From positions 64,001-128,000 of the IMG/VR virus record IMGVR_UViG_3300049198_000021: a DNA stretch of 64,000 bases; one strand, given 5' to 3'. Below, one piece after another: positions 1 through 64,000 of this stretch. Both the position numbers and the translations under genes were made by a program. The stretch is from a virus. Lineage: Duplodnaviria > Caudoviricetes. The notes beneath the pieces were generated by a model that did not search any database, was not told the DNA's origin, and saw nothing but the letters and a program-made list of their open reading frames with translations. How positions within the stretch are numbered: the first letter of the stretch is position 1; every line of letters begins with the position of its first letter.

Positions 1-229
1 CCCCATAATCTGTCCACCAAACCGTTCCTTCATCCGCCGGGATACCAGCAGCAGGGCCGTGACCGACCGCGCACGCGATCGTGCCGCAGGAGCCGGCGAG
101 AGGGGCTTGGTTAATGAAGAAGTGAGCGCGATCAACGGACTGCATATAGGCACTCATCCCGAAGTGCCGATAATCAGCCGGCAAGCCTTCAAGGTAGGTG
201 GCGAGCTTGTCGAGGTTGGTCCGGTTCAT
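1..229 (-). CDS. Hypothetical protein, 3' end outside the window; tandem paralogue of 226..645
   Basis: Manual translation MNRTNLDKLATYLEGLPADYRHFGM...SCGTIACAVGHGPAAGIPA...WWTDYG aligns with 226..645; ATGA overlap. Confidence 0.85.
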   Translation of the reverse strand, partial: MNRTNLDKLATYLEGLPADYRHFGMSAYMQSVDRAHFFINQAPLAGSCGTIACAVGHGPAAGIPADEGTVWWTDYG

Positions 230-645
230 GCTGCTTCTTCCTGTGCGAACAGATAGGGCGCGTCACCATACATTTGATATTCCGCGTCTTCCGGAAGTCC
301 GTGATCCAGCAGATAACGAATGCGCTTGGCAGCCCCGTGCGGGGTGTTGTCCACGTTCACCCACAAACCAGCGAAGCACCAATCGTTCTCGCAGCCTTTC
401 AGTTCGAACACGCGGCGGGCATAATCAGTCCACCACTCTTCTTCCAGCTTAGCTGGAATACCAGCCGCCGGTCCGTGTCCAACGGCGCAAGCAACCGTGC
501 CACAGGCCCCGGCGAACGGCGCACCGCTGGCGTAGTTGAACAGACGGTCATCCTTCATGACGTAGACGTTCATGTTGAAGTGCTGATAGTCAGCCGGGAG
601 CCCTTCGAGGTAGGCGGCGAGGGTTTCGAGGTTGTCACGATTCAT
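226..645 (-). CDS. Hypothetical protein with CGTxACxxGH motif
   Basis: 139-aa ORF with an AGGAG RBS; paralogue downstream. Confidence 0.8.
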   Translation of the reverse strand: MNRDNLETLAAYLEGLPADYQHFNMNVYVMKDDRLFNYASGAPFAGACGTVACAVGHGPAAGIPAKLEEEWWTDYARRVFELKGCENDWCFAGLWVNVDNTPHGAAKRIRYLLDHGLPEDAEYQMYGDAPYLFAQEEAA

Positions 646-702
646 GGCTGTCTCCTGTTGCTGTGTCAGAATGGCGTAGGATGATTCTTCCGGGTCGTCA
701 AT

Positions 703-1734
703 CTATAAATCGACCCGTTCACCACGCAGCGTGCGCTCGGTGATATTGAGGGCGTGTTCTTCCGCGCCCCAGATGGAAACGAAGGTGGCGATCGACAGGG
801 AGAGTTCTCGATTGTCGGACGTATCATCCATGGCGGCCAGCTTGCGGTTGAAGTCCAGCGCCGCTTTCTCCTCAGCCGTGCTGGGCATGAACTCGCCGCC
901 CGCCTGCAAGCGCCCGGCCTTGGCATAGGTCTTCTTGCGATACCCAGCCATGACGGGCTTGTTGTATTTGGGGACATAGAGGTAGAAGGGCCGCTTGATC
1001 GAGGTGTCCACGTTGTTCGGATCGAACATGATGTTGACGTTGGCGGTGCGCGCCACACAGGGCTCGTCCTCTTGCCAGAAGATGCGCTCTTCCTCGTCGG
1101 CTTCATAATAGAGGTTGAGGGCGAAATCCTCTGCTGCCTGCCACGTCGGAAACACCCGGACATCACCGTCGGGATCGCGAATCGGCTCCTTCCATACAAG
1201 GACAGCACATTCACCTTTAGTGTGATTAAAGCGTGCCTGTGTGGGAGCCGCCCCGTTAGCTTTACGCCGCCCTACGGGTGCAGTCTCGCCCGGTAGGGAG
1301 ACGCATTGCCAGACCTGAGCGATCGGATTGGCCCGGATACAGTCGAAATGGGTGATCGCGAAGGGCGGGAGAGCCTTTGGCTTGGGCTTCGGCAGGACGC
1401 GATACTCTTTCGGAAGCTGATCCGGCTGTATGCTGGATGTCGGCGACACAGTGGGCGGGTTGAAGAATGCCTTGTTCTCAGGGTAAGCCTTGAGGTGCTT
1501 GCGAGTCGCACGGATCGCGAGCAGGATGGCTCCTTCCATGGTAGGTGCATAACGCTTGAGCGAGGAACGCAGGCGCTTATGTGCGGCAACCACCCAGCGC
1601 ATAGGGTGATCATCGTCCGGATGGGCCGGACGGACCAAGTGGATACCATCACTCCACACTCGTGCAGGGGTCTTATTGGATAGAGAGCCACGGCCGGCCA
1701 TCACGCGTTCTCCTATATAGGTGCATGATGTCAT
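703..1734 (-). CDS. Hypothetical protein (343 aa; start uncertain)
   Basis: Longest ORF here; same strand as neighbours. Confidence 0.65.
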   Translation of the reverse strand: MTSCTYIGERVMAGRGSLSNKTPARVWSDGIHLVRPAHPDDDHPMRWVVAAHKRLRSSLKRYAPTMEGAILLAIRATRKHLKAYPENKAFFNPPTVSPTSSIQPDQLPKEYRVLPKPKPKALPPFAITHFDCIRANPIAQVWQCVSLPGETAPVGRRKANGAAPTQARFNHTKGECAVLVWKEPIRDPDGDVRVFPTWQAAEDFALNLYYEADEEERIFWQEDEPCVARTANVNIMFDPNNVDTSIKRPFYLYVPKYNKPVMAGYRKKTYAKAGRLQAGGEFMPSTAEEKAALDFNRKLAAMDDTSDNRELSLSIATFVSIWGAEEHALNITERTLRGERVDL

Positions 1735-1844
1735 TATGCCGAGACGACCGACGAGTCAAGATGGCGATGGGATGCTATCGCATTGCTCCGCAGAAAACAT
1801 CAAAAAGTGTCGATAAAAGAAAATGCCGATATATCAAGATGGTA

Positions 1845-2010
1845 GTGATGTCGTGATGCCTTTTTGCGTTTTAACAAGGAAATGTGATGTGAAATAGGCG
1901 TCATGGAAATGGACCGAGGCGTGAAATCGTTGGGTTGTCGTGATGGGCGTGATGCAGAGGACGTGATGGCGTGATGGAAGAGGGTGTGATGGTGAGTTGG
2001 GCGTGATGAG
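1845..2010. repeat. Cluster of about 10 (C)GTGATG repeats (CATCAC(G) on the minus strand)
   Basis: gtcgtgatgggcgtgatgcagaggacgtgatggcgtgatgg...gggcgtgatg in a non-coding divergent region. Confidence 0.75.
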
Positions 2011-2356
2011 GGTGTGTTTGGGGTCGTTTTTTACATCGATTTCTTTTTGTCGAAAATAACATTCCTTAATGTTCTCAACAGTTTGTCGCGATCCTGATTT
2101 TTAGCAATAGTTTCTCCAAAATCCCCCGGTGAATCGGCGGTGTCTGGCGGAGCCTCTGTCTGGGCTGTCAGTCCGGTGGTGTGTTCTCCTGTTTATCTAT
2201 TTTATTTATTAAAAGTATATAATATACATACACAGGGGGCTTGACCGGCTGAGACCCGCAGAGATCAGCCGTTTTTGAGCAATTCGACTTTCCGAGATAT
2301 TTCTCAAACTTTTTCGAACCTCAATGTTTTCAACACCTTATTCAATCTGTCCCGAT

Positions 2357-2400
2357 CACCGACATTCTGGCTTGACACCGCGCTCATTCTGACTGATCAT
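2357..2400 (+). promoter_or_regulatory. Promoter with CACCGMCATTHT motif starting 15 bp before TTGAC
   Basis: caccgacattct 2357-2368, TTGACA at 2372. Confidence 0.6.
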
Positions 2401-2431
2401 TGGGCTTCAAAACGAGCCAAGGAGTCGCTCA

Positions 2432-2779
2432 ATGACGCTTACTGGATACCGGCTGGCCGGCACCGCCAAGACTGCCCCGCCAGACTACATTCCCTCACTG
2501 ATCGGGATCGATCCTCAACAGGTAGGTCCGGCCGCTACCGATACCTACTTCGAGCAGATCAGCCTCCCCGCCACCGCCATTAACCTTAACACCGCCGCGT
2601 TAACGCGCTGGGTGTCCTACGACAGTTTGCCGCTGGATCACCGGGACCCAATCGTCGCAGTAAAGGGGGTGGGTGCTGACTTCTACATCCCACTGAGCGA
2701 ACTGGTGGAGATGACCGAGCAATACGGCACCCCGTCTGGTAAGCTGATCGTCGATGGGCTCTTGAAGCTGGTGCGCTGA
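2432..2779 (+). CDS. Hypothetical protein
   Basis: AAGGAG RBS; stop overlaps next start. Confidence 0.75.
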   Translation: MTLTGYRLAGTAKTAPPDYIPSLIGIDPQQVGPAATDTYFEQISLPATAINLNTAALTRWVSYDSLPLDHRDPIVAVKGVGADFYIPLSELVEMTEQYGTPSGKLIVDGLLKLVR

Positions 2780-3108
2780 TGGAGACGCTTTCCATCACTG
2801 ACCTGATCCGGATCGCGAACGAGGCCCAAGTCCTCCAGCGTATGTCGATCGATCGAACAACGCGGGTGGTGGTGGATCACATCCCAGCACGCTCCAGCAT
2901 GTCGATCGCTCGCGAACCGGGCGAGGATGATAAACTGGAAGCTTACGTCCCAGAAGTCATCACCATCACATACACCTTGGCGGATGCGATGTTCGGGGGT
3001 TCGATCTACGTCGCCCTGACATGCGGCAACCGCGTTATCGTCCACCCCTTCCTCTGGAGCGGTTATGAACACCTCGGCACCGTCAGCATCGCCATCTCGC
3101 AACATTAA
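2779..3108 (+). CDS. Hypothetical protein
   Basis: TGATG coupling; 109 aa. Confidence 0.7.
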   Translation: METLSITDLIRIANEAQVLQRMSIDRTTRVVVDHIPARSSMSIAREPGEDDKLEAYVPEVITITYTLADAMFGGSIYVALTCGNRVIVHPFLWSGYEHLGTVSIAISQH

Positions 3109-3442
3109 GATCGAAACCGAACGAACGGCCCTCCGCCAATTGTTCTGGAAGGAAGATGTCATGGCCCTAATGCGGGCCGGGAACTACGACACTTTCCAGA
3201 TCAACATCCCGCACAGCATGTCGGCACAGGAACTCATGGAGATGGTCTTCGGCTCTGGGCCGATCGAACGTCTCCCCGACGATCATGTCACCTTCATGCT
3301 CTCGACGTTCAACATCGGCGATGAGATGTGGGGCGGGATCGCGGCTGGTCTCAACTTCGACGCACCTCTGCGGATCATCGAACCGTTTCACATACCTGAT
3401 CGGACCGTCGCTGGTATCCCGCTCTTCAAGGAAGAACTCTGA
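3065..3442 (+). CDS. Hypothetical protein (start uncertain)
   Basis: Fills the operon between neighbours. Confidence 0.6.
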   Translation: MNTSAPSASPSRNIKIETERTALRQLFWKEDVMALMRAGNYDTFQINIPHSMSAQELMEMVFGSGPIERLPDDHVTFMLSTFNIGDEMWGGIAAGLNFDAPLRIIEPFHIPDRTVAGIPLFKEEL

Positions 3443-3829
3443 ATGTTCTCATTCCCGGTGACCGTCCCGGTCCGCAAAAACGAATCGATCTTCCCCATCA
3501 TCGTCAGTGTGAATTGCGATGATGTGCTGGTTGTCAAGCCCCTACTTGACAAAGAACCACCTTTTGGTGTAGAGTCTGCTTCTTCTGACATGATACCCCT
3601 CACGGAGATATTGTTTCAGGACGGGCGGAAGCTGCCTGTCTTGGAAAATCACGAAATCATCTGTGGCTATCTCGACGCTTACCTTGCGCTCGAAGAGTTC
3701 TACACCGACCCTATGTTCGTTTGCGAAGAGGAAGTGGTGGAGGATATGGCCGACAGAGGGGATAATGTCGTTCCTCTGTTCGGCTCCAGAAAACCATGCG
3801 ATACATCGGAGGGATCGACCCCGGATTAA
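3443..3829 (+). CDS. Hypothetical protein
   Basis: Abuts upstream stop; AAGGA RBS. Confidence 0.65.
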   Translation: MFSFPVTVPVRKNESIFPIIVSVNCDDVLVVKPLLDKEPPFGVESASSDMIPLTEILFQDGRKLPVLENHEIICGYLDAYLALEEFYTDPMFVCEEEVVEDMADRGDNVVPLFGSRKPCDTSEGSTPD

Positions 3830-4332
3830 CCGGGGCTTTAGCGGTCCTCGACTTCCAAGACTTCCTCCTGCATTTGTGGGACACACCCGTCAACATCACA
3901 AAGGTTGGCGGCAAGCTCCGCAAACGCTGCGACCCGTCCGCTTTCGCGGATGCAATGGCGCACTTCCCCCTCGACTACGCTACAATCGAAAACGTCCAGT
4001 CCCTACCCAGCGACGGTCACGTCGGTGCCTTCACCTTTGGTAAGGTTACCGGGATCGCGATTGGTGTAGCGGCTGGTCTTGACATCCCACTCGCCTCGGT
4101 CGCCCCCGCGAAGTGGAAGATGCAAATGCAGGTGCCGGCCGACAAGAAGGCTGCCAAGCACAGGGCGTCCCAACTCTTCCCTCATTGCACGTCCGGCTGG
4201 TCCCGAGAAATGGACCATGGCCGGGCCGAAGCTGCAATCATCGCGCTCTACACCGCGATCGTCGCCGGGCTCCAGCCCACCCAACCCTTCCAACTTGGTC
4301 TCATCAACGGGACCTTACCTAAACGGAAATAG
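3796..4332 (+). CDS. RuvC-like Holliday junction resolvase
   Basis: N-terminal GIDPGLTGA, IE, FxFG, PxxWK and DHGRAEA motifs of phage RuvC-like nucleases. Confidence 0.85.
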   Translation: MRYIGGIDPGLTGALAVLDFQDFLLHLWDTPVNITKVGGKLRKRCDPSAFADAMAHFPLDYATIENVQSLPSDGHVGAFTFGKVTGIAIGVAAGLDIPLASVAPAKWKMQMQVPADKKAAKHRASQLFPHCTSGWSREMDHGRAEAAIIALYTAIVAGLQPTQPFQLGLINGTLPKRK

Positions 4333-4335
4333 GCC

Positions 4336-4914
4336 ATGTCCCGAAATGAAAGAAACCCCGACAAACCCCAAGGCTATCTGAACAAGAAGCAGGAACTCTT
4401 CTGCAAGTTCATGGCCGAAGGTTGCAACCAACTGGATGCCTACACGAACGCTGGTTACGAACCATCATCGGCCAACGCCTCGACCATGGCGAACAAGCCG
4501 CTGATCAAAGCCCGGATCGAAGAACTGAAACAACAGGCGGAACGCCGCGAGCTTGAGTTTCAGGTCATGCGCCGCGAAGCTGCTGGTGCCCCGGAGAAAC
4601 TGGTGGAGGTCGCTGAGTGGACCATGCAACGCGTCATGGACATGATGGCTGAGAACGTCAAGCTAGCACAGATCGCTGGGGAATACCGAGCAGCCAACGA
4701 AACCTTCAAGATGATGGGCGAAGCCCTCAATATGTTCAACAAGGCAAAAGCAGATGCAGATCAAAGAAACACGTCGGGAGCGAAAAACACGCTTGCTCTC
4801 ATCGAGCAAGTCACTAACGTCTTTACAGAGGCGAGTGGAGGAAGCGATCCATCAGAACACAACGCTCTCCGACCAAGACTGGCACGCGCTGGTAACGCTG
4901 ACGCAATCGACTGA
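4336..4914 (+). CDS. terS: Terminase small subunit
   Basis: LNKKQELFC...N..DAY..AGY...A..P.IKARIEEL HTH motif; directly upstream of the large subunit. Confidence 0.8.
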   Translation: MSRNERNPDKPQGYLNKKQELFCKFMAEGCNQLDAYTNAGYEPSSANASTMANKPLIKARIEELKQQAERRELEFQVMRREAAGAPEKLVEVAEWTMQRVMDMMAENVKLAQIAGEYRAANETFKMMGEALNMFNKAKADADQRNTSGAKNTLALIEQVTNVFTEASGGSDPSEHNALRPRLARAGNADAID

Positions 4915-6487
4915 TCTCGATCTCCAGATCGAACTTCTTGAACAAGTCGTTGAACAGGTCAACGATCTTCTCGAAGAGGTCTGGATCGAACTTGCCCGCG
5001 AAAGCTACCATGACTTCTACGAGTTCATGGAGCGGGAAAATCAGTATGAAATGAGCCCGCACCAGAAGCTGATCGGCGACCTTCTCATGTCGTCGGCCAG
5101 TAAGGAAACCATGCGGTTCATGCTTTCGCTCCCACCGGGCCACTGTAAGTCCACCCATTCGTCCCACTACTTCCCGGCGTGGTGGTTCGGTAAGATCGGG
5201 ACCAAGCAGCGCTTCCTTCAAGCAGGGCACAGTCAGGACTTCGTTGCCAAGGAAATCGGCGCGAAGGTCCGGCAAATAATCCAGTCCGAAGACTACCAAC
5301 GTATCTTCCCCGATGTCGTTATCAAGCACGACATGCGGGCGATGGACTATTGGGCTCTCACAAACGGACGCGGGAAATACGTGGGGAAAGGGGCCGGGCA
5401 GGGTATTTCCGGTTTCCGTGGAAACTACGGCATGGTCGATGACCCCTACAAAAGCCGCAAGGATGCTGAAAGCCCAACAATTCGCGACAGCGTTTTCAAA
5501 TGGTATTCCGATGACTTTTCAACGCGTTTGCTCCCCGGCAGCCCTTTAGGCATTATTATGACGCGGTGGCACTCTGATGACCTTTGCGGACGGATCACCG
5601 AACGCGAGGAAAAAGAGGCTCGCGAAGAGTCAGAAAAGTTGGAAGCATCACTATCGAAACAACTCGTTGAAAAACTTGAGGAACAGCAAGGAAACAACAA
5701 AAAATACCGATTTGAGATCATTAACCTTCCCGCAATTTGTGAAAGTGAAGACGATCCTCTAGGTCGGGCGGTCGGAGAAGCACTTTGGCCTGAGTTATTT
5801 ACGCTCGACGCGCTGGAAAATCTCAAAGCTGACATGACTCCTTCGTCATGGAACTCGCTCTACCAAGGGACCCCTATGGACGTGAGCGGGGGTGCCGTCG
5901 AATCGGCATGGTTCCAGCGCTACGACCGGGCTCCCAGCCGAGGCGACGCCGAGAAGGGATTGAAGAACGAAGTCCGGCGCTGCGTGGTTTCAGTGGACGC
6001 GGCCAACACCGCGAAGGAGCGATCCGACTTCACGGTCATCACGGTCTGGTATGAAGACTTCAACAAACGCCACTATCTGATCGACGTGATCCGGAAACAG
6101 ATGGAATTTACCGAAATGTCGGCCGAGATCGCCCGCGTCTGCAAGCGATACAACGCCGATGCGCTGCTGGTCGAAGCGAAGGGCAACGGCTTGGCCTACT
6201 GCCAGTTGAAGAAGGACGGCGGCGCTCCGGCTCCGCTGATCGCGATCGAAGTCGGTATCTCGACCAAGGAGTTCCGCTTCGACGAAGTGACTCCCATGAT
6301 CGAAGCCGGGTCTGTCTTCCTCCCGAACCAAGCCACATGGCTCGCCGACTACGAGAAGGAACTGGTCGCGTTCCCGAACGGCAAGCGAGATGACCAAGTG
6401 GACAGCACCTCGCAGTATCTGAAATGGGCGCGGCAGAAGGGCCGGCGCGGAACGAAAAAGCTGGGCGGCACCGGAAACCGGCGTTAA
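4754..6487 (+). CDS. terL: Terminase large subunit
   Basis: Walker A variant LPPGHCKS, Walker B MVDDPYK, TRWHSDDLCG, nuclease domain SVDAA...SDFT...FPNGKRDDQVDS. Confidence 0.95.
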   Translation: MQIKETRRERKTRLLSSSKSLTSLQRRVEEAIHQNTTLSDQDWHALVTLTQSTDLDLQIELLEQVVEQVNDLLEEVWIELARESYHDFYEFMERENQYEMSPHQKLIGDLLMSSASKETMRFMLSLPPGHCKSTHSSHYFPAWWFGKIGTKQRFLQAGHSQDFVAKEIGAKVRQIIQSEDYQRIFPDVVIKHDMRAMDYWALTNGRGKYVGKGAGQGISGFRGNYGMVDDPYKSRKDAESPTIRDSVFKWYSDDFSTRLLPGSPLGIIMTRWHSDDLCGRITEREEKEAREESEKLEASLSKQLVEKLEEQQGNNKKYRFEIINLPAICESEDDPLGRAVGEALWPELFTLDALENLKADMTPSSWNSLYQGTPMDVSGGAVESAWFQRYDRAPSRGDAEKGLKNEVRRCVVSVDAANTAKERSDFTVITVWYEDFNKRHYLIDVIRKQMEFTEMSAEIARVCKRYNADALLVEAKGNGLAYCQLKKDGGAPAPLIAIEVGISTKEFRFDEVTPMIEAGSVFLPNQATWLADYEKELVAFPNGKRDDQVDSTSQYLKWARQKGRRGTKKLGGTGNRR

Positions 6488-6676
6488 CCTTAACAAAGGC
6501 CAAATTTGGCCCGTTAACCATATTCGTTAAGGTTAACGGGCCACCTCAGGACCATTAACCATTTCCGTTAAGGTTAACGAAACGAGGATTCCGGCCGTTA
6601 ACCATATTCGTTAAGGTTAACGGATTCCCTCCACGCGTTAACCTTAACAAACTCCACCACTTCGTTAACCTTAACA
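6483..6676. repeat. Dense GTTAAC / GTTAA(GG/CC)TTAAC cluster
   Basis: About six 12-mers plus TTAACCAT copies right after the terL stop. Confidence 0.85.
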
Positions 6677-6721
6677 GGGGACCCATTGCTCCACGGCTCT
6701 GGGTCCCTTCGTTTGCGTCCA

Positions 6722-6785
6722 GCCGGGACCCGAGCCCACAGATCACCGGCCGGGACCCGAGCCCACAGATCACCGGCCGGGACCC
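6722..6785 (+). repeat. 27-bp tandem repeat GCCGGGACCCGAGCCCACAGATCACCG (2 copies plus partial)
   Basis: Units start at 6722 and 6749; further GGGACCC copies to about 6870. Confidence 0.9.
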
Positions 6786-7001
6786 TGACGCTCAGAACAC
6801 AGGCCGGGGTCCCTTTTTCTACGACCTCCGGGACCCTACGCGTCAGGCCATAGGCCGGGGTCTCGATTTACGATTTCCTCCACCCCAGCACCAGCCGCTC
6901 AGACAGCCTTCAAGCCTGTTTGCTCCATATCTTGGGCACTAACCCCGATAAGGCTCAAGATAACGAGCAGTCGGCACCAGCCGAAGCTCACCGATCGCCG
7001 G

Positions 7002-7020
7002 CTCCCATCACGCCCAACTC
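7002..7020 (+). repeat. 19-bp direct repeat CTCCCATCACGCCCAACTC, left copy
   Basis: Identical to 31573-31591. Confidence 0.85.
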
Positions 7021-7504
7021 CCACCACCCCAACCAGACGCCCCGCCGTAGAGCCGGATCGACCACTGACTCTTTTCGCGTTTTTACGATGAACTTTCGCG
7101 TTTTTACCGTGGAGTAAGTCGTTGATATATCTCATGGTAGCATCTAAACTTCCAGTCTACCCGATAAGCAAGTTAACTCAAGCCCTGCCGGCCGAGGTGG
7201 AGCCCGGATCGAGACCCGACAGTATGGATGACGGTCATTTTGACTACCAGCCGCCTAAACTTGCGAAAGAATCGCGTTTTGGAAGATAATTTTCGCCGAA
7301 AATCGGCTATAAATGCCTGAAAATGCTCATTTTTCGTTAAAATGTCGGTGAAAATCGACCGATTCAGCCAAAATGGCGGTGAATCCAAGCCGTTTTAATC
7401 CCGCTCAGCGACATTCTGGCTGATCCAGTGATCACCGAGCCCGGCTAAGCCTGTTGGACGCTCCAGCGGCTCCCAGCTTCGGCTCAGCCATGATCGATCG
7501 ACTT

Positions 7505-7667
7505 TATGGATCGAGGCCATTTTGCTTTCGTATGGATCGAGGCCATTTTATGGATCGATCTCGTTTTATGGATCGAGGTCATTTTGCCTTGCTATGGATC
7601 GAGGTCATTTTGCCGGCCGTATGGATCGAGGCCATTTTGCCCTGCTATGGATCGAGGCCATTTTGCC
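7505..7667 (+). repeat. Seven iteron-like repeats TATGGATCGAGGYCATTTT(GC)
   Basis: Units at about 7505, 7531, 7549, 7568, 7593, 7620 and 7646. Confidence 0.9.
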
Positions 7668-7720
7668 TACGCGGCGCGTGACCCCTCCCGGAGGCCCCTT
7701 CCGCGCCGGTCCCGGTAAGG

Positions 7721-7888
7721 TTAACGGCCCATTAACCTTTCTCCACCAGTAAGGTTAACGAAATCGGTCAATTTGTTAAGGTTAACAGCGCGTTAAGGTT
7801 AACAAACCCCTAATTTACTGCTCGTTAACCTTAACGAATATGGTTAACGGGCCATTAACCATGTTTGTTAACGTTAACGACTCGTTAA
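7721..7888. promoter_or_regulatory. Four TTAA-N7-TTAA sites (CtrA consensus)
   Basis: 7721-7736, 7782-7796, 7844-7859 and 7874-7888. Confidence 0.7.
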
Positions 7889-8058
7889 GGTTAATATGCG
7901 GAGCGATTTCGTTAAGGTTAACAGATTCGGGGCATCCGTTAACGTTAACGAGGTCTCCCCTCCCCGTTAACCATTGATCTGGAAAAAGTGCTTGACCGAA
8001 TCGGTTGCTTCTGCGACTCAGGATGCACGGCGAATCACCGCCGCTTGGAGACGACCTA

Positions 8059-8304
8059 ATGCCTTTGAAACCCGCCGCCGCTCTCAGCAAGGATAAGCTG
8101 GGCGCAAGCCACCCCGCCGCCCTCCAGCACCGGCACTTCGCCGTCATCGCTGGAATCCTCGCCAACCTCGACCGGGACAGCCTCGGCTTGACGCAAGGGC
8201 AGCACCTCAACATCTGCCAAGACTTCGCGTCCGAACTCTCCGGAACAAACCCGAAATTCGACGAGCGTCGATTCATGGTCGCTTGCGGGTTCGCGGCCCC
8301 CTGA
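8059..8304 (+). CDS. Cassette hypothetical protein
   Basis: GGAGA RBS before ATG 8059 (start corrected from track). Confidence 0.8.
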   Translation: MPLKPAAALSKDKLGASHPAALQHRHFAVIAGILANLDRDSLGLTQGQHLNICQDFASELSGTNPKFDERRFMVACGFAAP

Positions 8305-8402
8305 TGGGGTGTCTCGACGCTATCGCCCGGTTCTTTCTGGGCGTCTTTCTGTTGATCCTTGCAACTGGGCTGGCCGCGTGCCAGCCCCTTTTCTTACGGT
8401 AA
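8304..8402 (+). CDS. Micro-lipoprotein, copy 1 (32 aa)
   Basis: MGCLDAIARFFLGVFLLILATGLAACQPLFLR; hydrophobic stretch plus LAAC lipobox; TGATG coupling. Confidence 0.7.
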   Translation: MGCLDAIARFFLGVFLLILATGLAACQPLFLR

Positions 8403-8500
8403 CCAGCCGTTAAGGTTAACGCGGCGGGTAATTCGTTAAGGTTAACGCGGCGGGGTAATTCGTTAAGGTTAACGCGCCGGTTGAAATCGTTAACCATCAA

Positions 8501-8568
8501 AGTGGAAAAGTGCTTGACCGAATCGGTTGGACCACCTAGACCCGAATCACCAACAACGGAGACAGACC
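8501..8568 (+). promoter_or_regulatory. Representative cassette promoter and RBS
   Basis: TTGACC (8514), 17-bp spacer, TAGACC, CGAATCA, ACGGAGACAGACC ATG. Confidence 0.85.
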
Positions 8569-8820
8569 ATGAAACTGCAAGAAATTAGCACCACCGAGGT
8601 GGATGAATCGTGCCTCGACGACGACGGGAAGGTTCCTTACATCGCCTTGCATTGTGCAGCGACGGAAGCTGACGCGGCGTTCGTTATCGCACAAACGACC
8701 GACGGCTACGACGGACGCAGCGATTGGCGCTGGATTCGCCTCCCGAACGGCGATCTGATCCTTGGCGTGTTCCCGCAAGGCGACACCTATCTGCAATTCG
8801 CCGACACCATTGGCATTTAA
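8569..8820 (+). CDS. Cassette hypothetical protein
   Basis: Consensus RBS. Confidence 0.8.
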   Translation: MKLQEISTTEVDESCLDDDGKVPYIALHCAATEADAAFVIAQTTDGYDGRSDWRWIRLPNGDLILGVFPQGDTYLQFADTIGI

Positions 8821-8834
8821 GGGGAGGCAAGTAA

Positions 8835-9203
8835 ATGAACCGCTATTTTTACGACCCGGCGACCGCCTCGTGGGGCTCGGCTGACGACCTCGAAATCTTC
8901 GAACTCGACGACCAGAACATGGACGCCGACGAAATCGAACAGGCGCTGTGCGACGCCTCGCACGTCGGGGCCGGGCTCGGCCTGAAATACCTGCTCGACC
9001 GCCGGGCCAAGAATGAGCCCTACCGCCGGGAGAACATCGGGATTCGCGCCGTGAAGGACAACGGCAAGACCGAATGGGAAGTGGTGGAGGACGACGCCGA
9101 CGCCGACGCCTTCGAACTTTACCGGCATGACACCGGGACGCTTGTCGAAGTTTGCGCCACCCGCGAAGACGCTACCGAATACTGGGAAGCGATCACCACC
9201 TAA
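8835..9203 (+). CDS. Acidic hypothetical protein
   Basis: GGAGG RBS; followed by a terminator. Confidence 0.8.
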   Translation: MNRYFYDPATASWGSADDLEIFELDDQNMDADEIEQALCDASHVGAGLGLKYLLDRRAKNEPYRRENIGIRAVKDNGKTEWEVVEDDADADAFELYRHDTGTLVEVCATREDATEYWEAITT

Positions 9204-9208
9204 GGATT

Positions 9209-9234
9209 GGCGGGCTTCGGCCCGCCTTTCTTTT
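9209..9234 (+). terminator. Representative intrinsic terminator; similar hairpins close most cassettes
   Basis: GGCGGGC TTCG GCCCGCC TTTCTTTT. Confidence 0.85.
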
Positions 9235-9349
9235 ACCGGTAACTATTCGTTAAGGTTAACAGATTGGCTTTAGACGTTAACCATTAAAGTGGAAAAATTA
9301 GTCGAAATAGTGCTTGACCGAATCAGCGAATCATCCTAGACCAAATATC

Positions 9350-9445
9350 GGAATGACCCCTCCGGCGGGCCGCTCGATGACGGGGCGGATGGGGAGGAGG
9401 CGATGGGATAATCCGAAAGGATGAAGCCCACGTTAGCCCGCCAAA
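9350..9445 (+). ncRNA. Candidate structured, possibly pseudoknotted 5' leader RNA
   Basis: Pairings 9357-63/9387-94 and 9364-70/9436-42; GAAA hairpin 9411-22. Confidence 0.4.
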
Positions 9446-9464
9446 TTGTAACAGGAGACAGACC

Positions 9465-9842
9465 ATGCAAACCATCTGGCAATTCGAAACCAAGAACTTC
9501 ACCGTCCGAATGTCTTGCGACTACGATCAGGACACCACAGACCTTTCGTGGGATGACACCGGCGAAGTCGCTGAAAAGCTGGCAAGCGGTGAATGGGCCT
9601 GCTATACCTTCCACGCCGAAGTTATCGAAAACTCCACCGTTAACACCATCGGGGAAGACTACCTCGGCGGTTCTATCTATGCCAACCCGGAAGACTTCCG
9701 GGACCATGTGGGGCTCGCAATCAAGAGCCGCGAAGATGGGCGCAACTATGGCAGCTACTTCACGGACATGATCCGCGAAGCGATCCGCGAGGCTCGCAAG
9801 ACCTACGCCGAACAGCGCCCGCGCCTTCGCGTTCCAGCCTAA
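9465..9842 (+). CDS. Cassette hypothetical protein
   Basis: Consensus RBS AGGAGACAGACC. Confidence 0.85.
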   Translation: MQTIWQFETKNFTVRMSCDYDQDTTDLSWDDTGEVAEKLASGEWACYTFHAEVIENSTVNTIGEDYLGGSIYANPEDFRDHVGLAIKSREDGRNYGSYFTDMIREAIREARKTYAEQRPRLRVPA

Positions 9843-10023
9843 GGGAGAGGGGCCTAGCGCCCCTCTTTCTTCGCCGGTAACTATTCGTTAAGGTTAACGC
9901 ATCGGGGTAATTCGTTAACCATCAAAGTGGAAAAAGTGCTTGACCGAATCACTTGAGACACCTAGAAACGAATCAGCAATGCAGGGAGCGACTCGCACCG
10001 GGCAGCTACAACGGAGATAGGCC

Positions 10024-10413
10024 ATGCCGCAAATTTTGATCGAATACACGAAGACGGAAGTCACCCGCGAACGGGTGTGGATCGAAGCCGACTCGCCCGC
10101 TGAGGCGTTGCGGGTTGTCGAGGAATATGAATTTGACAATTCGGACGCCTACGAAGTCGATTCGCTGCGCTGGGAAATCAGCGATGCTTCTGTGCATGAG
10201 GTGGAGCCCGTGGAAGTGGAAGTGCTTGTGCGCCTCCCCGTCGCCATCACATGCGAGCGCGACAACGTGGAGACCGTGGTCCACCGCGTGGCGACCGTCG
10301 CCGAAGCCGAAGAGTGGATTGCCGTGGGTCTTGCCGACGGGTTCCTTGACGAAGACGACGTGGAACAGGGCACCTACGGAATCGATGCCCCTGAGGAGAT
10401 GATAAACCCATGA
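10024..10413 (+). CDS. Very acidic hypothetical protein
   Basis: RBS; VWIEADSPAEA motif. Confidence 0.8.
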   Translation: MPQILIEYTKTEVTRERVWIEADSPAEALRVVEEYEFDNSDAYEVDSLRWEISDASVHEVEPVEVEVLVRLPVAITCERDNVETVVHRVATVAEAEEWIAVGLADGFLDEDDVEQGTYGIDAPEEMINP

Positions 10414-10670
10414 CCATCATGCGCCCATTCGTGAACATAAACGGCACCAGCCGGGCCGCTCTTGTCGATCAGCGCCGCGCCGCGATGGAAGCCGTCCGGC
10501 TTGCCATGACGGCCCTGCAAGAGACCTGCCCGCATGGCCGCGACTACATCGGCGATCCGGCCCGCTTCGACCATGACCGGGGCGTCTATAACCGGCGGTT
10601 CGCCAAGCTGGACGAATTGCACAACGACTTGCTGGACGAAGCGTTAGCGATTCAGAATGGAGGGGCTTAG
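10410..10670 (+). CDS. Cassette hypothetical protein
   Basis: ATGA overlap; terminator follows. Confidence 0.8.
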   Translation: MTIMRPFVNINGTSRAALVDQRRAAMEAVRLAMTALQETCPHGRDYIGDPARFDHDRGVYNRRFAKLDELHNDLLDEALAIQNGGA

Positions 10671-10804
10671 GCCCCTCTATTTTTACCAGTAACTCGGCGT
10701 TAAGGTTAACACCACAGAGATCGGCCTTAACCATTAAAGTGGAAAAAGTGTTTGACCGAATCGCTTGTTTGTCATAGAACGAATCATCACAACGGAGACA
10801 GACC

Positions 10805-11134
10805 ATGAAAGACTTGCTTGACCGCTGCCTCGCCCGTCCGGGTAAAAACTTCGGAGCGGGCTATGGCTTCGCCCTCGCCTATCTGGACGACAAGATGAAC
10901 CCCGCTCACTTGCGGGACGCCGCTTGTCACATGGTCGGCAAGGCATACGGTCCCCACGGCTGGGCCGCTGCCCGTAAGAGCCCTGATCTGGCGTCATTCG
11001 TGCTGGCATACAGCGAAGCGGAATGCTTCGAAGACTTCGCAATCGAAGCGGCACAACTGCTGCTGGAATGGGGAATGCGTGGCGATCCGGACGCCGCCGC
11101 CGCGCTTCGCCTTTGCGGCCATCCGGGTTATTGA
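10805..11134 (+). CDS. Cassette hypothetical protein
   Basis: Consensus RBS. Confidence 0.8.
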   Translation: MKDLLDRCLARPGKNFGAGYGFALAYLDDKMNPAHLRDAACHMVGKAYGPHGWAAARKSPDLASFVLAYSEAECFEDFAIEAAQLLLEWGMRGDPDAAAALRLCGHPGY

Positions 11135-11281
11135 GGGAGGGGCTTCGGCCCCTTTCTTTTTATTCCTAACACATCGTTAAGGTTAACGCGCCGCCATTCT
11201 CCGTTAACCACTGGGATGGAGAAAGTGCTTGCTCGAATCACTTGATTGGTCTAGGGTGAAACTATCAAGAGGAGATTGCCC

Positions 11282-11515
11282 ATGAAAAACTTGCTCAAGG
11301 AATACCACCAAGCTGCTGACAGGGAAATCCAACGCTGGCCCGGCGTTGCGATTATCGAACGCAGGATCGGCAAACACGCCCGGCTGAGTCTGGAGTTTCA
11401 GGGCCGCAGGCGCTTTGTGATTCACCCGGCCTCACCCAGCGACGTTCGGGGAGTCCATCGCCACGTTCAGGATATTAAGCGCGTCCTGACTGAATTAGGT
11501 GCGAACCGGGTCTAA
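11282..11515 (+). CDS. HicA-like fold protein
   Basis: RRIGKH...VIHPASPSDVRG...DIKRVL resembles phage HicA-like GxH / PSDxR proteins. Confidence 0.55.
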   Translation: MKNLLKEYHQAADREIQRWPGVAIIERRIGKHARLSLEFQGRRRFVIHPASPSDVRGVHRHVQDIKRVLTELGANRV

Positions 11516-11597
11516 AAATAAGTGGAAAAAGTGATTGACCGAATCACTCTAACCGCCTAGACACGAATCACCGCAATCAAGCGGACGGAGACAGACT

Positions 11598-11954
11598 ATG
11601 AAAAACCTCGAAACCCGTATGAATAAGGGCCGGGACGGCTGGCAGGCAAAGACGGAAATCCCTCTCGAAGGGATCAGCATCACGGACGGCGACAAGGTGA
11701 AGCCGGCGATCCTGACGATCAGCACCCGCAAGCATTCGCGTGGCGGCCTCTCCACCGGTTGCAGCGTCGCCTTCCGCGACGGTAACTTCATGACGCACCG
11801 CGTCTATACCGACTTCAACGTCGCCTATACCCGCGACCCGAACGCTCGCTGCACCGAAAAGGCAATCGAGCGGATGCACTCCGAGGCGCTGGCGGACATT
11901 GCCACGATCGAATCAGCGGTTCGCGACCACTACGCCGCGCTCGAAGCGGAATAA
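11598..11954 (+). CDS. Cassette hypothetical protein; paralogue of 12115..12510
   Basis: Consensus RBS; shared motifs. Confidence 0.85.
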   Translation: MKNLETRMNKGRDGWQAKTEIPLEGISITDGDKVKPAILTISTRKHSRGGLSTGCSVAFRDGNFMTHRVYTDFNVAYTRDPNARCTEKAIERMHSEALADIATIESAVRDHYAALEAE

Positions 11955-12114
11955 GGGAAGGCGGGGAAACCCGCCTTTTCTTTTGCCCTTAGCCCGGTGT
12001 TAACCTTAACAAATCGGCCGCATTCGTTAACCATCAAAGTGGAAAAAGTGCTTGACCGAATCGCTTGTTCAACCTAGACACGAATCACCGCAATCAAGCG
12101 GACGGAGACAGACT

Positions 12115-12510
12115 ATGAACGAGACCACCGTCAAAAAAGACCACTGGGGTAAGTGGATTGCTGAAACCCGCACCCCGCTTCCCGGCATTCGCAGCATGAG
12201 CGCCACGAACAACGAAGAGCGCAACGAACCCGCCGCCTTGCTTGTCAGCACCTACAAGGACTCGCGTGGCGATCTGGTCAGCAACGCAATCGTGATCTTC
12301 ATCACGGACAGCGGCCACCGCACCGCAATCGGCGGCCCGACCGGCGACTACAGCCGCACCATCCGCCGCGAACGCGGCGCACGCGTCACCGAGAAGAAGC
12401 TTCGCAGCTATCACGCCGAATCGCTCGGCTATATCCCGCAGGTCGTCGCTGATCTGGCGAACCACTACAATCAGGGCGACCCGCTCGCCGAACGGGCGAA
12501 GGCGGCCTAA
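12115..12510 (+). CDS. Cassette hypothetical protein; paralogue of 11598..11954
   Basis: Start corrected to MNETT; identical leader. Confidence 0.85.
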   Translation: MNETTVKKDHWGKWIAETRTPLPGIRSMSATNNEERNEPAALLVSTYKDSRGDLVSNAIVIFITDSGHRTAIGGPTGDYSRTIRRERGARVTEKKLRSYHAESLGYIPQVVADLANHYNQGDPLAERAKAA

Positions 12511-12674
12511 AAAGACTGGCGGGCTCCGGCCCGCCTTTCTTTTGCCGGTAACCAACCGTTAAGGTTAACGCGACGAGATAATTAGTTAACCATTAAAGTG
12601 GAAAAAGTGCTTGACCGAATCAGCGAGTCACCTTATCAACGAATCACCGCAATCAAGCGGACGGAGACAAGACC

Positions 12675-13025
12675 ATGTGCAACATCGGCGGGCAGATTGG
12701 CCCCTTCATGTATAACCCGGCCTGCAAGCCGGTTGAACGCAAGGTCGGCAAGGTGACGTTCCTTGTCGGCATCGCGACCGCCTACAACGCGTTCGGCCTG
12801 ATTGGCACCGAACACAACGGCATCTTCATTCTCGACGACACGAACATGACCGTCGTCATGGACCGTCACAGCGAAGGCTCGGCTGGTGGCTTCGGCCCCT
12901 ACGGCTCGCAAGTCGCTGAGCGTGACCGCCTGCTCGCCCTGAGCGACGCGGACTTCCTCGCCTTCATTCGCAGCAACCCCCGCTTCCGTGGTGTGGACCT
13001 ACCGAACGTGGGGAAGGCCGCATGA
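12675..13025 (+). CDS. Cassette hypothetical protein
   Basis: Consensus RBS. Confidence 0.8.
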   Translation: MCNIGGQIGPFMYNPACKPVERKVGKVTFLVGIATAYNAFGLIGTEHNGIFILDDTNMTVVMDRHSEGSAGGFGPYGSQVAERDRLLALSDADFLAFIRSNPRFRGVDLPNVGKAA

Positions 13026-13324
13026 TCGACCGGGACAAGTTTCTCGCCATGCTCGACACACTGGAGTGTCGCGGCCTCATCAACGCACCAACAGCCTATT
13101 CAGGACGGGGAATGTATGGAAAGCGTTGCATCGCCCTGACTGGGGATTCGGTCAGCGAATGGGGCCTCGCAATCCAAATGGCGGCCATTGCCGACGAATA
13201 CGACGTGACGCCCTACGACCTGCCTGAGCCCTCGACCGATTCGATGGGACGGGGCATCGTCCTCTATTGGCGGGGCCTCGAATGGCCGGAAGACCGCCGC
13301 GATCCGGACGAAGACGAATACTAA
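13022..13324 (+). CDS. Cassette hypothetical protein (YSGRGMYGKRC / DSMGRG motif)
   Basis: ATGA overlap; terminator follows. Confidence 0.8.
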   Translation: MIDRDKFLAMLDTLECRGLINAPTAYSGRGMYGKRCIALTGDSVSEWGLAIQMAAIADEYDVTPYDLPEPSTDSMGRGIVLYWRGLEWPEDRRDPDEDEY

Positions 13325-13474
13325 GGGAAGGCGGGGCAACCCGCCTTTTCTTTTGCCCTTAGCCCGGTGTTAACCTTAACAAATCGGATCAAGTAGTTAA
13401 CCATCAAAGTGGAAAAAGTGCTTGACCGAATCGCTTGTGCAACCTAGAACCGAATCACCAACAGGAGACAGACC

Positions 13475-13783
13475 ATGCGAATCAGTCACATTGAAATGAC
13501 CATCACCCTCGAAGACGGCCAGACCGTGCAGGGCCTTATCAGCCCGGAAGGCGAATCGCGCTGGGGCAATGACATTCCCCACCTCGCCGCCGCCGTGATA
13601 CCCATGGAAGCCATGGCCGCCGCCTTGCAGGAAAACGACGCGTGGGAACGCGAAGAAGAAGACGAAGACGAATACCACGGCGAATGCGGCCAGTGCGAAG
13701 GCACCGGCACAATCGAAGGCGGGCTTGGCGGTGATGGGGACGACGAAGAATGCCCTGTCTGTGACGGAAGCGGGGAACTCTGA
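13475..13783 (+). CDS. Acidic protein with DnaJ-type zinc-finger repeats
   Basis: CGQCEGTG ... CPVCDGSG. Confidence 0.8.
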   Translation: MRISHIEMTITLEDGQTVQGLISPEGESRWGNDIPHLAAAVIPMEAMAAALQENDAWEREEEDEDEYHGECGQCEGTGTIEGGLGGDGDDEECPVCDGSGEL

Positions 13784-14025
13784 TGCACAAGACCCCGCCC
13801 GCAATCGACACCAGCGTTACCGTCCAACTCTGGACGCCCGGCGGCTTGATTGTCAGCATCCCCGCCGGGTTCATTACGTCCGATCCCGTCCGGGCTTCGC
13901 TCGACAAGCGGACGCAAGAAGGCGACACACACGCGGCAATCACCATGGCCCGGCACACCGGCCTAGACGTAACCATCCGCCGGGAAACCCAGACCACCGT
14001 TCGCGCCTCCGATCTGGAGGCGTGA
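13783..14025 (+). CDS. Cassette hypothetical protein
   Basis: TGATG coupling. Confidence 0.7.
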   Translation: MHKTPPAIDTSVTVQLWTPGGLIVSIPAGFITSDPVRASLDKRTQEGDTHAAITMARHTGLDVTIRRETQTTVRASDLEA

Positions 14026-14151
14026 GCGCCCGTTTACCAGCCGTTAACCTTAACAAATTGAACTAACTTGTTAACCGCTGATCTGGAAAAAGTGCTTGAC
14101 CAAATGCAACGGCTCGCCTAGAAACGAATCAGTTGAAACGGAGACAAGACC

Positions 14152-14709
14152 ATGTTTGATGCACTCGACCAGAAGACTTTCATCCTTTGCGGGCTCGCAA
14201 TCGAAGCGGCGGCGGATGACGACGAATCAATCGACAAGCGCGACCCGTCAAAGCTGGAATATCAGCGCGGCTCCGAAGTCACCGGGGTGGCATGGCTGAG
14301 CGGCTATGACTCACGGGGTGACGCCCCGCCTTGCCTGCAAAAGGTGATCGACTCGCACTATGACGCGCAAAACGCCGAATGGAAGCGGCAATATCCGGAC
14401 CGCCCCGATCTGCACCTTTGCGTGGATTATGCCGACGCCCTCCCCTACGCTGGGGAAGCTGAGGAATGGCTGGACGCCGTGCTGAGCGGCCCGGACGGGC
14501 GCGGGGAAGCCGCCTATCTGCAAATCGAAGTCACTTTCGACGACGATACGGTTCAATGGTGGGCGCGCTTTACCGATGAAATCAACGCCCCGCTATCCGA
14601 AGGCGGGCGCGGCGAAATGGACGCCGAAGCGTTCCTTGCGCTGGACGACGACGCGCTGGAAACGCTCGCAAAGGAGATTGCCGAGTCGGCTTATGACTAC
14701 GGCGCTTGA
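14152..14709 (+). CDS. Acidic hypothetical protein
   Basis: Consensus RBS; 185 aa. Confidence 0.85.
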   Translation: MFDALDQKTFILCGLAIEAAADDDESIDKRDPSKLEYQRGSEVTGVAWLSGYDSRGDAPPCLQKVIDSHYDAQNAEWKRQYPDRPDLHLCVDYADALPYAGEAEEWLDAVLSGPDGRGEAAYLQIEVTFDDDTVQWWARFTDEINAPLSEGGRGEMDAEAFLALDDDALETLAKEIAESAYDYGA

Positions 14710-14850
14710 AGACTGGCGGGCTCCGGCCCGCCTTTCTTTTGCCGGTAACCAGCCGTTAACCTTAACAAGTCGTTACCACTAGGTGGAAAAAGTGATTGAC
14801 CGAATCGGTTGTGTCTCCTAGAAACGAATCAGTTGAAACGGAGACCGACC

Positions 14851-15147
14851 ATGAGCATCACATACCACACCACCCTGCCCGCTTGGGAACACGGTGAACT
14901 CGATGAAAGAGGCTGCCTACGCCCGACGAAAGGTAAGCTGATCTGGAGCAATACCAACCCGCCTCCGGCGATTGGCGACCGCGTTCGCATCCGCGTCAAC
15001 GGCATCGGCATGGCGACCGTGGAGTCCTACTTCGAACAGGAAGGCTATCTCGGCATCCTGACGACCGTTGACGCTTGGCCGACGTTCTTCGCCAAGCAGA
15101 ACGGCGAGGACCGCTCCTGCCACGCGTTCGGCGCTGAAATCGCTTAA
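14851..15147 (+). CDS. Cassette hypothetical protein
   Basis: Start corrected to MSITY. Confidence 0.8.
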   Translation: MSITYHTTLPAWEHGELDERGCLRPTKGKLIWSNTNPPPAIGDRVRIRVNGIGMATVESYFEQEGYLGILTTVDAWPTFFAKQNGEDRSCHAFGAEIA

Positions 15148-15309
15148 AGACTGGCGGGCTCCGGCCCGCCTTTCTTTTGCCGGTAACCAGCCGTTAACCT
15201 TAACAAATCGGCCTAAGTTGTTAACCATCAAAGTGGAAAAACTACTTGACCGAATCGGCTGGAACGCATAGAAACGAATCACCGCAATCAAGCGGTTGGA
15301 GACCTGACC

Positions 15310-15732
15310 ATGCCTAAGTGGCAATACACCGGCGATATGTCGCTTGAATATGGCGGCTTCTACTGGAAAGACGAGGGTGATCCCGAGTCGGTGGAAGCCC
15401 TCAAGGTCACCCCTTGCAGCGACGCGGGCGGCCCCGACAACCTGTTCCACGTCGAATCGGGAACGGTCTACATGAACCCCGAACGCCTCGAATCGGCACT
15501 GGATGTCATCGGGCTCACGCCTGAAACGGCAAGCCGGGATGATGTGATCTACGCGTTCCAAGCCTATTCAGGACTGGACCGGGACGCCTACGGCGGCGAG
15601 CGGGTGATTCGCATCGGTCCGGATGAATCCGACTACATGCGCCGGTCCGGCGGGTGGAACCCGGAACCCGACGTAATCCTGCGCGCTGGGACCGATCTTC
15701 GCAAGTGGATTGAACGCAACTGGCTGGATTAG
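15310..15732 (+). CDS. Cassette hypothetical protein
   Basis: RBS and terminator. Confidence 0.8.
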   Translation: MPKWQYTGDMSLEYGGFYWKDEGDPESVEALKVTPCSDAGGPDNLFHVESGTVYMNPERLESALDVIGLTPETASRDDVIYAFQAYSGLDRDAYGGERVIRIGPDESDYMRRSGGWNPEPDVILRAGTDLRKWIERNWLD

Positions 15733-15864
15733 GTTAGGGGCTTAGGCCCCTTTCCTTTCCCGGTAACCTGCCGTTAACCTTAACAATCGGTTACCATTAA
15801 GTGGAAAAAGTGCTTGACCGAATCGGTTGTCTAACCTAGAACGAATCATCTAAGGAGACAGACC

Positions 15865-16200
15865 ATGAAACCTAAAGACATTGCCGTCGATTATTACAGA
15901 CAAACCCGCACCTATCATTGGCTTCCCCTTGACCCCACAAAAGCCGACTACGGCGCATCGTGGGGATTGCGGGGACCGCAAGGCACCACCTATCTGCTGA
16001 TCGCCGATCAATCCTATCCGGATTGGACACATCGCTTGGTTGCTATCGGGCAATACTCTGGACTCTATAACATGGAGACCGGGCGCGGCTCGGATGAGAT
16101 CGCCCGCGACATCGCATCCATCCTGAAAGCACACCCCGGCAATCTCGATATTGACCGCAAGATCAAGAAGGCTGACTTCGATTCGTGGGTGCTGGTATGA
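15865..16200 (+). CDS. Cassette hypothetical protein
   Basis: Consensus RBS. Confidence 0.8.
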   Translation: MKPKDIAVDYYRQTRTYHWLPLDPTKADYGASWGLRGPQGTTYLLIADQSYPDWTHRLVAIGQYSGLYNMETGRGSDEIARDIASILKAHPGNLDIDRKIKKADFDSWVLV

Positions 16201-16388
16201 CCACCGCCCTATTCCCCGCCCATTGGGGACCGCAAGGCCGGTTCTATCATCGCTCAAACGGGACGGCCTACGGACCTTCCCAACCGGGCGAAACGTTGGA
16301 GCAATACAAGGCCCGGATCAAAAACGCCTATGGCAACTTGCGGGGCGTTACGTTCCACGACGCAAACGAGGAGAGCCCCGGCGAATAG
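16197..16388 (+). CDS. Cassette hypothetical protein
   Basis: ATGA overlap. Confidence 0.7.
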   Translation: MTTALFPAHWGPQGRFYHRSNGTAYGPSQPGETLEQYKARIKNAYGNLRGVTFHDANEESPGE

Positions 16389-16508
16389 CCGGGACGATCC
16401 CGGTAACCAGCCGTTAACCTTAACAAGTCGTTACCACTAGGTGGAAAAAGTGCTTGACCGAATCGCTTGTGTTGCTTAGAAACGAATCAGTTGAAACGGA
16501 GACAGACC

Positions 16509-17009
16509 ATGCCAGACGCACGCGACTACACCGCCTTCCACGAAGTGGACGATGCAACATATGGGCGGGAAGCCCTACGCAAAGCCGACTTTGCCGCTTG
16601 CCCTATCCTCGCTGATTTCATCGCCACCATGCTGCAAGACTTGCAGTATCGGGAAGCGGATGAAGCTTGCGAGGAAGAGCGGGAAGAGGGCGACACCGGC
16701 ACCATCTACACCCTTGAAGAGGGTGTCTATCAGCGTTGCAAGACCCTCTGCGAAGAGTTCATGGAACGCAACGCAACGCACATCGCCGAAGCGCTTGATC
16801 TGGAACCGGGCTCCGATGGACTCCGCTATACCAGCAATCACATCACGCACGAACGAATCGGCTCAACGTTCTACATGCTACTTGTCGGGCACGGGGTTAG
16901 CTTCACCGATGATGGCAACGCCCCTTGCCTCGAAGCCTTGAACGCAGACACCCGATGCGAGCGCGGCGCTGAGTTCTACTTTGACGGGGAGCGCGTCTAT
17001 TACTGCTAA
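16509..17009 (+). CDS. Acidic hypothetical protein
   Basis: Start corrected to MPDAR. Confidence 0.85.
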   Translation: MPDARDYTAFHEVDDATYGREALRKADFAACPILADFIATMLQDLQYREADEACEEEREEGDTGTIYTLEEGVYQRCKTLCEEFMERNATHIAEALDLEPGSDGLRYTSNHITHERIGSTFYMLLVGHGVSFTDDGNAPCLEALNADTRCERGAEFYFDGERVYYC

Positions 17010-17160
17010 GGGAAGGCGGGGCAACCCGCCTTTTCCTTACCGGTAACCGATCGTTAAGGTTAACACACCAACCGATCTTGTTAACCATCAAAGTGAAAAA
17101 AGTGCTTGACCGAATCACTTGGCTGTCCTAGAAACGAATCACCAACAACGGAGACAGACC

Positions 17161-17400
17161 ATGCAGACCGCAGTTCAACGCCTTAACGAAGCCGCTAAGA
17201 CCTCATTCATGAAGCCGCAGTGCTTCAAGGGTGGTGAGATTCAGGAAGCTATCATGGAAGCTGGCCTCGATCTCGAAGACGACAAGGTTTATGCCCGCCT
17301 GTCGGCAAACGGCTATCTGGATTGCACCGATTGGAGCGGCCCTTACGATAGCGTGGAAGAGGCGGCGGAAGGCTTGCTTTCCCTATACTTCGAAGATTAA
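17161..17400 (+). CDS. Cassette hypothetical protein (ARLSANGYLDCTDW motif)
   Basis: Start corrected to MQTAV. Confidence 0.8.
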   Translation: MQTAVQRLNEAAKTSFMKPQCFKGGEIQEAIMEAGLDLEDDKVYARLSANGYLDCTDWSGPYDSVEEAAEGLLSLYFED

Positions 17401-17421
17401 GGAGAGCTTGACGTGGTGCAA

Positions 17422-17568
17422 ATGAACGAAACAGCAATCCAAGCGCCGCGCTATGACGGGCGAATCATCCGGGCGATTAACGGCGGAACCGTCAAGGTAG
17501 GTGGCGGATGGGACCCGGAACGACCGCGACGACTCGACTTCGACACCATGCCTTGTGTGTGGGTGTGA
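17422..17568 (+). CDS. Small hypothetical protein (48 aa)
   Basis: Manual translation MNETAIQAPRYDGR...; ends at a terminator. Confidence 0.45.
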   Translation: MNETAIQAPRYDGRIIRAINGGTVKVGGGWDPERPRRLDFDTMPCVWV

Positions 17569-17722
17569 GGGGCTTCGGCCCCTCTCTTTTTGTCTGGTAA
17601 CCAGCCGTTAACCTTAACAGCGCGGTAACTAAATGGAAAAACTTCTGGACGAATTGGCTTGCGAATCGCTGGCGACTCACCTAGGAAGAGTTCAGCGCAA
17701 TTCCGCGCTTGGAGACGACCAA

Positions 17723-18157
17723 ATGTCATCACCTTTCCTCCCGTCGGTGCAAGAGCAACTGCAATCGCGCCGCGACGAATCCGAAACCGAGTTCGCTGTG
17801 ACCCACATCGATACTTGCCTTTCCTCATTCCTGAATGACCACCACAATCGCGATGGCGAATTGCTGCTGGGCGTTTTCGTGGATGGTAACGCCACTGTCG
17901 GGCAAGTGCTGGACGGCTTGCGCGACGAATATCGCCAGATCGCCTACGAGATGGGCGAGAATCGGCTGGGCTTCGATTACGACGCCGGCTTGGCTGCCAT
18001 CGATTCGGTGATCGCCGAGAACGACGATAATCGTGACAAGCCGTTTGACGCTTCGCTGGACGTTCTGGGCGAAGACGACGATTGCAGCGAATCGTGCCAA
18101 GCGTGGTTCCTCATCCACTGGGACGTTCCGGAAGAGGAGGACGGCTCATCGGATTGA
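17723..18157 (+). CDS. Very acidic hypothetical protein
   Basis: GGAGA RBS before ATG 17723. Confidence 0.8.
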   Translation: MSSPFLPSVQEQLQSRRDESETEFAVTHIDTCLSSFLNDHHNRDGELLLGVFVDGNATVGQVLDGLRDEYRQIAYEMGENRLGFDYDAGLAAIDSVIAENDDNRDKPFDASLDVLGEDDDCSESCQAWFLIHWDVPEEEDGSSD

Positions 18158-18246
18158 TGGATGCGGTTGTCCGCTTAATCGTTGGAGTTCTTTTCCTGAT
18201 CCTTGCAACTGGGCTGGCCGCGTGCCAGCCCCTTTTCTTTGGGTAA
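18157..18246 (+). CDS. Micro-lipoprotein, copy 2 (29 aa)
   Basis: MDAVVRLIVGVLFLILATGLAACQPLFFG; TGATG coupling. Confidence 0.65.
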   Translation: MDAVVRLIVGVLFLILATGLAACQPLFFG

Positions 18247-18347
18247 CCATTCGTTAAGGTTAACAATACGTGGAGCCCGGTGGAAAAAGTGCTTGACCGA
18301 ATCGCTTGCGTCACCTAGGAACGAATCAGTTGAAACGGAGACAGACC

Positions 18348-18605
18348 ATGAAGCCGCATCCATCTCTTGAAGTAACCCGCCCGGATGAAGTCGCCGAGTG
18401 TTGGGAAGGTATCTACGAAGTTCCCGGTCTTTATCAGGCGCTGTGGGGTTGCGTGGGTGATTACAAGGCCCCTTCGCCGGAAGTATCGGAAGAGCCCTGC
18501 CACGGCATGGATTCGGTGGCTGACTTCTGGGATCGGTTCTCGGACGATCACAAGGCGGCGCTCAATGCAGCCGCCGAGGCGCAAGACGCGCTCTGGGGAG
18601 AATGA
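18348..18605 (+). CDS. Cassette hypothetical protein
   Basis: Start corrected to MKPHP. Confidence 0.8.
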   Translation: MKPHPSLEVTRPDEVAECWEGIYEVPGLYQALWGCVGDYKAPSPEVSEEPCHGMDSVADFWDRFSDDHKAALNAAAEAQDALWGE

Positions 18606-18856
18606 CCATGAAGATTTTCGTTATCACCGACACCGACTGCAACGGGGAAGACCGGAGCCTTATCGTGGCGGCTCGCGACACCGAAGGAGCCCGCCAAGAG
18701 TGGCAGGCATACTACGAGATCGAAGACGATGACGAAGACGGCACCATGCCCGACCGCATCTTCAAGACCGAATTGATGCTACCACCCGGTTACAATCAGC
18801 CCTTCCCGCTGGGATGGCACAACGACCATATGCATCAGGTCGCCGGGTTGCTTTGA
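18602..18856 (+). CDS. Cassette hypothetical protein
   Basis: ATGA overlap; terminator follows. Confidence 0.75.
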   Translation: MTMKIFVITDTDCNGEDRSLIVAARDTEGARQEWQAYYEIEDDDEDGTMPDRIFKTELMLPPGYNQPFPLGWHNDHMHQVAGLL

Positions 18857-19012
18857 GGGGAGGGGCTTAGGCCCCTCTCTTTTTACCTGTAACCCTTCGT
18901 TAAGGTTAACAGCCCGACAAGCTCTGGAAAAATAAATGGAGAAAGTGCTTGCGCGAATCGAATCACTGGCCTATTACCGAATCACCGGCACGGAGCCGGA
19001 AGGAGAAAGACC

Positions 19013-19459
19013 ATGCAAGACGCCTCAATTTTCAAGCGCCGTGAAACGACCTTCAACGGTGGCGAATCGACCACTGGGACATTCATCCCCAAGCAGACCG
19101 TCACGATCGGGCGGTGTGTTGACGAAAACGAAGACATCTGGACCGTTACGGACGTGAACGGCAAAACCCACCGGGTTGATGGATGCGAGTTGCACCCGCA
19201 CCCGGAAGCCGCGCTGACCAACATCGAGTTCATGAATCTGGTCATGACGTGGTGCAAGACCCCGTTGATGCACGCCTTCATCTTTCAGGCGCTGGATCAA
19301 TACGCCAAGGCTGTCGTCAAGGCAGACGTGGCGACGCTCGAAACCCCGTTCATCGCCGGGGCGGCGTGGCAGGAAACGGCCCGTGAATATATGGGCTTCG
19401 CTGTCGCCCGTGAATACGTGGAGAAAGAGCGCCACAAGGAATTGACTCCGGCCGATTGA
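19013..19459 (+). CDS. Cassette hypothetical protein
   Basis: AAGGAG RBS. Confidence 0.8.
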   Translation: MQDASIFKRRETTFNGGESTTGTFIPKQTVTIGRCVDENEDIWTVTDVNGKTHRVDGCELHPHPEAALTNIEFMNLVMTWCKTPLMHAFIFQALDQYAKAVVKADVATLETPFIAGAAWQETAREYMGFAVAREYVEKERHKELTPAD

Positions 19460-19638
19460 GCCTTCGGGCTCTCGGCAGAGGGGCAGGGTTTGGTCGCCCT
19501 GCCCCTCACCTTTTTCTGGTAGGGACCCGTTAACCTTAACAAATAGGGCCGGGTTGTTAACTCTGAAAGTGGAGAAAGTGCTTGACCGAATCACTTGCTT
19601 CGGGCAGAAACGAATCACCACAACCGGAGATAGACCAA

Positions 19639-20055
19639 ATGGACGTTTATGTTTTCCAAGCCGCGCTGATCTGCGACACTTGCGGCACGCTCTACAAGCA
19701 AGGCACGGACCGCCCGGCTCACGTCGATGAAAGCGACGAGTCCAGCTACGACTCGGACGATTGGCCCAAAGGCCCTTACGGGGATGGCGGCGGTGAGGCT
19801 GATAGCCCCTGCCACTGCGATCACTGCGGGGTGTTCCTCGACAATCCCTTGACCGGCGACGGGGAGACCTATGTCCGCGACGCTTTCCGGGAGTTCGTGG
19901 AGACCGGGCGGGGAAGCCTCGAAGTTCTCGCCGAGTGGAAAGCGGCCTATGACTGGGTGTGGTCGGACTTCGAGTCCATCACCCTCGAAGGGATGCGAGA
20001 GGAAGGTATCACCGATATTTGCGAGCGCCGCGCCGCGTCCCTCGAAGCGGCCTAA
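19639..20055 (+). CDS. Acidic hypothetical protein with two CxxC motifs
   Basis: CDTC ... CHCDHC; start corrected to MDVYV. Confidence 0.8.
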   Translation: MDVYVFQAALICDTCGTLYKQGTDRPAHVDESDESSYDSDDWPKGPYGDGGGEADSPCHCDHCGVFLDNPLTGDGETYVRDAFREFVETGRGSLEVLAEWKAAYDWVWSDFESITLEGMREEGITDICERRAASLEAA

Positions 20056-20168
20056 TGGGTTGCCTTGACGCAATCGCCCGCGCCCTTCTGGGTGTGCTAC
20101 TGCTGATCATGGCTGCCGGGGTTGCGTCATGCACCCCGGCATTTTTATTTCTGGTAACGGTTCGTTAA
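20055..20168 (+). CDS. Micro-lipoprotein, copy 3 (37 aa)
   Basis: MGCLDAIARALLGVLLLIMAAGVASCTPAFLFLVTVR; VASC lipobox; TAATG coupling. Confidence 0.7.
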   Translation: MGCLDAIARALLGVLLLIMAAGVASCTPAFLFLVTVR

Positions 20169-20276
20169 CCTTAACGAATACATTCACCTTGTTAACCATC
20201 TTTGAAGTGGAAAAAGTGCTTGACCAAATCACTTGCACCGCCTAGAAACGAATCACCAACAACGGAGACAAACCAA

Positions 20277-20696
20277 ATGAGCGAACATGCAATCAGCAAT
20301 GCAAGGGGCTGGCTCTCGACAATCGCGGGCGCTATCGCCGCAAGTCATGCACTTGAGCAAGGCGACGAGTCGGCTGAGTTCGACGGCGAAACCTTCACGG
20401 ATGCCGAGGACGTTCTGCAACGGATTCACGAAATGCCGCTTTCCGTGGAAGTGCGCGGGGCTTGGCATTCTCCGGGCGACGACGAAGCCACCAAACCTGA
20501 CGAGTTCCGGATTCTGCTCTCGACCGGCGGCCCTGCTCTCCAACTGGTGGGCGATCTGGACGAACACGGCCAACCATCGGAGCCGCGCTTGCAGTGGCAG
20601 GACTGGGGCACGCCGTGGACCACCTACCACGACACAAGCGAGGAAGAAGACGAAGCCTTGCAGATTTTTGCAGGCTGCTTCTACTTCGGCGAATGA
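20277..20696 (+). CDS. Acidic hypothetical protein (LLSTGGP / WGTPW motifs)
   Basis: Start corrected to MSEHA. Confidence 0.85.
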   Translation: MSEHAISNARGWLSTIAGAIAASHALEQGDESAEFDGETFTDAEDVLQRIHEMPLSVEVRGAWHSPGDDEATKPDEFRILLSTGGPALQLVGDLDEHGQPSEPRLQWQDWGTPWTTYHDTSEEEDEALQIFAGCFYFGE

Positions 20697-20864
20697 ACAG
20701 GGAGGGGCTTAGGCCCCTCTCTTTTTGTCTGGTAACCAGTCGTTAAGGTTAACAGAATCGGCCGATCGCATTAACCATGTGTGCAGGTGGAAAAACTTGT
20801 TGACCTAATCCGTGGAATGTGCGAATCACAAGTCACGGCGAATCAACGCCGACGGAGACAGACA

Positions 20865-20996
20865 GTGCGAATCATCTACAAGGAAAAAGCAGACGGAAGC
20901 CTCAAGCGCGTTGATCGCGCCGACAAGCTGGAACGCCGCAAGGCCCGCCGCAACAAGGCTGAGCGCCAGCGCTTCGCCTTCGCTCACAACGCCTAA
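20865..20996 (+). CDS. Small Arg/Lys-rich protein
   Basis: Consensus RBS before GTG; ERRKARRNKAERQR. Confidence 0.7.
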   Translation: MRIIYKEKADGSLKRVDRADKLERRKARRNKAERQRFAFAHNA

Positions 20997-21007
20997 GGGG
21001 CTCGACC

Positions 21008-21646
21008 ATGCCGACCGAAAAAACCATCACGCTCTACACCTATGATGAATTGAGCGAGACCGCCAAAGACACCGCCCGTCAATGGTGGCTGGAAGGGCGC
21101 GACTCGACCGATTATCACGGGGTAACCGAAGACTTCGCCACAATCGTCAAGCTGATGGGCTTCGACTTGACGACTCACAGCGTGCGGCTGATGAATGGCA
21201 GCACGCGGGAAGAGCCTAACATCTGGTGGAGCCTCGGCTATTGTCAAAGCGACTTCGCAGGCTTCGAAGCCCGTTACAGCTACGCCAAGGGCGGCGCGGC
21301 TGCTGTCAAGGACTACGCCCCCAAGGACGAGACCTTGCACGCAATCGCCGCTTCGCTGCAAGAAATGCAGAAGCGCAACTTCTGGCAAATCAGCGCCAAG
21401 ATTCGGTTTGACGACCGGCGCGGCTATGACATCGCCGAAGTTCTCAAGGACGGCTGCTATATGTATGGCAGCGACGCCGAAGACGACGCCGAGTCGGTGA
21501 TCCGGGAAGCGTGCAAGGACCTTTCAAGCTGGCTCTATGCCCGACTCCGGGAAGAGGACGAATATCTCTCCAGCGATGAACACGTTGCCGACGCTATGGA
21601 AGCGAACGGCTACACCTTCCGGGAAGACGGAACGCGGGAAGACTGA
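21008..21646 (+). CDS. Hypothetical protein (YxYDELSxxAK...ANGYTFREDG motifs)
   Basis: 212 aa; motif pattern recalled from phage/plasmid accessory genes; function unknown. Confidence 0.8.
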   Translation: MPTEKTITLYTYDELSETAKDTARQWWLEGRDSTDYHGVTEDFATIVKLMGFDLTTHSVRLMNGSTREEPNIWWSLGYCQSDFAGFEARYSYAKGGAAAVKDYAPKDETLHAIAASLQEMQKRNFWQISAKIRFDDRRGYDIAEVLKDGCYMYGSDAEDDAESVIREACKDLSSWLYARLREEDEYLSSDEHVADAMEANGYTFREDGTRED

Positions 21647-21809
21647 AAGGGACCCGGCGGCTCTGAGAAGTGCCGCCGGGTTTCTCTTTTTGGGTAACTG
21701 GTTGTTAAGGTTAACGCCGGGTTACCAGAGGTGGAAATAGTGCTTGACCGAATCACTGGAAAATGCGAATCAGGGGTTACCGGAAGAGACCGGAAACAGG
21801 AGACAGACC

Positions 21810-22118
21810 ATGAAGACAATCTTTGAAATCCCCACCAGCGGTGACGACATGACCATGCCGGGCGGGATCGCCCTTCGCTTCAACGAAAGCCGGAACGAGT
21901 TTGTGGTTCACAACTACAGCACTGACCGGGCAACCGGAACCGAGCGCAACTATTTTCAGGGAAGCTATTTCTGCTCTGAGAGCCAAAGCCTCGCTACGAA
22001 ATTCTCGGAAGCCTTGAGCGAGTTCCATTACCGCGTTGAAAAGGCTTCGCGCTATCAGACCGGCGGTTCGCTCGACATGGAAACGCTGCTGGGCTTGTCG
22101 GCAGGTATACCCGCATAA
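21810..22118 (+). CDS. Cassette hypothetical protein
   Basis: Start corrected to MKTIF. Confidence 0.8.
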   Translation: MKTIFEIPTSGDDMTMPGGIALRFNESRNEFVVHNYSTDRATGTERNYFQGSYFCSESQSLATKFSEALSEFHYRVEKASRYQTGGSLDMETLLGLSAGIPA

Positions 22119-22122
22119 CACC

Positions 22123-22205
22123 GGGACCCGGCACCCTGAGAACAGGGGCCGGGTTTCCAAACACCGGCGGGACCCGGCCCACTGAGAACAGGGGCCGGGT
22201 TTCCA
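22123..22205 (+). repeat. Two tandem hairpins GGGACCCGGC..CTGAGAACAGGGGCCGGGTTTCC
   Basis: 22123-22157 and 22169-22203; related hairpins at 21649, 29957 and 6781. Confidence 0.8.
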
Positions 22206-22336
22206 ATTCTGGTAACCAATCGTTAAGGTTAACAGAGCGGCCGAATGGGTTAACCATCAAAGTGGAAAAAGTGCTTGACCGAATCACTGGGAACGGGCAA
22301 ACGAATCAGGCGCACTCAAGCGCCGGAGACAAACCA

Positions 22337-22621
22337 ATGCCCAAACTATACAACGCGGACATCAGCATCACCGCGACCGCATACGTGATCGCTGAGAACG
22401 AAGACGAAGCACGGGAAAAGATCAGCGCCCTTCAAGGCAGCTACATCGAATTTTCCGACCGCAGCCAGCAAGTGGCAGACGACCTGTTCGTGACCGGCGA
22501 AACCTATGGCCCTGACATGCCGGAACTGTCGCTGAGCCCTGCCATGACCATCAATCACAGCGCGACGCGCCCCTACGTTTGTCTGGTCGAAGAACTGGGC
22601 GAAGAAGAGGAAGAAGCCTGA
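22337..22621 (+). CDS. Acidic hypothetical protein
   Basis: Start corrected to MPKLY. Confidence 0.8.
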   Translation: MPKLYNADISITATAYVIAENEDEAREKISALQGSYIEFSDRSQQVADDLFVTGETYGPDMPELSLSPAMTINHSATRPYVCLVEELGEEEEEA

Positions 22622-22893
22622 TGCACGAATCCAATCAAGCCCGGATCGACTGGGCAAAGAACGCCCTCGATACCTTCACCATCGAAACCTACGGCGGACG
22701 GCCTTATTCGACACTTGAAGCGCAATGCGCTGATTGCGAAGAAGGCGACGGGGACGACTACACAGCCGTGCAAGACCTTATCGGCGATTTGCTCCATGTG
22801 GCCCACGAACGGGGCTGGAACACCGCTGAGATCATTCGGCGGGCGGAAGCAAACTTCGTCTATGAAGCTGCGCCAGATTATCAAGGCGACTAA
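22621..22893 (+). CDS. Cassette hypothetical protein (DLIGDLLH motif)
   Basis: TGATG coupling; start MHESN. Confidence 0.8.
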   Translation: MHESNQARIDWAKNALDTFTIETYGGRPYSTLEAQCADCEEGDGDDYTAVQDLIGDLLHVAHERGWNTAEIIRRAEANFVYEAAPDYQGD

Positions 22894-22916
22894 ACCGGGA
22901 GGGGCTTCGGCCCCTC

Positions 22917-23025
22917 TTTGGATCGCATTCATTTTGGATCGCCACCGCTTTGGACCGGGCCGATTTTGGATCGGGCCGGTTTTGGTTTTGGACCGTTTCG
23001 ATTTTCATGATCGCCGCCATTTTGA
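22917..23025 (+). repeat. Degenerate TTTTGGATCG repeats related to the 7505-7667 iterons
   Basis: tttggatcgc, ttttggatcgc, tttggaccgg, ttttggatcgg, ttttggaccg; dense GTTAAC cluster follows. Confidence 0.7.
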
Positions 23026-23249
23026 AGGCAGCGCGACCGGGCCGAATCAGTTGATCAAGCGTTAACCAAACCGACCGGAACCGATGGTTAACAAAACTGA
23101 TCATTCTGTTAAGGTTAACGAAATCGTGGAAATCGTTAACAAATATGGTTAACAAAATACCCCTATTTGTTAACCATCAAAATGGAAAAAGTGCTTGACC
23201 GAATCAGCGAATCGCCCTAGAAACGAATCACCAACAACGGAGACAGACC

Positions 23250-23576
23250 ATGCTTTCACTGGATCAATACACTGGCCGCCACGAAGCCGCCGCCGTTCGC
23301 CGCCTGATCGGGCACGCCCTCGCACAAGACTGGACGGTGAGCGTCAATGACGGGGAAGAATGGACCGTCAAGAAATCCCGCGACAGCGACGAAATTCTGG
23401 CGGCGCTCGCCACAACCGGCGAAGACACCCTGAAATTCCGCGACCCGGAAGGCAAGGCCGTCGGGACTATGTATCTGGTTTATCAGGGCGGCGACAACCC
23501 CGGCGACGAAGTTGTTTGCGACTACAGCGACAACGAATCGATGGATTATCTCTACCGCCGGACATTCCCGGCTTGA
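23250..23576 (+). CDS. Cassette hypothetical protein
   Basis: Consensus RBS. Confidence 0.85.
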   Translation: MLSLDQYTGRHEAAAVRRLIGHALAQDWTVSVNDGEEWTVKKSRDSDEILAALATTGEDTLKFRDPEGKAVGTMYLVYQGGDNPGDEVVCDYSDNESMDYLYRRTFPA

Positions 23577-23751
23577 CAACGGGCGGGGAGGGAAAACCCT
23601 CCCCGTTGCCGATTCGTTCCATGGTTAACGGAATCGGAGGATTTGTTAAGGTTAACGAATGGGTTAAAGTTGTTAACCATCAAAGTGGAAATAGTGCTTG
23701 ACCGAATCGCCTATGCCGACTAGAAACGAATCAGTTGAAACGGAGACAGCA

Positions 23752-23904
23752 ATGGCGAAAAACTGGGAAGCGTTCTTTGCAGCGATGAGCGATTCCGATC
23801 TACTATCGGCACAGCTTACTTGGGGCCGTGAGGGGGAGGACAGCGAAAACTTGGAAGCTTGGGCTGCCGTGAATCAGGAAGTTTTCGAACGGGGTTTGGA
23901 GTAG
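23752..23904 (+). CDS. Small acidic protein
   Basis: Start corrected to MAKNW. Confidence 0.75.
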   Translation: MAKNWEAFFAAMSDSDLLSAQLTWGREGEDSENLEAWAAVNQEVFERGLE

Positions 23905-24059
23905 GGGCTGCGGCCCCTCTCTTTCTGCTCTTAACCCGGCGTTAAGGTTAACGTAATGAGGTAAATCGTTAACCATAGAAGTGGAAATTAAATGGAAAAA
24001 GTGCTTGACCGAATCAGCGAATCACCTTAGACCGGGATCACCAACAACGGAGACGACCG

Positions 24060-24293
24060 ATGGAACTCGCTGAATACTTCACTTGCCCGGACCGCCCGAC
24101 CTTCCTGCAATTCGGCAAGCTGGTGAATGCCCGCCTCGAATCGCGCTGCGGCCTCGGCATCCTCGACTTGCCGGATCAGGATTATTCCAGCCTTCACGAA
24201 GACTGGGACGGGACCGTCCAGCACGCCTGTGACATCGCAGACGAAATCCTCGAAGAAGAAGGCTTCGGGATGGATGAAGATTACGACTTTTGA
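24060..24293 (+). CDS. Small acidic protein
   Basis: RBS and terminator. Confidence 0.8.
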   Translation: MELAEYFTCPDRPTFLQFGKLVNARLESRCGLGILDLPDQDYSSLHEDWDGTVQHACDIADEILEEEGFGMDEDYDF

Positions 24294-24460
24294 GAGAAGG
24301 GGCTTCGGCCCCTTTTCTTTTGCCCTTAACTCCGCGTTAAGGTTAACAGATCGGACCACTTTGTTAACCATTAAAATGCAAGCAAGTGGAAAAAGTGCTT
24401 GCACGAATCAGTGGCCTAGGGCAAACGAATCAGGCGACACAGAGCCGCCGGAGACGACCT

Positions 24461-24760
24461 ATGACAACCCTGAGCATCAAGACCGCCCGCCCCGCCGCCA
24501 CCATCCGCGCCGAGCGCATCGCCTACGATCGCATCCCCGCGACGCCCGCCGAGCGCGCCACCGCCCTCGCCCTCCTGATCGACGGGGACGCATGGACCCT
24601 CGCCGAATACGTCGCGTGGATCAACCGCGACGCCGCCACCTTCGCCCTCATGGGTGCGGCTGAGTGGGCCGAGCGCGGCATCACCACCGCTTCCGCCCTT
24701 GGCGACCTTCTGGACGCCGAGAATGAGCGCAACCTGAGAAAAGAGGCCATGTATGGCTAA
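24461..24760 (+). CDS. Cassette hypothetical protein
   Basis: Start corrected to MTTLS. Confidence 0.8.
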   Translation: MTTLSIKTARPAATIRAERIAYDRIPATPAERATALALLIDGDAWTLAEYVAWINRDAATFALMGAAEWAERGITTASALGDLLDAENERNLRKEAMYG

Positions 24761-25157
24761 GAAACTAGCCGCCGCTTATGCGGCTGTCACCGAGGCACAC
24801 AAAGCCCACGAAGACGCCCTAAACGCCGCTGAGGCCGCTTTGACGGATCATGTGGAGCAAATGCTAACCGAACTCGCCAAGCGGTTCCCGCGCCGACGCT
24901 TCTACGCCTCATCAGGGATGGGAAGCCTTTCTATCGAAGTCTATCCCGGACCTAAGCCGCGTTACGCACACCACCCGCGCCAGCCTTACAAATGGTTCTG
25001 GGGCGGAATGTGGGGACCGGATAACACTTGGCGATTCCTGTGGCAGGATTGGGAAGACCTGCTCGATTCGTTCATCAAAGAGACCGGGCAGACCGCTAAC
25101 GATTACGTCAACTTCACCCGTGAACTTGACGTGAGGGGCACACGCTACAAGGATTAA
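24753..25157 (+). CDS. Cassette hypothetical protein
   Basis: Overlapping start; GAGG RBS. Confidence 0.75.
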   Translation: MAKKLAAAYAAVTEAHKAHEDALNAAEAALTDHVEQMLTELAKRFPRRRFYASSGMGSLSIEVYPGPKPRYAHHPRQPYKWFWGGMWGPDNTWRFLWQDWEDLLDSFIKETGQTANDYVNFTRELDVRGTRYKD

Positions 25158-25292
25158 GGGAAGGGCGGACCGCCGCCCTTTTCCTTGTTAGTGGTTCGTT
25201 AAGGTTAACCAATCCTGCCACTTGAGTGGAAAAAGTGCTTGACCGAATCAGTGGAGCCGCCTAGACCGGGCTGACCAACACGGAGATTTTCT

Positions 25293-25544
25293 ATGACCTC
25301 GATTCGCGACCTCGCCCACGCCCGCCACCTCGTCGCCACCGGCGAAGCCGCCGCTCGCATGGCCCGCACCTCGCAGCAGGCCGAAAACCTGCGGATCGCG
25401 TTCGTGGAGCGCTGGGAGGCGCTTGGCGACCTCACCACCTGCGCCGCCATTGATGAAGGCAAATGGCTTGACAGCCAAATCAAGGAACTGGATTGCGACT
25501 GGGGCGACCCTGTATCGCCTGAATGCGAATGGCACCTGCACTAA
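25293..25544 (+). CDS. Cassette hypothetical protein
   Basis: RBS and terminator. Confidence 0.8.
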   Translation: MTSIRDLAHARHLVATGEAAARMARTSQQAENLRIAFVERWEALGDLTTCAAIDEGKWLDSQIKELDCDWGDPVSPECEWHLH

Positions 25545-25711
25545 GGGCGCGGGCTTCGGCCCGCCTCTTGGCTGGTAACGGTTTGTTAAGGTTAACGCCC
25601 GACCGGAATTTGTTAACCATCAAAATGGAAAGTAAGTGGAAAATTGCTTGACCGAATCGGCTTAGACTGGCACTAACGAATCACCGCAATCAAGCGGACG
25701 GAGACAAGACT

Positions 25712-25798
25712 ATGAGCCGACACCAGAAACGCCGCCTTGCCGCCAAGCGTGCGCGCATCGCCATTCTTTCCTCGTGGATCGCAAAGGGCCGCCGCTAA
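25712..25798 (+). CDS. Arg-rich 28-aa peptide
   Basis: MSRHQKRRLAAKRARIAILSSWIAKGRR after the consensus RBS; TAATG coupling to next gene. Confidence 0.7.
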   Translation: MSRHQKRRLAAKRARIAILSSWIAKGRR

Positions 25799-26064
25799 TG
25801 GCTGGCTTCTGGGATCGCGTGGACACCCTCGAAATGGTGGAACTCTACGCCGAGGACAACGGGCAGATTGCCAGCGAAGAGGAGCTTTCCAAGCGCTTTG
25901 ACGCCGAAATCCTTCCGCTCGTGCTGGAGCAATACAGCGAGTCCGATACGGTCGCAATCAATGAGGCTTTCAACGATTGGACCGATTCGCTCTGCAAGGA
26001 CGGCGAAATCCACCCGGATCAATACGATTCTTACTGCTACGTTGGGAGGCTGGCAGACGACTAA
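25798..26064 (+). CDS. Very acidic small protein
   Basis: Start MAGFW; terminator follows. Confidence 0.8.
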   Translation: MAGFWDRVDTLEMVELYAEDNGQIASEEELSKRFDAEILPLVLEQYSESDTVAINEAFNDWTDSLCKDGEIHPDQYDSYCYVGRLADD

Positions 26065-26173
26065 GGCGAGGGGCTTCGGCCCCTCACCAAACTTTTTTCG
26101 TAATTAGTGGAAAAAGTGCTTGACCGAATCAGTTGGCTCGCCTAGAAACGAATCAACAGCAACGGAGGCAGTC

Positions 26174-26326
26174 ATGCAGATCAACACTTACCACGTTTAC
26201 ATCAACAACACCTTTTCCGGGATCATCTCGGCGGTGTCTTACCGGCAGGCTCTCAAGCGCGCCAAGGCAAAGCATCGCGGCCCGGTTGACGTGATCGGGT
26301 TCGTCTCCGCAAAGGCGAAGGTTTAA
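26174..26326 (+). CDS. Small basic protein; paralogue of 31030..31302
   Basis: Start corrected to MQINT. Confidence 0.75.
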   Translation: MQINTYHVYINNTFSGIISAVSYRQALKRAKAKHRGPVDVIGFVSAKAKV

Positions 26327-26488
26327 GGGGAGGGGCTTCGGCCCCTCTTTCTTTTTGCCTGTTACGATCTGTTAACCTTAACAAATATGGTTAACAAATT
26401 AACGTTTGGCGTTAACCATTAAAGTGGAAAAAGTGCTTGACCGAAGCAGTGACTCGTGTGAAAACGAATCATCAATCGGAGACAGATC

Positions 26489-26668
26489 ATGAAGAATCGC
26501 AACACCCTTGACGCCCGTTACAGCATCCGCCTCGAATGGTGCGGACACGCCACGCAACAATGGGTCGCCCGCTTCTGTGGTGATTGGCTGGGCTGCGATG
26601 CAACCCGCTCGGGCGCTGAGGAAATCGCCCGGCTTTATGAGCGCGACCGCTGGGCGGTGGCGGCATGA
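26489..26668 (+). CDS. Small hypothetical protein (59 aa)
   Basis: MKNRNTLDARYSIRLEWCG...ARFCGDWLG; consensus RBS; absent from track. Confidence 0.75.
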   Translation: MKNRNTLDARYSIRLEWCGHATQQWVARFCGDWLGCDATRSGAEEIARLYERDRWAVAA

Positions 26669-26841
26669 AACCGAAACACCCTTGCAGCGTAAAGCGCGAC
26701 GCAATTTTTCTGGCCGCTGTAAAGCATCCCTTCACCCGGTGGAACGAACACACAGGCGAACAACAAGCCAGATTTATCAAGCAGGCCACGCATATCCGGG
26801 AGCATCTGCGGGATTACGAACCGGGAGCATTCATCGACTAG
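26665..26841 (+). CDS. Small hypothetical protein (58 aa)
   Basis: ATGA overlap; ends at a terminator. Confidence 0.6.
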   Translation: MKPKHPCSVKRDAIFLAAVKHPFTRWNEHTGEQQARFIKQATHIREHLRDYEPGAFID

Positions 26842-26990
26842 CAAGAGGCGGGAGCGATCCCGCCTTTCGCATTGTTAACCCAGTGTTAAGGTTAACATAT
26901 TGGTCTAAGTTGTTAACCATCAAAGTGGAAAAAGTGATTGACCGAATCAGCAAATCGGCCTAGACCCGAATCATCAACCGGAGACAGATC

Positions 26991-27119
26991 ATGCAAAACA
27001 TCCGCAAGAACCCCATCGCCGCCTCGCTCGCCAGCGCCCACCTCGTCCCTCGCAAGGTTCGCGCTCGCAAGGGCAAGGGCTCTTTCCGCCGCAACCCGAA
27101 ACACCGGGGCGCGGCGTGA
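26991..27119 (+). CDS. arfA: ArfA-like alternative ribosome-rescue factor (42 aa)
   Basis: MQNIRKNPIAASLASAHLVPRKVRARKGKGSFRRNPKHRGAA matches the ArfA pattern N.I...L....L..R.....KGKGS..R..KH. Confidence 0.75.
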   Translation: MQNIRKNPIAASLASAHLVPRKVRARKGKGSFRRNPKHRGAA

Positions 27120-27460
27120 GCGACCGCATCCGCCCCGTGGTTTTCGACTCGGCCCAGATCGAGCCCTTTGCCGCTCGCATCATCGGCATAGCCGCTTCGC
27201 AATTCTGTCGCCTCAAGGAGCGCGAGAAAGAGACCGGAGAGAAGTCGGACCCCTTCGACATGGAAGACGCTCTGATGCACCTCTGGTGGGCTCTCAAGGG
27301 GCTTGACCACATCGCAATAGCGTTGCGCGGCGGCAGGGATTGCGACGACCCGTCTGGCGTTCATTTTTCCATGGTGATGAACGCAGAACACGCCCGGATT
27401 CGCCGCCTTATCATGGAAGAACTCGGAGTCGATCCCGGATCACACCCGCGCTGGAAATGA
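27116..27460 (+). CDS. Cassette hypothetical protein
   Basis: GTGA overlap; terminator follows. Confidence 0.7.
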   Translation: MSDRIRPVVFDSAQIEPFAARIIGIAASQFCRLKEREKETGEKSDPFDMEDALMHLWWALKGLDHIAIALRGGRDCDDPSGVHFSMVMNAEHARIRRLIMEELGVDPGSHPRWK

Positions 27461-27613
27461 GGGGCTTCGGCCCCTCTTTCTTTTCTGGTAACCGTTCGTT
27501 AACCTTAATAAACGGCCCGAAATCGTTAACCATCAAAGTGGAAAAAGTGCTTGACCGAATCAGCGAATCGGCCCATACCCGAATCACCGCAACCAAGCGG
27601 ACGGAGACAGTCA

Positions 27614-27904
27614 ATGCAGACCAACGATCCCAGCGCCGTCACCCACCACAACGGAGGCACCACCTTCACCGGCGACGCCATCCACCTCTACCGCGCCGTG
27701 ACCCTCAAGGGCGCTCTCAAGCTGCACCGCGATTGCGGCATGATCCCGACTCGCGGCATGACCATCACAAAGATGTTCGCCATCGCCCAGCAGATCACCG
27801 GCAAGAAGTATAAGCGCGGCGGCCATGATGCGGCCATCACCGACCTGACCGCGTGGATCGAAGCCGCCAAGGCATCCATGCCGATCATCGACGAGCGGAC
27901 CTGA
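27614..27904 (+). CDS. Cassette hypothetical protein
   Basis: Start corrected to MQTND. Confidence 0.8.
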   Translation: MQTNDPSAVTHHNGGTTFTGDAIHLYRAVTLKGALKLHRDCGMIPTRGMTITKMFAIAQQITGKKYKRGGHDAAITDLTAWIEAAKASMPIIDERT

Positions 27905-28132
27905 AAGGAGATTGGTTAACGGGGAAGCCCTCCCCGTTAACCATATTTCCGGCTGGTAACCAGTCGTTAAGGTTAACAGCGCCGCAGCATTCCTTAACCA
28001 TCAAAGTGGAAAGTAAGTGGAAAAAGTGGTTGCACGAATCAGCGAATCGGTCTAGACCCGAATCACCGGGCGGCACCTACTGACTGGCAGAGCAGCGGCA
28101 AGGCTCGCCCGGTAAACAACAGGAGACAGACC

Positions 28133-28294
28133 ATGTTCGAAGTGATCACTACGCTCCGCACCTTCTATGTGCAGGCTGACACTTTCAACCTCGCCGTCCT
28201 CTCGGCTTATCAATTCATTCTGGACGACGAATCGATCCTCGGCATCAAGACCGACGGACCTGCAACGTTCATCATCGTGGAGATCGCAGCATGA
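28133..28294 (+). CDS. Small hypothetical protein (53 aa)
   Basis: MFEVITTLRTFYVQAD...; consensus RBS; absent from track. Confidence 0.7.
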   Translation: MFEVITTLRTFYVQADTFNLAVLSAYQFILDDESILGIKTDGPATFIIVEIAA

Positions 28295-28509
28295 TCAGCA
28301 AGAAAGACGCAATCGCCAAGGCAATCGCGGCTGGAGCCTCGCAAGAGGAAATCGACCGCCAAGCCGCAAACTACGTCCGCCAAGTGGGCAGCGTGCCTTT
28401 CAACAACATGATTCGCGCCCTTAACCTAGGCCCGTGGCTCAACACGGTTGACGACTGGACCCCGCTGGCAGCAGCCCTGACCGCGAGGGGATTGGCGCGA
28501 AAGCGCTAA
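28291..28509 (+). CDS. Cassette hypothetical protein
   Basis: ATGA overlap. Confidence 0.75.
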   Translation: MISKKDAIAKAIAAGASQEEIDRQAANYVRQVGSVPFNNMIRALNLGPWLNTVDDWTPLAAALTARGLARKR

Positions 28510-28629
28510 TTCCTTAACGGAATAGGGGAATTTGTTAAGGTTAACCCGAATTAAGAATAAAGTGGAAAAAGTGCTTGACCGAATCGGTTAACCATCCTAG
28601 AAACGAATCAACAGCAACGGAGACACACC

Positions 28630-28842
28630 ATGAAGATCAAGATCAAGACCACCGCCCGCTACACCGCCAAGCGCAAGGCTGCTATCATCGCCGACGTGGA
28701 CAACGGCACTACCACCCTCGAAGAGGTTTGCAGCCTGCACAACATCACAAGCGAAGAGTTCGACGGCTGGCGCAAGTCGCTGGACCGCTCGGGACAGCAG
28801 GGGCTTCGGATCACCCGGCTGCAACACTACCGGGCAGCATAA
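28630..28842 (+). CDS. sciP: SciP / DUF1153 family CtrA-inhibitory protein homologue
   Basis: T.R...RKA..I..V..G...LEE.C......EEF..W...LDR.G..GLR.TRLQ.YR matches alphaproteobacterial SciP along its length. Confidence 0.88.
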   Translation: MKIKIKTTARYTAKRKAAIIADVDNGTTTLEEVCSLHNITSEEFDGWRKSLDRSGQQGLRITRLQHYRAA

Positions 28843-28972
28843 GGGAAGGGGCTTCGGCTCTTTTTCTTTTGCCTTTAACCCAGTGTTAAGGTTAACAAGT
28901 CAACTGAATTAGTTAACTAATTAGCTGGAAAAAGTGCTTGACCGAATCAGCGAATCGGCCTAGACCCAAGCC

Positions 28973-29140
28973 ATGGAAATGACCCTTTCAGAAATCCGCC
29001 ACAAGCGTGACCGGGCAATCGTTCAGCGCCGACTCGGCGAGGAACGCCGCCGCCACGTTAACCAATGCGTCGCCGACATCATCGCACAAGGAAAGATGGA
29101 AGAGCGCCGCCAGACCACCCGACGGGAGGAAGACCAATGA
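28973..29140 (+). CDS. Small basic protein, probably leaderless
   Basis: ATG 6 nt after the -10 hexamer, no RBS; ATGA overlap with next gene. Confidence 0.6.
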   Translation: MEMTLSEIRHKRDRAIVQRRLGEERRRHVNQCVADIIAQGKMEERRQTTRREEDQ

Positions 29141-29337
29141 CAGACCGCCGATTCGTAATTGTCGAAAACGCCGGATATGAAGGCGAGCAAGACATCACCC
29201 ACTTTCTCACCTTGCGGGAGGCATTCGCCTATCAGCGCGGCCATTATGAGCCGGACGAGATCGAAGAATTGCACGTCGATATTCGCCAAGACTGGACGGA
29301 CGAAAACGGCGATTTTCATCAGGAATATGTCTATTAG
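29137..29337 (+). CDS. Small acidic protein
   Basis: GGAGG RBS; start MTDRR. Confidence 0.75.
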   Translation: MTDRRFVIVENAGYEGEQDITHFLTLREAFAYQRGHYEPDEIEELHVDIRQDWTDENGDFHQEYVY

Positions 29338-29404
29338 GTGGAAAAAGTGCTTGACCGAATCGGTGGCCTATGCGAAAACGAATCATCGAAACGGAGACAA
29401 GCAA

Positions 29405-29599
29405 ATGACCACCATCCTGATCCTCGCCGCCGCCGCCCTGATCTTCGCCACCGTGGCATTTTTCAAGGCCCGCGCCGAACTCGCCGCTCACGCCGCCGAA
29501 CAGGCAAGCAAGCATATCCCCAACCCCACCATCTACAGCGGCCCGCGCTTCACCGCACATGGCCGGGAAATCCAACAGACCGGACGGCGGATCATCTGA
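29405..29599 (+). CDS. Small membrane-anchored protein
   Basis: MTTILILAAAALIFATVAFF N-terminal hydrophobic helix. Confidence 0.75.
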   Translation: MTTILILAAAALIFATVAFFKARAELAAHAAEQASKHIPNPTIYSGPRFTAHGREIQQTGRRII

Positions 29600-29755
29600 G
29601 AAAGGGGCGGGAGAAATCCCGCCCTTTTCTTTGGCCGGTAACCGGGTGTTAAGGTTAATAAAACGGTGAAATTCGTTAATCATCAAAGTGGAAAAAGTGC
29701 TTGACCGAATCGGTTGGCGAGTTTAGACCCGAATCATTGGAAACGGAGACAGACC

Positions 29756-29953
29756 ATGAGCAAGCCCACCGAACAAGCAATCGCCGCCGACCTCGACCTT
29801 TGCGACATGATCCTTGCATTCGGAACGCCCGCCGCCAAGCGAAAGGCCCGCGCCCACCGCAAGGCTTGTTTCGCAGAAATCGCCCGGATGAACGCCGAGG
29901 CCGGGACTGACAAACTGAGCGATGATGAATTGCTCGCTGAATTGATGGCCTGA
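29756..29953 (+). CDS. Cassette hypothetical protein
   Basis: Start corrected to MSKPT. Confidence 0.8.
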   Translation: MSKPTEQAIAADLDLCDMILAFGTPAAKRKARAHRKACFAEIARMNAEAGTDKLSDDELLAELMA

Positions 29954-30141
29954 TAGGAACCGGCCCCTGACAACAGGGGCCGGGACCCTAATTCACTGAG
30001 AACAAGGGCCGGGCTCTAAAATCGTAAATTCAGGTTAACCTTAACAGATCGGTCGAAATCGTTAACTATTAAAGTGGAAAAAGTGCTTGACCGAATCGTT
30101 TGGCGCGTTTAGACCCGAATCATTGAAAACGGAGACAGACC

Positions 30142-30417
30142 ATGGAAAGATTCGAACTGACGGGCTCGGGCATCAGCGACGGGCAGAATCCGGAAAAACT
30201 GCTTGCTGCCGCGAAAAAGTGCGGCCTTCGGAATCCCCGACTCGCCTATCACTACGGCTGGTCCAATCAGCCGAAAACGATTCGTTTCAGCGCCGAAAAC
30301 TGGGAAGCTGCCGATAAGGTCGCCGATCTGGTGCGAACCGAGTTTTACCCGGAAAACGCCGAGGGCCGTTTGTGCCCGATGATTCGGGCCTATCCGGTAA
30401 AAGCCCCAGAAGCCTGA
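30142..30417 (+). CDS. Cassette hypothetical protein
   Basis: Consensus RBS. Confidence 0.8.
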   Translation: MERFELTGSGISDGQNPEKLLAAAKKCGLRNPRLAYHYGWSNQPKTIRFSAENWEAADKVADLVRTEFYPENAEGRLCPMIRAYPVKAPEA

Positions 30418-30590
30418 TCCCGGAAAAGCCCGATTCGCCGAATCGGGCTTTTTCCTTTTTCGGTAACCCTGCGTTAACCTTAATAAAACGGCGAAAATCG
30501 TTAACCCTAAAAATCGGCCTTTCTGGAAAAAGTGCTTGACCGAATCGGCCTTTTCTGGAAAAACCGGACCACCGCAAAGGGAGAAAAGAC

Positions 30591-30746
30591 ATGATCAGCA
30601 TGGAAGCGATTATTGGGGGCCTTATTTCGGGGTTCGCTGTGCGCCTCTATGGTGCAGGGCTTGCTCTCTATGTGGGCCTGTCTGCAAGCGACCTTATCAG
30701 CAGCACCTATGGGAGCGTGGCTGCTACCCTAGCCACCCTGCCCTAG
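30591..30746 (+). CDS. Small hydrophobic protein (51 aa)
   Basis: MISMEAIIGGLISGFAVRLYGAGLALYVGLSASDLISSTYGSVAATLATLP; GGGAGA RBS. Confidence 0.65.
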   Translation: MISMEAIIGGLISGFAVRLYGAGLALYVGLSASDLISSTYGSVAATLATLP

Positions 30747-31029
30747 CCCACTCTGCCCTACCTAGGGCTGTGTGTGCGCTGCGCTCGGCTGCTATGGATT
30801 GGGGTCATTTTGCGTATGTGCGTGCGCGTGTGTGTGTGTGCGACTGACTGCCAGCGTGGCTGCCCTCGCCTGCCAGCGTGGCTGTCACCCTCCCAGCCCA
30901 TAGGGCATGGGCTGCCCTTCCCCTGCCCTAGCAGGTGGAAAAACAAACTCACAAACAAATGGATTTTGTTATTGATTTGGTAACGAATCGATGCGATAAG
31001 GGGACATCGAAAGCGAACGGAGAAACAAC

Positions 31030-31302
31030 ATGACCAACCTGATCCCCACCTTCCGCGTCTATAAGAACAAGGTCCTTGTCGGCACCGTGTCGGCCACGAC
31101 TGAACAGCAGGCACATGCCCGCGCATATGGCAAGTATGGCCGTTGCGAAGTCATGAAGGCTGACATGGAGCGCCGCCTTAGCACTGCGGGCCGTGTGGAG
31201 CGCGCTGACAGCAGCTTCACCCATGGCCGTAGCCCCTACCCCACCCCCGGCTTTGAGGCACGCCGCGCCGCTGAAATCGCCCGCTGGAAAGCGGGCGAAT
31301 AA
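31030..31302 (+). CDS. Hypothetical protein, last cassette
   Basis: ACGGAGA RBS; N-terminus similar to 26174..26326. Confidence 0.8.
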   Translation: MTNLIPTFRVYKNKVLVGTVSATTEQQAHARAYGKYGRCEVMKADMERRLSTAGRVERADSSFTHGRSPYPTPGFEARRAAEIARWKAGE

Positions 31303-31418
31303 GCCCACCTTAACAAACGTTAACCTAAACAAAGGGCGAGTCGAGCGATCGACTCGCCCTATTGATTCGCGAATCGATTCGGTTCGAATCACTACCTTGC
31401 GAAAAAATAAGACCCCCT

Positions 31419-31860
31419 AGGGGACCCAAAGGGGTTTACCCCCACCTGAAAAATCCGGCCCTCTTAGCTCCTACATGAATCAAAAAAGGTAGACATTCTC
31501 ATATAGCTGTGCTAGTATCCCTGTCCATGATCAACTAAGATCATGCAGCAAGTGGAGGGGGACCCAACGACCCTCCCATCACGCCCAACTCTCAATAAAA
31601 CCACCCGTATATTATATATTTTTTCATCACGCCCACTAAAGCTTTGATCCTCTCATCACTCCCATCTCGGCAAACCGGCGAACCGGCAAACCGATAAACG
31701 GACGAACCGACGATCTGGCATCGCCTCTAGCAGGCAAAGCCTCTAGCTGACAAACGGCTGCTTGATGATATGTATTTTTGCGACCCACCGGGGGACCCAA
31801 AGGAGGGGGACCCATCGCCGGGGGACCAACGAAGTTCTCGCCGCATAGCGGGGACCCAAT
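31419..31860 (+). repeat. GGGGACCCA cluster, right copy of the 19-bp direct repeat (31573-31591) and an AT-rich tract
   Basis: GGGGACC(C)A at about 31420, 31558, 31791, 31806, 31821 and 31850; CATCAC copies 31577-31660. Confidence 0.8.
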
Positions 31861-31955
31861 GGCGTTACACCGCCATTATTACGTGACAGTGATGCGCCTT
31901 AGCTGTGATGCAGTGGTGTCTTCCTGACGGATGCCTATCTTCCCCACCAAAATGA

Positions 31956-32774
31956 TTGGACCCAAGACTCGTGGCCCACAAGAAGAAGCAGATTTTCTTT
32001 CCCACCGATCCCATCCACGCTGCCGAAAAAGTTGCAGCCAGCCGGCAGCCTCCCAAGCCGGCACCTGTCCTGAAAGCTCAGACCCCCGGTCAGAAAGGTT
32101 ACATCCGCAAGCTTACCCAGAACCACCACGACATCCTTTTCGCAGTCGGCCCGGCCGGCACCGGCAAGACCTACGCTGCTGTTCTCGATGCCATCATCAA
32201 GTTCCGGCGCGGCGATTGCACCAAGATCATCATCACGCGCCCCATGGTTGGTGCAGGCGGCGAAGAACTGGGCACTCTGCCCGGCGGCGTGATGGAGAAG
32301 GTGGCACCGTGGTGCATTCCGCTCCTCGACATCTTCAAGGAGTTCTACACCAAGTATGAGGTCGAGCAGATGCTGGACCGCGAGGAGATCGAGATCGCTC
32401 CCCTTGCCATCATGCGTGGTCGCACCTTGAAGAACGCGATCGTGATCGCCGACGAAGCCCAGAACTGCACGATCGAGCAGATGAAGATGCTGATGACGCG
32501 TATCGGTTCCGGATCGCGGATGGTCATCACGGGCGACATCGAACAGCACGACCGCCCGCACGGCGCTTCGGGTCTGGCCGACATCATTCGCCGCATCGAC
32601 GAAAAGGAAGCGCGGGATCGTTTCGAAGCGTCGCTGCCCGTGTCGATGGCTGAGAGTGATGAGGACGAAGAGCCCCGTCTGCGTCACAGCCGCATCGGCG
32701 TCGTCAAGCTCGGCCGTAAGGACGTTGTTCGTCACGATGTGATCGACGACGTTCTGAGCCTCTACGAGGAGTAA
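31956..32774 (+). CDS. phoH: PhoH family ATPase
   Basis: GPAGTGKT, ITRP, LG.LPG, MRGRTL, IADEAQN, LMTRIG, ITGD..Q.DR, DVVRH. Confidence 0.95.
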   Translation: MDPRLVAHKKKQIFFPTDPIHAAEKVAASRQPPKPAPVLKAQTPGQKGYIRKLTQNHHDILFAVGPAGTGKTYAAVLDAIIKFRRGDCTKIIITRPMVGAGGEELGTLPGGVMEKVAPWCIPLLDIFKEFYTKYEVEQMLDREEIEIAPLAIMRGRTLKNAIVIADEAQNCTIEQMKMLMTRIGSGSRMVITGDIEQHDRPHGASGLADIIRRIDEKEARDRFEASLPVSMAESDEDEEPRLRHSRIGVVKLGRKDVVRHDVIDDVLSLYEE

Positions 32775-32966
32775 GAAAAAAAGCGGGCGCGGCGTAATTG
32801 GGGCAACGCCGCGCCCGCAATAAAAAGCCGGCCGGGGGCGTGGCGGGCTTTTGGTGGATCGGCTCGGGTAAACCGATCGTCGTCTGGGTATCGACCGCTT
32901 TCTGATTCGTCAAGAACCTTTCCCACACATTAACGATGCCGCCGGCATCCGCTTCAAGGAAATCCC

Positions 32967-33134
32967 ATGCGTCCTCGCTGGCAAGTCACTTTTCTGCTGC
33001 TAACCCTCCCGATCTGGTTCATCCCGGCGATGATCTACGTCGGCTGGGTGGAAGCCGGGCGCGACATCATCACCAAGGATTTCCCTGTTGGTATTCGGTG
33101 GATGCTCTTTGGTAAGAAGCCTCGCGGCTACTGA
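32967..33134 (+). CDS. Small membrane protein (55 aa)
   Basis: MRPRWQVTFLLLTLPIWFIPAMIYVGW...; AAGGA RBS. Confidence 0.6.
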   Translation: MRPRWQVTFLLLTLPIWFIPAMIYVGWVEAGRDIITKDFPVGIRWMLFGKKPRGY

Positions 33135-33136
33135 TC

Positions 33137-33649
33137 ATGGGGACCTTCTTCACTCTCATCGGACAAGCAGTCATCGGTTGGATCATCGCTGATCTGATCG
33201 GTGGCTTTGTGCATTGGTATCTCGATCGCGTCGCCCGGCCGCGCTGGGGTTGGCTGGAGAAGACGGTCTGGGCCCCGAACCGGGTTCACCATGAAGAGCC
33301 GATGGCGTTTACCACGCACAAGTTCTTCTCCCGGAACTCGACCACCTTTGTGGCAGCATCCGTAGCGGCTGGGCTGTGGTTGCTCGTTTTCGGACCATCG
33401 ATGGTCCTGCTCTTCGCCTACATCGGCGGTATGTTGCAGAACGAAGTTCACTATTGGACTCACAAGAAGTCAACCGGGTGGATCAGGGTGTTCCAACAAA
33501 CTGGTATCATCCAGTCAATACCATCTCATGCCCGTCATCACAAACCACCGCAGAACCGAAATTACTGCGTGCTGACCGATTGGTGTAATCCAATTCTGGA
33601 ACGGCTGGATATATGGGGAAGGCTTGAGAGGTATTTCAAGTTGACATAA
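33137..33649 (+). CDS. CarF / TMEM189 (Kua) family His-box lipid desaturase-like membrane protein
   Basis: ADLIGGFVHWYLD, HHEEP, EVHYWTH, QQTGII, HARHH, YCVLTDWCNPILE. Confidence 0.85.
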   Translation: MGTFFTLIGQAVIGWIIADLIGGFVHWYLDRVARPRWGWLEKTVWAPNRVHHEEPMAFTTHKFFSRNSTTFVAASVAAGLWLLVFGPSMVLLFAYIGGMLQNEVHYWTHKKSTGWIRVFQQTGIIQSIPSHARHHKPPQNRNYCVLTDWCNPILERLDIWGRLERYFKLT

Positions 33650-33716
33650 GTTGGAAAATAGACTATGCTTCGCGGAATTATAGCTGCGCCTACCGCAGAC
33701 CTCCCGGAGCATTGAT

Positions 33717-34013
33717 ATGATCGATCCCTATCGTCGGGACACACCGGGCTTGGCTGATCCGGCTAACAACCTGATTCCTATTATTCCTGACGACAACGTT
33801 GACCTACCGGTTGGTATCAAAGCGTTGCGTATCTGGAACCCGAACGAATTTACAGCCACCCTTCACGTCATCACAGTAGTGGGTGATCTGGTTTCTTTTT
33901 CCGTGCCGGCTCTGTCCCTCTGGACGGAGCCTCTTCGCGTTACTCGCATCCTCACCGCCACAACGAACGGTATCGTCCTTCACGGATATACCGATCGCGC
34001 CCTTCCGGAGTAA
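33717..34013 (+). CDS. Head spike base protein (RcGTA Rcc01079-like)
   Basis: DP....GL..PA....I.PDD..DLP....AL...PLRVTRIL.T pattern. Confidence 0.7.
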   Translation: MIDPYRRDTPGLADPANNLIPIIPDDNVDLPVGIKALRIWNPNEFTATLHVITVVGDLVSFSVPALSLWTEPLRVTRILTATTNGIVLHGYTDRALPE

Positions 34014-34017
34014 GTCC

Positions 34018-34551
34018 ATGTATGGATCAGGCGTCAGTGCGGGTGGAGGAGGCGGCGGCGCAGGCGGCGTGTCTCCCCGTGCCACCGGCTGGGGCAACTA
34101 TCGGGACACCCAATTTACGAGCGCCGCTCCGTTATCGATCGCAGCAAATACCCGGACCTTGATCCCAAATAACGCTGGGATCAAGGATGAGAGCCAGCTT
34201 CCAGAAGATATGGTCACCTTCTACAATCAGGTGACCAGCCGGATCATCGCCACCAACGGATCAGACTTCATCATCACCGCTCGCATTCGCATGAGACCAA
34301 CGAATGAAAATGCGACTATGGTGAAAATGGAGTTGGAAATTGGCACGACCGGGAACGAGATCATCATCGAGACCGCTCAGCGGACACTCCCGTGGGGTAT
34401 CGGTGCAGAGTCGGCGATGAATTTCACCTTCTCCGGCTACGCTCTGGATACCTTCGCAGCTACCGGGGCCCGTTTGTTCATCACATCCGACGGCCCAATC
34501 GAACTCTACGGCGTGTCCTACGTCATCAAGCGCACTCATAAGGGAGTCTGA
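34018..34551 (+). CDS. Putative virion (head decoration) protein
   Basis: Gly-rich N-terminus, beta-rich; GGAG RBS; start corrected to MYGSG. Confidence 0.6.
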   Translation: MYGSGVSAGGGGGGAGGVSPRATGWGNYRDTQFTSAAPLSIAANTRTLIPNNAGIKDESQLPEDMVTFYNQVTSRIIATNGSDFIITARIRMRPTNENATMVKMELEIGTTGNEIIIETAQRTLPWGIGAESAMNFTFSGYALDTFAATGARLFITSDGPIELYGVSYVIKRTHKGV

Positions 34552-34552
34552 T

Positions 34553-34738
34553 ATGCCAACTCCTCTTCCATTTTCTTTTACCGAACGACTTCCCGCGATC
34601 CTCCAGCGGATCAACCCGATGATCGATGTCATCAATGTCCAGAATGCGGCCATTGAAAACCTCGAAGCGGAAGTAACCGACCTCGCTGGCCCGGCCGGTC
34701 CTGATCTAACCTTGCTGTTTGAAAACGGCCTCGTCTAA
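34553..34738 (+). CDS. Small hypothetical protein
   Basis: GGGAG RBS; C-terminal FENGLV resembles FNTGLI of the next gene. Confidence 0.65.
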   Translation: MPTPLPFSFTERLPAILQRINPMIDVINVQNAAIENLEAEVTDLAGPAGPDLTLLFENGLV

Positions 34739-34751
34739 ACTGGAGTAACCT

Positions 34752-35270
34752 ATGTCTCTCGCTGTCCAAGTCCAGTCGCTGGCGACCCGTATCGCTACCG
34801 AATGCAAGTCCATCCGCACGCTCGTCAACGGCAACGCGGCAAACCTCAACGCGCTGACCACGACCGACAAGACCAACCTTGTCGCCGCGCTCAACGAACT
34901 CAAGACCCTCATCGATGGTGTCAGTGCGGCCTCCGGCGCTCAGATCAACGACGCAGCGATCGCGACGACGACCACCTATTCGTCCACCAAGATCGAAGAC
35001 CTCGTTAGTGACGCGCTCGCCAGTGTCCTCAACGGAGCCCCGACGGCTCTCGACACCCTCGACGAACTGGCGAATGCGCTAGGCGACGACGCCAACTTTG
35101 CGGCGACCGTCACCAACAGCCTCGCCAACCGCGTTCGCGTCGATGCCGCACAGGGCTTGACTTCGCCCCAGCAGGCACAGGCGCGTTCCAACATCAGCGT
35201 CTACTCGCAGGCTGAAATCGGCAACCCGGAAACTGACTTCGTTGCGACCTTCAACACTGGTCTGATCTAA
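34752..35270 (+). CDS. Putative fibre/filament protein
   Basis: LTTTDKTNLVAALNEL and APTALDTLDELANALGDDANFAATV fibre motifs. Confidence 0.75.
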   Translation: MSLAVQVQSLATRIATECKSIRTLVNGNAANLNALTTTDKTNLVAALNELKTLIDGVSAASGAQINDAAIATTTTYSSTKIEDLVSDALASVLNGAPTALDTLDELANALGDDANFAATVTNSLANRVRVDAAQGLTSPQQAQARSNISVYSQAEIGNPETDFVATFNTGLI

Positions 35271-35713
35271 TGTCTCTCGCGTCGCAAGTCTCGGCGCTTG
35301 CCGGCGCTATCCGGGACAAGATCAACACCATGACCCCGCGCCTGCTTCCGGCAGGGGGGACAACCGGTCAGGTCCTCTCGAAGACCAACGCAACCGACTA
35401 CAACGCCCAATGGGTTACACCAGCAGCCGGTCAAGGCGGCAGCGGTATCCCAACTCGGGAGGTGGTTGTTTCGTTCACCCAAGCTGCTTCAAGCAAGACA
35501 GTCGAGGTGGTGGATGCCGCCGCTTTAACAACTCATCGAGTAATTGCGGTTGTATCTGGTGAAGCTCCTCCGGGAGGATATGCAGATCAAGCAGAAATTA
35601 ACCCCGTCATCATTCAAGGCTTGGTTGAAGTCGATGGCACCGTAAAACTGATTGTCTCCAGCGTAAATCATCTCGTCTTTGGTGACTATCTGGTAAACTA
35701 TCACTTGAGCTAA
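35270..35713 (+). CDS. Putative fibre-associated protein
   Basis: PAGGTTGQVLSKTNATDYNAQW motif; N-terminus similar to the previous gene. Confidence 0.7.
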   Translation: MSLASQVSALAGAIRDKINTMTPRLLPAGGTTGQVLSKTNATDYNAQWVTPAAGQGGSGIPTREVVVSFTQAASSKTVEVVDAAALTTHRVIAVVSGEAPPGGYADQAEINPVIIQGLVEVDGTVKLIVSSVNHLVFGDYLVNYHLS

Positions 35714-35723
35714 GGAATTTGTA

Positions 35724-37148
35724 ATGGCCCTCATTCACGGTGCAGGCGGAACGCCGGTCGATGTTGATGCAAACGGCACTCTCGCAACTGGCCTCTTCGA
35801 TGCGGCTGGTAACCCGATCAGCAAGACTGAGGGTGGCGCTTATTCGTCAAGCCAAGGCTTCTTGCCGATCGGCGGCGTCAACGACGGCGTGTATCGTCCG
35901 ATCCGGGTCGGACGCAGTGGTGGTATTGCTTCCACCAAATACACCCCGCTGATCGAATATCTGCTCTACACGGCGGCTCTCCCGCCCGCGTGGTTGGCTC
36001 CGGCCACCACTATGACTGTGACCCACTCGATCACGGCCGGCACGCTGCTCAACGCCTCGGCGATCGGGACTTTGAACACCAACGCTGCTATCGCCTCAAT
36101 GCAGGCGGTCCCGAAGATGCAGCGGGCTCCGGTTATGTCCCGGACACGCGCTCGCCTCATCAAGGGCGGGACAAACGGCGTCGCTGAAATCGGTGTATGC
36201 TCGACGCAGGCACCGGGTTCCGCGATCGTGCCCAACGGATTCTTCTTCCAGTATGCGGCTGATGGTTCGCTCAAGCCGGTCATCGTGTTCAACTCCGCCG
36301 TGGTGGACGCCGGTGTGGACTTTGTGGCCTCGATCGACTCGACGCGTTACTACACATGGGACATCATTGCCGACGACAACAGCATCAACTTCGTGGTGCA
36401 GGATTCCACCACCGGCGCGATCATCACCGATCAGACACTGAGCATCGGATCGGACGCAAACCGTCTGGGCTCGCTGCCTTACTTCTTCGCTTCTGCTCGG
36501 GCGTATGTGGGCGGTGTCGCCAACGTTGGTGCCGCAACCCAAATCTACGTTGCCGACATGACAGTCGGTATCCTTGATTTGGATGCTGGTAAGCCATGGG
36601 CTCATGCCATGGCGGGTATGGGTAAGGGCAGCGTCGTCAACCCGACCGTCGCTCTGGCTCAGCTTGAGAACTATGCGAACACGGCTGCACCGGCTTCGGC
36701 AACCCTATCGAACACGGCCGCTGGTTACACCACCCTCGGTGGTCAGTTCCAGTTCGCGGCTGTGGCCGGCGCTGAAACCGACTACGCCCTGTTCGCCTTC
36801 ACGGTCCCGGTGGGCGTCAAGCTCAACGTCACTGAAATCAACATCGATACGTTCAACCTCGGCGCGGCAGTTGCGACCAGTGCGACGCTGCTACAGTGGT
36901 TTGCCGGTGTGGACGGGGCGGCCGTAACCTTGGCTTCCAACAACTTCCGTAAGGTTCTCGGCGCTCAGTCGTTCCCGATCGGCGCTGCTATCGGCGCACA
37001 GGCTCCGGTTGTTTCACGTCAGTTCCAGACACCATTGGTCACCAACTCCGGACGTGTCTTCCATGTTGGTCTCAAGATGCCTCTCGGAACTGCCACGGCT
37101 TCCCAGATCATCCGTGGTTTGGTGAGCATCAACGGTTACTTCGAGTAA
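35724..37148 (+). CDS. Putative virion structural protein (474 aa)
   Basis: Ala/Gly/Thr-rich, beta-rich; AAGGA RBS. Confidence 0.7.
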   Translation: MALIHGAGGTPVDVDANGTLATGLFDAAGNPISKTEGGAYSSSQGFLPIGGVNDGVYRPIRVGRSGGIASTKYTPLIEYLLYTAALPPAWLAPATTMTVTHSITAGTLLNASAIGTLNTNAAIASMQAVPKMQRAPVMSRTRARLIKGGTNGVAEIGVCSTQAPGSAIVPNGFFFQYAADGSLKPVIVFNSAVVDAGVDFVASIDSTRYYTWDIIADDNSINFVVQDSTTGAIITDQTLSIGSDANRLGSLPYFFASARAYVGGVANVGAATQIYVADMTVGILDLDAGKPWAHAMAGMGKGSVVNPTVALAQLENYANTAAPASATLSNTAAGYTTLGGQFQFAAVAGAETDYALFAFTVPVGVKLNVTEINIDTFNLGAAVATSATLLQWFAGVDGAAVTLASNNFRKVLGAQSFPIGAAIGAQAPVVSRQFQTPLVTNSGRVFHVGLKMPLGTATASQIIRGLVSINGYFE

Positions 37149-37150
37149 GT

Positions 37151-37195
37151 CACCGCAATTCTGACTTGACAGTGGTGGAACATTCTGATAGGTTC
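37151..37195 (+). promoter_or_regulatory. Promoter with CACCGCAATTCT motif and TTGACA
   Basis: Motif 37151-62; TTGACA at 37166. Confidence 0.6.
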
Positions 37196-37204
37196 CTCAC
37201 TAAT

Positions 37205-37575
37205 CAAATGTAGCATCACGCGCCTAGGCGGCATCTCGTTGTAAGATTGAGACCACAGGGAGGCGAGGCGGAGGTAGTAAGTCCTTGGTCGGACCAAACC
37301 CCGAGACGGACCAAACTGCGATCGAAAAGGCGGATTGTCATTTACCGAAGTGCTTGGTGTGGTAGGTAAGCCCGGTTCCAGTGGGGCCAGATGGGCAAGC
37401 CCCTTCTCACGCGTGGTAGGTCTTACAAGACCGCTCGAAGCGCGGGGATTGTTTCAAGCATCCAAACCAACACGGTAGCCCATAGTGGGTAGCGTTGGTT
37501 TGGCGGGTGGGCTCCCGAAAGCAGCCCTGTCTCCTCCCAGACTGGCCCGGCGGTGAAAGCCGCCGGGTCCTTTTT
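37205..37575 (+). ncRNA. Candidate large structured non-coding RNA
   Basis: No credible ORF; promoter upstream, terminator downstream; several long-range complementary segments. Confidence 0.55.
37544..37575 (+). terminator. Intrinsic terminator
   Basis: GGCCCGGCGGT GAAA GCCGCCGGGTC CTTTTT. Confidence 0.8.
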
Positions 37576-37591
37576 CCGGAAGTTCTTCTCC

Positions 37592-39364
37592 TTGGCTGAT
37601 AAAATCACAAAGCGGCAAGCCCGCACCTTCGCTCAGCGACAGGCGCTCTATGCTACGCGTCAGTCCAAGCAGCAGATGATGGAGAATGTCCCGCTCTTCG
37701 CGAACTGGGACTATGCCAACTGGCGCTTGATCTGGCTGGCGATCCGCCATGCCATGATCGGCGAAGTCGAGATCAAGAAGCACGGCACCGAATATCTACC
37801 CCAGCCGGAAGGTATGGACGAAAGCCAGTATTCGGCCTACCTTGATCGCGCTGTTTTCTACAACATGGTCTACCGCACCGTCACCGGCCTCACCGGTGCG
37901 ATCTATCGGCGTGACCCGCGCTTGATGAAAGCCGGCCCCAAGGTCCGCGAGCTTTCGAAGCGCATCTCCAAGGACGGCCTGTCCCTCAAGCTGTTCGCCA
38001 AGGTCATCACGCAGGAAATGCTCTCGACCGGACGCTATGGCGTTCTGGTTGACAAGACCGACGATGCAAACAGCCTGACCGCCAACCCTTACCTCGCGGG
38101 CTACACCTGCGAGAATATCTTGGACTGGACGACGACTGAGATCGATGGCCGGGACGAGTTCGACTACATCCTGCTGCGCGAGTTCAGCGTCGATCGCCGT
38201 TTCTTCGAAATGATCGCTGATCAGGTGGTTCCGAACGCCACCTACGGCCAGTTGTTCACCGTCTACCGGGTCCTCAGGCTCATCTACAACGAGATGGACA
38301 ACCGCTGGGAATACCGGCAGGAACTCTACGCTCGTGGTTCGGCCGACGCCGATCTTTCGGAAGAGCCGATCATCACGACCCCGATGGTATTTGGCGTCCC
38401 GATGAAGCGCATCCCGTTCCGCTTCTTCAATGCCACGACCAATCTAGGCGACATCGAAAAGCCGCCGATCCTCGACATCCTGACGCTCAACCTCTCGCAC
38501 TACAAGAGCTACGCTCAGCTTGAGCATGGCCGCTTCTACACCGCCAACCCGGTCTATTACGTCTCGGGCGGACAGGAAGATGACGAATACCACATCGGCC
38601 CGTCGGTCGTCTGGGAAATCGGCAACGGTGAGAAGGCCGGTATCATCGAGTTCAACGGCTCTGGTATGAAGAGCCTTGAGAACGCCTTGCAGCAAAAGGA
38701 GACGCAGGTCGCTTCGCTGGGTGGTCGGTTGCTGGGCGACTCTTCAACTGCCGGCCAGTCGGACAATCAGGTCAAGCTCAAGGACCGCAACGAAGCGTCC
38801 TTGCTTCTCAACGTCACCACGGTCCTCAACGAGAACTTCACCGAACTGCTGACCATCCTTGGAAACTGGATGAACGAACGCTCGGAAGGTCTGGAGTTCC
38901 GGGTCAACCAAGACTTCCTGCTCGATCAGGCAGCCGCCCGCGAGTTCCGCGCCATCACGATGATGTATCAGGCCGGGCTCATTGGTATCGAGATCATCTA
39001 CGAATACTTCCTCAAGGCGGATGTCATTCCTGAGTATGTGACTCTGGAAATGTTCACCAAGATGCTGGAAGATCAGGCTCAGTTCCCGAACAACCCAGAC
39101 TTCGAAAGCCGCCAGCAAGGGTTCCCGGATGCCCGGACCCAGCGCGCCGACGAACTGGCTCGCGATCTGGACGACAACGAGACCGATCGCCTCGACACCG
39201 AATTGGAATCGGACGAAGCGATCGCCGAAGAGTCCCGCAAGTCAGCCGAGAAGGTTGCCAAGTCACAGCCCAAGATCGCGCCTGTCCCGGCGACTGCCAA
39301 GCAGGCAATGCAAAAAGACGCCCCAGCGGTGGCTCCGGCCCCAAAGCCACAGCCAAAGGCGTAA
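37592..39364 (+). CDS. Portal protein (DUF4055-like)
   Basis: YLP......Y.AYL.RAVFYN, GRYGVLVD, KPPILDI..LNLSHY; start placed at TTG 37592 because the track start lies inside the terminator. Confidence 0.88.
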   Translation: MADKITKRQARTFAQRQALYATRQSKQQMMENVPLFANWDYANWRLIWLAIRHAMIGEVEIKKHGTEYLPQPEGMDESQYSAYLDRAVFYNMVYRTVTGLTGAIYRRDPRLMKAGPKVRELSKRISKDGLSLKLFAKVITQEMLSTGRYGVLVDKTDDANSLTANPYLAGYTCENILDWTTTEIDGRDEFDYILLREFSVDRRFFEMIADQVVPNATYGQLFTVYRVLRLIYNEMDNRWEYRQELYARGSADADLSEEPIITTPMVFGVPMKRIPFRFFNATTNLGDIEKPPILDILTLNLSHYKSYAQLEHGRFYTANPVYYVSGGQEDDEYHIGPSVVWEIGNGEKAGIIEFNGSGMKSLENALQQKETQVASLGGRLLGDSSTAGQSDNQVKLKDRNEASLLLNVTTVLNENFTELLTILGNWMNERSEGLEFRVNQDFLLDQAAAREFRAITMMYQAGLIGIEIIYEYFLKADVIPEYVTLEMFTKMLEDQAQFPNNPDFESRQQGFPDARTQRADELARDLDDNETDRLDTELESDEAIAEESRKSAEKVAKSQPKIAPVPATAKQAMQKDAPAVAPAPKPQPKA

Positions 39365-39367
39365 TCG

Positions 39368-39544
39368 ATGAGTAACCCGGACTACGACATCCACTTGGAT
39401 CGAGATCAGTTCAATTCTTTGTTCGACGATGATGGAGAGTCCGGGTTCCCTTACGGGGAAGATTTGGATGACATTGAACGTGCTATAGCCGAGGAACTAG
39501 GTCCTTCAAAGCCTAGGAAGAAGAGAAAGAACCCTAAAAAGTAA
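39368..39544 (+). CDS. Small protein with acidic N-terminus and basic C-terminus (58 aa)
   Basis: Manual translation MSNPDYDIHLD...KPRKKRKNPKK. Confidence 0.55.
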   Translation: MSNPDYDIHLDRDQFNSLFDDDGESGFPYGEDLDDIERAIAEELGPSKPRKKRKNPKK

Positions 39545-39558
39545 CTTTTTTATTCCAT

Positions 39559-39603
39559 CACCGCCATTTTAGCTTGACAGTGCATGGAAAATCTCGTATC
39601 CTT
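39559..39603 (+). promoter_or_regulatory. Promoter of the head operon with CACCGCCATTTT motif
   Basis: Motif 39559-70; TTGACA at 39574; TATCCT at 39597. Confidence 0.7.
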
Positions 39604-39835
39604 GTCGGCACATTGGAATTGAACGCGATTACCGGGGTCCGGAACAACCGCTTCTTCCACTTCCCAAACAACTGGCTCCGGGGGAGCCTTCACCCAATCC
39701 CCCAAGGTTCGGAACAAGAAGTAACGCGCCGGTGCGCCGGCAGTCAGCCTTCTTGTTCTGGGAAATCCTCTGGAGGGTCCGGAGGTCGCGACGTGAGACG
39801 CGTTTATCTCCAGAACCCTCGGTGAGGATTTCTCA

Positions 39836-40624
39836 ATGCCCATTATCAATTTCAATACCCTCGAAGAAGTTCCGGCGGAACTCCGCGAGTATGCCAAGGC
39901 CGACGAAGAGTCCGGTAAGTTCGGCGTCAACGTCGTCCCCAACCAGAAGCTCGTCGAGTTTCGTGAAAAGAATATCGACCTGAGCAAGCGGCTCGAAGCG
40001 GTCACTCCGACCCTCGCCCGAGTTCAGGAAATCGCCGGCGAAGACCTCGATGCCTTCGTCAACGACCTCAACGGTCTCCGTGACATCGCCCAGCGCGTGA
40101 AGGACGGGGAACTCAAGACTGACGACCAGATCGAATCTGCGGTTCAGGATCGCATCAAGGTTCTCCGGGACGGCTACGACGAAAACTCGAAGGCGCTCCG
40201 CAAGGAACTGACCGAATACCAACAGAAGGCCCAGACGCTCACCGAGCGACTGAACCGCACTGTTATCGACAAGGAAGTCACTGCGGCCGTCATCGTGCCG
40301 GAAAGCGGCGTCCAGCCTCAGGCTCTGCCGGACATTCTCCAGCGTGCCTACGGTCTTTTCAAGATCGAGGATGGGCAACTGGTTCCGAAGCGCGGCGAAA
40401 GCGTGATTTACGGCAGCGACGGCGCGAGCCCGATGAGCGTTTCCGAATGGCTCATCAAGCTCCGCGACGAAGCGCCCCACTACTTCAAGGGCAACAATGG
40501 CGGCGGTGCTGCTGGTGGTAAGGAAGAGAAGATTGGCGGCATGACCGCTGCTCAGATCGCCCAGCTTTCGCCCATGCAACGCCTTGAACTGGCGAACAAG
40601 ACCGGCGGCAAAAACGGCCGTTAA
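39836..40624 (+). CDS. Capsid scaffolding protein
   Basis: Coiled-coil; C-terminal APHYF...GGGA.G; lies between portal and capsid. Confidence 0.75.
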   Translation: MPIINFNTLEEVPAELREYAKADEESGKFGVNVVPNQKLVEFREKNIDLSKRLEAVTPTLARVQEIAGEDLDAFVNDLNGLRDIAQRVKDGELKTDDQIESAVQDRIKVLRDGYDENSKALRKELTEYQQKAQTLTERLNRTVIDKEVTAAVIVPESGVQPQALPDILQRAYGLFKIEDGQLVPKRGESVIYGSDGASPMSVSEWLIKLRDEAPHYFKGNNGGGAAGGKEEKIGGMTAAQIAQLSPMQRLELANKTGGKNGR

Positions 40625-40750
40625 GGTTAACGACTTCGGTCGGTCGTCAGTTCCCAAGAGATCACCCCGGCTTTGGTAGCCTGTCGGGGTTAGTCAATCA
40701 ACCCCTCAGGCTACCGACGACCAACCACCACTCTCTAGGAGTTTTTCAAT

Positions 40751-41677
40751 ATGCTCACTCTGCACGAGGCATCCAAGCTCGTCGATGGTGATCTCAAGCG
40801 TCAGGCGATCATCGAGATGTTCGCTGGCTCGACCGATCTCATGGCCGCTCTGCCCCTCATGGACATTCCGGGTAACTCGTATAGCTACGCTCAGGAAGCG
40901 AAGCTGCCGAGCGTCGGGTTCCGTGGTTACAACCAAGGCTATGACGCGTCGATCGGCGTGATCAACCCGCAGTCCGAAACCCTCCGCATCGCCGGTGGTG
41001 AACTGGATGTCGATACCGCGCTCGTCAAGACGCACGGCATCGGTGTTCGCACCCGTCAGGAAGCGATGCAGGTCAAGGCAATGGGTGCCAAGATCACCGC
41101 AGCCTTCATCAACGGCGACTCCAGCGATGGCGTTTCGTTCGATGGTCTGCGTGCCCGCGTCAATGGCTACCAGCTTCTGGCTGCCGACGAAGACAGCCCG
41201 GCTGCAAACGGCCCGCTGAGCCTCGCAACGCTCGACGAAGCGATCGACCGTGTGGACAATCCGACCCACATCATCATGTCCAAGCGTATGCGCAACCTGC
41301 TCTCGCAGGCCGCAAAGGACAAGGATGTCGGCGGTGACCTCCAGTGGTCGAAGGACGACTTCGGCCGTCGCGTTGGCTTCTACAACGACTTGCCGATCCT
41401 CATCACTGAGGACGACGACAAGGGCGAGAAGATCATCGACTTCAACGAAGCCGGCCCGGCCGGCGGCGCGGTCAGCCAGTCCGTCTATGTCGTGAGCATG
41501 GGCGACGGCAAGATCGTCGGCCTCCAGAACGGCATCATGGATGTCCGCGATCTGGGCGAAATCGACGCAATGCCGGTTTACCGCACCCGCGTCGAGTGGC
41601 TGATTGCCATGGCCGTCATGCACGGCAAGGCAGTGGCCCGCATCTGGGGCATCACCAACGCGGCGATCGTTCGCTAA
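40751..41677 (+). CDS. Major capsid protein
   Basis: LTL.EA.K, LP.VGFR..N.GY, GGELDVD, FINGD, FDGL motifs; position. Confidence 0.88.
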   Translation: MLTLHEASKLVDGDLKRQAIIEMFAGSTDLMAALPLMDIPGNSYSYAQEAKLPSVGFRGYNQGYDASIGVINPQSETLRIAGGELDVDTALVKTHGIGVRTRQEAMQVKAMGAKITAAFINGDSSDGVSFDGLRARVNGYQLLAADEDSPAANGPLSLATLDEAIDRVDNPTHIIMSKRMRNLLSQAAKDKDVGGDLQWSKDDFGRRVGFYNDLPILITEDDDKGEKIIDFNEAGPAGGAVSQSVYVVSMGDGKIVGLQNGIMDVRDLGEIDAMPVYRTRVEWLIAMAVMHGKAVARIWGITNAAIVR

Positions 41678-41751
41678 GTTGGTGAGGTGGGGGAGGTTTC
41701 GACCTCCCCACTGACCCTCCTCCACCAAACCTTCCTCAGGAGTCCATTACC

Positions 41752-42195
41752 ATGGCAAAGCTCAAGTCCAACTTCAAGTATATGCTCGACGCTGCACCGT
41801 CGATCACTTTCCGCGACGGCTCGGCCGCTGCCCTCACGGCAGACGCCAACACCGCTGCGATCGTTCTCGATACCCTCGACGGCTACTGGAACACCAACAA
41901 CGAACTGGCTGACAGCACGTTCGCTGTCGTGATCAACGTCAACCAACTCGACGAGACCACTGGCGACGAAACCTACGTCCTCAACCTCGTCGCCGGCCCG
42001 GTTGGCTTCGCCACCTCGACCGTCGTTGGCACCGTGACCGTCCGCGAAACCGGCCAGCACGTCATCCTCGTTGATGTCGATACCGTCCGCAAGTCGGTGG
42101 CGAATGCCGAAGCCCTCCGCATCGCGGTGGATGTGACTGGCACCACGCCGATCATCGATTTCACTGCCTTCATCGGCGGCGCGATCATCCGCTAA
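41752..42195 (+). CDS. Minor capsid/decoration protein
   Basis: Beta-rich 147 aa directly after the major capsid gene; AGGAG RBS; terminator follows. Confidence 0.7.
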   Translation: MAKLKSNFKYMLDAAPSITFRDGSAAALTADANTAAIVLDTLDGYWNTNNELADSTFAVVINVNQLDETTGDETYVLNLVAGPVGFATSTVVGTVTVRETGQHVILVDVDTVRKSVANAEALRIAVDVTGTTPIIDFTAFIGGAIIR

Positions 42196-42255
42196 GTCTT
42201 AGAGGGCCGGGTAACACCGGCCCTTTTCGGCCCGACCCAGACTTAGGAGTCAATC

Positions 42256-42738
42256 ATGAGCAACCCCAACGTCGTTACGGTTTACAGCCCCGAAGGTGAG
42301 CCGTTCGAAATGAGCCGCGTGAATGCGCGTGACCTTTGCAGCCATCGTGGCTGGTCAATGTCCCCGCTGACCGTTCCCCCGCTCAAGGCTGAGAAGCCGA
42401 CCGAAATCAAGACCGAAACGCCGGTCGCAACCAAGGAAGAAACCCATGCCGAAGATGACCGCGAAGGAAGCGGGAAAACTGACGCCACCGGGGAAACCGA
42501 AGATGGCGAAGGCGAAGGGTCAGAAGGCAGCCCCGGCGGCGAAGCCTCGGAGCCGGAACAAGAAGATGTATTGACCGATACGGCCATCTTCACGACCGAA
42601 GAGCAGTTCGCTGAACTGACCGACCGTGAAGACGTGGTGGCCTATCTGGCAAAGCACTTCCCCGATTTCCGCCCGCACCACAAAGCAGGCCGTGACGGTC
42701 TCGTCGCCAAGGCAATCGAACTCGCAACCAGCGAGTAA
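42256..42738 (+). CDS. Hypothetical protein with acidic low-complexity middle
   Basis: AGGAG RBS. Confidence 0.75.
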   Translation: MSNPNVVTVYSPEGEPFEMSRVNARDLCSHRGWSMSPLTVPPLKAEKPTEIKTETPVATKEETHAEDDREGSGKTDATGETEDGEGEGSEGSPGGEASEPEQEDVLTDTAIFTTEEQFAELTDREDVVAYLAKHFPDFRPHHKAGRDGLVAKAIELATSE

Positions 42739-42823
42739 TCAACCCAACAAATACCGCTTCGGCGGCTCCGCGCTCGGCACAGGCAAGTCGCCTTGCCGGG
42801 CGCTTTTCATTTGAGGAATCCAC

Positions 42824-43333
42824 ATGGCACTCGTAGTTGAAGATGGCACCGGTGTGGTCACCGCAAATGCTTATGCCTCTGTCGAAGAGGTGGATGAAAT
42901 TCTGGCTGTCAACATCCACTCGCAGTGGAGCCTAATCGTTGACGTGGAGACCAAGGAAAAGCTGATCCAGTGGTCCAGCCGCATCCTTGACGAACGCGTC
43001 AAATGGTTTGGGAAAAAGACACACGCAACCAGCGGCCGGGCTTGGCCCCGCCGGATGGTCAAAGACCGTGAAGGCATCCTGATCGAGGACAACGTTGTGC
43101 CGCTGGCTGTCAAGGTTGCCACGGCTGAGCTTGCCGATCACCTTCTGTCCGGCGACCCTGAGACCGCCAACACAGGATCGAACATCACAGCCCTGCAAGT
43201 CGATGTCGTCATGATCAAGTTCGACGCTCGTCTCGATGCTGAGCGGTTCCCGCCCAACCTTTCGAAAATCCTCTACGGCCTCGGCTTCATGTCGTTCGGC
43301 CGGGGCGGTCCCAAGAAGATCATCAAGCACTAA
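42824..43333 (+). CDS. Head-tail adaptor
   Basis: MALVVEDGTG...ANAY, AWPR, VP..VK.A..ELA motifs. Confidence 0.8.
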   Translation: MALVVEDGTGVVTANAYASVEEVDEILAVNIHSQWSLIVDVETKEKLIQWSSRILDERVKWFGKKTHATSGRAWPRRMVKDREGILIEDNVVPLAVKVATAELADHLLSGDPETANTGSNITALQVDVVMIKFDARLDAERFPPNLSKILYGLGFMSFGRGGPKKIIKH

Positions 43334-43336
43334 GCC

Positions 43337-43720
43337 ATGGCACTGAACGACATCATCAAGCAACAGGTGACCAATGCGTTCACCAATATCCTAGCACCGG
43401 GTGGACTCACTGAGTCCATCACGATGAAGTATTTCGTGGCTGATGGTGTGTTCGACGTTGAAGAAGATACGGCAGAGCCGCAGTTCAACGACGTTCCCGG
43501 CGTCATCGCCCTTGTCGCCAAGCCGACATTCGACGACGTGAAAAACCACAAGGTCATCATGGCTGATATTAAGCTGGTGATCGCCGGTCCACTACTACCA
43601 GCGGAGCCGCAAGCAGACACCGACAAGGTGATCCGTGCGAACGGTGAGGAATGGGATGTCCGTAAGGTCGTCGGCGTTCCGGGCGGATCGGTGTGGCTGG
43701 TCTTCATCTATCGGACCTAA
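43337..43720 (+). CDS. Head closure / neck protein
   Basis: Position and size. Confidence 0.65.
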   Translation: MALNDIIKQQVTNAFTNILAPGGLTESITMKYFVADGVFDVEEDTAEPQFNDVPGVIALVAKPTFDDVKNHKVIMADIKLVIAGPLLPAEPQADTDKVIRANGEEWDVRKVVGVPGGSVWLVFIYRT

Positions 43721-43721
43721 G

Positions 43722-44216
43722 ATGGCCGGCGCACGTCTCGAAGGACGCCAGCAGGCCCACGCAGCCGCGCTGTCATCGATCGAAGCACTGGAACGGAAGT
43801 TCGCTCAGAACATCCAAAATCTGGTGGAAGAGATCGATCACCACATCAAGGCACTGACTCCGGTCAACACCGGTCAGGCAGTTCGCAACTATATCTGGTC
43901 GGTCAACGCACCAAACCCGGTGGTCCACCAAGCGATCAACAACGGGGAAACCGGACGGACCAACCAGATGGCGTTGGGCACTGAACCTCGGCGTGGTGTT
44001 AACGAAGCGGCTGCCGCTGACAGCATGACCACTTTAGGGCTGATGAACAACCCATTCGGGGTGATCTACCTGACCAACAATTCCCCCGACATTGTGGGAC
44101 TTGAAATGGGCATCTTGCCGGGCCCGCCTTTCAAATCACGTTCTCCTCGCGGCATGTTTGGCGTCACGGAAGCCTACTTCAACGCGCTGGTCAAAGCACA
44201 AGGAATACTCAGGTGA
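43722..44216 (+). CDS. Tail completion / neck protein (HK97 gp10-like)
   Basis: TPVNTGQAVRNY, IYLTNN..., S..PRGM; start corrected to MAGAR. Confidence 0.7.
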   Translation: MAGARLEGRQQAHAAALSSIEALERKFAQNIQNLVEEIDHHIKALTPVNTGQAVRNYIWSVNAPNPVVHQAINNGETGRTNQMALGTEPRRGVNEAAAADSMTTLGLMNNPFGVIYLTNNSPDIVGLEMGILPGPPFKSRSPRGMFGVTEAYFNALVKAQGILR

Positions 44217-44653
44217 GTAAAGAAGCAGAGCGGGTCTATCTGACCAACAAGATGAAGGCTCGGGCCGACGAACTGGGATTCCCTATTTCCTATCCCAACC
44301 ACCAGTTCAACATCCCGGTCAATGAGACATATGGTGAGTTTCACATCATGTCCGGCCCCAAGCCCATCATCGTAGGCGGCGAGGGAAGCGGCCGGGTTCG
44401 GGTGCGCTACGTTGGTATGGTTCAACTGACCGTCTACGTCCCCAAGGATAAGGGAACCAAGAAAGCCGCACTTGCTCAGGATGTGTTCAAGGAAATCTTC
44501 CAGTTTAAGCTCGGGCGAGATGCTGAACAATCGAGCTACAAATTCGGTGTCCTCCAAGATTACAACCCTGAGACTACATCCGGATGGGAGTGTTATGTGG
44601 TTCGAGTGAGTTTCCACAGAGATTCAATCGAGACGGTCCAGATTAGCGAATAA
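44213..44653 (+). CDS. Tail terminator protein
   Basis: I.YPN..F, G.VQL.VYVP...GT; precedes the tail tube gene. Confidence 0.7.
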   Translation: MSKEAERVYLTNKMKARADELGFPISYPNHQFNIPVNETYGEFHIMSGPKPIIVGGEGSGRVRVRYVGMVQLTVYVPKDKGTKKAALAQDVFKEIFQFKLGRDAEQSSYKFGVLQDYNPETTSGWECYVVRVSFHRDSIETVQISE

Positions 44654-44806
44654 TTTAGGCAACACCGACATTATGACTGTGTGAGCGACATTCTCGCTTG
44701 ACACGTTAACCATTTTCGTTTACCATTGGCGTCTTAATTCCGCCCCTTTGGATGGGGCTGCGTTTAGACGCATCACTCCACCATAACTGAGAAGGGCAAT
44801 TCCAAA

Positions 44807-46600
44807 ATGGCAAACAAGCTGCTCGCCGATAGCAACCGCGCATCGCTCCGCGAGATCATCGAATCCAACGTTGCTTGGGGCGAGACCCCGACTGCCGGCG
44901 TCACCCGCGCCCGTCGTTTCCGCACGTCCTCGATCACAGCCACCAAGGAGACCGTTGAGTCGGAAGAAATCCGCGACGACCGCATGATCTCCTCGGTCAT
45001 CGAAACCGCCGCTATGTCCGGCGGCGAGATCGCTTGGGAGTTCGCAGCCGGCACGGTTGACCTCGACTTGCAGCGCGCCCTCATGGGTGCGTGGTCGCGC
45101 CCGATGGATTGGGACGTCTTCCGTGGTAAGACCGTTTCGGTTACCGCCAACAACAACGTCCGCATCAGCGGCACCGATGTTTCGTCCTACTTCACCGTCG
45201 GTCGCCGCATCCGCCTGAATGGCTTTGTCAACCCGGCAAACAACAACTACCTCCAGATCAGCGCTGTCGCTTTCGCTGGTGGTAACACCGACATCACGGT
45301 TGCTGGCACCACGCTGGTGGCCGAAGCCGGCACGGCTGTTACCAGTGTGGCTGACGCAAACGACGTTATCGTTCTGCGCTCGACTGGCATCCGCTTTGGT
45401 AACAGCGCCAACACCATCGACGGCAACGGCTCGAACCCGTTCGCTGCGGCTATCGCAGCGGGTCAGTTGAAGTCGGGTCAGCGCATCTTCGTCGAAGGTA
45501 TCGGTTACGAGACCGGCACGATCACGGCTGATACTGTGCTTGCTGGCGATAGCGTCACCCTGACCGATGGTGTGGACACCGTGACCCTCGAAGCCGACCT
45601 CGACTTCGATGTCGGTGTCGATGACACCGCGACTGCGGCTAACCTCGCAGCAGCAATCAATGCTCTCCGCCCGACCGGTGCCCTCGCTGTTTCGGCGACC
45701 TCGGCTCTGGGTGTTGTGACCGTGACCAACCTCCGCAAGGATGGTGGTGTCCTGACCGAAGTCGATGCGACCCTCGCGGTTGTGGACTTTGCTGGTGGCT
45801 CGACCACAGCAGGTGGTTTCTACACCGTCGTGTCTCTGACCGATGACGCGATCGTCGTGGACCGTGCTGTGCCTGTTGTGGCTGCCGGCCGCCCGATCAC
45901 CATCAAGGGCTCGATGCTCCGCAATCCGGGCAGCAGCGCTGAAATCACCCCACAGTCGGCAACCATCGAAACCGGCTTCCAAGACGTGAGTCAGTATTTC
46001 ACCGTTGACGGCCTCCGTTGCGGCGGCGTCGAAATGGAAGTCGCGGCCGGCTCAATCGTCACCGGTCAGTCCACCTACATGGGCCGTGAAACCAAGCGTG
46101 CCTCGGTCGAGAAGCTTGCAGGCGCGAGCTACACGGTTCTGGAATCGCCCGCAACCGAAGTCGTCTCGGCGACTGCCAACGTTGGCTCGCTCAGCGTCAA
46201 TGGCATCGAACAGGCAACCGCGATCTCGTCGATCCAGTTCTCGATCGAAGGCAACCTGCGTAACCAGCAGGCGGTCGGGTCGAAGTTCCCGGTCGGTATC
46301 GCTGCTGGTCGTCTCAACCTGACCGGCACGATCGAAGCCTACTTCGCCGACGGCGAAATGTATGACCGCTTCATCAACCACGAAACGGTCAGCCTCGCCT
46401 TCCCGATCATCGATCAGGACAAGAACACCTACTACTTCACCATCCCGGCATTCAAGGTCACCAGCGATCCGATCGCACCGGGCGGCCTCGATCAGGATGT
46501 CATGGAGTCGTTGGAGTTCAGCGCCTTCCGCGACGCGGCAACCGCCTGCATGGTGCAGATCGACCGCTTCTCGTCCACTGCTCCGATTACTGCACTGTAA
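44807..46600 (+). CDS. Major tail tube protein with inserted domains
   Basis: E..WGETP, SEEIRDDR, G.L..TG.IEAYF; 597 aa. Confidence 0.85.
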   Translation: MANKLLADSNRASLREIIESNVAWGETPTAGVTRARRFRTSSITATKETVESEEIRDDRMISSVIETAAMSGGEIAWEFAAGTVDLDLQRALMGAWSRPMDWDVFRGKTVSVTANNNVRISGTDVSSYFTVGRRIRLNGFVNPANNNYLQISAVAFAGGNTDITVAGTTLVAEAGTAVTSVADANDVIVLRSTGIRFGNSANTIDGNGSNPFAAAIAAGQLKSGQRIFVEGIGYETGTITADTVLAGDSVTLTDGVDTVTLEADLDFDVGVDDTATAANLAAAINALRPTGALAVSATSALGVVTVTNLRKDGGVLTEVDATLAVVDFAGGSTTAGGFYTVVSLTDDAIVVDRAVPVVAAGRPITIKGSMLRNPGSSAEITPQSATIETGFQDVSQYFTVDGLRCGGVEMEVAAGSIVTGQSTYMGRETKRASVEKLAGASYTVLESPATEVVSATANVGSLSVNGIEQATAISSIQFSIEGNLRNQQAVGSKFPVGIAAGRLNLTGTIEAYFADGEMYDRFINHETVSLAFPIIDQDKNTYYFTIPAFKVTSDPIAPGGLDQDVMESLEFSAFRDAATACMVQIDRFSSTAPITAL

Positions 46601-46834
46601 TCGTGAGCCCCGGCGGGTTCCCCCGACCCGCCGGCGCGATTTGAGGCAAGGACTTCGGTCCTTGTCCTCCGCCACCCCGGTTAGCCGGTAATAGTCCCCG
46701 GACACAGCCTAGGCTCTGTTCGGACGACGGGTGGAGTATCCAGTTCCCCGACACCGATTTCGCTGGCGAAACGGGGTGCAGCCTTGTCGGGAGGCTGCAT
46801 CCCACCCTCCCGACAACCGACAAGGATTACCCCG

Positions 46835-47236
46835 ATGAACCTCTACGAAGCATTTGAAACCAACCTCGACGACACCGCCAAGGAGTTCCCGCTCTCGGAT
46901 ACGGCGTCGATCACGCTGATGCCGATCGCTGGCGACAAGTCGCGCCGGGCTTTCGAGCGTATGATGGAACCCTACAGCGTCCGTCTCAACGCAGGTGGCA
47001 AGCTCACCGACGAAGAGAACAAGGCACTGAACGTCCGCTTCTACGCCGAGAACATCGTCAAGGGCTGGAAGGGCATCAAGGATCGTGAAGGCAACGAGAT
47101 CGAGTTCAGCGCCGAAGCCGCTACCGCACTCTTCACGGATGACAAGCTGGCTTCCTTCTTCGCTCTGATCATCCGGATGGCCTCGAACGACGCTTCGTTC
47201 GAAGCCAAGAAAGCCGAAGCAGACGAGGGAAACTGA
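46835..47236 (+). CDS. Tail assembly chaperone (G)
   Basis: IVKGWKGI...FS.EAA motif; between tube and tape measure; ends in GGGAAAC-TGA. Confidence 0.85.
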   Translation: MNLYEAFETNLDDTAKEFPLSDTASITLMPIAGDKSRRAFERMMEPYSVRLNAGGKLTDEENKALNVRFYAENIVKGWKGIKDREGNEIEFSAEAATALFTDDKLASFFALIIRMASNDASFEAKKAEADEGN

Positions 47237-47664
47237 TAGCCTACCTCAACTGGACGCAGCGTCCGACTTCTAAGAAGGCGGACTGGCTGCGCCAGATTGA
47301 GGCTGAGAAAGGCATCAAGATCAAAACCCTTGAGGACGAACCCGCCCTCTCTCCGCATCTCTACTGGATTTGGAAAGCCTTCACTGACCTCAATAGCCGG
47401 CGACCGGTTGCAGGTATGGGAGGCTTTCTACCCTTCTCCTACACAGAGATCGAAGCATACTGCCGGCTCAAAGGCATTTATTCCCTCGGCGAACGCGAGC
47501 GCTTGCTGCGTCTGCTTGAAGTCCTCGACCACGAGTGGATCAAGGCTTACGTCGAGCGTGAAGAAAAGAAGAACCCTTCTTCGAAAGGCACACCGCCACC
47601 CCCATCCCACTCGCCCCCTCGCGGCGGTGGACGAAAAGCACCCCCTCGAAAACAGGTAGCGTAG
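47227..47664 (+). CDS. Tail assembly chaperone -1 frameshift extension (GT)
   Basis: The -1 frame from slippery GGGAAAC 47227-33 is open (KLIAYLNW...WKAFTDL..RR..GMG...EIEAY) and continuous with ORF 47416..47664. Confidence 0.8.
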   Translation, partial: GKLIAYLNWTQRPTSKKADWLRQIEAEKGIKIKTLEDEPALSPHLYWIWKAFTDLNSRRPVAGMGGFLPFSYTEIEAYCRLKGIYSLGERERLLRLLEVLDHEWIKAYVEREEKKNPSSKGTPPPPSHSPPRGGGRKAPPRKQVA

Positions 47665-47667
47665 CCA

Positions 47668-50600
47668 ATGGATACCCATGGCATGAAGTTTGTCGTTGAC
47701 ACGACTGGAGTCGCGAAAGGTTTTCGCGACTACAAGTCGGCTGTCGATGGCATCTTCGCTTCCCTGACTAAGTTCGAAGCCCACGTCGATAAGACGATGA
47801 AGGGGGTTGCCAAGGCTTCGTCTAACCCACAAGCACTAAACGCATTCAAGAAGGCCGTCAGCGCCTTCGCGAAGGTAGACATCGACACGTCGGCAGCCCG
47901 CAAGCTGTCGGCGCTGTCGGCTGCCATGCAGGGCTTCAAAGCCCCCTCTGCTTCCCAGACGGCAAACACCACAAAATTCTTCAAGGCTCTCTCGAATGGG
48001 ATGCCTGACCTGACGAACGCATATCGTTCGATCAAGGCGATGAACGACATCAAGGCTGCTATGGCAGGGTTCAAAGCCCCGCCGGCTTCTGCGTCCAAGA
48101 ACCTGCTTGCATTCGGACAGGCTATGGCTGCCGCCGCGCCCGGATTCTCGAAGCTCAAGAGCATTGCCGGTATCTCCGGGATCGCCAATGAATTGGCCTC
48201 GATCTCGATCGCCATGTCGCGTCTCAAAGCACCCACTGCCAGCCAAGTTTCCAACATCGGAAACTTGGCCGTTGCGTTGCGTTCTTTCCGGATGGGCAAC
48301 CTCGGAAACGGGCAAGTGCTGTTCAACGCACTGGATGCCATCTCGAAGTTCAAGGCACCTTCGGCTGCTCAAAGCAAGAACCTCCAAGCGTTTGTCACGG
48401 CTCTAGGGAACTTGAAGGTTCCGGCGAACGCTGACGCCCTCGCCGCTGCTCTCACCAAGATCGCAAACGCAGCAACCGGAGCGAGCGGCGCATTGTCGCG
48501 CCTGCGTGGTCAGGTCGGTCCTCTCGGAGGTCAGCTAGGTAATCTAGGCGGTCAAGCGCGTGGCGCTTCGCTCCAGATGATGGGCCTCCAGAACGCCTTT
48601 TCCGGCACGTTCCAAGTTGGTTCTGTGCTGCGCTCGCTGCTGGGTTCGCTCACCATCGCAGAGCTTGGTCGTAGCTACTTCGAAGCAACCAACGGGGCTC
48701 TTGCGTTCCAAGCACAGATGAGTGTCATCAGCAAGGAAGCTGGTTTCGCTAACGCTCAGCTTACCTATGTCAACGAGACTGCCAACAAGTTCGGGATCGA
48801 CTCGCTGGCGGCCGCACAAGGCTTTGCCAAGGTCTCTATCGCAGCCCACAAGTCGGGCCTGTCGGTTATGGACACGCGTCACGTCTTCGAAGGCTTCTCG
48901 ACTTCCATGGCCGTTCTGGGAACGACCACAGCAGGCCAGCAGGATGTCTGGCTCGCCCTGCAACAGGTCATGAACAAGGGCTACCTGTCGGCCGAAGAAC
49001 TCAACCAGCAGCTTAACGAAAAGCTGCCGGGTGCGATGGCTTACGCCACCGAATATGCAAACAGCCTCGGCCTGTCGCTCGAAAAGGGTTTGAAGACTAA
49101 GGCTCTGGATGCTGCCGGTGTTCTGGCTCACATCTCCAAGCGAATGAAGGAAGACTTCGGCCCGGCTGTCGAAGAAGCATTGAAGCGCCCTCAGAATCAG
49201 ATGACGATTCTGCGGAACAACTTCCGCACCTTGTTCCAAGCCATTGGTGAAGCAGGCGGCAACGAGGCATTCGCAAGCCTGCTTAGCAACATCAACGACA
49301 AGATGACTCCAGAAGCCATCCAGCGTTATGCGCAAGCCCTTGCTGTTGGGCTCAAGCGGGCTGTGGATAGCGTCTCGGCGGCGTTCAACTGGCTTTATGA
49401 AAACTGGGATTCGATCAAAGGACCGCTGGCAACTACGCTGAGCCTGATCGGCAAGTTCATGATCGTGTCCTCGGCTCTTCAAATCGGTAACTTCATCGTA
49501 GCTCCGATGATCGCAGCAGGGCGAGCAGCACTTTTCGCTGCCCCGTTGATCATGCAGTTGGTCTACGCGAGCCGGGCTCTGGCAGCTACGAACCTTGCCG
49601 CTTATTATGCTCAACTCGCCCTGATCACCAACCCTCGCGTCGTTGCTGGCGTGCAAGCACTGTCTGTTGCGATGGGGCGTCTCGGTGCAACTCGGATCGG
49701 GGCAGCCGCACTGAGCGGACTGGCCCGTGTTCCCGGATTGGCTCGTGCTGCCACCGTGGCTACCACAGGACTGGCAGCCGCTATCGGCGTCGGTCTGTCC
49801 GCCGCGTGGGGAATTGCTACCCAAGCCGCCGAGGATTCCACCGGTAAGACCATTCAGATCAACTACACTGCCGGTGAGATCATCTCGGGCATCTGGCAGA
49901 CCATGACTGAGTGGATCAGCGAGAAGTGGGACATCGCGATGACCTACGTCGATGCGGCTGCTAAGTGGCTGGGCGACCAGTTGGCGTTCAAGGTCGAAGG
50001 CATCGGCTCGATGTTCGCAAAGCTTGGCTTCGGCATTTACTATGCACTGACCAAGGCACTTGAAGGTGTCATGCGGGCCGCTATCGGCTTTGCGGCCGGT
50101 ATGTATCGCACTATCTCCAGCATTGGTGGGGCGCTTTCCGACCTCTTAGATGGTAACTTCTCAGGAGCAGCGGCGAAAGCTAAGGGCGCTGTTCTGGGTG
50201 AAGACATGATGGCCGGCTTCAAGGGTGCATTCGGTGGAATGCAGTTGGGCGGCGCTGACTTTGAGGCTCAGTATGCTAAGGTCGGGCGCGGCGCTGGTGT
50301 CGTCGCTGATTGGATGAACAGCATGGGAGCTAAGGGCCGTGGCCCAGCAGCCCCGGCTAAGCCGACTCGTGCTGAAATGGATGCTGCCCAGATCGCGGCA
50401 ATGCTGGGTCAACCACAGGCAACCGTCCCGGAAGAAGGTAAGGGCGGCGGCAGCGGCGGTAAGAAGGGTGGCGCGGCAGGCGACTTCGAACGAGACGCTA
50501 AGCGCGTTGAAGGCGCTGTTGACAGCCTCATGCAGAAGCTCCTCGAAAACGACCCGATCAAGGAGCTTAATCAGGAATATATTGAAACCCTGACGAAGCA

Positions 50601-52440
50601 GGCTCACACCCTGTTGAATGCTGATGGTTACAAGCAGTTCATTACGACACTCAAGTCTGAAAGCCAGCAAGGAAAGCTGTCTGTTGAGTCGTTAATCAGC
50701 GCCATGAGCGATCCAAAGAACTTGGATTCCAAGGCGATCGAAGACCTTGCGGCTCGCTATGACGTTAGTGTTTCGCAGATCATCAGCCTTGCCCGCGAAC
50801 AACAGACCGCGTTTGAGGAAATGAAAAAAGAAGCTGTCATCAAGCAGCTTGATAAAGATTTCCGGGGCCTTGCCAAGGGCATGGAACTGGTAGGGGATTC
50901 TGTGCCTGAAATCGCCGAGATGAAGGCGAACATTGATGACCTCACTGGCCTCGCCCGTCTTATCATGCCGGCCGATGAAGGTTTTGCCAAGTTCCTTACA
51001 GACGTGCGGACCGGGGCGATCTCGGCTGCCGACGCATTGGCGAAGCTGCGTGCGATCATGGCTGATCCGGCTCAGATGTCGGCTGAGGCTCGTCAGTTCT
51101 TGGCAAACTCGCCGACCAGTGGGGACGAGATCGCAGACGCCACAGCACGGAAGCTTGAAGCTTCTAAGGACGCAACCCGCGAAGCCAAGCTCGATCTTGA
51201 GTTTGGTGGCCGTCTGCTATCGCAGCGGAGCAATGAAATCAAGCTTCTGCAAATGTCTTCGCAGGAAGCAGAAGTTTACACCACCGTTATGGAGGAAGTG
51301 AACCGGGTCCGTGCCAAGGGTGTGATCGTCTCGCAGGAGCAGATCAACGGCTTGATGGGAGAAGTGCGGGCCCAGCAGCAGCTTGCGAATCAGATGCAGC
51401 GGAACAAGGAGTTCTTCGAGAACAACGGCGTTCGCGGCTACATCAACGACATCAAGAGTGTCGGTGAGTCGATCAACGAACTGGATAAGAACGTCCTCCA
51501 GTCTCTGGAAGACCAATTGTTCAGTCTCGGGACCACCGGTAAGTTCAGCTTCCAAGCGATCTTCGACACCCTGCAACAGGGCTTGATCCGTTTCGCTTCG
51601 CAGAACATCCTCAAGGAAGGTCTGGGTAAGCTCTTCGGTGGTGAACTGGAAGGTGGAACGCCGAGTCTTCTGGGCGGGCTGTTCAAGGCTTTCGGGATCG
51701 AACATGCGGCAGGAACGACGAACCCTCTGGGATCATCGTTTACGAATCCGATGCACGTTGTCATCGATCCAACAACCGGAAACTTACTCTCCGGACTGGG
51801 AACAGTCAAGGTAGGGGAAGGGACTCCTGAGGAGCTAGTCGGGGCCGCTACGGATACCTTGACGAATGGTCTCCGGGAAGCTGGTAACCTCCTCAAGCTC
51901 GACCTTTCACAGGCTGGTAAGGGCCTTGCAGGGGCTCTCTCGCAGTTCATGAGCGGTATGGCTGGCGGCGGCGGCGGCGGCGGCGGCCTGTTAGGCGGCT
52001 TGCTTAACCTCGGCATGGGTCTTCTAGGCGGCGGCGCTGGTGGCATCACCGGTAGTGTGGTCTCCAGCCTGTCGGGCAGCGCGGCGGCTACGATCGCGGC
52101 AAATCCGGGCATCTTCAAGGAAGGTGGTTTCCCCGGCTCCCCGGTGGCACGCACTTCGGTTCATCCGTCGGCGTTCACGAATGCTCCGCACTATGCGGAA
52201 GGCACTCCGAATACCAGCGGTGGTCACCCAGCCATCCTGCATGACAACGAAGCGGTGATCCCGCTCAGCCGTGGCCGCAAGGTTGCTGTTGAGATGAACG
52301 GGGGAAGCCGTGGGCAGACGATCAACAACAACTTCATGATCTCTAGCCCCGATGCGAACTCGTTCCGCAAGAGCGAAACACAGATCGCGACCAAGATGCA
52401 CATGCAGGCAGGTCGAGCCTTCCGCCGCAACCACGGCTAA
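47668..52440 (+). CDS. Tape measure protein
   Basis: 1590 aa, Ala/Gly-rich; LQQVMNKGYLSAEELNQQLNEKLPG tape-measure motif. Confidence 0.92.
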   Translation: MDTHGMKFVVDTTGVAKGFRDYKSAVDGIFASLTKFEAHVDKTMKGVAKASSNPQALNAFKKAVSAFAKVDIDTSAARKLSALSAAMQGFKAPSASQTANTTKFFKALSNGMPDLTNAYRSIKAMNDIKAAMAGFKAPPASASKNLLAFGQAMAAAAPGFSKLKSIAGISGIANELASISIAMSRLKAPTASQVSNIGNLAVALRSFRMGNLGNGQVLFNALDAISKFKAPSAAQSKNLQAFVTALGNLKVPANADALAAALTKIANAATGASGALSRLRGQVGPLGGQLGNLGGQARGASLQMMGLQNAFSGTFQVGSVLRSLLGSLTIAELGRSYFEATNGALAFQAQMSVISKEAGFANAQLTYVNETANKFGIDSLAAAQGFAKVSIAAHKSGLSVMDTRHVFEGFSTSMAVLGTTTAGQQDVWLALQQVMNKGYLSAEELNQQLNEKLPGAMAYATEYANSLGLSLEKGLKTKALDAAGVLAHISKRMKEDFGPAVEEALKRPQNQMTILRNNFRTLFQAIGEAGGNEAFASLLSNINDKMTPEAIQRYAQALAVGLKRAVDSVSAAFNWLYENWDSIKGPLATTLSLIGKFMIVSSALQIGNFIVAPMIAAGRAALFAAPLIMQLVYASRALAATNLAAYYAQLALITNPRVVAGVQALSVAMGRLGATRIGAAALSGLARVPGLARAATVATTGLAAAIGVGLSAAWGIATQAAEDSTGKTIQINYTAGEIISGIWQTMTEWISEKWDIAMTYVDAAAKWLGDQLAFKVEGIGSMFAKLGFGIYYALTKALEGVMRAAIGFAAGMYRTISSIGGALSDLLDGNFSGAAAKAKGAVLGEDMMAGFKGAFGGMQLGGADFEAQYAKVGRGAGVVADWMNSMGAKGRGPAAPAKPTRAEMDAAQIAAMLGQPQATVPEEGKGGGSGGKKGGAAGDFERDAKRVEGAVDSLMQKLLENDPIKELNQEYIETLTKQAHTLLNADGYKQFITTLKSESQQGKLSVESLISAMSDPKNLDSKAIEDLAARYDVSVSQIISLAREQQTAFEEMKKEAVIKQLDKDFRGLAKGMELVGDSVPEIAEMKANIDDLTGLARLIMPADEGFAKFLTDVRTGAISAADALAKLRAIMADPAQMSAEARQFLANSPTSGDEIADATARKLEASKDATREAKLDLEFGGRLLSQRSNEIKLLQMSSQEAEVYTTVMEEVNRVRAKGVIVSQEQINGLMGEVRAQQQLANQMQRNKEFFENNGVRGYINDIKSVGESINELDKNVLQSLEDQLFSLGTTGKFSFQAIFDTLQQGLIRFASQNILKEGLGKLFGGELEGGTPSLLGGLFKAFGIEHAAGTTNPLGSSFTNPMHVVIDPTTGNLLSGLGTVKVGEGTPEELVGAATDTLTNGLREAGNLLKLDLSQAGKGLAGALSQFMSGMAGGGGGGGGLLGGLLNLGMGLLGGGAGGITGSVVSSLSGSAAATIAANPGIFKEGGFPGSPVARTSVHPSAFTNAPHYAEGTPNTSGGHPAILHDNEAVIPLSRGRKVAVEMNGGSRGQTINNNFMISSPDANSFRKSETQIATKMHMQAGRAFRRNHG

Positions 52441-52498
52441 TTTTCCCTTGACAGTCACCGCTATTTTGAATAGACGGTGACTGTCAGAAGGACCCCCT

Positions 52499-53101
52499 AT
52501 GGAAATTGCAAACTTTCACGATGTCCGCTTCCCGGAGGACATTAGCTATGGCTCGTCTGGTGGGCCGGGCTTCAACACCAGCGTCATCGATCTGGCATCC
52601 GGCCACGAACAGCGGAACATCAACTGGTCGTTGGCGCGGGCCAAATACGACGCTTCCTACGGTGTCAAGACCCGAGAGCAAATGGAGGAAGTCCTTGACT
52701 TCTTCTACGCTCGGCGCGGTAAGGCATTCGGTTTCCGCTTCAAGGATTGGATGGACTTCGTTCTTGAGCGTCAATCGATCGGCGCCGCTGGCGGGACCAA
52801 CACCTTGCAAGTGTTCAAGCGCTATGAACCCCTGACCAGCTACTTCTACGACCGTCCGATCTTGAAGATCGTGCCGGGAACCGTTCAGGTCTGGACGAAT
52901 GGAGTCGAACGCTCACCCCTGTTGGTCAACACGGGCACCGGTCTTGTAAACACGACCGGATATGCGGGCCAGACTATCGAAGTGGCTTGCGAGTTCGATG
53001 TCCCGGTCCGCTTTGACACCGACGAAATCAACATCACCCACGACGACTGGGAACTGATGTCGTGGCCCTCCATCCCCCTCATCGAACTGCGTCCGCGATA
53101 A
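52499..53101 (+). CDS. Distal tail protein (DUF2460, GTA g12-like)
   Basis: FHDVRFP..ISYGS.GGP.F.T, ARRG.A.GFRFKDW.D, FDVPVRFDTD. Confidence 0.9.
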   Translation: MEIANFHDVRFPEDISYGSSGGPGFNTSVIDLASGHEQRNINWSLARAKYDASYGVKTREQMEEVLDFFYARRGKAFGFRFKDWMDFVLERQSIGAAGGTNTLQVFKRYEPLTSYFYDRPILKIVPGTVQVWTNGVERSPLLVNTGTGLVNTTGYAGQTIEVACEFDVPVRFDTDEINITHDDWELMSWPSIPLIELRPR

Positions 53102-53104
53102 GCC

Positions 53105-53959
53105 ATGAAGTCTATCAGCATTGAACTTTCAAACCATCTGGATGGCGAGGTCACCACCTTGGCGTCATGCTGGCGCGTTGTTCGGCGCGACGGCCGGGAG
53201 TTCTTCTTCACCGATCACGACCAAGACATCGTTTTCGAAGGAGACACCTACGAAGCGGAATCGAGCTACGACCGGACGGCCGTAGCAAACGGCTCAGACA
53301 TGAGCGTCGATAACATGGATGTTTCCGGTATTCTCGATTCCGAGAAGATCAGTGAAGAGGACATGCGAAACGGTTTGTTCAATCGGGCCGATGTCTATAT
53401 CTTCATCGTCAACTGGCAACACCCAGAATATGGGCCGCTCAAGGTCCGGCGTGGTTGGTTTGGTGAGGTCACAATCACTGACACCGGGATGTTCACGACT
53501 GAAATTCGCGGCCTTGCTCAAGCGCTTTCGCACAACTTCATTGAGGTCTATGCGGCGGAGTGTCGGGCTGACTTTGGTGATTTCCGCTGCAAGCTGAATA
53601 TCGCTGATTACGAAATCCCGACCACTGTTTTGGTAGCATTTCAACGCGACTCTTTCGTCCTCCCCGTCGATTTTGTCCCACCGTCGCAGGGCCTCGCGCC
53701 GGGCACTGTCCGCTTCGTTGACGGCCCGAACGCCGGCCGAACGGTCGAGATTACCGGATACAACCCCACAACGCGAACGGTCGAACTGTTTGAAAGCGTG
53801 GGCTACGAAATCACCACCGGGACTCAGATCGTTGTTGCCCCCGGATGCGACGGTTCGCTTGAGCGGTGCAAGCTCTACAACAATGTCATCAACCGCCGTG
53901 CCGAGGATTACGTTCCCGGAAACGACGAACTCATGAAGTATCCCGATGCCCAACAGTGA
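53105..53959 (+). CDS. Baseplate hub protein (DUF2163, GTA g13-like)
   Basis: TTLA.CW...RRDG....FTDHD, CRA.FGD.RC, GCD.....C...N..N. Confidence 0.9.
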   Translation: MKSISIELSNHLDGEVTTLASCWRVVRRDGREFFFTDHDQDIVFEGDTYEAESSYDRTAVANGSDMSVDNMDVSGILDSEKISEEDMRNGLFNRADVYIFIVNWQHPEYGPLKVRRGWFGEVTITDTGMFTTEIRGLAQALSHNFIEVYAAECRADFGDFRCKLNIADYEIPTTVLVAFQRDSFVLPVDFVPPSQGLAPGTVRFVDGPNAGRTVEITGYNPTTRTVELFESVGYEITTGTQIVVAPGCDGSLERCKLYNNVINRRAEDYVPGNDELMKYPDAQQ

Positions 53960-54362
53960 TGACTTCATCGCAGCAGCCCGTTCTTATATGGGGGTGCGTT
54001 GGCGGCATCAGGGACGCAACCGGCTAGGGGTTGATTGTGTCGGCCTCGTGCTTTGCAGCCTGTCTGATATTGGTATCCCCGCACCGGACATGCAAGGCTA
54101 CCGACGGACGCCTGACCCGATCTTCGTCGAACACATTCGAAACAATTCGCTACCAGCCGAAGGCACACAGCCGGGAACCCTCGGAATTTTCCGAGACGGA
54201 ACCCAGCCATGTCACGTAGGTATCTTTGCAACTATGCATGGACAAACTTCCTTGATCCACGCCTACGCAGGCACAGGGATCGTCATGGAAGAAGTCTTCA
54301 TCCACGATTGGCCGAAAAAGCTAGTCGAGGTCCGCGCATTCAAGGGACTTGAATACATCTAA
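53946..54362 (+). CDS. NlpC/P60 family tail peptidase
   Basis: AR.Y.G..W.HQGR...GVDCVGL, HVGI, IHA. Confidence 0.9.
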   Translation: MPNSDDFIAAARSYMGVRWRHQGRNRLGVDCVGLVLCSLSDIGIPAPDMQGYRRTPDPIFVEHIRNNSLPAEGTQPGTLGIFRDGTQPCHVGIFATMHGQTSLIHAYAGTGIVMEEVFIHDWPKKLVEVRAFKGLEYI

Positions 54363-57300
54363 TGGGACAACTCGCGACCACCATCGTCGGCGGCGTCGTC
54401 GGCTTCGCGATCGGCGGGCCCTTCGGGGCTCAGGTCGGGATGATGCTTGGCGGCATGATCGGTGCCACGCTGTTTGGTCCGACCGTTCACGGCCCGCGTC
54501 TGAATGATCTCAAGGTCACAGCCTCGACCTACGGTGTTGCGATCCCTGAAATTTACGGGACCGTCCGGGTGGGTGGAAACATGATCTGGACCAGCGGCAT
54601 TAAGGAGACCAAGAAGTCTTCACGCCCCGGTAAAGGCGGCCCGAAGCAAACGACCTATTCCTACGACGCCACTTTTGCTATGGCGTTGTGTAAGGGAGAG
54701 GTCGAAGAAATTCTTCGCATCTGGGCCGATAGCAAAATCATCTACGATAAGACTGGTGGAACGACTCGGGCACCGGCCCCCGCCGGCAGCGACGGCGTTT
54801 TCCAAACCTTGTTCTTGGAAATTCTTACCACCAAGAAGAAGAAGAAGACAATCAATGTCAGGCTTTATCGAGGCGACGAAAACCAACTCCCGGACTCTCT
54901 GATCGAAGCAGATAAGGGAGTGGGGAACGTTTCGGCTCACCGTGGGCTTTCTTATGTTGTGTTCGAGCGGTTGCAGTTGGAGAACTTCGGTAACCGCATC
55001 CCTCAAATGACCTTCGAAGTCACCAAGGCCCGGACCCGTGGTCTGGCGGCCTTACCCGTGCGTGACCGTAGTGGGGTCATCGAGAACACAGCGAACCGAG
55101 ACTGGCTACCTGACTTCGCGTCGGGCCGGTTGCTCAGCTTTGATCGCAGTGGCGACGGCACCAAACTCTACAATATGGCGGACAACACGCTGATTGCAGA
55201 GGACGAGACCATGAATTTTGATCTGACCGATAAGTCCTACAGTCTTATCGAAGGTCAGAACGCCTTACTGGTTGCCAATTTCCCAGCCGGCGTCGGTTTT
55301 TCCTACTACAACACCGGTATTCTGACCAAGATCAACGAATACAACACGGCCAGCGGGACAACCAACATCTGGGACCCGGTGGCTAAGGAAATCACACTAG
55401 CTACAAACGGAAAGATCGGACACGGACGGTTTGTCTCGGGTGTTTCAGGCAGCGTGCATGTCGTCCATACCGATGTGACCGGCACAACCTTCTTGATGGA
55501 CAGTGAAGGGCGTCTCCTTAATGAGTTCGATGCCCCTTTCCAACCTGATGTTTTCCTAGAAGGACGACGCGACGCGTCAAACTCCCAGATCATCGGGTGG
55601 CGGTTTGCCAATGATCAACTCGAAATGTTCGAGGTCAAGACCGATTCGTCGGCGATCTATACGACGATCTTGGAAGCTGGCACTGAGACGTGGGTTCCCC
55701 AAACTGACTTCGCAGTGAGAAGCATCAACCTTAAACCATACCCGGCTGAGAAATTCCAACCACTGGCTCTGGTTTATGACCCAACAGACGACCATTTCTT
55801 CTGTCTTGGTGTTGATCCAGATAAATACAATGACATCGACTCCTTCGGTAACGGGGGCGGAGTCATCGTATTCAAATACTCCTTGGAGACCAATTCCTAC
55901 AAGTTCTTGGTGAAGCACGGCGGGACTCCCGTCCCTCGTGGTCTGACGCAAAACATGCGCGCCTCGCGTCTCGCTGGGGGCACGTTCGGGTGGATAGGTA
56001 AGCCAGCCGTCGGCGATCCAACGGTCAACCAAGTAAGCCTGCAAAATGGTAGTCTGGAAAACCTATTCGAAGCACAGGACGATTTCGGGTCTGGGCTCAC
56101 AGGAGTCGGGGATCAGTATTGGGACGACGAGACGGACAGCATCTTCGCTGATCGTATCGTGGCCGGTGTAACTAACAGCTATCGCCTGCGAGTCAGCGAT
56201 AGCATAGCACAGGTAACGGTTCCGGCGATCGTTGAGGACATCTGCGTCCGGAGCGGCATCTTGGCGCTGGAAGACATCGACATCACAGAGTTGGATGCGT
56301 CACCACTGGTGGGTTACTCCCTCGACCGAATGACAACTGCTCGGGATGCCTTGAAGCAGATGGCTACGGCGTTCCTCTTCGATGGCTATGAGAGCGATTA
56401 CAAGCTCAAGTTCCGCTCGCGTGGTGGTGACACGATCGTCAACATCCCGGAAGACTGGATGGCCCGTGAAGGGGAAGATGGTGTCATCAAAGAGACCATC
56501 ACGCAAGAGCTTGAGATGCCGGTCCGGATCAGCGTCAACTATTACGACATTGCCCGAGACCACCAGCAGAATAGCCAGACGGCGAAGCGCAAGGTTGCCC
56601 CCTATCCGACCATGTGGACGGCCAAGGAAGACCTCATCGACCTGCCCATCACATGGGACGCGGACTCGGCCAAGCAGTGTGCGGACAAGCTGCTCAAGAT
56701 GGCATGGGCAAACCGTGTCGGACACCAGTTCAACTTACCGTGGCGTTATCTGAAATACGATCCGACGGATGTCATCACCATCACGATGGAAAATGAGACG
56801 ACCTACAACCTGCGCCTCACCGAAGCGAACATTGGGTCCAACTTCTCGATCGAAGCACAGGCGGTTAGCGAAGTCGCGACCGCTTATGTCTCGACCGCGA
56901 CTGGTGCCCAAGCGCCGGCTCCCATCCAGACAGTTGAGGGTGATGGGACTGCCTTCCCGATCATCATGAATACGCCGTTGCTGCGTGATGTGGATTACGA
57001 CACCACCGGCTCTTCGATCTGCTATTTCTCGGCAGGGACCAACGAGATCAGCTTCAACGGAGCGGCGGTCTACATTGATGATGGTAGCGACTATCAGGCC
57101 GTGGGTGTCATCGATAACCAAACGACTACGGGATACGCTATTGATGCGCTCCCGAATACGAACAGCTACGAAGCCACTGACGAGACTACAGTCATTCGGG
57201 TGCGTTTGTCTGATCCAAGCATGGAGCTTGAATCGGTCACACAAGACGACATCCTGAACTTCGAAGCCAACTCGGCTTTGATCGGAAACGAGATCATCCA

Positions 57301-57964
57301 GTTCCGTGACGCAACCCTACTACCGACCGGTGAGTGGGCTCTGTCTGGTATTCTCCGCGCCCGGCGGGGCACGAACTATGCTGTGAAGGGACACCAACGA
57401 GGCGAGAACTTCCTGCTGGTCAACAGCCTCTCGACTGGTAAATTCTCCCGCCCGCCTGAGAGCTACGTCACTACCCGGTTGTTCAAGGCAGCCCCCCTGT
57501 CGGTCCCTCTGTCCGATGTGGTTCCGATTTCCGTGGACCTTATCCCGCGTGACCTTATGCCATACACCCCTGAGGCTGTTAAGGTGACCGACGACGCGAC
57601 TGATGTAGTCATAAGCGCCGAACGTCGTTCGCGTGTCACAGCGTCTCTCAGAGACGGTGTAAGCACCATTCACTACAAGGAAGGGGATATGCTCAGCGCC
57701 CGGATCGAGACCAAGGTCTGGTTCGGAAAAGGATTGGCCGATGTCAACTCCGTCGGCGCGGCTGACCTGACACTGACGAGCTACCTCTTTGACGCGGCTG
57801 GGGTGGACATTCCGGTGGAAGCTACATTCCCTGTCGCTTCCATGGGAGCAGAAGATACGGTCCTGATCCAACTCGCTGAGATTGGCGAAGTGACGGGAAC
57901 GCCCAAGTGGGTTCAAGCCACTCGCTACGGAACCGGACTGTGGGACCTTCTCGAATTGTATTGA
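54362..57964 (+). CDS. Tail tip / central fibre protein (GTA g15-like), copy 1
   Basis: GPRLNDL, YG..IP.IYG, AHRGL.YVVF..L.L..FGNRIP, LRARRGT. Confidence 0.88.
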   Translation: MGQLATTIVGGVVGFAIGGPFGAQVGMMLGGMIGATLFGPTVHGPRLNDLKVTASTYGVAIPEIYGTVRVGGNMIWTSGIKETKKSSRPGKGGPKQTTYSYDATFAMALCKGEVEEILRIWADSKIIYDKTGGTTRAPAPAGSDGVFQTLFLEILTTKKKKKTINVRLYRGDENQLPDSLIEADKGVGNVSAHRGLSYVVFERLQLENFGNRIPQMTFEVTKARTRGLAALPVRDRSGVIENTANRDWLPDFASGRLLSFDRSGDGTKLYNMADNTLIAEDETMNFDLTDKSYSLIEGQNALLVANFPAGVGFSYYNTGILTKINEYNTASGTTNIWDPVAKEITLATNGKIGHGRFVSGVSGSVHVVHTDVTGTTFLMDSEGRLLNEFDAPFQPDVFLEGRRDASNSQIIGWRFANDQLEMFEVKTDSSAIYTTILEAGTETWVPQTDFAVRSINLKPYPAEKFQPLALVYDPTDDHFFCLGVDPDKYNDIDSFGNGGGVIVFKYSLETNSYKFLVKHGGTPVPRGLTQNMRASRLAGGTFGWIGKPAVGDPTVNQVSLQNGSLENLFEAQDDFGSGLTGVGDQYWDDETDSIFADRIVAGVTNSYRLRVSDSIAQVTVPAIVEDICVRSGILALEDIDITELDASPLVGYSLDRMTTARDALKQMATAFLFDGYESDYKLKFRSRGGDTIVNIPEDWMAREGEDGVIKETITQELEMPVRISVNYYDIARDHQQNSQTAKRKVAPYPTMWTAKEDLIDLPITWDADSAKQCADKLLKMAWANRVGHQFNLPWRYLKYDPTDVITITMENETTYNLRLTEANIGSNFSIEAQAVSEVATAYVSTATGAQAPAPIQTVEGDGTAFPIIMNTPLLRDVDYDTTGSSICYFSAGTNEISFNGAAVYIDDGSDYQAVGVIDNQTTTGYAIDALPNTNSYEATDETTVIRVRLSDPSMELESVTQDDILNFEANSALIGNEIIQFRDATLLPTGEWALSGILRARRGTNYAVKGHQRGENFLLVNSLSTGKFSRPPESYVTTRLFKAAPLSVPLSDVVPISVDLIPRDLMPYTPEAVKVTDDATDVVISAERRSRVTASLRDGVSTIHYKEGDMLSARIETKVWFGKGLADVNSVGAADLTLTSYLFDAAGVDIPVEATFPVASMGAEDTVLIQLAEIGEVTGTPKWVQATRYGTGLWDLLELY

Positions 57965-57991
57965 CAACCACCGCCATTTTCCCTATACACT
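57961..57991 (+). promoter_or_regulatory. Promoter with CACCGCCATTTT in the spacer
   Basis: TTGACAACCACCGCCATTTTCCCTATACACT; near-identical to 61990-62020. Confidence 0.7.
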
Positions 57992-58011
57992 CTCCTCATT
58001 TAGGATAGCCG

Positions 58012-58413
58012 ATGCCCAACACACCGCTCCTCAATATCCCGCAGGTTTCAGGCTCCCAGAACAACAAAGAAATCACGATTAACGATGCCGTTCTCGCGTT
58101 GGAAAACGCGATGAGCGCGAACCTCGTGGTTTCCTTGGCGAGCAGCAGCGACGTTACGCTGACCCAAACCCAAGCTACCCGTAACTTCATCTACACCGCC
58201 ACTGGCGCAACAGTGGCAAGCATTCTGCGCTTCCCGAACACAATCGGTGCGGTCAACTTCAATCGGGTCATCTGTGTCCGCAACACCAGTGGAGCCCTGC
58301 TGACTGTGCAATTCGCAACCGGTGCCGGAGCCTCTGTCGAAATCCCAGACGGACAGGCTCGATTGATTCTGGCTATCAACGGGCTGGACATGATTGCGGT
58401 TTCCGCTCCTTAA
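58012..58413 (+). CDS. Stand-alone tail-fibre N-terminal (anchor) domain protein
   Basis: TP.L.I.QVS.SQN.KE.TINDA...LENA; paralogous to the N-terminus of the 62043 gene. Confidence 0.8.
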   Translation: MPNTPLLNIPQVSGSQNNKEITINDAVLALENAMSANLVVSLASSSDVTLTQTQATRNFIYTATGATVASILRFPNTIGAVNFNRVICVRNTSGALLTVQFATGAGASVEIPDGQARLILAINGLDMIAVSAP

Positions 58414-58432
58414 TATCAGATAGTCAAAACTC

Positions 58433-61400
58433 ATGGGTCAACTTGTTACCACCATCGTCGGCGGCGTCATCGGCTTCCTTATCGGGGGACCGATGGGTGC
58501 GTCTATTGGTATGGCGCTGGGTGGAATGGTTGGTGCTACGCTGTTTGGTCCTACGATCAAGGGCCCGCGTCTCAATGACCTCAAGGTTTCTTCCTCGACC
58601 TACGGGATTGCGATCCCTGAAATCTACGGCACTGTCCGTCTCAGCACGAACCTGATCTGGACAACCGGGATCAAGGAAACCAAGAAGACGCGCCGCGCCG
58701 GCAAGGGCGGTCCCAAGGTCGAGACTTATTCCTACGATGCATCGTTTGCTTTGGGCCTTTGCAAGGGCCCGATCCGTGAGATTCTTCGCATCTGGGCGGA
58801 CAGTAAACTAATTTACGATGTCAGCAACAACGGAACCCGTAACCCGCTGAACGCGGGTCAATCCGGTATTCTGGCCCCGGTCCTGCTGTCGTTCAGAACG
58901 GGAGGAACCAAGAAAAAGCGGGTAAACCTGCGTATCTATCTGGGGAACGAGGAGCAGCTACCGGATTCGCTTATTGAAGCAGATAAGGGCGTCGGGAATG
59001 TCTCGGCTCACCGGGGCTTGGCCTATGTGGTATTCGAACGCCTCCAGCTTGAAGACTTCGGGAATCGCATCCCTCAGTTCACCATGGAAGTTACCAAAGC
59101 ACCGGCCGAAGCCTTCCCCTCGGTGGAGCAAAAAGAAGGACCGGCAGGCACTGTTGCACAACCGGATGCTAGAAACTGGTTCCCTGATTGGGAAAACGGC
59201 AAGGTTTACTCCAGCATTATTTCTAACGACGCGGAGGATGCTTACACGGAAGTGTTCGACCTCAATACTATGCAGAACATGCAGCGTTGGGATCGATCGA
59301 ATATGTGGTTCACTGGTCGATATGGTTTCGCGCCATGGGCTGGTATATTTATGCAAGACGATGGCGGGGGTAACTCCAGACCACTAGGGGTCTACAGTCT
59401 CAGCACTGGGGCTCGTATCGGCTTGTATGGTCAAAGTTCGCGCTCCCTGTCAGGTTACTATGTAGAATCGGGCCCTGCCCGAGGTGCTTTGGCTGTGGCG
59501 GCCAATTTTGGTAACCAAGCCACAGTGACACTGGATGGCAAGTATATCATGCTGGCCGGCTGGACCCGAGATAATTGGATTCTGACCAGAGGCGGAACAC
59601 CGGTCGGATGGTATGAAGGCGCTTGGTCGCCTTTCCACCTGATGCCCGCTCTTGGGTCGGTGTGGGGATGGCGTAGCGGCAACAGCGGGTTGCAGATTGC
59701 GGACTTCATCAGCGGCGGAATAGGACAATACTCGCTTGCTCCGCCCGACTCAAACGGAAACGTCTTTTGGAGACAGGGCGGTAGCCTTGCCTTCGACACC
59801 ACTCTGCGCCCACTACCCGGTGAGACTTATGTTCCATCGATATGCCTGTTCGATCCCTCGGACGGTCATTTCTTTAGTATTGGGCGATCGAACAACGGCT
59901 CCAGATCAATCCCGGTGGCTTTCAAATACAGCCCAATAACTGGGCTGTATAAATTCATCAATGCCGATCCAGAAATTCTGGTTCCAAATGGACCCATGCA
60001 ATGGTCGCGCCTAAACGGAGGGACTTTCGGTTATATTGCCGACTCCTTAAATCGAAACGTCAAAGTAAACTTACAGCAAATCAACTTACAGAACGGGGAA
60101 ATCGTAAGAGATTCGCGCTACGGAAGCACTTGGGGTGGCCCTATCTATGTAAGAGCGGACCAGCACTGGGATGATGTGAGTTCCAGTATTATTACAACCA
60201 CCAAAGATACCTTCCGTCGCATCTGGTTCAACAGCAACGCTAAGGCAGTTCGTCTGTCTGATGTTGTGCGCGATATTGCTACAAAATCCAATGTCCTGAC
60301 TGTCGATGAACTCGATACCACGAATTTATTCGATCAAGAGATTATTGGTTTCTCTATCGATAGGCAGTCGTCTGCGATGGATGCACTAAAGCTCCTAGCA
60401 ACCGGATATATGTTTGACGCCTACGAGAGCGATTACAAGCTCAAGTTCCGGACGCGTGGGCGAGATTCGGAGGTGGTAATCCCGCAAGACTGGATCGCCC
60501 GGTCTTCCGATGAGTTTATCAAAGAGAACATTGTCCAAGAGCTTGAGATGCCTCTCAAGGTCACGGTGAACTACTATGACACAGCGCGTGATCACCAGCA
60601 AGGCTCGCAGTCGTCGCGCCGCAACGCCGGGCCTTTCCCGACCATGTGGACGGCCAAGGAAGATATTATCGATCTCCCGTTGGTCTGGACACCGGACATG
60701 GCTAAGCAATCAGCAGACAAGCTGCTCAAGATGGCGTGGGCAAATCGTGTCGGCCTGCAATTCACTCTACCTTGGCGCTACCTGAAATACGAACCGTCGG
60801 ACATTATCACGCTCACCACTGATACAGCGACCTATTTCACGCGCCTAACTGAGACCACGATCGGGCAAGATTTCTCGATCGAGGCTTCCGGGGTGACTGA
60901 TAAAGCCAGTGCCTATGTATCGACCAAGGTCGGTAGTCGAGTGGATTCGCCGGAGCAGATTATCGAAGAAGGCTACCCAGCTTTCCCGATCGTGATCAAC
61001 ACCCCGTTGTTACGCGATGAAGACTATGACACCAGCGGAGCCTCTATTTGTTTCGTATCCGCCGGCACGAATGCCTTCACGTTCAGTGGAGCAGCTATCT
61101 ATGTTTACGACGGAATTGAAGACCAACGGATCGGCTTTATTGGTGCTGACACCGTGCGTGGAAGAGTTATCAACGAACTTCCATATACGACCGCATACGA
61201 ATCTACCGACGAAACCACTGTGCTAAAAGTTGTCCTGAACAACCCCAACGACGAGCTTGAGTCAGTGACCCAACTCGATATGCTTAACTTCGACATGAAC
61301 GCAGCTTTGGTGGGTGAGGAAGTTATCCAATTCCGGGATGCTGTGCAGCAACCCGACGGTGAGTGGTGGCTGACTGGTCTCCGCCGGGCCCGGCGCGGAA

Positions 61401-61993
61401 CCAACTATGCGTTACGGAACCACCAGCCGAACGAACTCTTCCTGCTGCTGGAACCTGAGGCGGTTACATCGTTCCCACGCCCGCCTGAGGCTTATGTGAC
61501 AACAACCGAGTTCTTGGCGGTCACACCGGGGCAGTTAATCACAGATGCAATCCCGGTTCTGGCGTCGCTCCAGCCCCGCGATCTCATGCCTTACACCCCT
61601 GAGGACATCAAGATCGACGACGACGGATCGGATGTGACCATTACGGTCCAGCGCCGATCGCGTATCATCGCCCCACTCCGTGACGGAATCAGTAACATCC
61701 ACTTCAAGGAAGGCGCGAAACAGACATCCAAGATCGCATGTCAGATTTGGCCGGGACGTGGCTTTGAGGTGGTAGATACAGCGCTACCGCCAACCTTGGT
61801 TGAGAATGTTTCGATCTTCGATGCTAATGGACAGGACCTACCATTAGAGATCATCTTCCCGCTTTCTACCTTAGGCGCATCAACCGTCTTCCTAGCCCGG
61901 ATCACAGAGCAGGGCGTGGTCGATGGTATTGCCAAGTGGATCAAGTTTGAACGGGTGGGCGCGGGACGTTGGAACCAGACCGAATTTTATTGA
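58433..61993 (+). CDS. Tail tip / central fibre protein (GTA g15-like), copy 2
   Basis: N- and C-terminal parts similar to 54362..57964; middle divergent. Confidence 0.88.
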   Translation: MGQLVTTIVGGVIGFLIGGPMGASIGMALGGMVGATLFGPTIKGPRLNDLKVSSSTYGIAIPEIYGTVRLSTNLIWTTGIKETKKTRRAGKGGPKVETYSYDASFALGLCKGPIREILRIWADSKLIYDVSNNGTRNPLNAGQSGILAPVLLSFRTGGTKKKRVNLRIYLGNEEQLPDSLIEADKGVGNVSAHRGLAYVVFERLQLEDFGNRIPQFTMEVTKAPAEAFPSVEQKEGPAGTVAQPDARNWFPDWENGKVYSSIISNDAEDAYTEVFDLNTMQNMQRWDRSNMWFTGRYGFAPWAGIFMQDDGGGNSRPLGVYSLSTGARIGLYGQSSRSLSGYYVESGPARGALAVAANFGNQATVTLDGKYIMLAGWTRDNWILTRGGTPVGWYEGAWSPFHLMPALGSVWGWRSGNSGLQIADFISGGIGQYSLAPPDSNGNVFWRQGGSLAFDTTLRPLPGETYVPSICLFDPSDGHFFSIGRSNNGSRSIPVAFKYSPITGLYKFINADPEILVPNGPMQWSRLNGGTFGYIADSLNRNVKVNLQQINLQNGEIVRDSRYGSTWGGPIYVRADQHWDDVSSSIITTTKDTFRRIWFNSNAKAVRLSDVVRDIATKSNVLTVDELDTTNLFDQEIIGFSIDRQSSAMDALKLLATGYMFDAYESDYKLKFRTRGRDSEVVIPQDWIARSSDEFIKENIVQELEMPLKVTVNYYDTARDHQQGSQSSRRNAGPFPTMWTAKEDIIDLPLVWTPDMAKQSADKLLKMAWANRVGLQFTLPWRYLKYEPSDIITLTTDTATYFTRLTETTIGQDFSIEASGVTDKASAYVSTKVGSRVDSPEQIIEEGYPAFPIVINTPLLRDEDYDTSGASICFVSAGTNAFTFSGAAIYVYDGIEDQRIGFIGADTVRGRVINELPYTTAYESTDETTVLKVVLNNPNDELESVTQLDMLNFDMNAALVGEEVIQFRDAVQQPDGEWWLTGLRRARRGTNYALRNHQPNELFLLLEPEAVTSFPRPPEAYVTTTEFLAVTPGQLITDAIPVLASLQPRDLMPYTPEDIKIDDDGSDVTITVQRRSRIIAPLRDGISNIHFKEGAKQTSKIACQIWPGRGFEVVDTALPPTLVENVSIFDANGQDLPLEIIFPLSTLGASTVFLARITEQGVVDGIAKWIKFERVGAGRWNQTEFY

Positions 61994-62020
61994 CAACCAC
62001 TGCCATTTTAGCTATACACT
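61990..62020 (+). promoter_or_regulatory. Promoter with CACTGCCATTTT in the spacer
   Basis: TTGACAACCACTGCCATTTTAGCTATACACT. Confidence 0.7.
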
Positions 62021-62042
62021 GGCACCCGCATAGAGAGACTTA

Positions 62043-64000
62043 ATGCCAACCACCCCCATCCTCGGTATCACGCAGGTCTCGACTTCCCAAAACGGAAAAG
62101 AGACCACGATCAACGACGCCATCGTGGCGTTGGAAAACGCGACCAACGCAAAGTTGGCCGTGTCGATGGCGGCTGGTAACGTCACGCTCAGCGTCCCGGA
62201 AGCAACACGTAACTTCATTTTCACTGCTGCGGGCGCGACGGCGGCTCGCGAACTGATCTTCCCGACCGAAGTAAACGGGAACCCCTACGACCGAGTCATC
62301 GTGGTTCGCAACCTGAGTGGACACGGGCTGACGGTTCGGTTTGCTTCCGGCGGCGGTGATACAGTCACGATCCCCAATGGTGAATCGCGCTTGATCAGCG
62401 CCGCCGACGGCCTTGACATGAGCGTCGCGGCTGAGCCTCCGAGCGTCATCACGTTCCTGTCGTTGACAGATGCACCAGAGACCTACACCGGCCAGACCGG
62501 AAAGTTCCTGTCGGTCAACGACACCGAGACTGCACTGGAGTTCACAGATGCGGCGGTGTTCCCGACTCTTGTCGGTAACGCAAACCGATTCTTGCGGGTT
62601 AACGCAGGGGCAACCGGTGTTGAGTGGGCCGTCGTCGATTTCGCAGGCACCTTCACCGAACTGACTGATACCCCAGCGAGCTATGCTGGTCAGGGTGGAA
62701 AACTGGTTAGGGTTAATGACCTCGCAACCGGTCTGGAGTTTGTTGATGCAACCGATGCGGAAGCGGTAAACTTCCAACTCGCCAGCCGCTGGCGTCTGCT
62801 CTTGCTTGAGCCGGGTATCTGGCCTGAAAACCCTCCGGGTGTTGGGCCGGGCGATCCTGAGTTCATCGAGCAGACCGATCAGGTAGGTTTCGGAGAGATT
62901 GAGTTTCTGGACCAAGACGACGTTGATCTGACCGGCGGCGGGACTGCATCAGCTTCCAACTTCTTGACCGGCAACGAACCGAGTCGGGCATTCAACAACC
63001 TCACCACACCTGCGGACGGGTGGCTGACGGAAGAAACCTTTGTCGGCGCGGTCTGGATCGAATATGACTTCGGGGCTCCGGTATCCCCGCGTCGCGTGCG
63101 GCTGTCTTCGATCAACACGTTCCCACAATATGGGCCTTCTCGTTTCCTGATTCAGTATTGGGACGGAAGCGCTTGGATCAGCTTGGGCGACCGCTCACCA
63201 GCGCCTTGGGCAACGACCACAACGCAGACTTTCAAGATCAACGGCATCCCGCTCGATGTTCTTGAAGAAGCACCTGCGAATGGTTCGCTGTATGGGCGTA
63301 AAGATGGGGAGTGGTTCAAGATCAACTCGGAAGTCGTGTCGGACAACACGACTACCAGTAATCTGGATGCGACCCAGACTTTCCAATACCGTCGTTACAT
63401 CAACGCAGGCACCAAAATCCTCAACATCCGGGCCAACGTCGATCACCCGATGCCGGCCGATGGTGAGTGGTATATCTACAATGCCAACGGAGCCGCACTG
63501 ACTATCACACCCGCTGTGGGTGTGACTGTCAATGCACCGGCCGAAGGATCGCTGATTGTCCCGCTAAACGGAACGGTGCGGATCAAGCGGATCGCCGTGG
63601 ATGTTTACGATGTGTTCGGCGACACCGTATCGTCGGGAGCAATTGGTGGTGAGGAAATCCCCAGCATCATTGGGAATGCCTCCAAAATCCTTGCCGTAAA
63701 GTCGGACGCGAGCGGACTGGAGTGGATCGCACAAGCAGTCCCATACTCCGATGAGAACGCCCGCGACGCGATCGCCGCCGCGCTGGTGGCCGGCACCAAC
63801 GTTACGATCACCAACAACGACGCTGCCAACACGATCACGATCTCGGCTGCCTCGATCGGCCTAAACGCTGAGGAAGTCCGAGACACTATCGGAGCAGCCC
63901 TTCGCGCCGGGACGAATATGTCTTGGTCGATCAACGACACCGGCGACACGATCACGGTCTCTACCAGTGCCTTGGATGCCGAAGGTGTCCGGGACACAAT
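62043..64000 (+). CDS. Tail fibre protein, 3' end outside the window
   Basis: Manual translation of segments: MPTTPILGITQVSTSQNGKETTINDA...; LTD.P..Y.GQ.GK...VN...LEF repeats; discoidin-like WIEYDFG segment; RD.I.AAL.AGTN repeats. Confidence 0.85.
   Translation, partial: MPTTPILGITQVSTSQNGKETTINDAIVALENATNAKLAVSMAAGNVTLSVPEATRNFIFTAAGATAARELIFPTEVNGNPYDRVIVVRNLSGHGLTVRFASGGGDTVTIPNGESRLISAADGLDMSVAAEPPSVITFLSLTDAPETYTGQTGKFLSVNDTETALEFTDAAVFPTLVGNANRFLRVNAGATGVEWAVVDFAGTFTELTDTPASYAGQGGKLVRVNDLATGLEFVDATDAEAVNFQLASRWRLLLLEPGIWPENPPGVGPGDPEFIEQTDQVGFGEIEFLDQDDVDLTGGGTASASNFLTGNEPSRAFNNLTTPADGWLTEETFVGAVWIEYDFGAPVSPRRVRLSSINTFPQYGPSRFLIQYWDGSAWISLGDRSPAPWATTTTQTFKINGIPLDVLEEAPANGSLYGRKDGEWFKINSEVVSDNTTTSNLDATQTFQYRRYINAGTKILNIRANVDHPMPADGEWYIYNANGAALTITPAVGVTVNAPAEGSLIVPLNGTVRIKRIAVDVYDVFGDTVSSGAIGGEEIPSIIGNASKILAVKSDASGLEWIAQAVPYSDENARDAIAAALVAGTNVTITNNDAANTITISAASIGLNAEEVRDTIGAALRAGTNMSWSINDTGDTITVSTSALDAEGVRDT

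Follow-up and report, generated by a model that had tools for sequence, protein, structure and literature searches.

This locus raises the question of which protein reads the TTAA-type boxes standing in front of nearly all early promoters of a phage, and what these boxes do there. The window analyzed is a 64,000-nt stretch (positions 64,001 to 128,000 of IMG/VR record IMGVR_UViG_3300049198_000021) of a metagenomic phage genome of 176.5 kb, whose nearest cultured relatives infect Erythrobacter. Between 6483 and 30546 of the window lie 39 near-identical sigma-70-type promoters, each heading a cassette of one to three small ORFs with an intrinsic terminator at its end. The promoter word around the -35 hexamer occurs in 40 plus-strand copies (7988 to 30546); the copy at 27303, inside an ORF, was left out, giving n = 39. 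A Pfam scan of 27 cassette proteins matched none of them (0/27).

Table 1. Coordinates of the box array, its boundaries and the example modules (positions in the window).
Feature	Position	Strand	Remarks
Large terminase gene (terL)	4754..6487	+	Pfam Terminase_6C, E 4e-16; left boundary of the array
Gene-free box cluster 1	6483..6675	none	12-mer, three C box/12-mer units, two further 12-mers
Gene-free box cluster 2	7720..7975	none	four perfect TTAA-N7-TTAA, ~14 GTTAAC
Cassette promoters (n = 39)	7992..30546 (first to last -35)	+	36 with upstream box module
Long-module example	9876..9975	+	A box 9876-9881, 12-mer 9887-9898, C box 9914-9922
Long-module example, core	UP-like tract 9924-9939, -35 9940-9945, -10 9963-9968	+	read directly
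Long-module example, GANTC	9946-9950 and 9970-9974	+	read directly
Short-module example	14744..14806	+	A box 14744, 12-mer 14755-14766, mirrored A box 14772-14777, -35 14796
Internal box cluster	23061..23177	none	six GTTAAC; heads the promoter at 23195
SciP/DUF1153 homologue, 70 aa	gene 28630-28842; cassette 28575..28842	+	PF06627, E 3.5e-20
PhoH-like gene	31956..32774	+	Pfam PhoH, E 5e-67; right boundary of the array

The upstream module has a fixed order: terminator, GGTAAC (A box), 5 bp, the 12-mer GTTAASSTTAAC, 15 bp, the C box GTTAACCAT, 17 bp and the -35 hexamer. Boxes sit between terminator and -35 at 36 of the 39 promoters and also in the gene-free clusters; the first-pass annotation, which had placed them at nearly every promoter, was right for these 36 and not for 11535, 26120 and 29351, which have no boxes. 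The 12-mer is found within 130 bp upstream at 36/39 promoters, with the A box exactly 11 bp ahead of it at 22. The C box was detected in 28 promoters (19 exact, 9 with one or two changes that keep TTAA), and it starts 26 bp ahead of the -35 in 20 of them, so it ends 17 nt before the -35 and not roughly 18 bp as first described. The described junction GGTAAC-N5-GTTAA was recovered in 29 copies with at most one mismatch, against 0.33 expected from shuffles, but the middle word, given as TTAAC, is really the 12-mer GTTAA-SS-TTAAC, present in both orientations (21 GG, 13 CC). Seven promoters have a short form, with a mirrored A box in place of the C box; at 14744 this yields two A-box/half-12-mer full sites in mirror image, and the form is seen further at 15762, 16402 and 21693.

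The array had been said to start at 7721, which is wrong, as its true start is 6483, right behind the large-terminase stop. Cluster 1, found there, repeats a unit of C box, 4 bp and 12-mer three times with a period of 42 bp, and cluster 2 continues into the first cassette promoter. Degenerate GGATCG repeats precede the internal cluster. The gene order terL, array, phoH is the order at the Lacusarx terminal repeat, which lies between terL and a PhoH-like gene, and both Lacusarx and L02 likewise have a box-rich terminal region behind terL. The block is also syntenic with the phiCbK terminal repeat. End repeats were not found in the phage record. Judged by gene order and sequence, the best explanation of the block is an early, terminal-repeat-type region of a phiCbK-like phage with presumed Erythrobacter-type hosts.

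The per-position information of the junctions is about 2 bits in the boxes and near 0 in the N5, N15 and -35/-10 spacers. This bears on the idea that the 130-bp junctions are mainly recombination substrates for cassette shuffling, or packaging signals, with TTAA words that regulate nothing. The junction is indeed repeated about 40 times, cassette content varies among relatives (18% of the query covered at 79% identity against XM05), and the clusters adjoin terL and iteron-like repeats. However, such substrates would be conserved over their full length, and here only the boxes are kept while the spacers are free; moreover, CcrBL9 and MMDA13 carry the same boxes on quite different promoters. We therefore regard this explanation as highly improbable.

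The enrichment of the boxes was evaluated by a scan with consensus words allowing mismatches, and not with the PSSM of PMC9437464. Perfect TTAA-N7-TTAA sites number 8 in the window versus 0.22 expected from shuffles, and the four reported at 7721-7888 are exactly where the first-pass annotation had placed them. The word TTAACCAT occurs 34 times versus 0.85 expected from shuffles, 33 of these copies lying at 6514-28595. The region holds the 8 perfect sites, 23 GTAA-N7-TTAA sites and others, with half-sites 11 bp apart from start to start. In the whole genome, 97 of 107 GTTAAC words fall within window positions 1-32 kb, as do all but one of the 49 copies of the 12-mer. With at most one mismatch, 48 of 53 TTAA-N7-TTAA sites in the genome are located in 6400-30600, which is 13.7% of its length, compared with 4.4 +/- 2.1 expected there under a first-order Markov model; their normalised positional entropy is 0.55, versus 0.86 for random placement. 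The comparison with shuffled controls that had been suggested thus showed strong enrichment, and the box array in front of the early promoters is confirmed and highly non-random.

The distances between the boxes and the promoter are regular as well. If transcription of the long-module example starts near 9975, as inferred, its three boxes span about -99/-94, -88/-77 and -61/-53. The A box and the first half of the 12-mer make up one full site (about -99 to -84) whose half-sites are spaced 11 bp, and the C box, an extended half-site at about -61 to -53, follows 21 bp (two helical turns) past the second half-site of the 12-mer. From this second half to the next half-site the distance is 21 bp in the long form and 11 bp in the short form. 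The 12-mer itself is the best-conserved unit, and its half-sites are 6 bp apart, which is not canonical CtrA geometry. Variants keep the phase: in six promoters the entire set of boxes is shifted outwards by 10-12 bp, and in seven the last half-site pair has 11-bp spacing. Across relatives, the distance from C box to -35 peaks at 17-20 nt and 27-30 nt. Most phasing variants are duplications of an 11-12-bp unit, so the phase is kept by construction. The core promoters are strong sigma-70-type ones in which an UP-like A-tract is followed by a consensus -35 and, after a 17-bp spacer, a -10; because of the complete -35 and the UP-like tract there is no obvious need for an activator, and the cassette promoters look self-sufficient.

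If CtrA binds these boxes, their main role could be titration: about 190 TTAA words per genome copy would bind up CtrA~P while the phage replicates, and the effect would be to switch off the host CtrA regulon (motility, pili), not to regulate the phage promoters. The 32-kb bins containing the array do hold 194 of the 289 TTAA words of the genome, the gene-free clusters 1 and 2 have no promoter of their own, and the phage SciP described below would act in the same direction. A pure sponge, however, would not need boxes kept constant in distance and helical phase relative to the -35, nor a full module kept at 36 separate promoters, and titration as the main role is quite unlikely.

The assignment of the boxes to CtrA was examined from the host side. 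GTAA-N7-TTAA and TTAACCAT, the latter being the published ungapped CtrA half-site, are CtrA-type words as the first-pass annotation had stated; the 12-mer is non-canonical and is not enriched in host genomes. CtrA is encoded by 54 of 61 genomes sampled from the presumed host family (a GTDB family of sphingomonads), DUF1153 by 38/41 and GcrA by 41/41, and TTAACC words were present at all 31 sampled ctrA promoters (31/31), about 59 times the background. The 12-mer occurred once each in 6 of 101 genomes of this family, no more commonly than a reversed control. Of 185,579 species genomes, a single bacterial chromosome had the strict composite site, so the host regulon is without this arrangement. 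No CtrA-like winged helix (PF00486) was found in the phage.

When cluster 1 was compared by blastn with 50,697 phage records, 28 records matched, all of them phages of Caulobacter, Brevundimonas, Erythrobacter, Sphingobium, Sphingomonas or Citromicrobium. The 12-mer is present in 18 copies per terminal-repeat copy of CcrBL9, with 1 elsewhere, and is also concentrated in the terminal repeats of CcrSC; in Lacusarx it lies within the final 10 kb, and in L02 behind terL, where the 25-bp unit of cluster 1 recurs. The repeats of these phages have been reported as dense in CtrA sites. A 25-bp unit identical to that of cluster 1 stands in the gap region of Sphingomonas phage MMDA13, an unrelated phage that by tblastn has only the portal, two structural proteins and a MazG-like enzyme in common with this phage. 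These data support the view that the box words are of predicted CtrA type and limited to phages whose hosts, Caulobacterales and Sphingomonadales, carry CtrA.

Most of the phages that have the words come from one broad phiCbK-like lineage with a core proteome in common, so the binder could be a conserved phage protein. In that case, which the first-pass annotation had named as its refutation, an XRE protein or a small unknown protein of the phage would read GTTAAC-type words and switch the early cassettes off (or on), and the likeness to CtrA motifs would be coincidence or mimicry. The 12-mer is near-palindromic, occurs in either orientation and is missing from the host regulon, three XRE (HTH_3) proteins are encoded by the phage, and phiCbK encodes the early XRE regulator TgrL. 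Against this, the half-sites of the 12-mer, only about 7 bp from centre to centre, are presumably too close for a classical HTH dimer, and no regulator common to MMDA13 and this phage was detectable by tblastn in spite of the identical unit. In addition, the box words are those of the CtrA box that replaces the -35 in phiCbK, and their perfect versions are CtrA-dependent (PMC9437464). A phage-encoded reader is therefore considered unlikely.

We favor the reading that host CtrA~P on the phased boxes sets the early cassettes and that a phage SciP closes the early window, to which we assign a probability of roughly 0.6. Together with a probable SciP-family partner at the C box, host CtrA~P would assemble cooperatively on the sites, adjoining the contact zone of the RNA polymerase alpha subunit. 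Bound CtrA~P would then determine how fast or when the early cassettes are expressed, all of them together, according to the CtrA activity of the infected cell; the control may be activation, or delay or repression as at Caulobacter pilA. In the clade of this phage, the SciP homologue would convert or block bound CtrA, by which the early window would be closed and the host CtrA regulon damped. CtrA titration, with ~190 TTAA words per genome copy, would likely be a side effect. The CtrA-type boxes thus probably tie early phage gene expression to host state, but gating by swarmer versus stalked cells, as originally proposed, is not supported, that logic being Caulobacter-specific.

The SciP homologue encoded within the array scores 72.4 bits against PF06627 (curated cut-off 23.5) and is 48% identical over 62 residues to the DUF1153 gene product encoded upstream of ctrA in a Sphingomonadaceae genome; it is without about 25 N-terminal residues of host SciP. 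The promoter of its cassette is the only one with a C box in the -35/-10 spacer (28587-28595), has no upstream C box, and keeps the spacer box in two close relatives; under the favored reading, this C box would be in a repressing position. The SciP or 'extended CtrA box' derived from ChIP is (G/A)TTAACCAT(A/G) (Fumeaux et al. 2014, PMC4083442). The C box coincides with the nine bases at the core of this motif. Preceded by a 5' G, the core is found in 29 copies in the phage genome, but the base 3' of the phage C box is mostly C or T and not A/G.

The homologue might also bind the C box alone, as an HTH repressor of the usual kind that acts on the early array independently of CtrA. The C box matches the core of the SciP ChIP motif, the gene lies inside the array with a box in its own promoter spacer, and C boxes are frequent in phages having the gene (29, 34, 18, 14 and 14 copies) and rare in CcrBL9 (2 per terminal-repeat copy), which is without it. 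However, a DUF1153 gene was not found in L02, Lacusarx, CcrBL9, CcrSC or phiCbK, all of which have sites; L02 has 19 C boxes and 39 12-mers, and MMDA13 also has C boxes with no DUF1153 gene found. As the A box and the 12-mer would be left unexplained too, SciP acting alone is very unlikely.

The cassette promoters contain a further word, CGAATCA, once directly after the -35 and once after the -10. Its GANTC lies at +6 from the start of the -35 in 36 of 39 promoters and at +30 in 25 of 39, and its lower strand, TGATTCG, fits YGAKTCG. GcrA boxes (methylated GANTC, YGAKTCG) of sigma-70 promoters are reported in the -35/-10 spacer or just past the start (Wu et al. 2023, PMC9976885). The phage words, which are predicted to be GcrA-type, resemble them in being GANTC words in sigma-70 promoters and differ in position, at about -27 and -3 from the inferred start versus the reported -30 +/- 2, -20 +/- 1 and +5 to +30. 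No GcrA or CcrM-type gene was found in the phage. An extended reading, which we offer tentatively and hold to be rather doubtful, would place the terminal-repeat early genes under a three-input copy of alphaproteobacterial cell-cycle logic (GcrA, CtrA and phage SciP). With GcrA acting at the paired GANTC boxes, the promoters would fire while the incoming DNA is methylated, and the phased CtrA boxes would scale the output to host CtrA activity. The phage SciP, shortened at its N terminus, would then shut down the whole array, the promoter of its own cassette and the CtrA regulon of the host (motility, pili).

Among known systems, the use of sites for a host master response regulator that would tie the early phage program to the developmental state of the host resembles the Spo0A boxes of phi29-family phages, as summarised in PMC9437464, although regulator, host and motif are different and those phages have few sites versus more than 100 here. 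At Caulobacter pilA, expression is lowered and delayed by three additional CtrA sites upstream, which tune its timing and level and are not needed for firing (Rijal et al. 2024, PMC11264516). The phage promoters similarly have several predicted CtrA sites ahead of the promoter proper, but pilA belongs to the host and carries a CtrA box at its -35, whereas the phage -35 is a normal sigma-70 hexamer.

The closest systems are alphaproteobacterial phages (phiCbK-like, Lacusarx, vB_BsubS-Delta, MMDA13) with CtrA-site-dense terminal repeats or gap regions (Mascolo et al. 2022, PMC9437464), and the clustering observed here matches that published signature, in agreement with the earlier remark on CtrA sites in such phages. 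The TTAA-type sites are likewise skewed to one region, intergenic and ahead of small genes of unknown function, and their place after terL is by gene order equivalent to a terminal repeat. Words are also held in common, including an MMDA13 repeat ending in the C box. The phiCbK promoters of gp005 and gp018 have TTAA-N7-TTAAC at the -35, and the terminal-repeat promoters of gp008, gp009 and gp012 have GGTAAC-N5-GTTAAC there, which equals the A box and the first half of the 12-mer. Probes of gp005 and gp018 bind CtrA~P, and their promoter activity is lost in a ctrA-ts strain (PMC9437464). In phiCbK the box thus replaces the -35 and activation has been shown, whereas here complete -35/-10 promoters are preceded by a three-part module at about -100 to -53. 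Neither the 12-mer nor the composite module is described in PMC9437464, and Erythrobacter phages were outside that analysis. CtrA-site-dense regions and CtrA-dependent promoters were known already from related Caulobacter phages; this phage differs by the three-part module on complete promoters, to which it adds the SciP homologue and the paired GANTC boxes.

The promoters of the small cassettes had been described in the first-pass annotation as preceded by an array of CtrA-type sites. All of its counts hold, and they lie far above chance when compared with shuffled sequences or a Markov model. The window contains eight perfect TTAA-N7-TTAA sites (0.22 expected), four of them at 7721-7888, together with 29 copies of GGTAAC-N5-GTTAA (0.33 expected) and 34 copies of TTAACCAT (0.85 expected). 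When up to one mismatch was allowed, 48 of 53 TTAA-N7-TTAA sites fell within 13.7% of the genome, where the Markov model expects 4.4 +/- 2.1, and the positional entropy of these sites was 0.55, compared with 0.86 under random placement. Window 1-32 kb holds 97 of the 107 genome copies of GTTAAC and 48 of the 49 copies of a 12-mer, GTTAA-SS-TTAAC (GTTAASSTTAAC). The promoter word itself occurs in 40 plus-strand copies at 7988-30546, and 39 were used in the analysis.

The junctions were aligned on the -35, and a fixed order of elements was read off. An intrinsic terminator is followed by the A box (GGTAAC), 5 free bases, the 12-mer, 15 free bases, and the C box (GTTAACCAT); a 17-nt A-rich, UP-element-like tract then leads to the -35 (TTGACC), with GANTC directly 3′ of it. 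The core promoter has a spacer of 17 bp in total, a TAGAAA-like -10, a second GANTC, and a conserved ribosome site, the word GGAGACAGACCATG being exact in 13 cassette ORFs. Across 17 canonical modules, the boxes carry about 2 bits per position, and the two box spacers and the core-promoter spacer carry about 0. Because the boxes are conserved while the spacers are free, the boxes are under selection and the junctions are not simply young duplicates.

The 12-mer is present at 36 of the 39 promoters and the C box at 28, and the A box lies exactly 11 bp before the 12-mer at 22. In 20 promoters, the 12-mer begins 53 bp and the C box 26 bp before the first T of the -35. Six promoters have a shifted form, in which a duplicated UP-like unit places the entire box set 10-12 bp farther out, and seven have a short form, in which a mirrored A box takes the place of the C box, giving two full sites mirrored about the 12-mer centre. 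Half-site spacing is 11 bp between the A box and the 12-mer's first half, 6 bp between the two halves, and 21 or 11 bp between the second half and the next site. Relative to an inferred start close to the A of the second GANTC word, box positions are about -99/-94, -88/-77, and -61/-53. Across relatives, the distance from the C box to the -35 shows one peak at 17-20 nt and another at 27-30 nt, which fits a dependence on the face of the helix, with relatedness and the duplication mechanism also contributing. Outside the early region there is a single C box, which, with a near-copy 13 bp later, is in the spacer of a promoter-like site at 44690-44730 (TTGACA, 17 bp, TACCAT) that precedes a 597-aa tail tube gene (44807-46600, Pfam Phage_tube_2).

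The GANTC words of the cassette promoters (window 7992-30546) are paired and always read CGAATCA. CGAATCA directly follows the -35 in 36 of 39 core promoters, and the GANTC after the -10 is found at one fixed position in 25/39 and within a small window in 31/39. On the lower strand, CGAATCA reads TGATTCG, a putative GcrA box that fits YGAKTCG; GcrA boxes are reported either between the -35 and -10 or shortly downstream of the start (PMC9976885). Bins containing the array hold 63 of the 78 genome copies of CGAATCA, and the promoters of relatives (n=89) keep GANTC after the -35 in 77 cases and after the -10 in 70. Neither GcrA (PF07750) nor a CcrM-type methylase (PF01555) was found in the whole phage genome.

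The record, of which the window covers bases 64001-128000, was rated complete by CheckV (176.5 kb), and its nearest cultured relatives are the Erythrobacter phages XM05 and vB_EliS-L02 (L02). The paper on L02 presents it as the first Cbk-like Erythrobacter phage and contains nothing on CtrA or phage promoters, its sole match to "promoter" being a reference title. All DNA between the large terminase gene (terL) and the PhoH-like gene belongs to the box array block. The terminal repeat of the Sphingobium phage Lacusarx is also located between terL and a PhoH-like gene, in the same order, so the array is most likely a collapsed terminal repeat and hence would be the first DNA into the cell. The iteron-like repeats may mark an origin, a site of packaging, or the boundary of a repeat. 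The small cassette ORFs number about 53 (window 8059-31302); none of the 27 proteins scanned had a Pfam match, and phiCbK repeat genes were likewise reported without Pfam matches.

Coordinates of the array, its flanks, and candidate regulatory genes (window positions unless marked as genome positions)
Feature	Position	Remarks
Large terminase gene	4754-6487	Left flank of array
Gene-free box cluster 1	6483-6675	Further box copies
Iteron-like repeats (n=7), unit ATGGATCGAGGCCATTTTGCC	7505-7667	Between the two gene-free box clusters
Gene-free box cluster 2	7720-7975	Further box copies
GANTC pair, example promoter	9946-9950 and 9970-9974	
Degenerate iteron echo, TTTTGGATCG units	22917-23060	Directly before the internal box cluster
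Internal box cluster	23061-23177	Further box copies
SciP/DUF1153-family gene, 70 aa	28630-28842 (cassette 28575-28842)	Inside array; Pfam search of phage genome
PhoH-like gene	31956-32774	Right flank of array
XRE-family (HTH_3) genes (n=3)	genome 137878-138033, 138365-138517, 141147-141308	Outside window

The earlier interpretation is supported in part. Several independent lines identify the words as CtrA type: TTAACCAT is the published ungapped CtrA motif, and the A box with the half-12-mer is the same variant as the GGTAAC-N5-GTTAAC that occupies the -35 place in the phiCbK gp008, gp009, and gp012 promoters. Against the CtrA reading, the unit that is best conserved, the 12-mer, lacks the form of a canonical CtrA site. 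In the phiCbK terminal repeat, the gp005 and gp018 promoters have TTAA-N7-TTAAC where the -35 would be; probes of these two bind CtrA~P, and expression from their promoters is lost in a ctrA-ts strain (PMC9437464). Copies of the 12-mer cluster in the terminal repeats of the Caulobacter phages CcrBL9 and CcrSC, in the final 10 kb of Lacusarx, and, in L02, 3′ of terL. CcrBL9, CcrSC, and Lacusarx are among the phages with reported CtrA-site-dense repeats (PMC9437464). A related array fragment with five modules was found in a 2468-bp contig labelled as a Bryobacterales MAG (JAYVXT010000122.1), which is almost certainly mis-binned; its C box lies 14 nt from the -35, compared with 17 nt in the query phage.

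When cluster 1 was compared by blastn with 50,697 phage records, 28 records matched, and the hosts of all 28 phages are Caulobacter, Brevundimonas, Erythrobacter, Sphingobium, Sphingomonas, or Citromicrobium. These results bear on whether a phage-encoded protein binds the box words, which we consider unlikely. The phage does have three XRE-family genes, the obvious candidates if CtrA is not the binder; an early XRE regulator (TgrL) is known in phiCbK, and the carriers are mostly of the phiCbK-like lineage. However, the 28 include Sphingomonas phage MMDA13, an unrelated 64-kb siphophage, and its gap region contains a 25-bp unit (C box, 4 bp, 12-mer) identical to that of the query phage, while no regulator common to the two was found by tblastn. 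In MMDA13, 8 of 12 GTTAAC copies lie within 240 bp, and its gp57 gave weak HTH matches. A CtrA-like OmpR-type winged helix (PF00486) was not found anywhere in the query phage genome.

The host family was sampled via a Sphingomonadaceae contig bearing one composite site (12-mer, 15 bp, C box). In the sampled genomes, CtrA was detected in 54/61, DUF1153 in 38/41, and GcrA in 41/41. Each of the 31 ctrA promoters examined has TTAACC words; their density is 2.2 per 200 bp, compared with 0.037 in flanking DNA, and they often stand within T(T/G)(T/A)A(A/C)-N6/7-TTAACC. The ctrA promoters of this family (L037-L058 and L015) have a conserved layout, in which a TTTAC-type half-site is separated by 5-6 bp from TTAACCTTTT and GGTTAAT follows after about 25 bp, and in one genome (G001) a DUF1153 (SciP-type) gene lies immediately upstream of ctrA. 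Taken together, the host range of the blastn matches, the MMDA13 unit without a common regulator, the lack of an OmpR-type winged helix, and the presence in the host family of CtrA and of the words at its promoters favour a conserved host protein as the binder, and no known candidate other than CtrA has such specificity. Points against CtrA also come from the chromosomes. The 12-mer was rejected as a normal host operator, its frequency in 101 host-family genomes being no higher than that of the reversed control, and the strict composite was found, among 185,579 species genomes, in one bacterial chromosome only and in one mis-binned phage fragment. In addition, the promoters look complete without an activator.

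The sole chromosomal composite is at 6759-6793 of a 418-kb Sphingomonadaceae MAG contig (L010, identical to L026), with a TTAC-N7-TTAA site before it. It is flanked by two divergent genes, one TolC-type outer-membrane protein-like and the other large secreted protein-like, as judged by translation.

The SciP homologue encoded in the array is 48% identical to the product of the DUF1153 gene upstream of ctrA in a Sphingomonadaceae genome and is without about 25 N-terminal residues of the host protein. Its promoter is the only one with a C box in the -35/-10 spacer, a position kept in two close relatives, and the upstream C box is absent; the core of the C box is the motif that was proposed for SciP from ChIP in Caulobacter (PMC4083442). 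The gene is present in XM05 and in four metagenomic relatives (G102, G103, G104, and G110), and is absent from L02, Lacusarx, CcrBL9, CcrSC, and phiCbK. As these five phages have the sites without the gene, phage SciP was rejected as a universal binder and is an add-on, not the primary binder. A homologous-protein search with it gave matches in close phage relatives only.

The box set is phased and conserved, it keeps to the early, terminal-type region, and phages of CtrA-bearing hosts carry it. We propose that CtrA~P would assemble on the boxes next to the UP-like tract, probably joined at the C box by a SciP-family partner, and would set for all early cassettes jointly how strongly or when they are expressed. 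In the clade of the query phage, phage SciP may close the early window later. CtrA would also be titrated, as a side effect. Regarding the direction of control elsewhere, -35 boxes in phiCbK activate and the Delta cluster represses (PMC9437464), and upstream CtrA sites at pilA delay expression (PMC11264516).

By reading a host master regulator, a phage can match the timing of its programme to host physiology. For CtrA, the idea of "lytic deferment" has so far been based on few promoters of Caulobacter-type phages. Here, about 36 promoters use one compact phased module, with natural variants that are long, long plus one helical turn, short palindromic, or box-free, and the relatives XM05 (on Erythrobacter sp. 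JL475) and L02 are cultured. The variant series allows the action of upstream CtrA boxes on complete sigma-70 promoters to be studied, and could show whether SciP-family proteins act at the extended box and whether CtrA control of phages reaches the sphingomonads, where CtrA is not known as a cell-cycle driver.

Clustered CtrA boxes in alphaproteobacterial phages, in either terminal repeats or gap regions, are a published kind of system (PMC9437464). We found no earlier description of the 12-mer and three-part module, of such a module placed before complete sigma-70 promoters (about 36 junctions), of the long, shifted, and short forms in which it naturally occurs, or of the module in Erythrobacter phages. 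Nor did we find it described together with a SciP homologue encoded by the phage and with GANTC boxes in pairs; searching the literature for phage-encoded SciP gave nothing relevant. That CcrBL9, CcrSC, Lacusarx, and MMDA13 have the same 12-mer points to a composite operator, so far undescribed, that many alphaproteobacterial phages share.

Follow-up and report, generated by a model that had tools for sequence, protein, structure and literature searches.

Genomic context of the array

The source genome, a complete IMG/VR phage of 176,504 bp, has XM05 and vB_EliS-L02 (L02), both CbK-like phages of Erythrobacter, among its relatives. The window analysed here is a stretch of 64,000 nucleotides (positions 64,001 to 128,000 of record IMGVR_UViG_3300049198_000021), to which all coordinates refer. 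The phage is probably a virulent CbK-like siphophage, and its host an Erythrobacter-type alphaproteobacterium (Sphingomonadales). The terminase genes (4336-6487, +) lie directly 5' of a repeat-rich gap, which is followed by an array of small-gene cassettes, PhoH and the portal, and the same layout was found in XM05 and L02.

4336-4914, +, small terminase TerS (Pfam Terminase_2, E 4e-8)
4754-6487, +, large terminase TerL (Pfam Terminase_6C, E 4e-16)
6480-7975, unstranded, repeat-rich non-coding gap of 1.5 kb (sequence and repeat families D1-D9)
6480-6690 and 7700-7975, two blocks of the gap crowded with TTAAC-type boxes, flanking the iterons
7498-7665, seven 20-nt iterons with a period of 26-27 bp
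7964-30577, +, array of 40 cassettes (nhmmer profile)
26991-27119, +, ArfA-like protein (alternative ribosome-rescue factor A), 42 aa, first gene of cassette 32 (Pfam ArfA, E 3e-7, 28.4 bits, cut-off 25.5)
28630-28842, +, SciP-like (DUF1153) helix-turn-helix protein, 70 aa, cassette 35 (Pfam DUF1153, 70.5 bits, cut-off 23.5)
30591-32774, +, unit of the last promoter, reaching PhoH with no element after 30577
31956-32774, +, PhoH (Pfam PhoH, E 5e-67)
37553-39364, portal (Pfam DUF4055 portal)
40751-41677, major capsid (Pfam GP7 capsid)

The iteron block is kept in relatives, where it shows up as a spurious "family 8" ORF, and the second box-rich block of the gap holds four perfect CtrA-type TTAA-N7-TTAA boxes (7721, 7782, 7844 and 7874). 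The phiCbK genome has its physical left end at terL, where its terminal repeat also starts (PMC3556154), and the corresponding stretch of that phage consists of the terminal repeat and early small genes as far as the portal gp42. By analogy, the array would occupy the terminal-repeat end of the genome, and this end may enter the cell first.

Forty co-oriented cassettes of small genes

A search of the whole 176.5-kb genome with an nhmmer profile of the core returned 40 elements, all on the + strand and head-to-tail (7964-30577), and no credible copy outside the array, the remaining matches being two marginal ones on the minus strand with E above 1e-4. The 18-nt core (up to 2 mismatches) occurs 38 times genome-wide, always on + and within 7985-30546; a 24-nt promoter word (up to 3 mismatches) was counted 35 times, all on +, versus 0 in 100 shuffles. 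The about 42 standardised + strand cassettes described in the earlier note are therefore real, with the count now set at 40, and its about 60 short ORFs in small units agree with the about 56 genes called, which form mini-operons of one to three. Cassette length has a median of 545 bp (range 306-1187), and the -35 hexamers start at:

Cassettes 1-10: 7992, 8514, 9314, 9940, 10752, 11229, 11535, 12052, 12611, 13422
Cassettes 11-20: 14096, 14796, 15246, 15814, 16454, 17106, 18293, 18949, 19582, 20220
Cassettes 21-30: 20800, 21744, 22275, 23195, 23698, 24005, 24399, 25239, 25648, 26120
Cassettes 31-40: 26437, 26938, 27551, 28030, 28575, 28938, 29351, 29701, 30087, 30536

The encoded proteins (42-212 aa, median 90) are small ORFans and not structural or replication proteins; a Pfam family was absent for 54 of the about 56, and only the SciP-like and ArfA-like products could be named. 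The host-takeover or anti-defence functions that the earlier note proposed for these genes are therefore conjectural.

Self-BLAST revealed that the repeats of the array are confined to stop-to-start spacers (150-175 bp, 67-83% identity) and detected no recent duplication in the source genome. The recurring junction blocks reported earlier were confirmed: 11952-12016 and 13322-13386 differ in 1 base of 65, with identity beginning exactly at the stop codon, and a 41-nt terminator block has exact copies at three non-adjacent sites (12514, 14711 and 15149). In 596 Gbp of bacterial genomes, the exact 18-mer gave only 13 scattered single matches, which is roughly what chance predicts (about 17 by our arithmetic).

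Anatomy of the element

In each spacer, a GC hairpin and its T run come first; TTAAC half-sites then form a ladder, and an A-rich tract, the promoter and a GGAGAC ribosome site follow in this order. The promoter consists of TTGACCG, 14 nt and CCTAGAAAC, with a GANTC site just 3' of each hexamer; the half-sites are phased at about -63, -52, -46 and -25 relative to the -35 box. The leader is short, often with a 5' hairpin, and GGAGAC ends about 6 nt 5' of ATG. The spacer between cassettes 8 and 9 may serve as the type element:

12511-12677, +, whole element, read from the sequence (preceding stop codon 12508-12510)
12518-12535, hairpin of -16.4 kcal/mol, with T tract at 12536-12543
12548-12562, near-CtrA box
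12558-12569, 12-mer box
12585-12593, SciP-type box
12594-12621, A-rich tract and invariant core
12611-12616, -35 hexamer
12616-12621, GANTC site
12634-12639, -10 hexamer
12640-12646, second GANTC block
12647-12660, leader hairpin
12663-12668, GGAGAC, with ATG at 12675

All cassettes but one (39 of 40) have GGAG ahead of their first start codon, 32 of them as the full GGAGAC. For 35 promoters, a hairpin with a folding energy of -12 kcal/mol or better was identified upstream, about 55-125 nt (mostly 60-90) 5' of the -35 box; some terminator read-through is likely, since five elements are without a clear hairpin and a strict rule (GC stem, then at least 5 T in 10 nt) recovers 22 of the 40. Sub-modules of the element reassort, one terminator being combined with the 12-mer box in either orientation and with leaders of three types.

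Candidate regulator boxes

The resemblance of the TTAAC boxes and GANTC sites to regulator sites had been missed in the earlier note. GTTAAC is strongly concentrated, with 95 of 107 genome copies inside 13.7% of the genome, as are 46 of 47 copies of the 12-mer. The proximal box, TTAACCAT, is the core of the SciP consensus reported from ChIP-seq (PMC4083442); 28 of its 30 genome copies lie in the gap-plus-array region, and its distance from the -35 box is constant, either -25 or -35/-36; the next base is C or T where the SciP consensus has a purine. A near-CtrA box with 11-bp spacing, [G/T]TAA-N7-TTAA, was located in 27 of the 40 elements, in registers that lie 10-12 bp from each other; only 8 boxes are perfect TTAA-N7-TTAA, and TTAA spacings of 6, 21 and 27 predominate, not 11. 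The GANTC context of the element, CGAATCA, reads on the opposite strand as TGATTCG, the top GcrA motif (PMC4647560), and in each promoter the flanks of both GANTC sites agree with the context that GcrA prefers. Furthermore, the repeated early promoter of phiCbK has the same GGTAACC-N4-GTTAAC box, whose copy 5' of gp005 lies in the stretch that supplied a 99-bp probe bound by CtrA in EMSA.

No CtrA, GcrA or CcrM genes were found in the phage. Its SciP-like protein matched the NCBIfam model "CtrA inhibitor SciP" with E 5e-19, though its 68 bits fall short of the equivalog cut-off (100), and aligned to positions 28-90 of 90, the first ~27 residues of the bacterial model being missing. The gene is kept in all relatives compared, at 45-98% amino acid identity. 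Judging from these motifs, the boxes and GANTC sites may tie all early promoters to host CtrA, SciP and GcrA-CcrM, with the phage SciP-like protein feeding back, a tentative reading to which we give somewhat less than even odds.

It is also conceivable, if somewhat less likely, that the boxes are operators for a phage-made protein, either the SciP-like helix-turn-helix or an unrecognised small protein, or belong to end-of-genome machinery (packaging, injection stop or replication origin), host CtrA and SciP being uninvolved and GANTC representing ordinary promoter context. Boxes are indeed most crowded around the iterons, in the gap that adjoins TerS and TerL; the most frequent spacing is 6 bp and so differs from that of CtrA; a DUF1153 protein is encoded in every relative, and the boxes are kept in relatives with differing hosts. 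Such operators would, however, leave the SciP motif core, the 27 near-CtrA boxes, the CtrA-bound stretch of phiCbK and the doubled GcrA context unaccounted for.

Recombination at the core

The anatomy of the element is conserved in at least 15 related phage sequences: XM05 has 31 elements, IMG/VR contigs 18-33, and L02 a diverged version. The proposal of the earlier note that recombination between repeats adds and deletes cassettes was substantiated by contigs 3300008094_000044 and 3300025845_000015, which are 99.95% identical and differ by one 786-bp cassette indel, with the joint inside a 12-nt identical tract of the core. Duplication, likewise proposed, is seen in 3300037322_000262 as one tandem and one dispersed copy (90.6% over 415 bp and 89% over 400 bp, respectively), each starting at -12 from a -35 box. 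Between 3300025853_000035 and 3300034072_001074, homology of 93.8% over 10.3 kb stops at -38/-37. The suggested reordering applies to part of the array: cassettes 1-15 stand in scrambled order when compared with XM05 and other relatives, whereas the order of the second half is largely conserved. Given this collinearity and the lack of recent duplications in the source genome, rearrangement appears to be occasional, and shuffling is not free.

The profile was also mapped in relatives, and the two halves of the element were compared between the source genome and five of them, split by which neighbouring gene is orthologous. With only the downstream gene orthologous, the spacer-and-leader half was 0.79 identical versus 0.65 for random pairs (p 8e-19), and the terminator/box half 0.51 versus 0.455; with only the upstream gene orthologous, the terminator/box half was 0.68 identical (p 1e-7). 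Leader halves go with the downstream gene and terminator halves with the upstream one, which places breakpoints inside the element, as had been predicted. Adjacent cassettes range from 38 to 100% amino acid identity to one and the same relative. Repeat copies also evolve in concert: L02 has TTGACGAATC 25 times versus a single copy of the variant universal in the other phages, and a lineage-specific A-to-T change common to two contigs occurs in 11-13 of their copies. These data show that the ~24-nt invariant core is the place where cassettes join, get lost, duplicate and swap between lineages, and that the heritable unit comprises leader, gene(s) and terminator/boxes.

The elements might instead be alike through selection for the same host polymerase and regulators, with recombination as a rare by-product and no role in gene capture. 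The conserved order of the second half and the source genome without recent duplications agree with this, functional selection would explain the helical phase of the box positions, and viable breakpoints are in any case forced to lie between genes. Selection alone would keep breakpoints intergenic, and it is only their fine mapping to the core, not merely to spacers, that argues for a mechanism. Sequence without a specific functional requirement is still held in common, such as the identical 41-nt terminator blocks at three non-adjacent sites, lineage-specific single-base variants are homogenised across 11-25 copies, and neighbouring cassettes differ widely in identity to one relative; we consider selection alone improbable. 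As for recombination at the core, it would proceed by phage or host homologous or short-homology machinery, and it is probably a consequence of the first job of the element, regulated early transcription.

A probable early region divided into mini-operons

We interpret the locus, with a probability of roughly 0.8, as an early-gene region adjoining the terminase genes and cut into mini-operons by forty near-identical composite regulatory elements. Each element would close the preceding unit by an intrinsic terminator and then offer the half-site ladder, A-rich tract, promoter and leader; host RNA polymerase would fire every unit early, and the terminators would insulate units from each other. 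Early timing, promoter strength and terminator efficiency are predictions from the nucleotide sequence.

The promoter fits the Caulobacter RpoD consensus, TTGaCgS / GCtANAWC (PMC8144410), closely. Its -10 hexamer has no T at position 6, and an E. coli-type promoter scan recovered 0 of the array promoters. Such a hexamer, non-canonical by the E. coli rule, and a highly uniform lineage-specific core would also be expected of middle or late promoters for which the phage makes its own specificity factor. We regard this as very improbable in view of the alphaproteobacterial RpoD fit, the position, which matches the early region in the terminal repeat of phiCbK, and the non-structural, non-replicative ORFans; neither sigma-70 region 2 nor a T7-type polymerase was detected in the phage. 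A selfish, MITE-like miniature repeat spread through spacers could account for many copies sharing sequence beyond the obviously functional parts, but is hardly credible for 40 of 40 copies in one orientation that each exactly fill a stop-to-start spacer and give the next gene its promoter and ribosome site, with terminal inverted repeats and target duplications absent and no copies elsewhere in the genome or, beyond chance, in bacterial genomes.

Comparison with known systems

The array of mini-operons invites comparison with integrons, in which small and mostly unknown gene cassettes likewise stand in an ordered series and come and go at repeated joints. The earlier note had called it an integrase-free, integron-like platform; no integrase is indeed needed, but the likeness is an analogy only. 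The array has neither integrase, attI/attC folded sites nor a common Pc promoter, each cassette brings its own promoter and terminator, and exchange relies on ordinary sequence homology. The right comparison is the already described PeSL (promoter-early stem-loop) system of T4-like myoviruses (Arbiol, Comeau, Krisch 2010, PMC2839356; Comeau 2014, PMC4122927), for which its authors had already drawn the analogy to integrons without an integrase (PMC2839356). PeSLs are likewise composite elements of about 100 bp or more, with a sigma-70-type early promoter, a stem-loop terminator and a 3' Shine-Dalgarno sequence with start codon; they flank ORFans in plastic regions, and near-identical phages have indel joints in the element. 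In contrast to PeSLs, which are scattered over several hyperplastic regions, the 40 co-oriented elements here form one uninterrupted 23-kb array in a CbK-like siphovirus of Sphingomonadales. The hairpin lies 5' of the -35 box and not between or over the hexamers, and a phased TTAAC ladder and two GANTC sites are added. The PeSL principle is thereby extended to a new lineage.

Phages of the phiCbK type are known to carry repeated early promoters with CtrA boxes in their terminal repeat (Mascolo et al. 2022, PMC9437464; Gill et al. 2012, PMC3556154). There too, small genes of unknown function lie after terL and before the portal, GGTAACC-N4-GTTAAC recurs in a repeated promoter-like element, and CtrA sites cluster in intergenic DNA at a genome end or gap. 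However, the phiCbK element occurs just about 5-6 times in 10 kb, as against 40 times here, and most of its copies stand at the head of longer operons. The phiCbK box overlies the -35 position, a placement suggestive of a CtrA-dependent promoter, whereas here a full -35 hexamer is found about 50 nt 3' of the box, half-site spacing is mostly non-canonical and a SciP-type box is added. The L02 genome paper makes no mention of promoters or repeats.

Many small genes in or next to a terminal redundancy are also characteristic of the host-takeover module of the Bacillus phage SPO1 and the pre-early (first-step-transfer) region of T5. These genes are organised as short operons, expressed first, in which host-type promoters and ribosome sites are both strong. 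To our knowledge, neither an upstream ladder of regulator boxes nor a role in cassette exchange has been described for them. They share with the array the division of a small-gene block into short operons with host-type promoters, but their units are far fewer and less uniform.

Confinement and regularity of the array

To our knowledge, no other natural phage genome is assembled as regularly from standard expression parts as this one, in which 40 interchangeable units make up 13% of the sequence. The source is a single IMG/VR virus record of 176,504 bp rated complete by CheckV, and the window covers its bases 64001-128000. The repeated promoter word pointed out in the earlier note proved real: its 24-nt form gave 35 matches (up to three mismatches), all on the plus strand, and none in shuffled sequences. 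The 18-nt core, a near-invariant stretch around the -35 box, was matched 38 times in the whole genome at up to two mismatches, every time within window 7985-30546, and a profile search with the core recovered 40 elements (the regulatory spacers between stop and start codons; window 7964-30577) and nothing credible elsewhere in the genome. A quoted 41-nt block was present at exactly the three positions claimed for it, and two 65-nt junction blocks differed by one base, with identity starting at the stop codon. Self-comparison showed the array repeats to consist of stop-to-start spacers only (150-175 bp, 67-83% identity, core nearly invariant), and the initial observation as a whole was confirmed. 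Across 596 Gbp of bacterial genomes the core was matched 13 times, with about 17 matches expected by chance according to our own arithmetic; therefore, it is neither a copied host promoter nor a prophage feature.

Genomic setting

The nearest relatives in GenBank were the cultured Erythrobacter phages XM05 (152 kb) and vB_EliS-L02 (150 kb; hereafter L02), the latter presented in its genome paper as the first CbK-like phage of Erythrobacter, with promoters and repeats unmentioned there. Small and large terminase genes are followed by a 1.5-kb non-coding gap, the array and then PhoH, portal, scaffold and capsid genes; the layout around the array is identical in XM05 and L02. By analogy with the Caulobacter phage phiCbK, the terminal-repeat end is the most likely place of the array in the genome, because there terL marks the start of the physical left end and of a 10-kb terminal repeat (PMC3556154), and small unknown genes fill the stretch from terL up to the portal gene gp42. 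We infer that this end enters the cell first.

Within the gap, two blocks dense in TTAAC boxes, including four perfect TTAA-N7-TTAA, are located on either side of seven 20-nt iterons (period 26-27 bp, window 7498-7665). The iterons are kept in relatives and may represent a packaging or end site, or else a replication origin. No tRNAs were detected in the window, and the Rfam search of the array gave no match above threshold.

Anatomy of the element

Downstream of the stop codon, a GC-rich hairpin with a T-rich tail reached -12 kcal/mol or lower in 35 of the 40 elements; 22 passed a strict terminator rule, and the hairpin, a predicted terminator, is placed upstream of the promoter, not inside it. 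After the hairpin comes GGTAACC, which forms GTAA-N7-TTAA or TTAA-N7-TTAA with the next box in 27 elements. A 12-mer of two tandem TTAAC hexamers in either orientation is present in 35/40, and a proximal GTTAACCAT box is found about 21 bp beyond it, succeeded by an A-rich tract. The core promoter consists of TTGACC, a 17-nt spacer and TAGAAA or TAGACC in at least 36 elements, with a GANTC site (context CGAATC) immediately 3' of each promoter hexamer. Many leaders open with a small hairpin, and GGAGAC closes the leader 5-8 nt 5' of the ATG (GGAG in 39 elements, GGAGAC in 32).

Spacing is likewise regular, with close to 100 nt from stop codon to -35 box in most units and 53-65 nt from -35 box to ATG. 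The registers of the boxes are 10-12 bp apart (12-mer at -41, -53 and -64; proximal box at -25 and -35/-36), so that the boxes keep the same helix face relative to the promoter. Boxes were absent from three elements, two of which also had no hairpin, and the element itself is therefore modular.

The predicted promoter fits the Caulobacter (alphaproteobacterial) RpoD consensus (PMC8144410), which was adopted for promoter calls in place of an E. coli-type scan; the latter found none of the elements because their -10 hexamers fall outside its rule. No sigma-70 genes were found in the phage. A search for a T7-polymerase gene also gave no match and was uninformative, as the polymerase control remained without a match anywhere.

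It should be added that a second, distinct class of repeated promoters heads minus-strand gene blocks, with TTGACG, 17 nt, a CTA-type -10 hexamer and a GGAGAC ribosome site like that of the array:

Genome 15136, 17513, 35994, 51297 and 64701; minus strand; copies of the second promoter class, beyond the window or at its edge

Cassette genes

About 56 genes encoding 42-212 aa (median 90) were called in the 40 units of 306-1187 bp. Pfam families were assigned to only two of them, DUF1153 (cassette 35) and ArfA (cassette 32), and PHROG matches across the array genes fell into 17 families, 16 without function and one annotated as transposase.

Individual features of cassettes 32, 34 and 35
Window 26991-27119; plus strand; first gene of cassette 32, ArfA-like protein (alternative ribosome-rescue factor A), 42 aa, Pfam E 3e-7
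Cassette 35; plus strand; SciP-like DUF1153 protein, 70 aa, Pfam DUF1153 70.5 bits (cut-off 23.5)
L02 32233-32254 and four loci of the 3300008094 group; 22-nt stretch of the cassette 34 leader in relatives

The ArfA-like protein represents unusual content for a phage early gene. By its domain match, the cassette 35 protein is a member of the DUF1153/SciP family and only putatively equivalent to SciP: it scored 68 bits against the NCBIfam SciP equivalog model (cut-off 100), with the N-terminal 27 positions absent. It is conserved in all relatives compared. A word-based homologue search with this protein returned only proteins of 68-70 aa, 72-99% identical, and no bacterial SciP; those that were placed belonged to contigs of this phage clade.

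Two cassettes deviate at their 5' ends. In cassette 34 the leader is long (about 100 nt; window 28059-28132) and includes a 22-nt stretch that is exactly conserved in the distant relative L02 and in other contigs. Folding gave -27.6 kcal/mol (z -1.7) and Rfam no match; a conserved regulatory function of the leader is possible. Cassette 36 (window 28938-29140) has no GGAG, its ATG being 6 nt 3' of the -10 hexamer, and its transcript is a candidate leaderless mRNA.

Arrays in relatives

The exact core occurred in 33 stretches of 19 IMG/VR contigs. Arrays of relatives held 18-33 elements per contig (tiles of the same contig joined), with 31 in XM05, and a diverged version of the array was present 3' of the L02 terminase. 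Both the boxes and the two GANTC sites were kept in all relatives compared. Cassettes 16-40 were largely collinear with relatives and cassettes 1-15 scrambled, and neighbouring cassettes showed 38-100% protein identity to one and the same relative. Together, the comparisons support shuffling that would be occasional, not free. Claims on gene order rest on tblastn and nucleotide alignments, the cassette maps being rough.

Self-comparison revealed no recent duplication within this genome. Tandem paralogues in cassettes 7 and 8 were considered as such and rejected at only 32% protein identity, and the "family 1" ORFs from the first ORF tiling were false, as they read through the promoter itself.

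The element as a recombination joint

Five independent lines agree in supporting the element as the joint at which cassettes recombine. The recombination proposed in the earlier note is thereby upheld, with the joints of indels, replacements and duplications among related phages mapping within the element. Over 20 kb, contigs 3300008094_000044 and 3300025845_000015 share 99.95% identity and differ by a single 786-bp cassette, two further contigs from other samples agreeing with the second form. The shorter form agrees with the left element as far as a 12-nt tract common to both elements, and with the right one thereafter. In 3300037322_000262, one tandem and one dispersed cassette duplication both start 12 nt 5' of a -35 box and stop after the next promoter. 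Homology of 93.8% over 10.3 kb between 3300025853_000035 and 3300034072_001074 stops 37-38 nt 5' of the -35 box in both.

High-identity blocks reaching from one element to another between divergent relatives were insufficient alone as proof of exchange, since any element can be aligned with any other. Instead, the spacer and leader half and the terminator and box half of the elements were compared separately between this genome and five relatives. Where only the downstream gene was orthologous, the spacer and leader half scored 0.79, against 0.65 for unrelated pairs (p 8e-19), and the terminator and box half fell to 0.51, near the random value of 0.455. Where the upstream gene was orthologous instead, the terminator and box half tracked it (0.68, p 1e-7). 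As the halves track different neighbouring genes, the inherited unit is the leader, gene(s) and terminator with boxes, joined at the core. Single-base core variants, lineage-specific and common to nearly all copies within a genome, bear the signature of concerted evolution. In this genome, every combination of terminator type, box orientation and leader type was found.

The present/absent cassette (3300008094_000044 9017-9803) is a homologue of cassette 3 (window 9314-9465). In this homologue the promoter core is partly duplicated and the GC-rich leader is 150 nt long; the array position of the cassette differs in each genome having it.

Comparison with PeSL cassettes and integrons

Judged from its sequence, the array is a variant form of the principle of promoter-early stem-loop (PeSL) cassettes of T4-like phages. 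Common to both are a repeated host sigma-70-type promoter consensus, predicted early (at least 36/40 elements), an adjacent stem-loop as predicted terminator or attenuator (hairpin in 35/40, strict rule in 22/40), a Shine-Dalgarno sequence with the start codon of the next gene at the 3' end of the element, and ORFans flanked by the element with indel joints inside it. In contrast to PeSLs, the array belongs to a different phage lineage, forms one unbroken run of 40 units at the terminase-proximal genome end, has its hairpin upstream of the promoter, and its elements possess an additional ladder of boxes and GANTC sites. PeSLs had so far been shown for T4-like myoviruses; the array extends the idea to an unrelated siphovirus lineage, and the array comparisons provide unusually clean evidence for joint positions.

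The comparison with integrons had already been drawn for PeSLs by their authors (PMC2839356), and the earlier note described the array as an integrase-free "integron-like platform". This wording could not be established, and the array is not an integron: no integrase or recombinase families (Pfam) were found among the 56 array proteins, the families matched being DUF1153 (with two overlapping HTH families) and ArfA; promoters take the place of imperfect-palindrome attC sites at its joints; and every unit is served by a promoter of its own, unlike cassettes that share a Pc promoter.

The conserved core offers a simple handle on accessory early genes across a whole marine phage clade. These genes, almost none with a known function, are candidate factors of host takeover or counter-defence. 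Because XM05 and L02 are in culture and their hosts are known, the predictions lend themselves to direct testing.

Possible link to host cell-cycle regulators

The boxes and GANTC sites possibly tie the array promoters to host CtrA/SciP/GcrA-CcrM regulation, a link that we hold at somewhat less than even odds. Perfect TTAA-N7-TTAA boxes number eight (four in the gap, four in elements), and 27 of the 40 elements are reached by adding the one-mismatch GTAA-N7-TTAA. The scarcity of perfect CtrA boxes and the dominant TTAA half-site spacings of 6, 21 and 27 argue against the link.

For SciP, the ChIP-seq consensus in Caulobacter and Sinorhizobium is (G/A)TTAACCAT(A/G), described as half a CtrA box (PMC4083442). 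The proximal box contains the consensus core TTAACCAT at a fixed position in 22/40 elements, and the same word occurs in 12-21 elements of each relative; however, it is followed by C or T in the elements, as against a purine in the consensus. GcrA/CcrM promoters carry GANTC in YGAKTCK context, at most 40 bp from the start site, near -20 or at +2 to +30 (PMC4647560). This context is present on the opposite strand of the elements, as CGAATCA and CGAATCG, and the reverse complement of the former, TGATTCG, is the top GcrA motif at CcrM-methylated sites (PMC4647560). A GANTC site was present 3' of the -35 box in 36 elements and 3' of the -10 box in 34, the centres being at about -27 and -3, near, but outside, the reported GcrA windows. 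Searches of the phage for CtrA-type, GcrA and CcrM-type genes found none. The predicted complex of the phage SciP-like protein with Caulobacter CtrA scored 0.00, which weighs neither for nor against binding.

More specifically, and with a probability of roughly 0.35, all 40 early promoters might be wired to the alphaproteobacterial cell-cycle circuit, so that the whole early programme would fire only in a particular host cell and DNA-methylation state. The sensor would be composed of the upstream near-CtrA box, the SciP-type box and two GcrA-preferred CcrM methylation sites, and would give the phage an inbuilt switch of the "wait for S phase" or lytic-deferment kind. The truncated SciP homologue of the phage would in turn either switch these promoters off or repress flagellar and pilus genes of the host. 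With the same sensor in every cassette, any gene captured by recombination at the core would immediately come under cell-state control. Taken with the SciP homologue of the phage, the motif matches for SciP, CtrA and GcrA/CcrM suggest how the CtrA-based lytic deferment proposed for phages of Alphaproteobacteria might work in concrete terms.

That CtrA sites gather at the ends of CbK-like genomes is known from a study that saw no SciP signal; its SciP sites came from a different collection (Tan et al. 2010). The terminal repeat of phiCbK carries, at 2296-6466, a promoter-like repeat of 50-67 nt in 5-6 copies, with a CTAGGGT -10 hexamer and GGTAACC-N4-GTTAAC over the -35 position. The copy upstream of gp005 falls in the stretch that supplied a CtrA-bound EMSA probe, the match being at stretch level only. 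The same terminal repeat also carries 22-nt and 38-nt tandem repeats near 1755-2288.

Follow-up and report, generated by a model that had tools for sequence, protein, structure and literature searches.

Tandem early promoters of a phage carry GANTC heptamers that match the GcrA site at fixed positions

The window analysed here, a 64,000-nt stretch of DNA, is part of a 176.5-kb IMG/VR phage genome whose relatives include Erythrobacter phage XM05, vB_EliS-L02 and Sphingobium phage Lacusarx. The known hosts of these relatives are Erythrobacter and Sphingobium, from which we infer an Erythrobacter-like host for this uncultivated phage. An array of 40 autonomous cassettes (Table 1) occupies the terminase-to-portal interval, which in Lacusarx is the terminal-repeat region (PMC5648845). 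Each cassette comprises a terminator, a TTAACY box, an A-rich block GTGGAAAAAGTGC, a promoter, a GGAGAC ribosome-binding site and one to three small genes, and the cassettes clearly all descend from one module. They were recovered by a profile search in which the GANTC motif was not a requirement. One cassette carries a SciP-family gene, which is part of the context of the promoter element and not a component of it.

The 40 near-identical early promoters have the form TTGACC-17 bp-TAGAAA with added GANTC heptamers. The −35 is the consensus and the 17-bp spacing lies within the 16–18 bp expected for sigma70, and the −10 hexamer (TAGAAA, TAGACC and similar) retains T−12, A−11 and A−9 without T−7. 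The final T, which the earlier note had reported missing, is present in only one of the 40, and because of this lack an E. coli-type promoter scanner called none of the cassette promoters. TTAACY boxes were found within 80 bp upstream of 33 promoters, at a single fixed offset in 19 of these. The earlier note had also described CGAATC(A/G) adjoining the −35, a copy just past the −10 and, in some promoters, a third GANTC in the spacer; all of these recurred, and the pairing proved wider than described, with at least two GANTC sites in 35 of the 40 promoters and no promoter devoid of them. Site A, whose GANTC starts 6 nt past the T of TTGACC, occurs in 36/40 promoters and reads CGAATC in every copy, with A (18) or G (18) as the next base. 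Site C, immediately 3′ of the −10 (offset 28–30), is present in 31/40 and is always CGAATCA. Site B, in the spacer (offset 14, near −19), is present in 8/40 as CGAATCG, CGAATCA, CGAGTCA or TGACTCG. In a variant class (3/40), the −10 hexamer is replaced by GAATCA or GACTCA.

Table 1 Features of the cassette array and its surroundings (window positions)
Feature	Position	Strand	Details
Large terminase gene	4754..6487	+	marks array as terminase-to-portal interval
Array	7992..30571	+	40 autonomous cassettes
Promoter	7992..8037	+	site A CGAATCG; variant, GACTC at −10 position, CGAATCA at +40
Promoter	8514..8549	+	sites A (CGAATCG) and C (CGAATCA)
Promoter	9314..9349	+	sites A and B (CGAATCAGCGAATCA), without C
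Promoter	9940..9975	+	sites A and C, −10 TAGAAA; type example
Promoter	10752..10786	+	sites A and C, C one base nearer
Promoter	11229..11264	+	−35 TTGCTC, site A alone
Promoters at 11535, 12052	11535..12087	+	both with A and C
Promoter	12611..12646	+	sites A, B (CGAGTCA; GANTC with N = G) and C
Promoter	13422..13457	+	sites A and C
Promoter	14096..14131	+	site A lost (CAAATG), C retained
Promoters at 14796, 15246, 15814, 16454, 17106, 18293	14796..18328	+	six promoters, each A and C
Promoter	18949..18984	+	−35 TTGCGC, site A as overlapping heptamers CGAATCGAATCA, plus C
Promoter	19582..19617	+	sites A and C, −10 CAGAAA
Promoter	20220..20255	+	site A mutated (CAAATCA), C retained
Promoter	20800..20845	+	variant: without A, TGCGAATCA at −10 position, CGAATCA at +40
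Promoter	21744..21772	+	variant: site A, TGCGAATCA at −10 position
Promoter	22275..22308	+	sites A and C (C offset 28)
Promoter	23195..23230	+	sites A, B and C
Promoter	23698..23733	+	sites A and C
Promoter	24005..24040	+	sites A and B, C lost (CGGGATCA)
Promoter	24399..24432	+	−35 TTGCAC, sites A and C (offset 28)
Promoter	25239..25274	+	site A alone
Promoters at 25648, 26120	25648..26155	+	A and C
Promoter	26437..26471	+	site A lost (GAAGC), B TGACTCG, C present
Promoter	26938..26973	+	sites A and C; B position AAATC, not GANTC
Promoters at 27551, 28030	27551..28065	+	each A, B and C
Promoter of SciP-family gene	28575..28610	+	sites A and C, TTAACCAT within spacer
DUF1153 (SciP-family) gene, 70 aa	28630..28842	+	PF06627, E = 3.5e-20; own cassette
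Promoter	28938..28973	+	sites A and B, without C
Promoters at 29351, 29701, 30087	29351..30122	+	A and C
Promoter	30536..30571	+	last of array, site A alone
Palindrome with GAGTC and GACTC, then four overlapping heptamers	31338..31391		TGATTCG, CGAATCG, CGATTCG, CGAATCA; directly beyond array

The window contains 121 copies of CGAATCR, nearly all on the plus strand between 7997 and 30547; shuffled sequences had 32.2 ± 5.5, and none of the 100 shuffles reached 121. GANTC per se shows no enrichment across the window as a whole (283 versus 328 expected); its density is 27–35 per 4 kb in the array versus about 11 per 4 kb in the rest of the genome. Of the 32 NGANTCN classes, CGAATCA/TGATTCG shows the strongest over-representation across the 176.5-kb genome (97 versus 43 expected), followed by CGAATCG/CGATTCG (84 versus 56); no other class is enriched and the majority are depleted. 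A second promoter family, about 17 copies on the minus strand at 15–61 kb of the genome, has YGATTCG directly past the −10 and CGAATCR about 15 nt farther, in the orientation opposite to that of the array. Several of its members contain the inverted repeat YGATTCG-N9-CGAATCR, and each arm stands alone in many copies, whereas the array heptamers are direct repeats with spacings of 8, 16–17 and 24 bp. The heptamer was also found at a third position (−19) in promoters with good −10 boxes. Its presence in both orientations favours a reader of double-stranded DNA over strand-specific polymerase contacts.

Comparison with relatives showed that the heptamers are kept selectively. In 59 orthologous promoter pairs from diverged relatives, mismatch was 0–0.10 in the GAATC of site A and 0.07–0.14 in site C but 0.2–0.46 in the spacer, whose information content is low, as expected from the earlier remark that spacer bases vary freely. 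By this measure, purifying selection acts on the heptamers that flank the −10 on either side. In the same pairs, site A toggles between A and G at its seventh base (0.49). The heptamers are kept in XM05, vB_EliS-L02 and Lacusarx despite a different upstream block and spacer, as well as in terminase relatives of 68–99% identity; in Lacusarx, a direct count placed 16 of 19 plus-strand CGAATCR copies in the final 15 kb. Among 494 unique promoter-like elements, GANTC offsets fall at 5–6 (293), 13–17 (71), 23 (26) and 28–31 (265), with hardly any other. At the spacer site in this set the central base varies (A 44, C 18, G 7, T 2) with GA-TC retained, and 7 of 10 aligned Lacusarx promoters have CGA(G/C/A)TCG there; a variable N within a kept GA-TC is the pattern expected for a methylation site.

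Read on the other strand, CGAATCA is TGATTCG, as the earlier note had stated, and this is the consensus that MEME gave for GcrA-bound sites in Caulobacter, more broadly YGAKTCK (PMC4647560). TGATTCG is also the DNA co-crystallised with the monomeric GcrA DNA-binding domain, which contacts all seven bases (PMC5887438). All copies of sites A and C fit YGAKTCK on the bottom strand, the toggling base of site A being its degenerate Y, and all 40 cassettes have at least one such GANTC within 40 bp of the predicted start; the consensus applied is that of Caulobacter and may differ in Sphingomonadales, the group of the inferred host. With few exceptions, sites A and C have A as their central base (T on the opposite strand). 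Since YGAKTCK allows GAGTC and GACTC, this constraint is tighter than the published motif, and a different sequence-specific protein could also require it.

In Caulobacter, GcrA sites lie at about −20 and at +2 to +30, with almost none near −10 (PMC4647560), and the GcrA domain modelled on the closed complex gives windows of −30 ± 2, −20 ± 1 and +5 to +30. Relative to predicted starts, sites A (centre −27/−28), B (−17 to −19) and D (about +12) fall within or beside the modelled windows; the best-kept site, C, centred at about −3 to −5 between the −10 and +1, is outside both the Caulobacter and the modelled positions. GcrA (PF07750) was detected in 197 of 301 sampled alphaproteobacterial genomes, a tally that takes in two unpublished genomes (G033 and G208) and a claim that is independent of both. 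Among the m6A motifs of Sphingomonas sp. AAP5, GANTC ranks first in abundance (PMC8067484). Neither a gcrA (PF07750) nor a ccrM-type (PF01555) gene, for which the earlier note had proposed a search, was found in the phage genome; the phage encodes an unrelated NPPY methyltransferase.

The best explanation, to which we give an even chance of being right, is that CGAATC(A/G), or YGATTCG on the other strand, constitutes sites for host GcrA in phage early promoters that CcrM can methylate. GcrA would act here as the m6A-reading cofactor of sigma70-RNA polymerase that it is in Alphaproteobacteria, with the GANTC core of the heptamer as the substrate of host CcrM. The consensus −35 (TTGAC) and A-rich UP-like block are joined to a crippled −10 (TAGAAA/TAGACC without the final T), so RNA polymerase should bind well and open the DNA poorly. 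GcrA carried on sigma70 region 2 could then dock its monomeric DNA-binding domain on the methylated heptamer next to the −10 and drive open-complex formation; the near-absence of the final T suits such an activator. Early transcription would be set by GcrA abundance and by the methylation state of GANTC in the phage DNA, and the upstream TTAACC(AT) boxes and SciP-family gene may couple the early programme further to the host cell-cycle circuit. The analysis establishes the sites, where they stand, their selective conservation and their match to the published GcrA site, which suggest, short of proof, that the phage early genes are tied to the host methylation and cell-cycle machinery; GcrA binding, methylation and an effect of either on transcription are what we infer. 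The GcrA and methylation reading of the earlier note is partly supported: it gained from motif identity, purifying selection and the flanking of the −10, and lost from the lack of phage gcrA and ccrM genes and from the position of site C. Its proposed switch-off by dilution of methylation during replication would imply that progeny are packaged unmethylated and that incoming DNA must be re-methylated, by host CcrM or a phage enzyme, before the early promoters fire. The effect of methylation state at Caulobacter GcrA targets is itself unsettled according to the discussion in PMC4647560.

Alternatively, the heptamers may be operators for another DNA-binding protein, of phage or host, that regulates the early promoters jointly and independently of methylation, by shut-off or activation; we consider this unlikely. 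Either of the two HTH_3 regulators encoded by the phage, an ImmR-like 286-aa protein and a 119-aa Cro/CI-like protein, is a candidate, and the promoter of the ImmR-like gene itself (genome 141492–141522) has the A and C layout, TTGACAC-CGAATCG ... TAATAAC-CGAATCA, as would an autoregulated repressor. The second-family inverted repeat is a typical dimer operator and the fixed central base at sites A and C suggests base-specific reading, but the direct repeats of the array and the lone second-family arms suit a monomeric reader better than an XRE-type dimer. GANTC is, moreover, kept at site B while its central base varies, and the match to the crystallised GcrA site would have to be a coincidence of about 1 heptamer in 8192.

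Methylation could also act directly, without GcrA, if m6A in the melting stretch (−5 to −1) and beside the −35 altered duplex stability or polymerase contacts, in which case promoter strength would track CcrM activity. m6A destabilises A-T pairs, site C lies within the future transcription bubble, where Caulobacter GcrA sites are rare, and site B retains GANTC with a variable N. Against this, the flanks (C before, R after) are conserved far past what CcrM needs, the central base of A and C is fixed, enrichment is confined to two of the 32 NGANTCN classes, and sites A and D are outside the melted region; we consider a purely direct effect improbable. It is very improbable that the heptamers are functionless passengers of a duplicated, recombination-homogenised module or plain host polymerase contacts (extended −35, discriminator or start-site sequence): the common descent of the cassettes, the possible use of the final A of site C as start nucleotide and the lack of such arrays in the bacterial chromosomes of our genome collection (50 matches versus about 35 estimated by chance) would fit, but the heptamers are conserved while the spacer drifts in orthologous pairs, persist where promoter flanks diverged between lineages, and recur both inverted, in an unrelated promoter family, and at −19 in promoters with good −10 boxes.

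We found no paper describing GcrA-type sites in such phage early promoters. Host GcrA as the reader would place them closest to the GcrA/CcrM promoters of Caulobacter crescentus (ctrA P1, mipZ, cckA and others; Haakonsen 2015, Wu 2018), which are likewise sigma70-type, place at least one high-rank GANTC of YGAKTCK type no more than 40 bp from the start, upstream or downstream of the −10 and in either orientation, and have TGATTCG as top heptamer. The promoters described here differ in that they belong to a lytic phage and number about 40 in tandem, with about 35 other promoter contexts besides, and in having rigid positions, a nearly invariant central base and the best-kept site in the interval between −10 and +1 that is almost empty in Caulobacter.

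The CtrA-box clusters of phiCbK-like phages, Lacusarx included ('lytic deferment'; Mascolo et al. 2022), resemble the array in phage group, in their place past the terminase among many small genes of unknown function, in TTAACC(AT) boxes and, putatively, in phage early promoters that read a host cell-cycle regulator. That class is marked by TTAA-N7-TTAA or TTAACCAT sites concentrated in intergenic early or terminal-repeat regions, and the array fits it with TTAACY boxes at 33/40 promoters as putative CtrA sites. Two findings in other phages count against the GcrA reading. When alphaproteobacterial phages including Lacusarx were scanned with a GcrA matrix in the same study, no clustering by position was reported (PMC9437464); GcrA-type sites were clustered in no phage there, in contrast to the array. 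In the terminal-repeat promoters of Caulobacter phage CcrRogue, a distant relative, a CtrA box takes the place of the −35 and GANTC is absent, whereas here the −35 is normal, with the CtrA-like box farther upstream (about −60) and the GcrA-type heptamers in the core promoter.

Dam-sensitive promoters of mobile elements (Mu mom with OxyR, IS10 pIN, P1 cre) similarly have adenine-methylation sites in or beside promoter hexamers that tie expression to replication or methylation state, as may be the case here. They are single GATC/Dam promoters of Gammaproteobacteria that usually work by repressor blocking or direct hexamer effects, as opposed to a whole GANTC regulon with a putative dedicated m6A-reading activator. 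Early promoter arrays of large lytic phages (T5 pre-early and early, T4 early, the SPO1 host-takeover module) share with the cassettes dozens of standard host-sigma promoters, each with one to three small genes, on first-entering DNA, and an A-rich UP-like block upstream of the −35. Those early promoters have strong −10 boxes and no known methylation-site component, whereas 39 of the 40 promoters of the array are missing the final T of the −10.

The 176.5-kb IMG/VR record is rated complete by CheckV, and its structural genes share ~80% nucleotide identity with Erythrobacter phage XM05, with more distant matches to Erythrobacter phage vB_EliS-L02 and Sphingobium phage Lacusarx; the group is that of the phiCbK-like siphoviruses of Sphingomonadales (Alphaproteobacteria). 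Its array of cassette promoters is flanked by the large terminase gene on one side and the PhoH and portal genes on the other. Because the Lacusarx counterpart of this region has two-fold read coverage and was taken as a terminal repeat (PMC5648845), the array is probably the DNA that enters first. The ~1.5 kb from the terminase gene to the first cassette holds no convincing gene, as in XM05 and Lacusarx, and may contain the boundary of packaging or of the terminal repeat. Just beyond the array, a GC-rich palindrome with GAGTC and GACTC runs into four overlapping heptamers (TGATTCG, CGAATCG, CGATTCG and CGAATCA), giving six GANTC within ~55 bp, and a terminator-like hairpin comes next.

The heptamer CGAATCR (YGATTCG on the other strand) contains GANTC, the target of the host methyltransferase CcrM, and occurs 121 times in the window against 32 expected, a count reached in 0 of 100 shuffles. 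Over the whole window GANTC itself shows no enrichment (283 versus 328 expected), and its density in the array is ~3 times that in the remainder of the genome. Among the 32 NGANTCN classes genome-wide, CGAATCA/TGATTCG is the most over-represented (97 versus 43 expected) and CGAATCG/CGATTCG the second (84 versus 56), most other classes being depleted. A special avoidance of GANTC outside the array (observed/expected 0.64, second-order model) was considered and rejected: TCNGA stands at 0.58 genome-wide and other NNnNN palindromes are similarly low, so that the depletion is not special.

Anchoring on TTGNNCGAATC recovered 36 promoters, and a motif-independent profile search added four cassettes with a mutated first site, giving 40. 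The promoter anatomy described in the earlier note, with a heptamer on either side of the spacer and sometimes a third within it, held up in this full set. Site A, abutting the −35, is present in 36 of 40 promoters, always as CGAATC with A and G equally frequent as the next base; site C, directly 3′ of the −10, is CGAATCA every time it occurs (31/40); and site B lies within the spacer of eight. In a variant class (3/40), TGCGAATCA replaces the −10. At least two GANTC sites are found in 35 promoters, and none of the 40 has zero. The −10 hexamers (TAGAAA in 11, TAGACC in 9, plus others) bear the final T in a single case and, as the earlier note had it, lack it in the other 39. An E. coli-type scan depends on this final T and so missed every cassette promoter; it did detect strong plus-strand terminators between cassettes. 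Each cassette runs from a terminator through a TTAACC(AT) box, an A-rich block (GTGGAAAAAGTGC) whose sequence resembles a proximal UP element, TTGACC, site A, the variable spacer, TAGAAA and site C to a short leader, GGAGAC, ATG and one to three small genes. The cassette leaders are of a few recurring types, among them a small hairpin (CACCGCAATCAAGCGGACGGAGAC) as well as GTTGAAACGGAGAC and CCAACAACGGAGAC, which points to an exchange of leaders as modules independent of the genes.

Coordinates of the features discussed (window numbering, or numbering of the whole 176.5-kb genome, G000:C1, where stated; L126 and L129 are other sequence records)
Feature	Coordinates	Strand	Detail
Large terminase gene	window 4754-6487
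Region without convincing gene	window 6488-7991		terminase gene to first cassette
TTAACY boxes	window 7950-30520		upstream of 33/40 cassette promoters, ~25 nt 5′ of TTGACC
Cassette promoter array	window 7992-30571	+	40 promoters, TTGACC-17 bp-TAGAAA
Cassette leaders of recurring types	window 11570-11590, 12087-12107, 12646-12666, 15281-15301, 25683-25703, 27586-27606
DUF1153/SciP-family protein	window 28630-28842	+	70 aa, own cassette; PF06627, E = 3.5e-20
Palindrome with heptamer cluster	window 31338-31391
Second promoter family	genome G000:C1 15136-60333, outside window	minus	~17 copies; TTGACG-17 bp-TA(TCTG), then YGATTCG
ImmR-like HTH_3 regulator gene promoter	genome G000:C1 141492-141522 (77486-77531, window numbering)	minus	TTGACAC-CGAATCG ... 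TAATAAC-CGAATCA
Putative DNA methyltransferase (P0001)	genome G000:C1 162925-163713, outside window	minus	262 aa; phrog_799, E = 1.7e-55
Region after the terminase in L126	L126 1517-11516		tandem repeats
Azospirillum-type paired heptamers	L129 4643-4678		also L138, L146, L160, L172

The candidate host reader of these heptamers is the m6A-reading protein GcrA. In Caulobacter, GcrA-bound sites have the consensus TGATTCG, broadly YGAKTCK, and GcrA rides sigma70; where a promoter has high-ranked methylated GANTC, it increases the binding of polymerase as well as the formation of open complexes (PMC4647560). In the crystal structure, a monomeric GcrA DNA-binding domain sits on methylated TGATTCG and contacts all seven bases; the DNA-contact residues, which in Caulobacter are R33, N34, I37, G38 and H41, are described as generally highly conserved among ~1000 homologues (PMC5887438). 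Both papers agree with the preference for TGATTCG given in the earlier note; CGAATCA is its reverse complement, and CGAATCG also falls within YGAKTCK. The cassette promoters have a consensus −35 and a UP-like block but a −10 without final T, and would be expected to bind polymerase well and to isomerise poorly. GcrA is the known factor that, seated on sigma70 region 2, speeds isomerisation once docked on a nearby methylated heptamer. We therefore see about an even chance that the heptamers render the phage's early array, together with most of its other host-type promoters, responsive to GcrA and sensitive to methylation.

Placed by distance to TTGAC, 35 of the 71 heptamers outside the array fall within 45 nt 3′ of it, at four discrete offsets, and these promoters include ones with a good −10 box and a spacer site only. 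In a second promoter family YGATTCG directly follows the −10, an orientation opposite to that of the array heptamers, and CGAATCR often lies ~15 nt beyond (~9 nt between heptamers), just 5′ of the ribosome-binding site GGAGAC (site D). The pair sometimes forms an inverted repeat or hairpin, yet each heptamer frequently stands alone, for which reason an RNA hairpin (GATTCG...CGAATC) was rejected as the main explanation. The phage encodes two HTH_3 regulators, and the promoter of an ImmR-like HTH_3 gene, one of those with heptamers outside the array, is built like the array promoters. This would fit a scheme in which another DNA-binding protein, for example the phage's own ImmR-like regulator, reads the heptamers, an explanation that we hold to be rather unlikely.

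High-ranked GcrA sites in Caulobacter cluster near −20 and at +2 to +30 (PMC4647560), and GcrA modelled on the closed complex is allowed at −30 ± 2, −20 ± 1 and +5 to +30 (PMC5887438). With the −10 set at −12 to −7, the predicted site centres are −27 for A (−28 in L02 and Lacusarx), −17 to −19 for B, −3 to −5 for C and near +12 for D, so that A, B and D fit the published windows and C does not. Site C would be explained if m6A acted directly on melting; as the explanation of the heptamers we judge such an effect very unlikely.

The sites are conserved. Across 59 orthologous promoter pairs from this phage and diverged relatives, matched by downstream genes at <97% identity, per-position mismatch was 0–0.10 in the GAATC of site A and 0.07–0.14 in site C, against 0.2–0.46 in the spacer, which does vary as freely as had been noticed from the sequence. 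The seventh base of site A, the position of the degenerate Y in YGAKTCK, had a mismatch of 0.49. Heptamers were also kept in lineages with diverged flanks: vB_EliS-L02 promoters read GAAAATAGTGC-TTGAC-GAATCAC...TGGCAGAAA-CGAATCATCGG, where site A has shifted by one base and overlaps the −35, and those of Lacusarx GACCAGAAGAAAAGGCC-TTGAC-GAATCA. Sites A and C are kept in all IMG/VR terminase relatives of 68–99% identity. Among 494 unique promoter-like elements gathered without a GANTC requirement, GANTC starts lay almost only at offsets 5–6 (293), 13–17 (71), 23 (26) and 28–31 (265) from TTGAC. The central base is nearly always A at sites A and C; at site B, where GA-TC is constant, it is A in 44, C in 18, G in 7 and T in 2 cases, the signature of a methylation site and not of base-by-base reading, and Lacusarx has CGA(G/C/A)TCG at the spacer position in 7 of 10 aligned promoters. 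These comparisons, together with the second promoter family, show that the heptamer sites are under selection and are more than copies carried along with the module. That they are passenger sequence or plain polymerase contacts is hard to reconcile with the orthologue comparison and the orientation flip, and is scarcely credible.

If GcrA is the reader, replication might dilute methylation and turn the array off, a possible switch that requires incoming DNA to be methylated somehow: perhaps by host CcrM as the DNA enters, in which case infection would be restricted to cells that contain CcrM, or perhaps by re-methylation ahead of packaging. In its fullest form, distinctly unlikely as a whole, nearly the entire host-polymerase-dependent regulon (~75 promoters) of this Sphingomonadales phage clade would be on GcrA, with GANTC methylation as an epigenetic timer. 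Methylated incoming DNA would fire the early array, fast phage replication would outpace methylation and silence it, and methylation would be restored before packaging by host CcrM or a phage NPPY methyltransferase, and infection would in addition be gated to a cell-cycle stage through the CtrA-like boxes upstream of the promoters and a SciP-family protein of the phage.

Searches of the whole 176.5-kb genome for gcrA (PF07750) and ccrM-type (PF01555) genes, a check proposed in the earlier note, gave no match. A Sigma70_r2 search of the phage genome likewise returned none, the sole sigma-factor trace being a weak 58-aa tblastn match to a Lacusarx sigma-like gene. The putative DNA methyltransferase P0001, a homologue of Lacusarx gp064 with no Pfam family match, adjoins genes for dCMP deaminase and an A1-like DNA transfer protein; its motif I precedes NPPY (SNPPY), which makes it gamma-class and not CcrM-like. 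The Lacusarx replication module holding gp064 is syntenic among phiCbK-like phages (PMC5648845), yet CcrRogue, one of them, has no GANTC promoters, and we therefore draw no link between P0001 and the promoters.

Of ten of the larger array proteins scanned against Pfam, nine had no family; the tenth is the DUF1153/SciP-family protein, encoded in a cassette of its own. Caulobacter SciP is an antagonist of CtrA-activated transcription, and the phage copy suggests active interference with the host cell-cycle circuit. The TTAACC(AT) box, which in 19 promoters keeps a constant position (~−60 relative to the predicted start), resembles CtrA half-sites in sequence, and the cassette promoter at 28575 also carries TTAACCAT within its spacer. 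On the host side, m6A in a Sphingomonas strain falls predominantly on the motif GANTC (PMC8067484), and a sample of 301 alphaproteobacterial genomes included 197 with GcrA; two of these (G033 and G208) are unpublished, and the statement is independent of both.

Mascolo et al. (2022) reported clustered CtrA boxes in phiCbK-like terminal-repeat regions, Lacusarx included, and no clustering of the GcrA matrix in any phage (PMC9437464); unlike that result, our direct count put 16 of the 19 plus-strand CGAATCR of Lacusarx inside its last 15 kb. In Caulobacter phage CcrRogue, TTAAC-N6-TTAAG substitutes for the −35 and the terminal-repeat promoters lack GANTC, so that promoters of the heptamer type seem to be a trait of the Sphingomonadales branch. 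In a relative whose terminase is 45% identical (L126, IMGVR_UViG_3300033074_001959), CGAATCR is absent from the region after the terminase, which holds dense tandem GTTAAGGTTAAC / GTTAACC repeats and 79 GANTC in 10 kb, chiefly GACTC and GAGTC in other flanking contexts.

A full-text literature search found no description of GANTC or GcrA sites in phage promoters, and neither the Lacusarx paper (PMC5648845) nor the L02 paper mentions repeated promoters. The known GcrA/CcrM promoter logic has apparently been taken over wholesale by a phage regulon; if GcrA is their reader, no phage regulon known before it would have been under the control of a bacterial pair of m6A reader and methyltransferase, and it would be a second, independent line from phage early genes to the alphaproteobacterial cell-cycle circuit, beside the known CtrA boxes. 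Since their sites occupy four discrete positions, the ~300 promoter variants found in nature would then be a ready mutational series on how GcrA position and orientation relate to activation. The idea is testable now because XM05, vB_EliS-L02 and Lacusarx are in culture with their hosts, Erythrobacter sp. JL475, E. litoralis DSM 8509 and Sphingobium sp. IP1 respectively. Should GcrA not be the reader, the heptamer would still mark some other regulator of most early promoters in this phage group.

Finally, a scan of bacterial genomes for TTGACCGAATC-N17/18-CGAATCA gave 50 matches against ~35 by chance (our estimate), scattered over unrelated phyla apart from an Azospirillum intergenic locus and a small phage-like MAG contig; at this near-chance level, no bacterial chromosome in the scanned collection has such an array. 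The Azospirillum-type locus, TTGACCGAATCG-N17-TGCGAATCA, is intergenic in five genomes, 5′ of a gene with a YdjC-like domain, with both heptamers conserved and the spacer otherwise variable. GcrA is encoded in the one such genome checked, and promoter logic of the phage type may here be represented on a chromosome. The MAG contig (L173, 3.7 kb, Roseobacteraceae) carries four paired-heptamer promoters and is almost certainly a fragment of a phage from this group, binned into a bacterial MAG.
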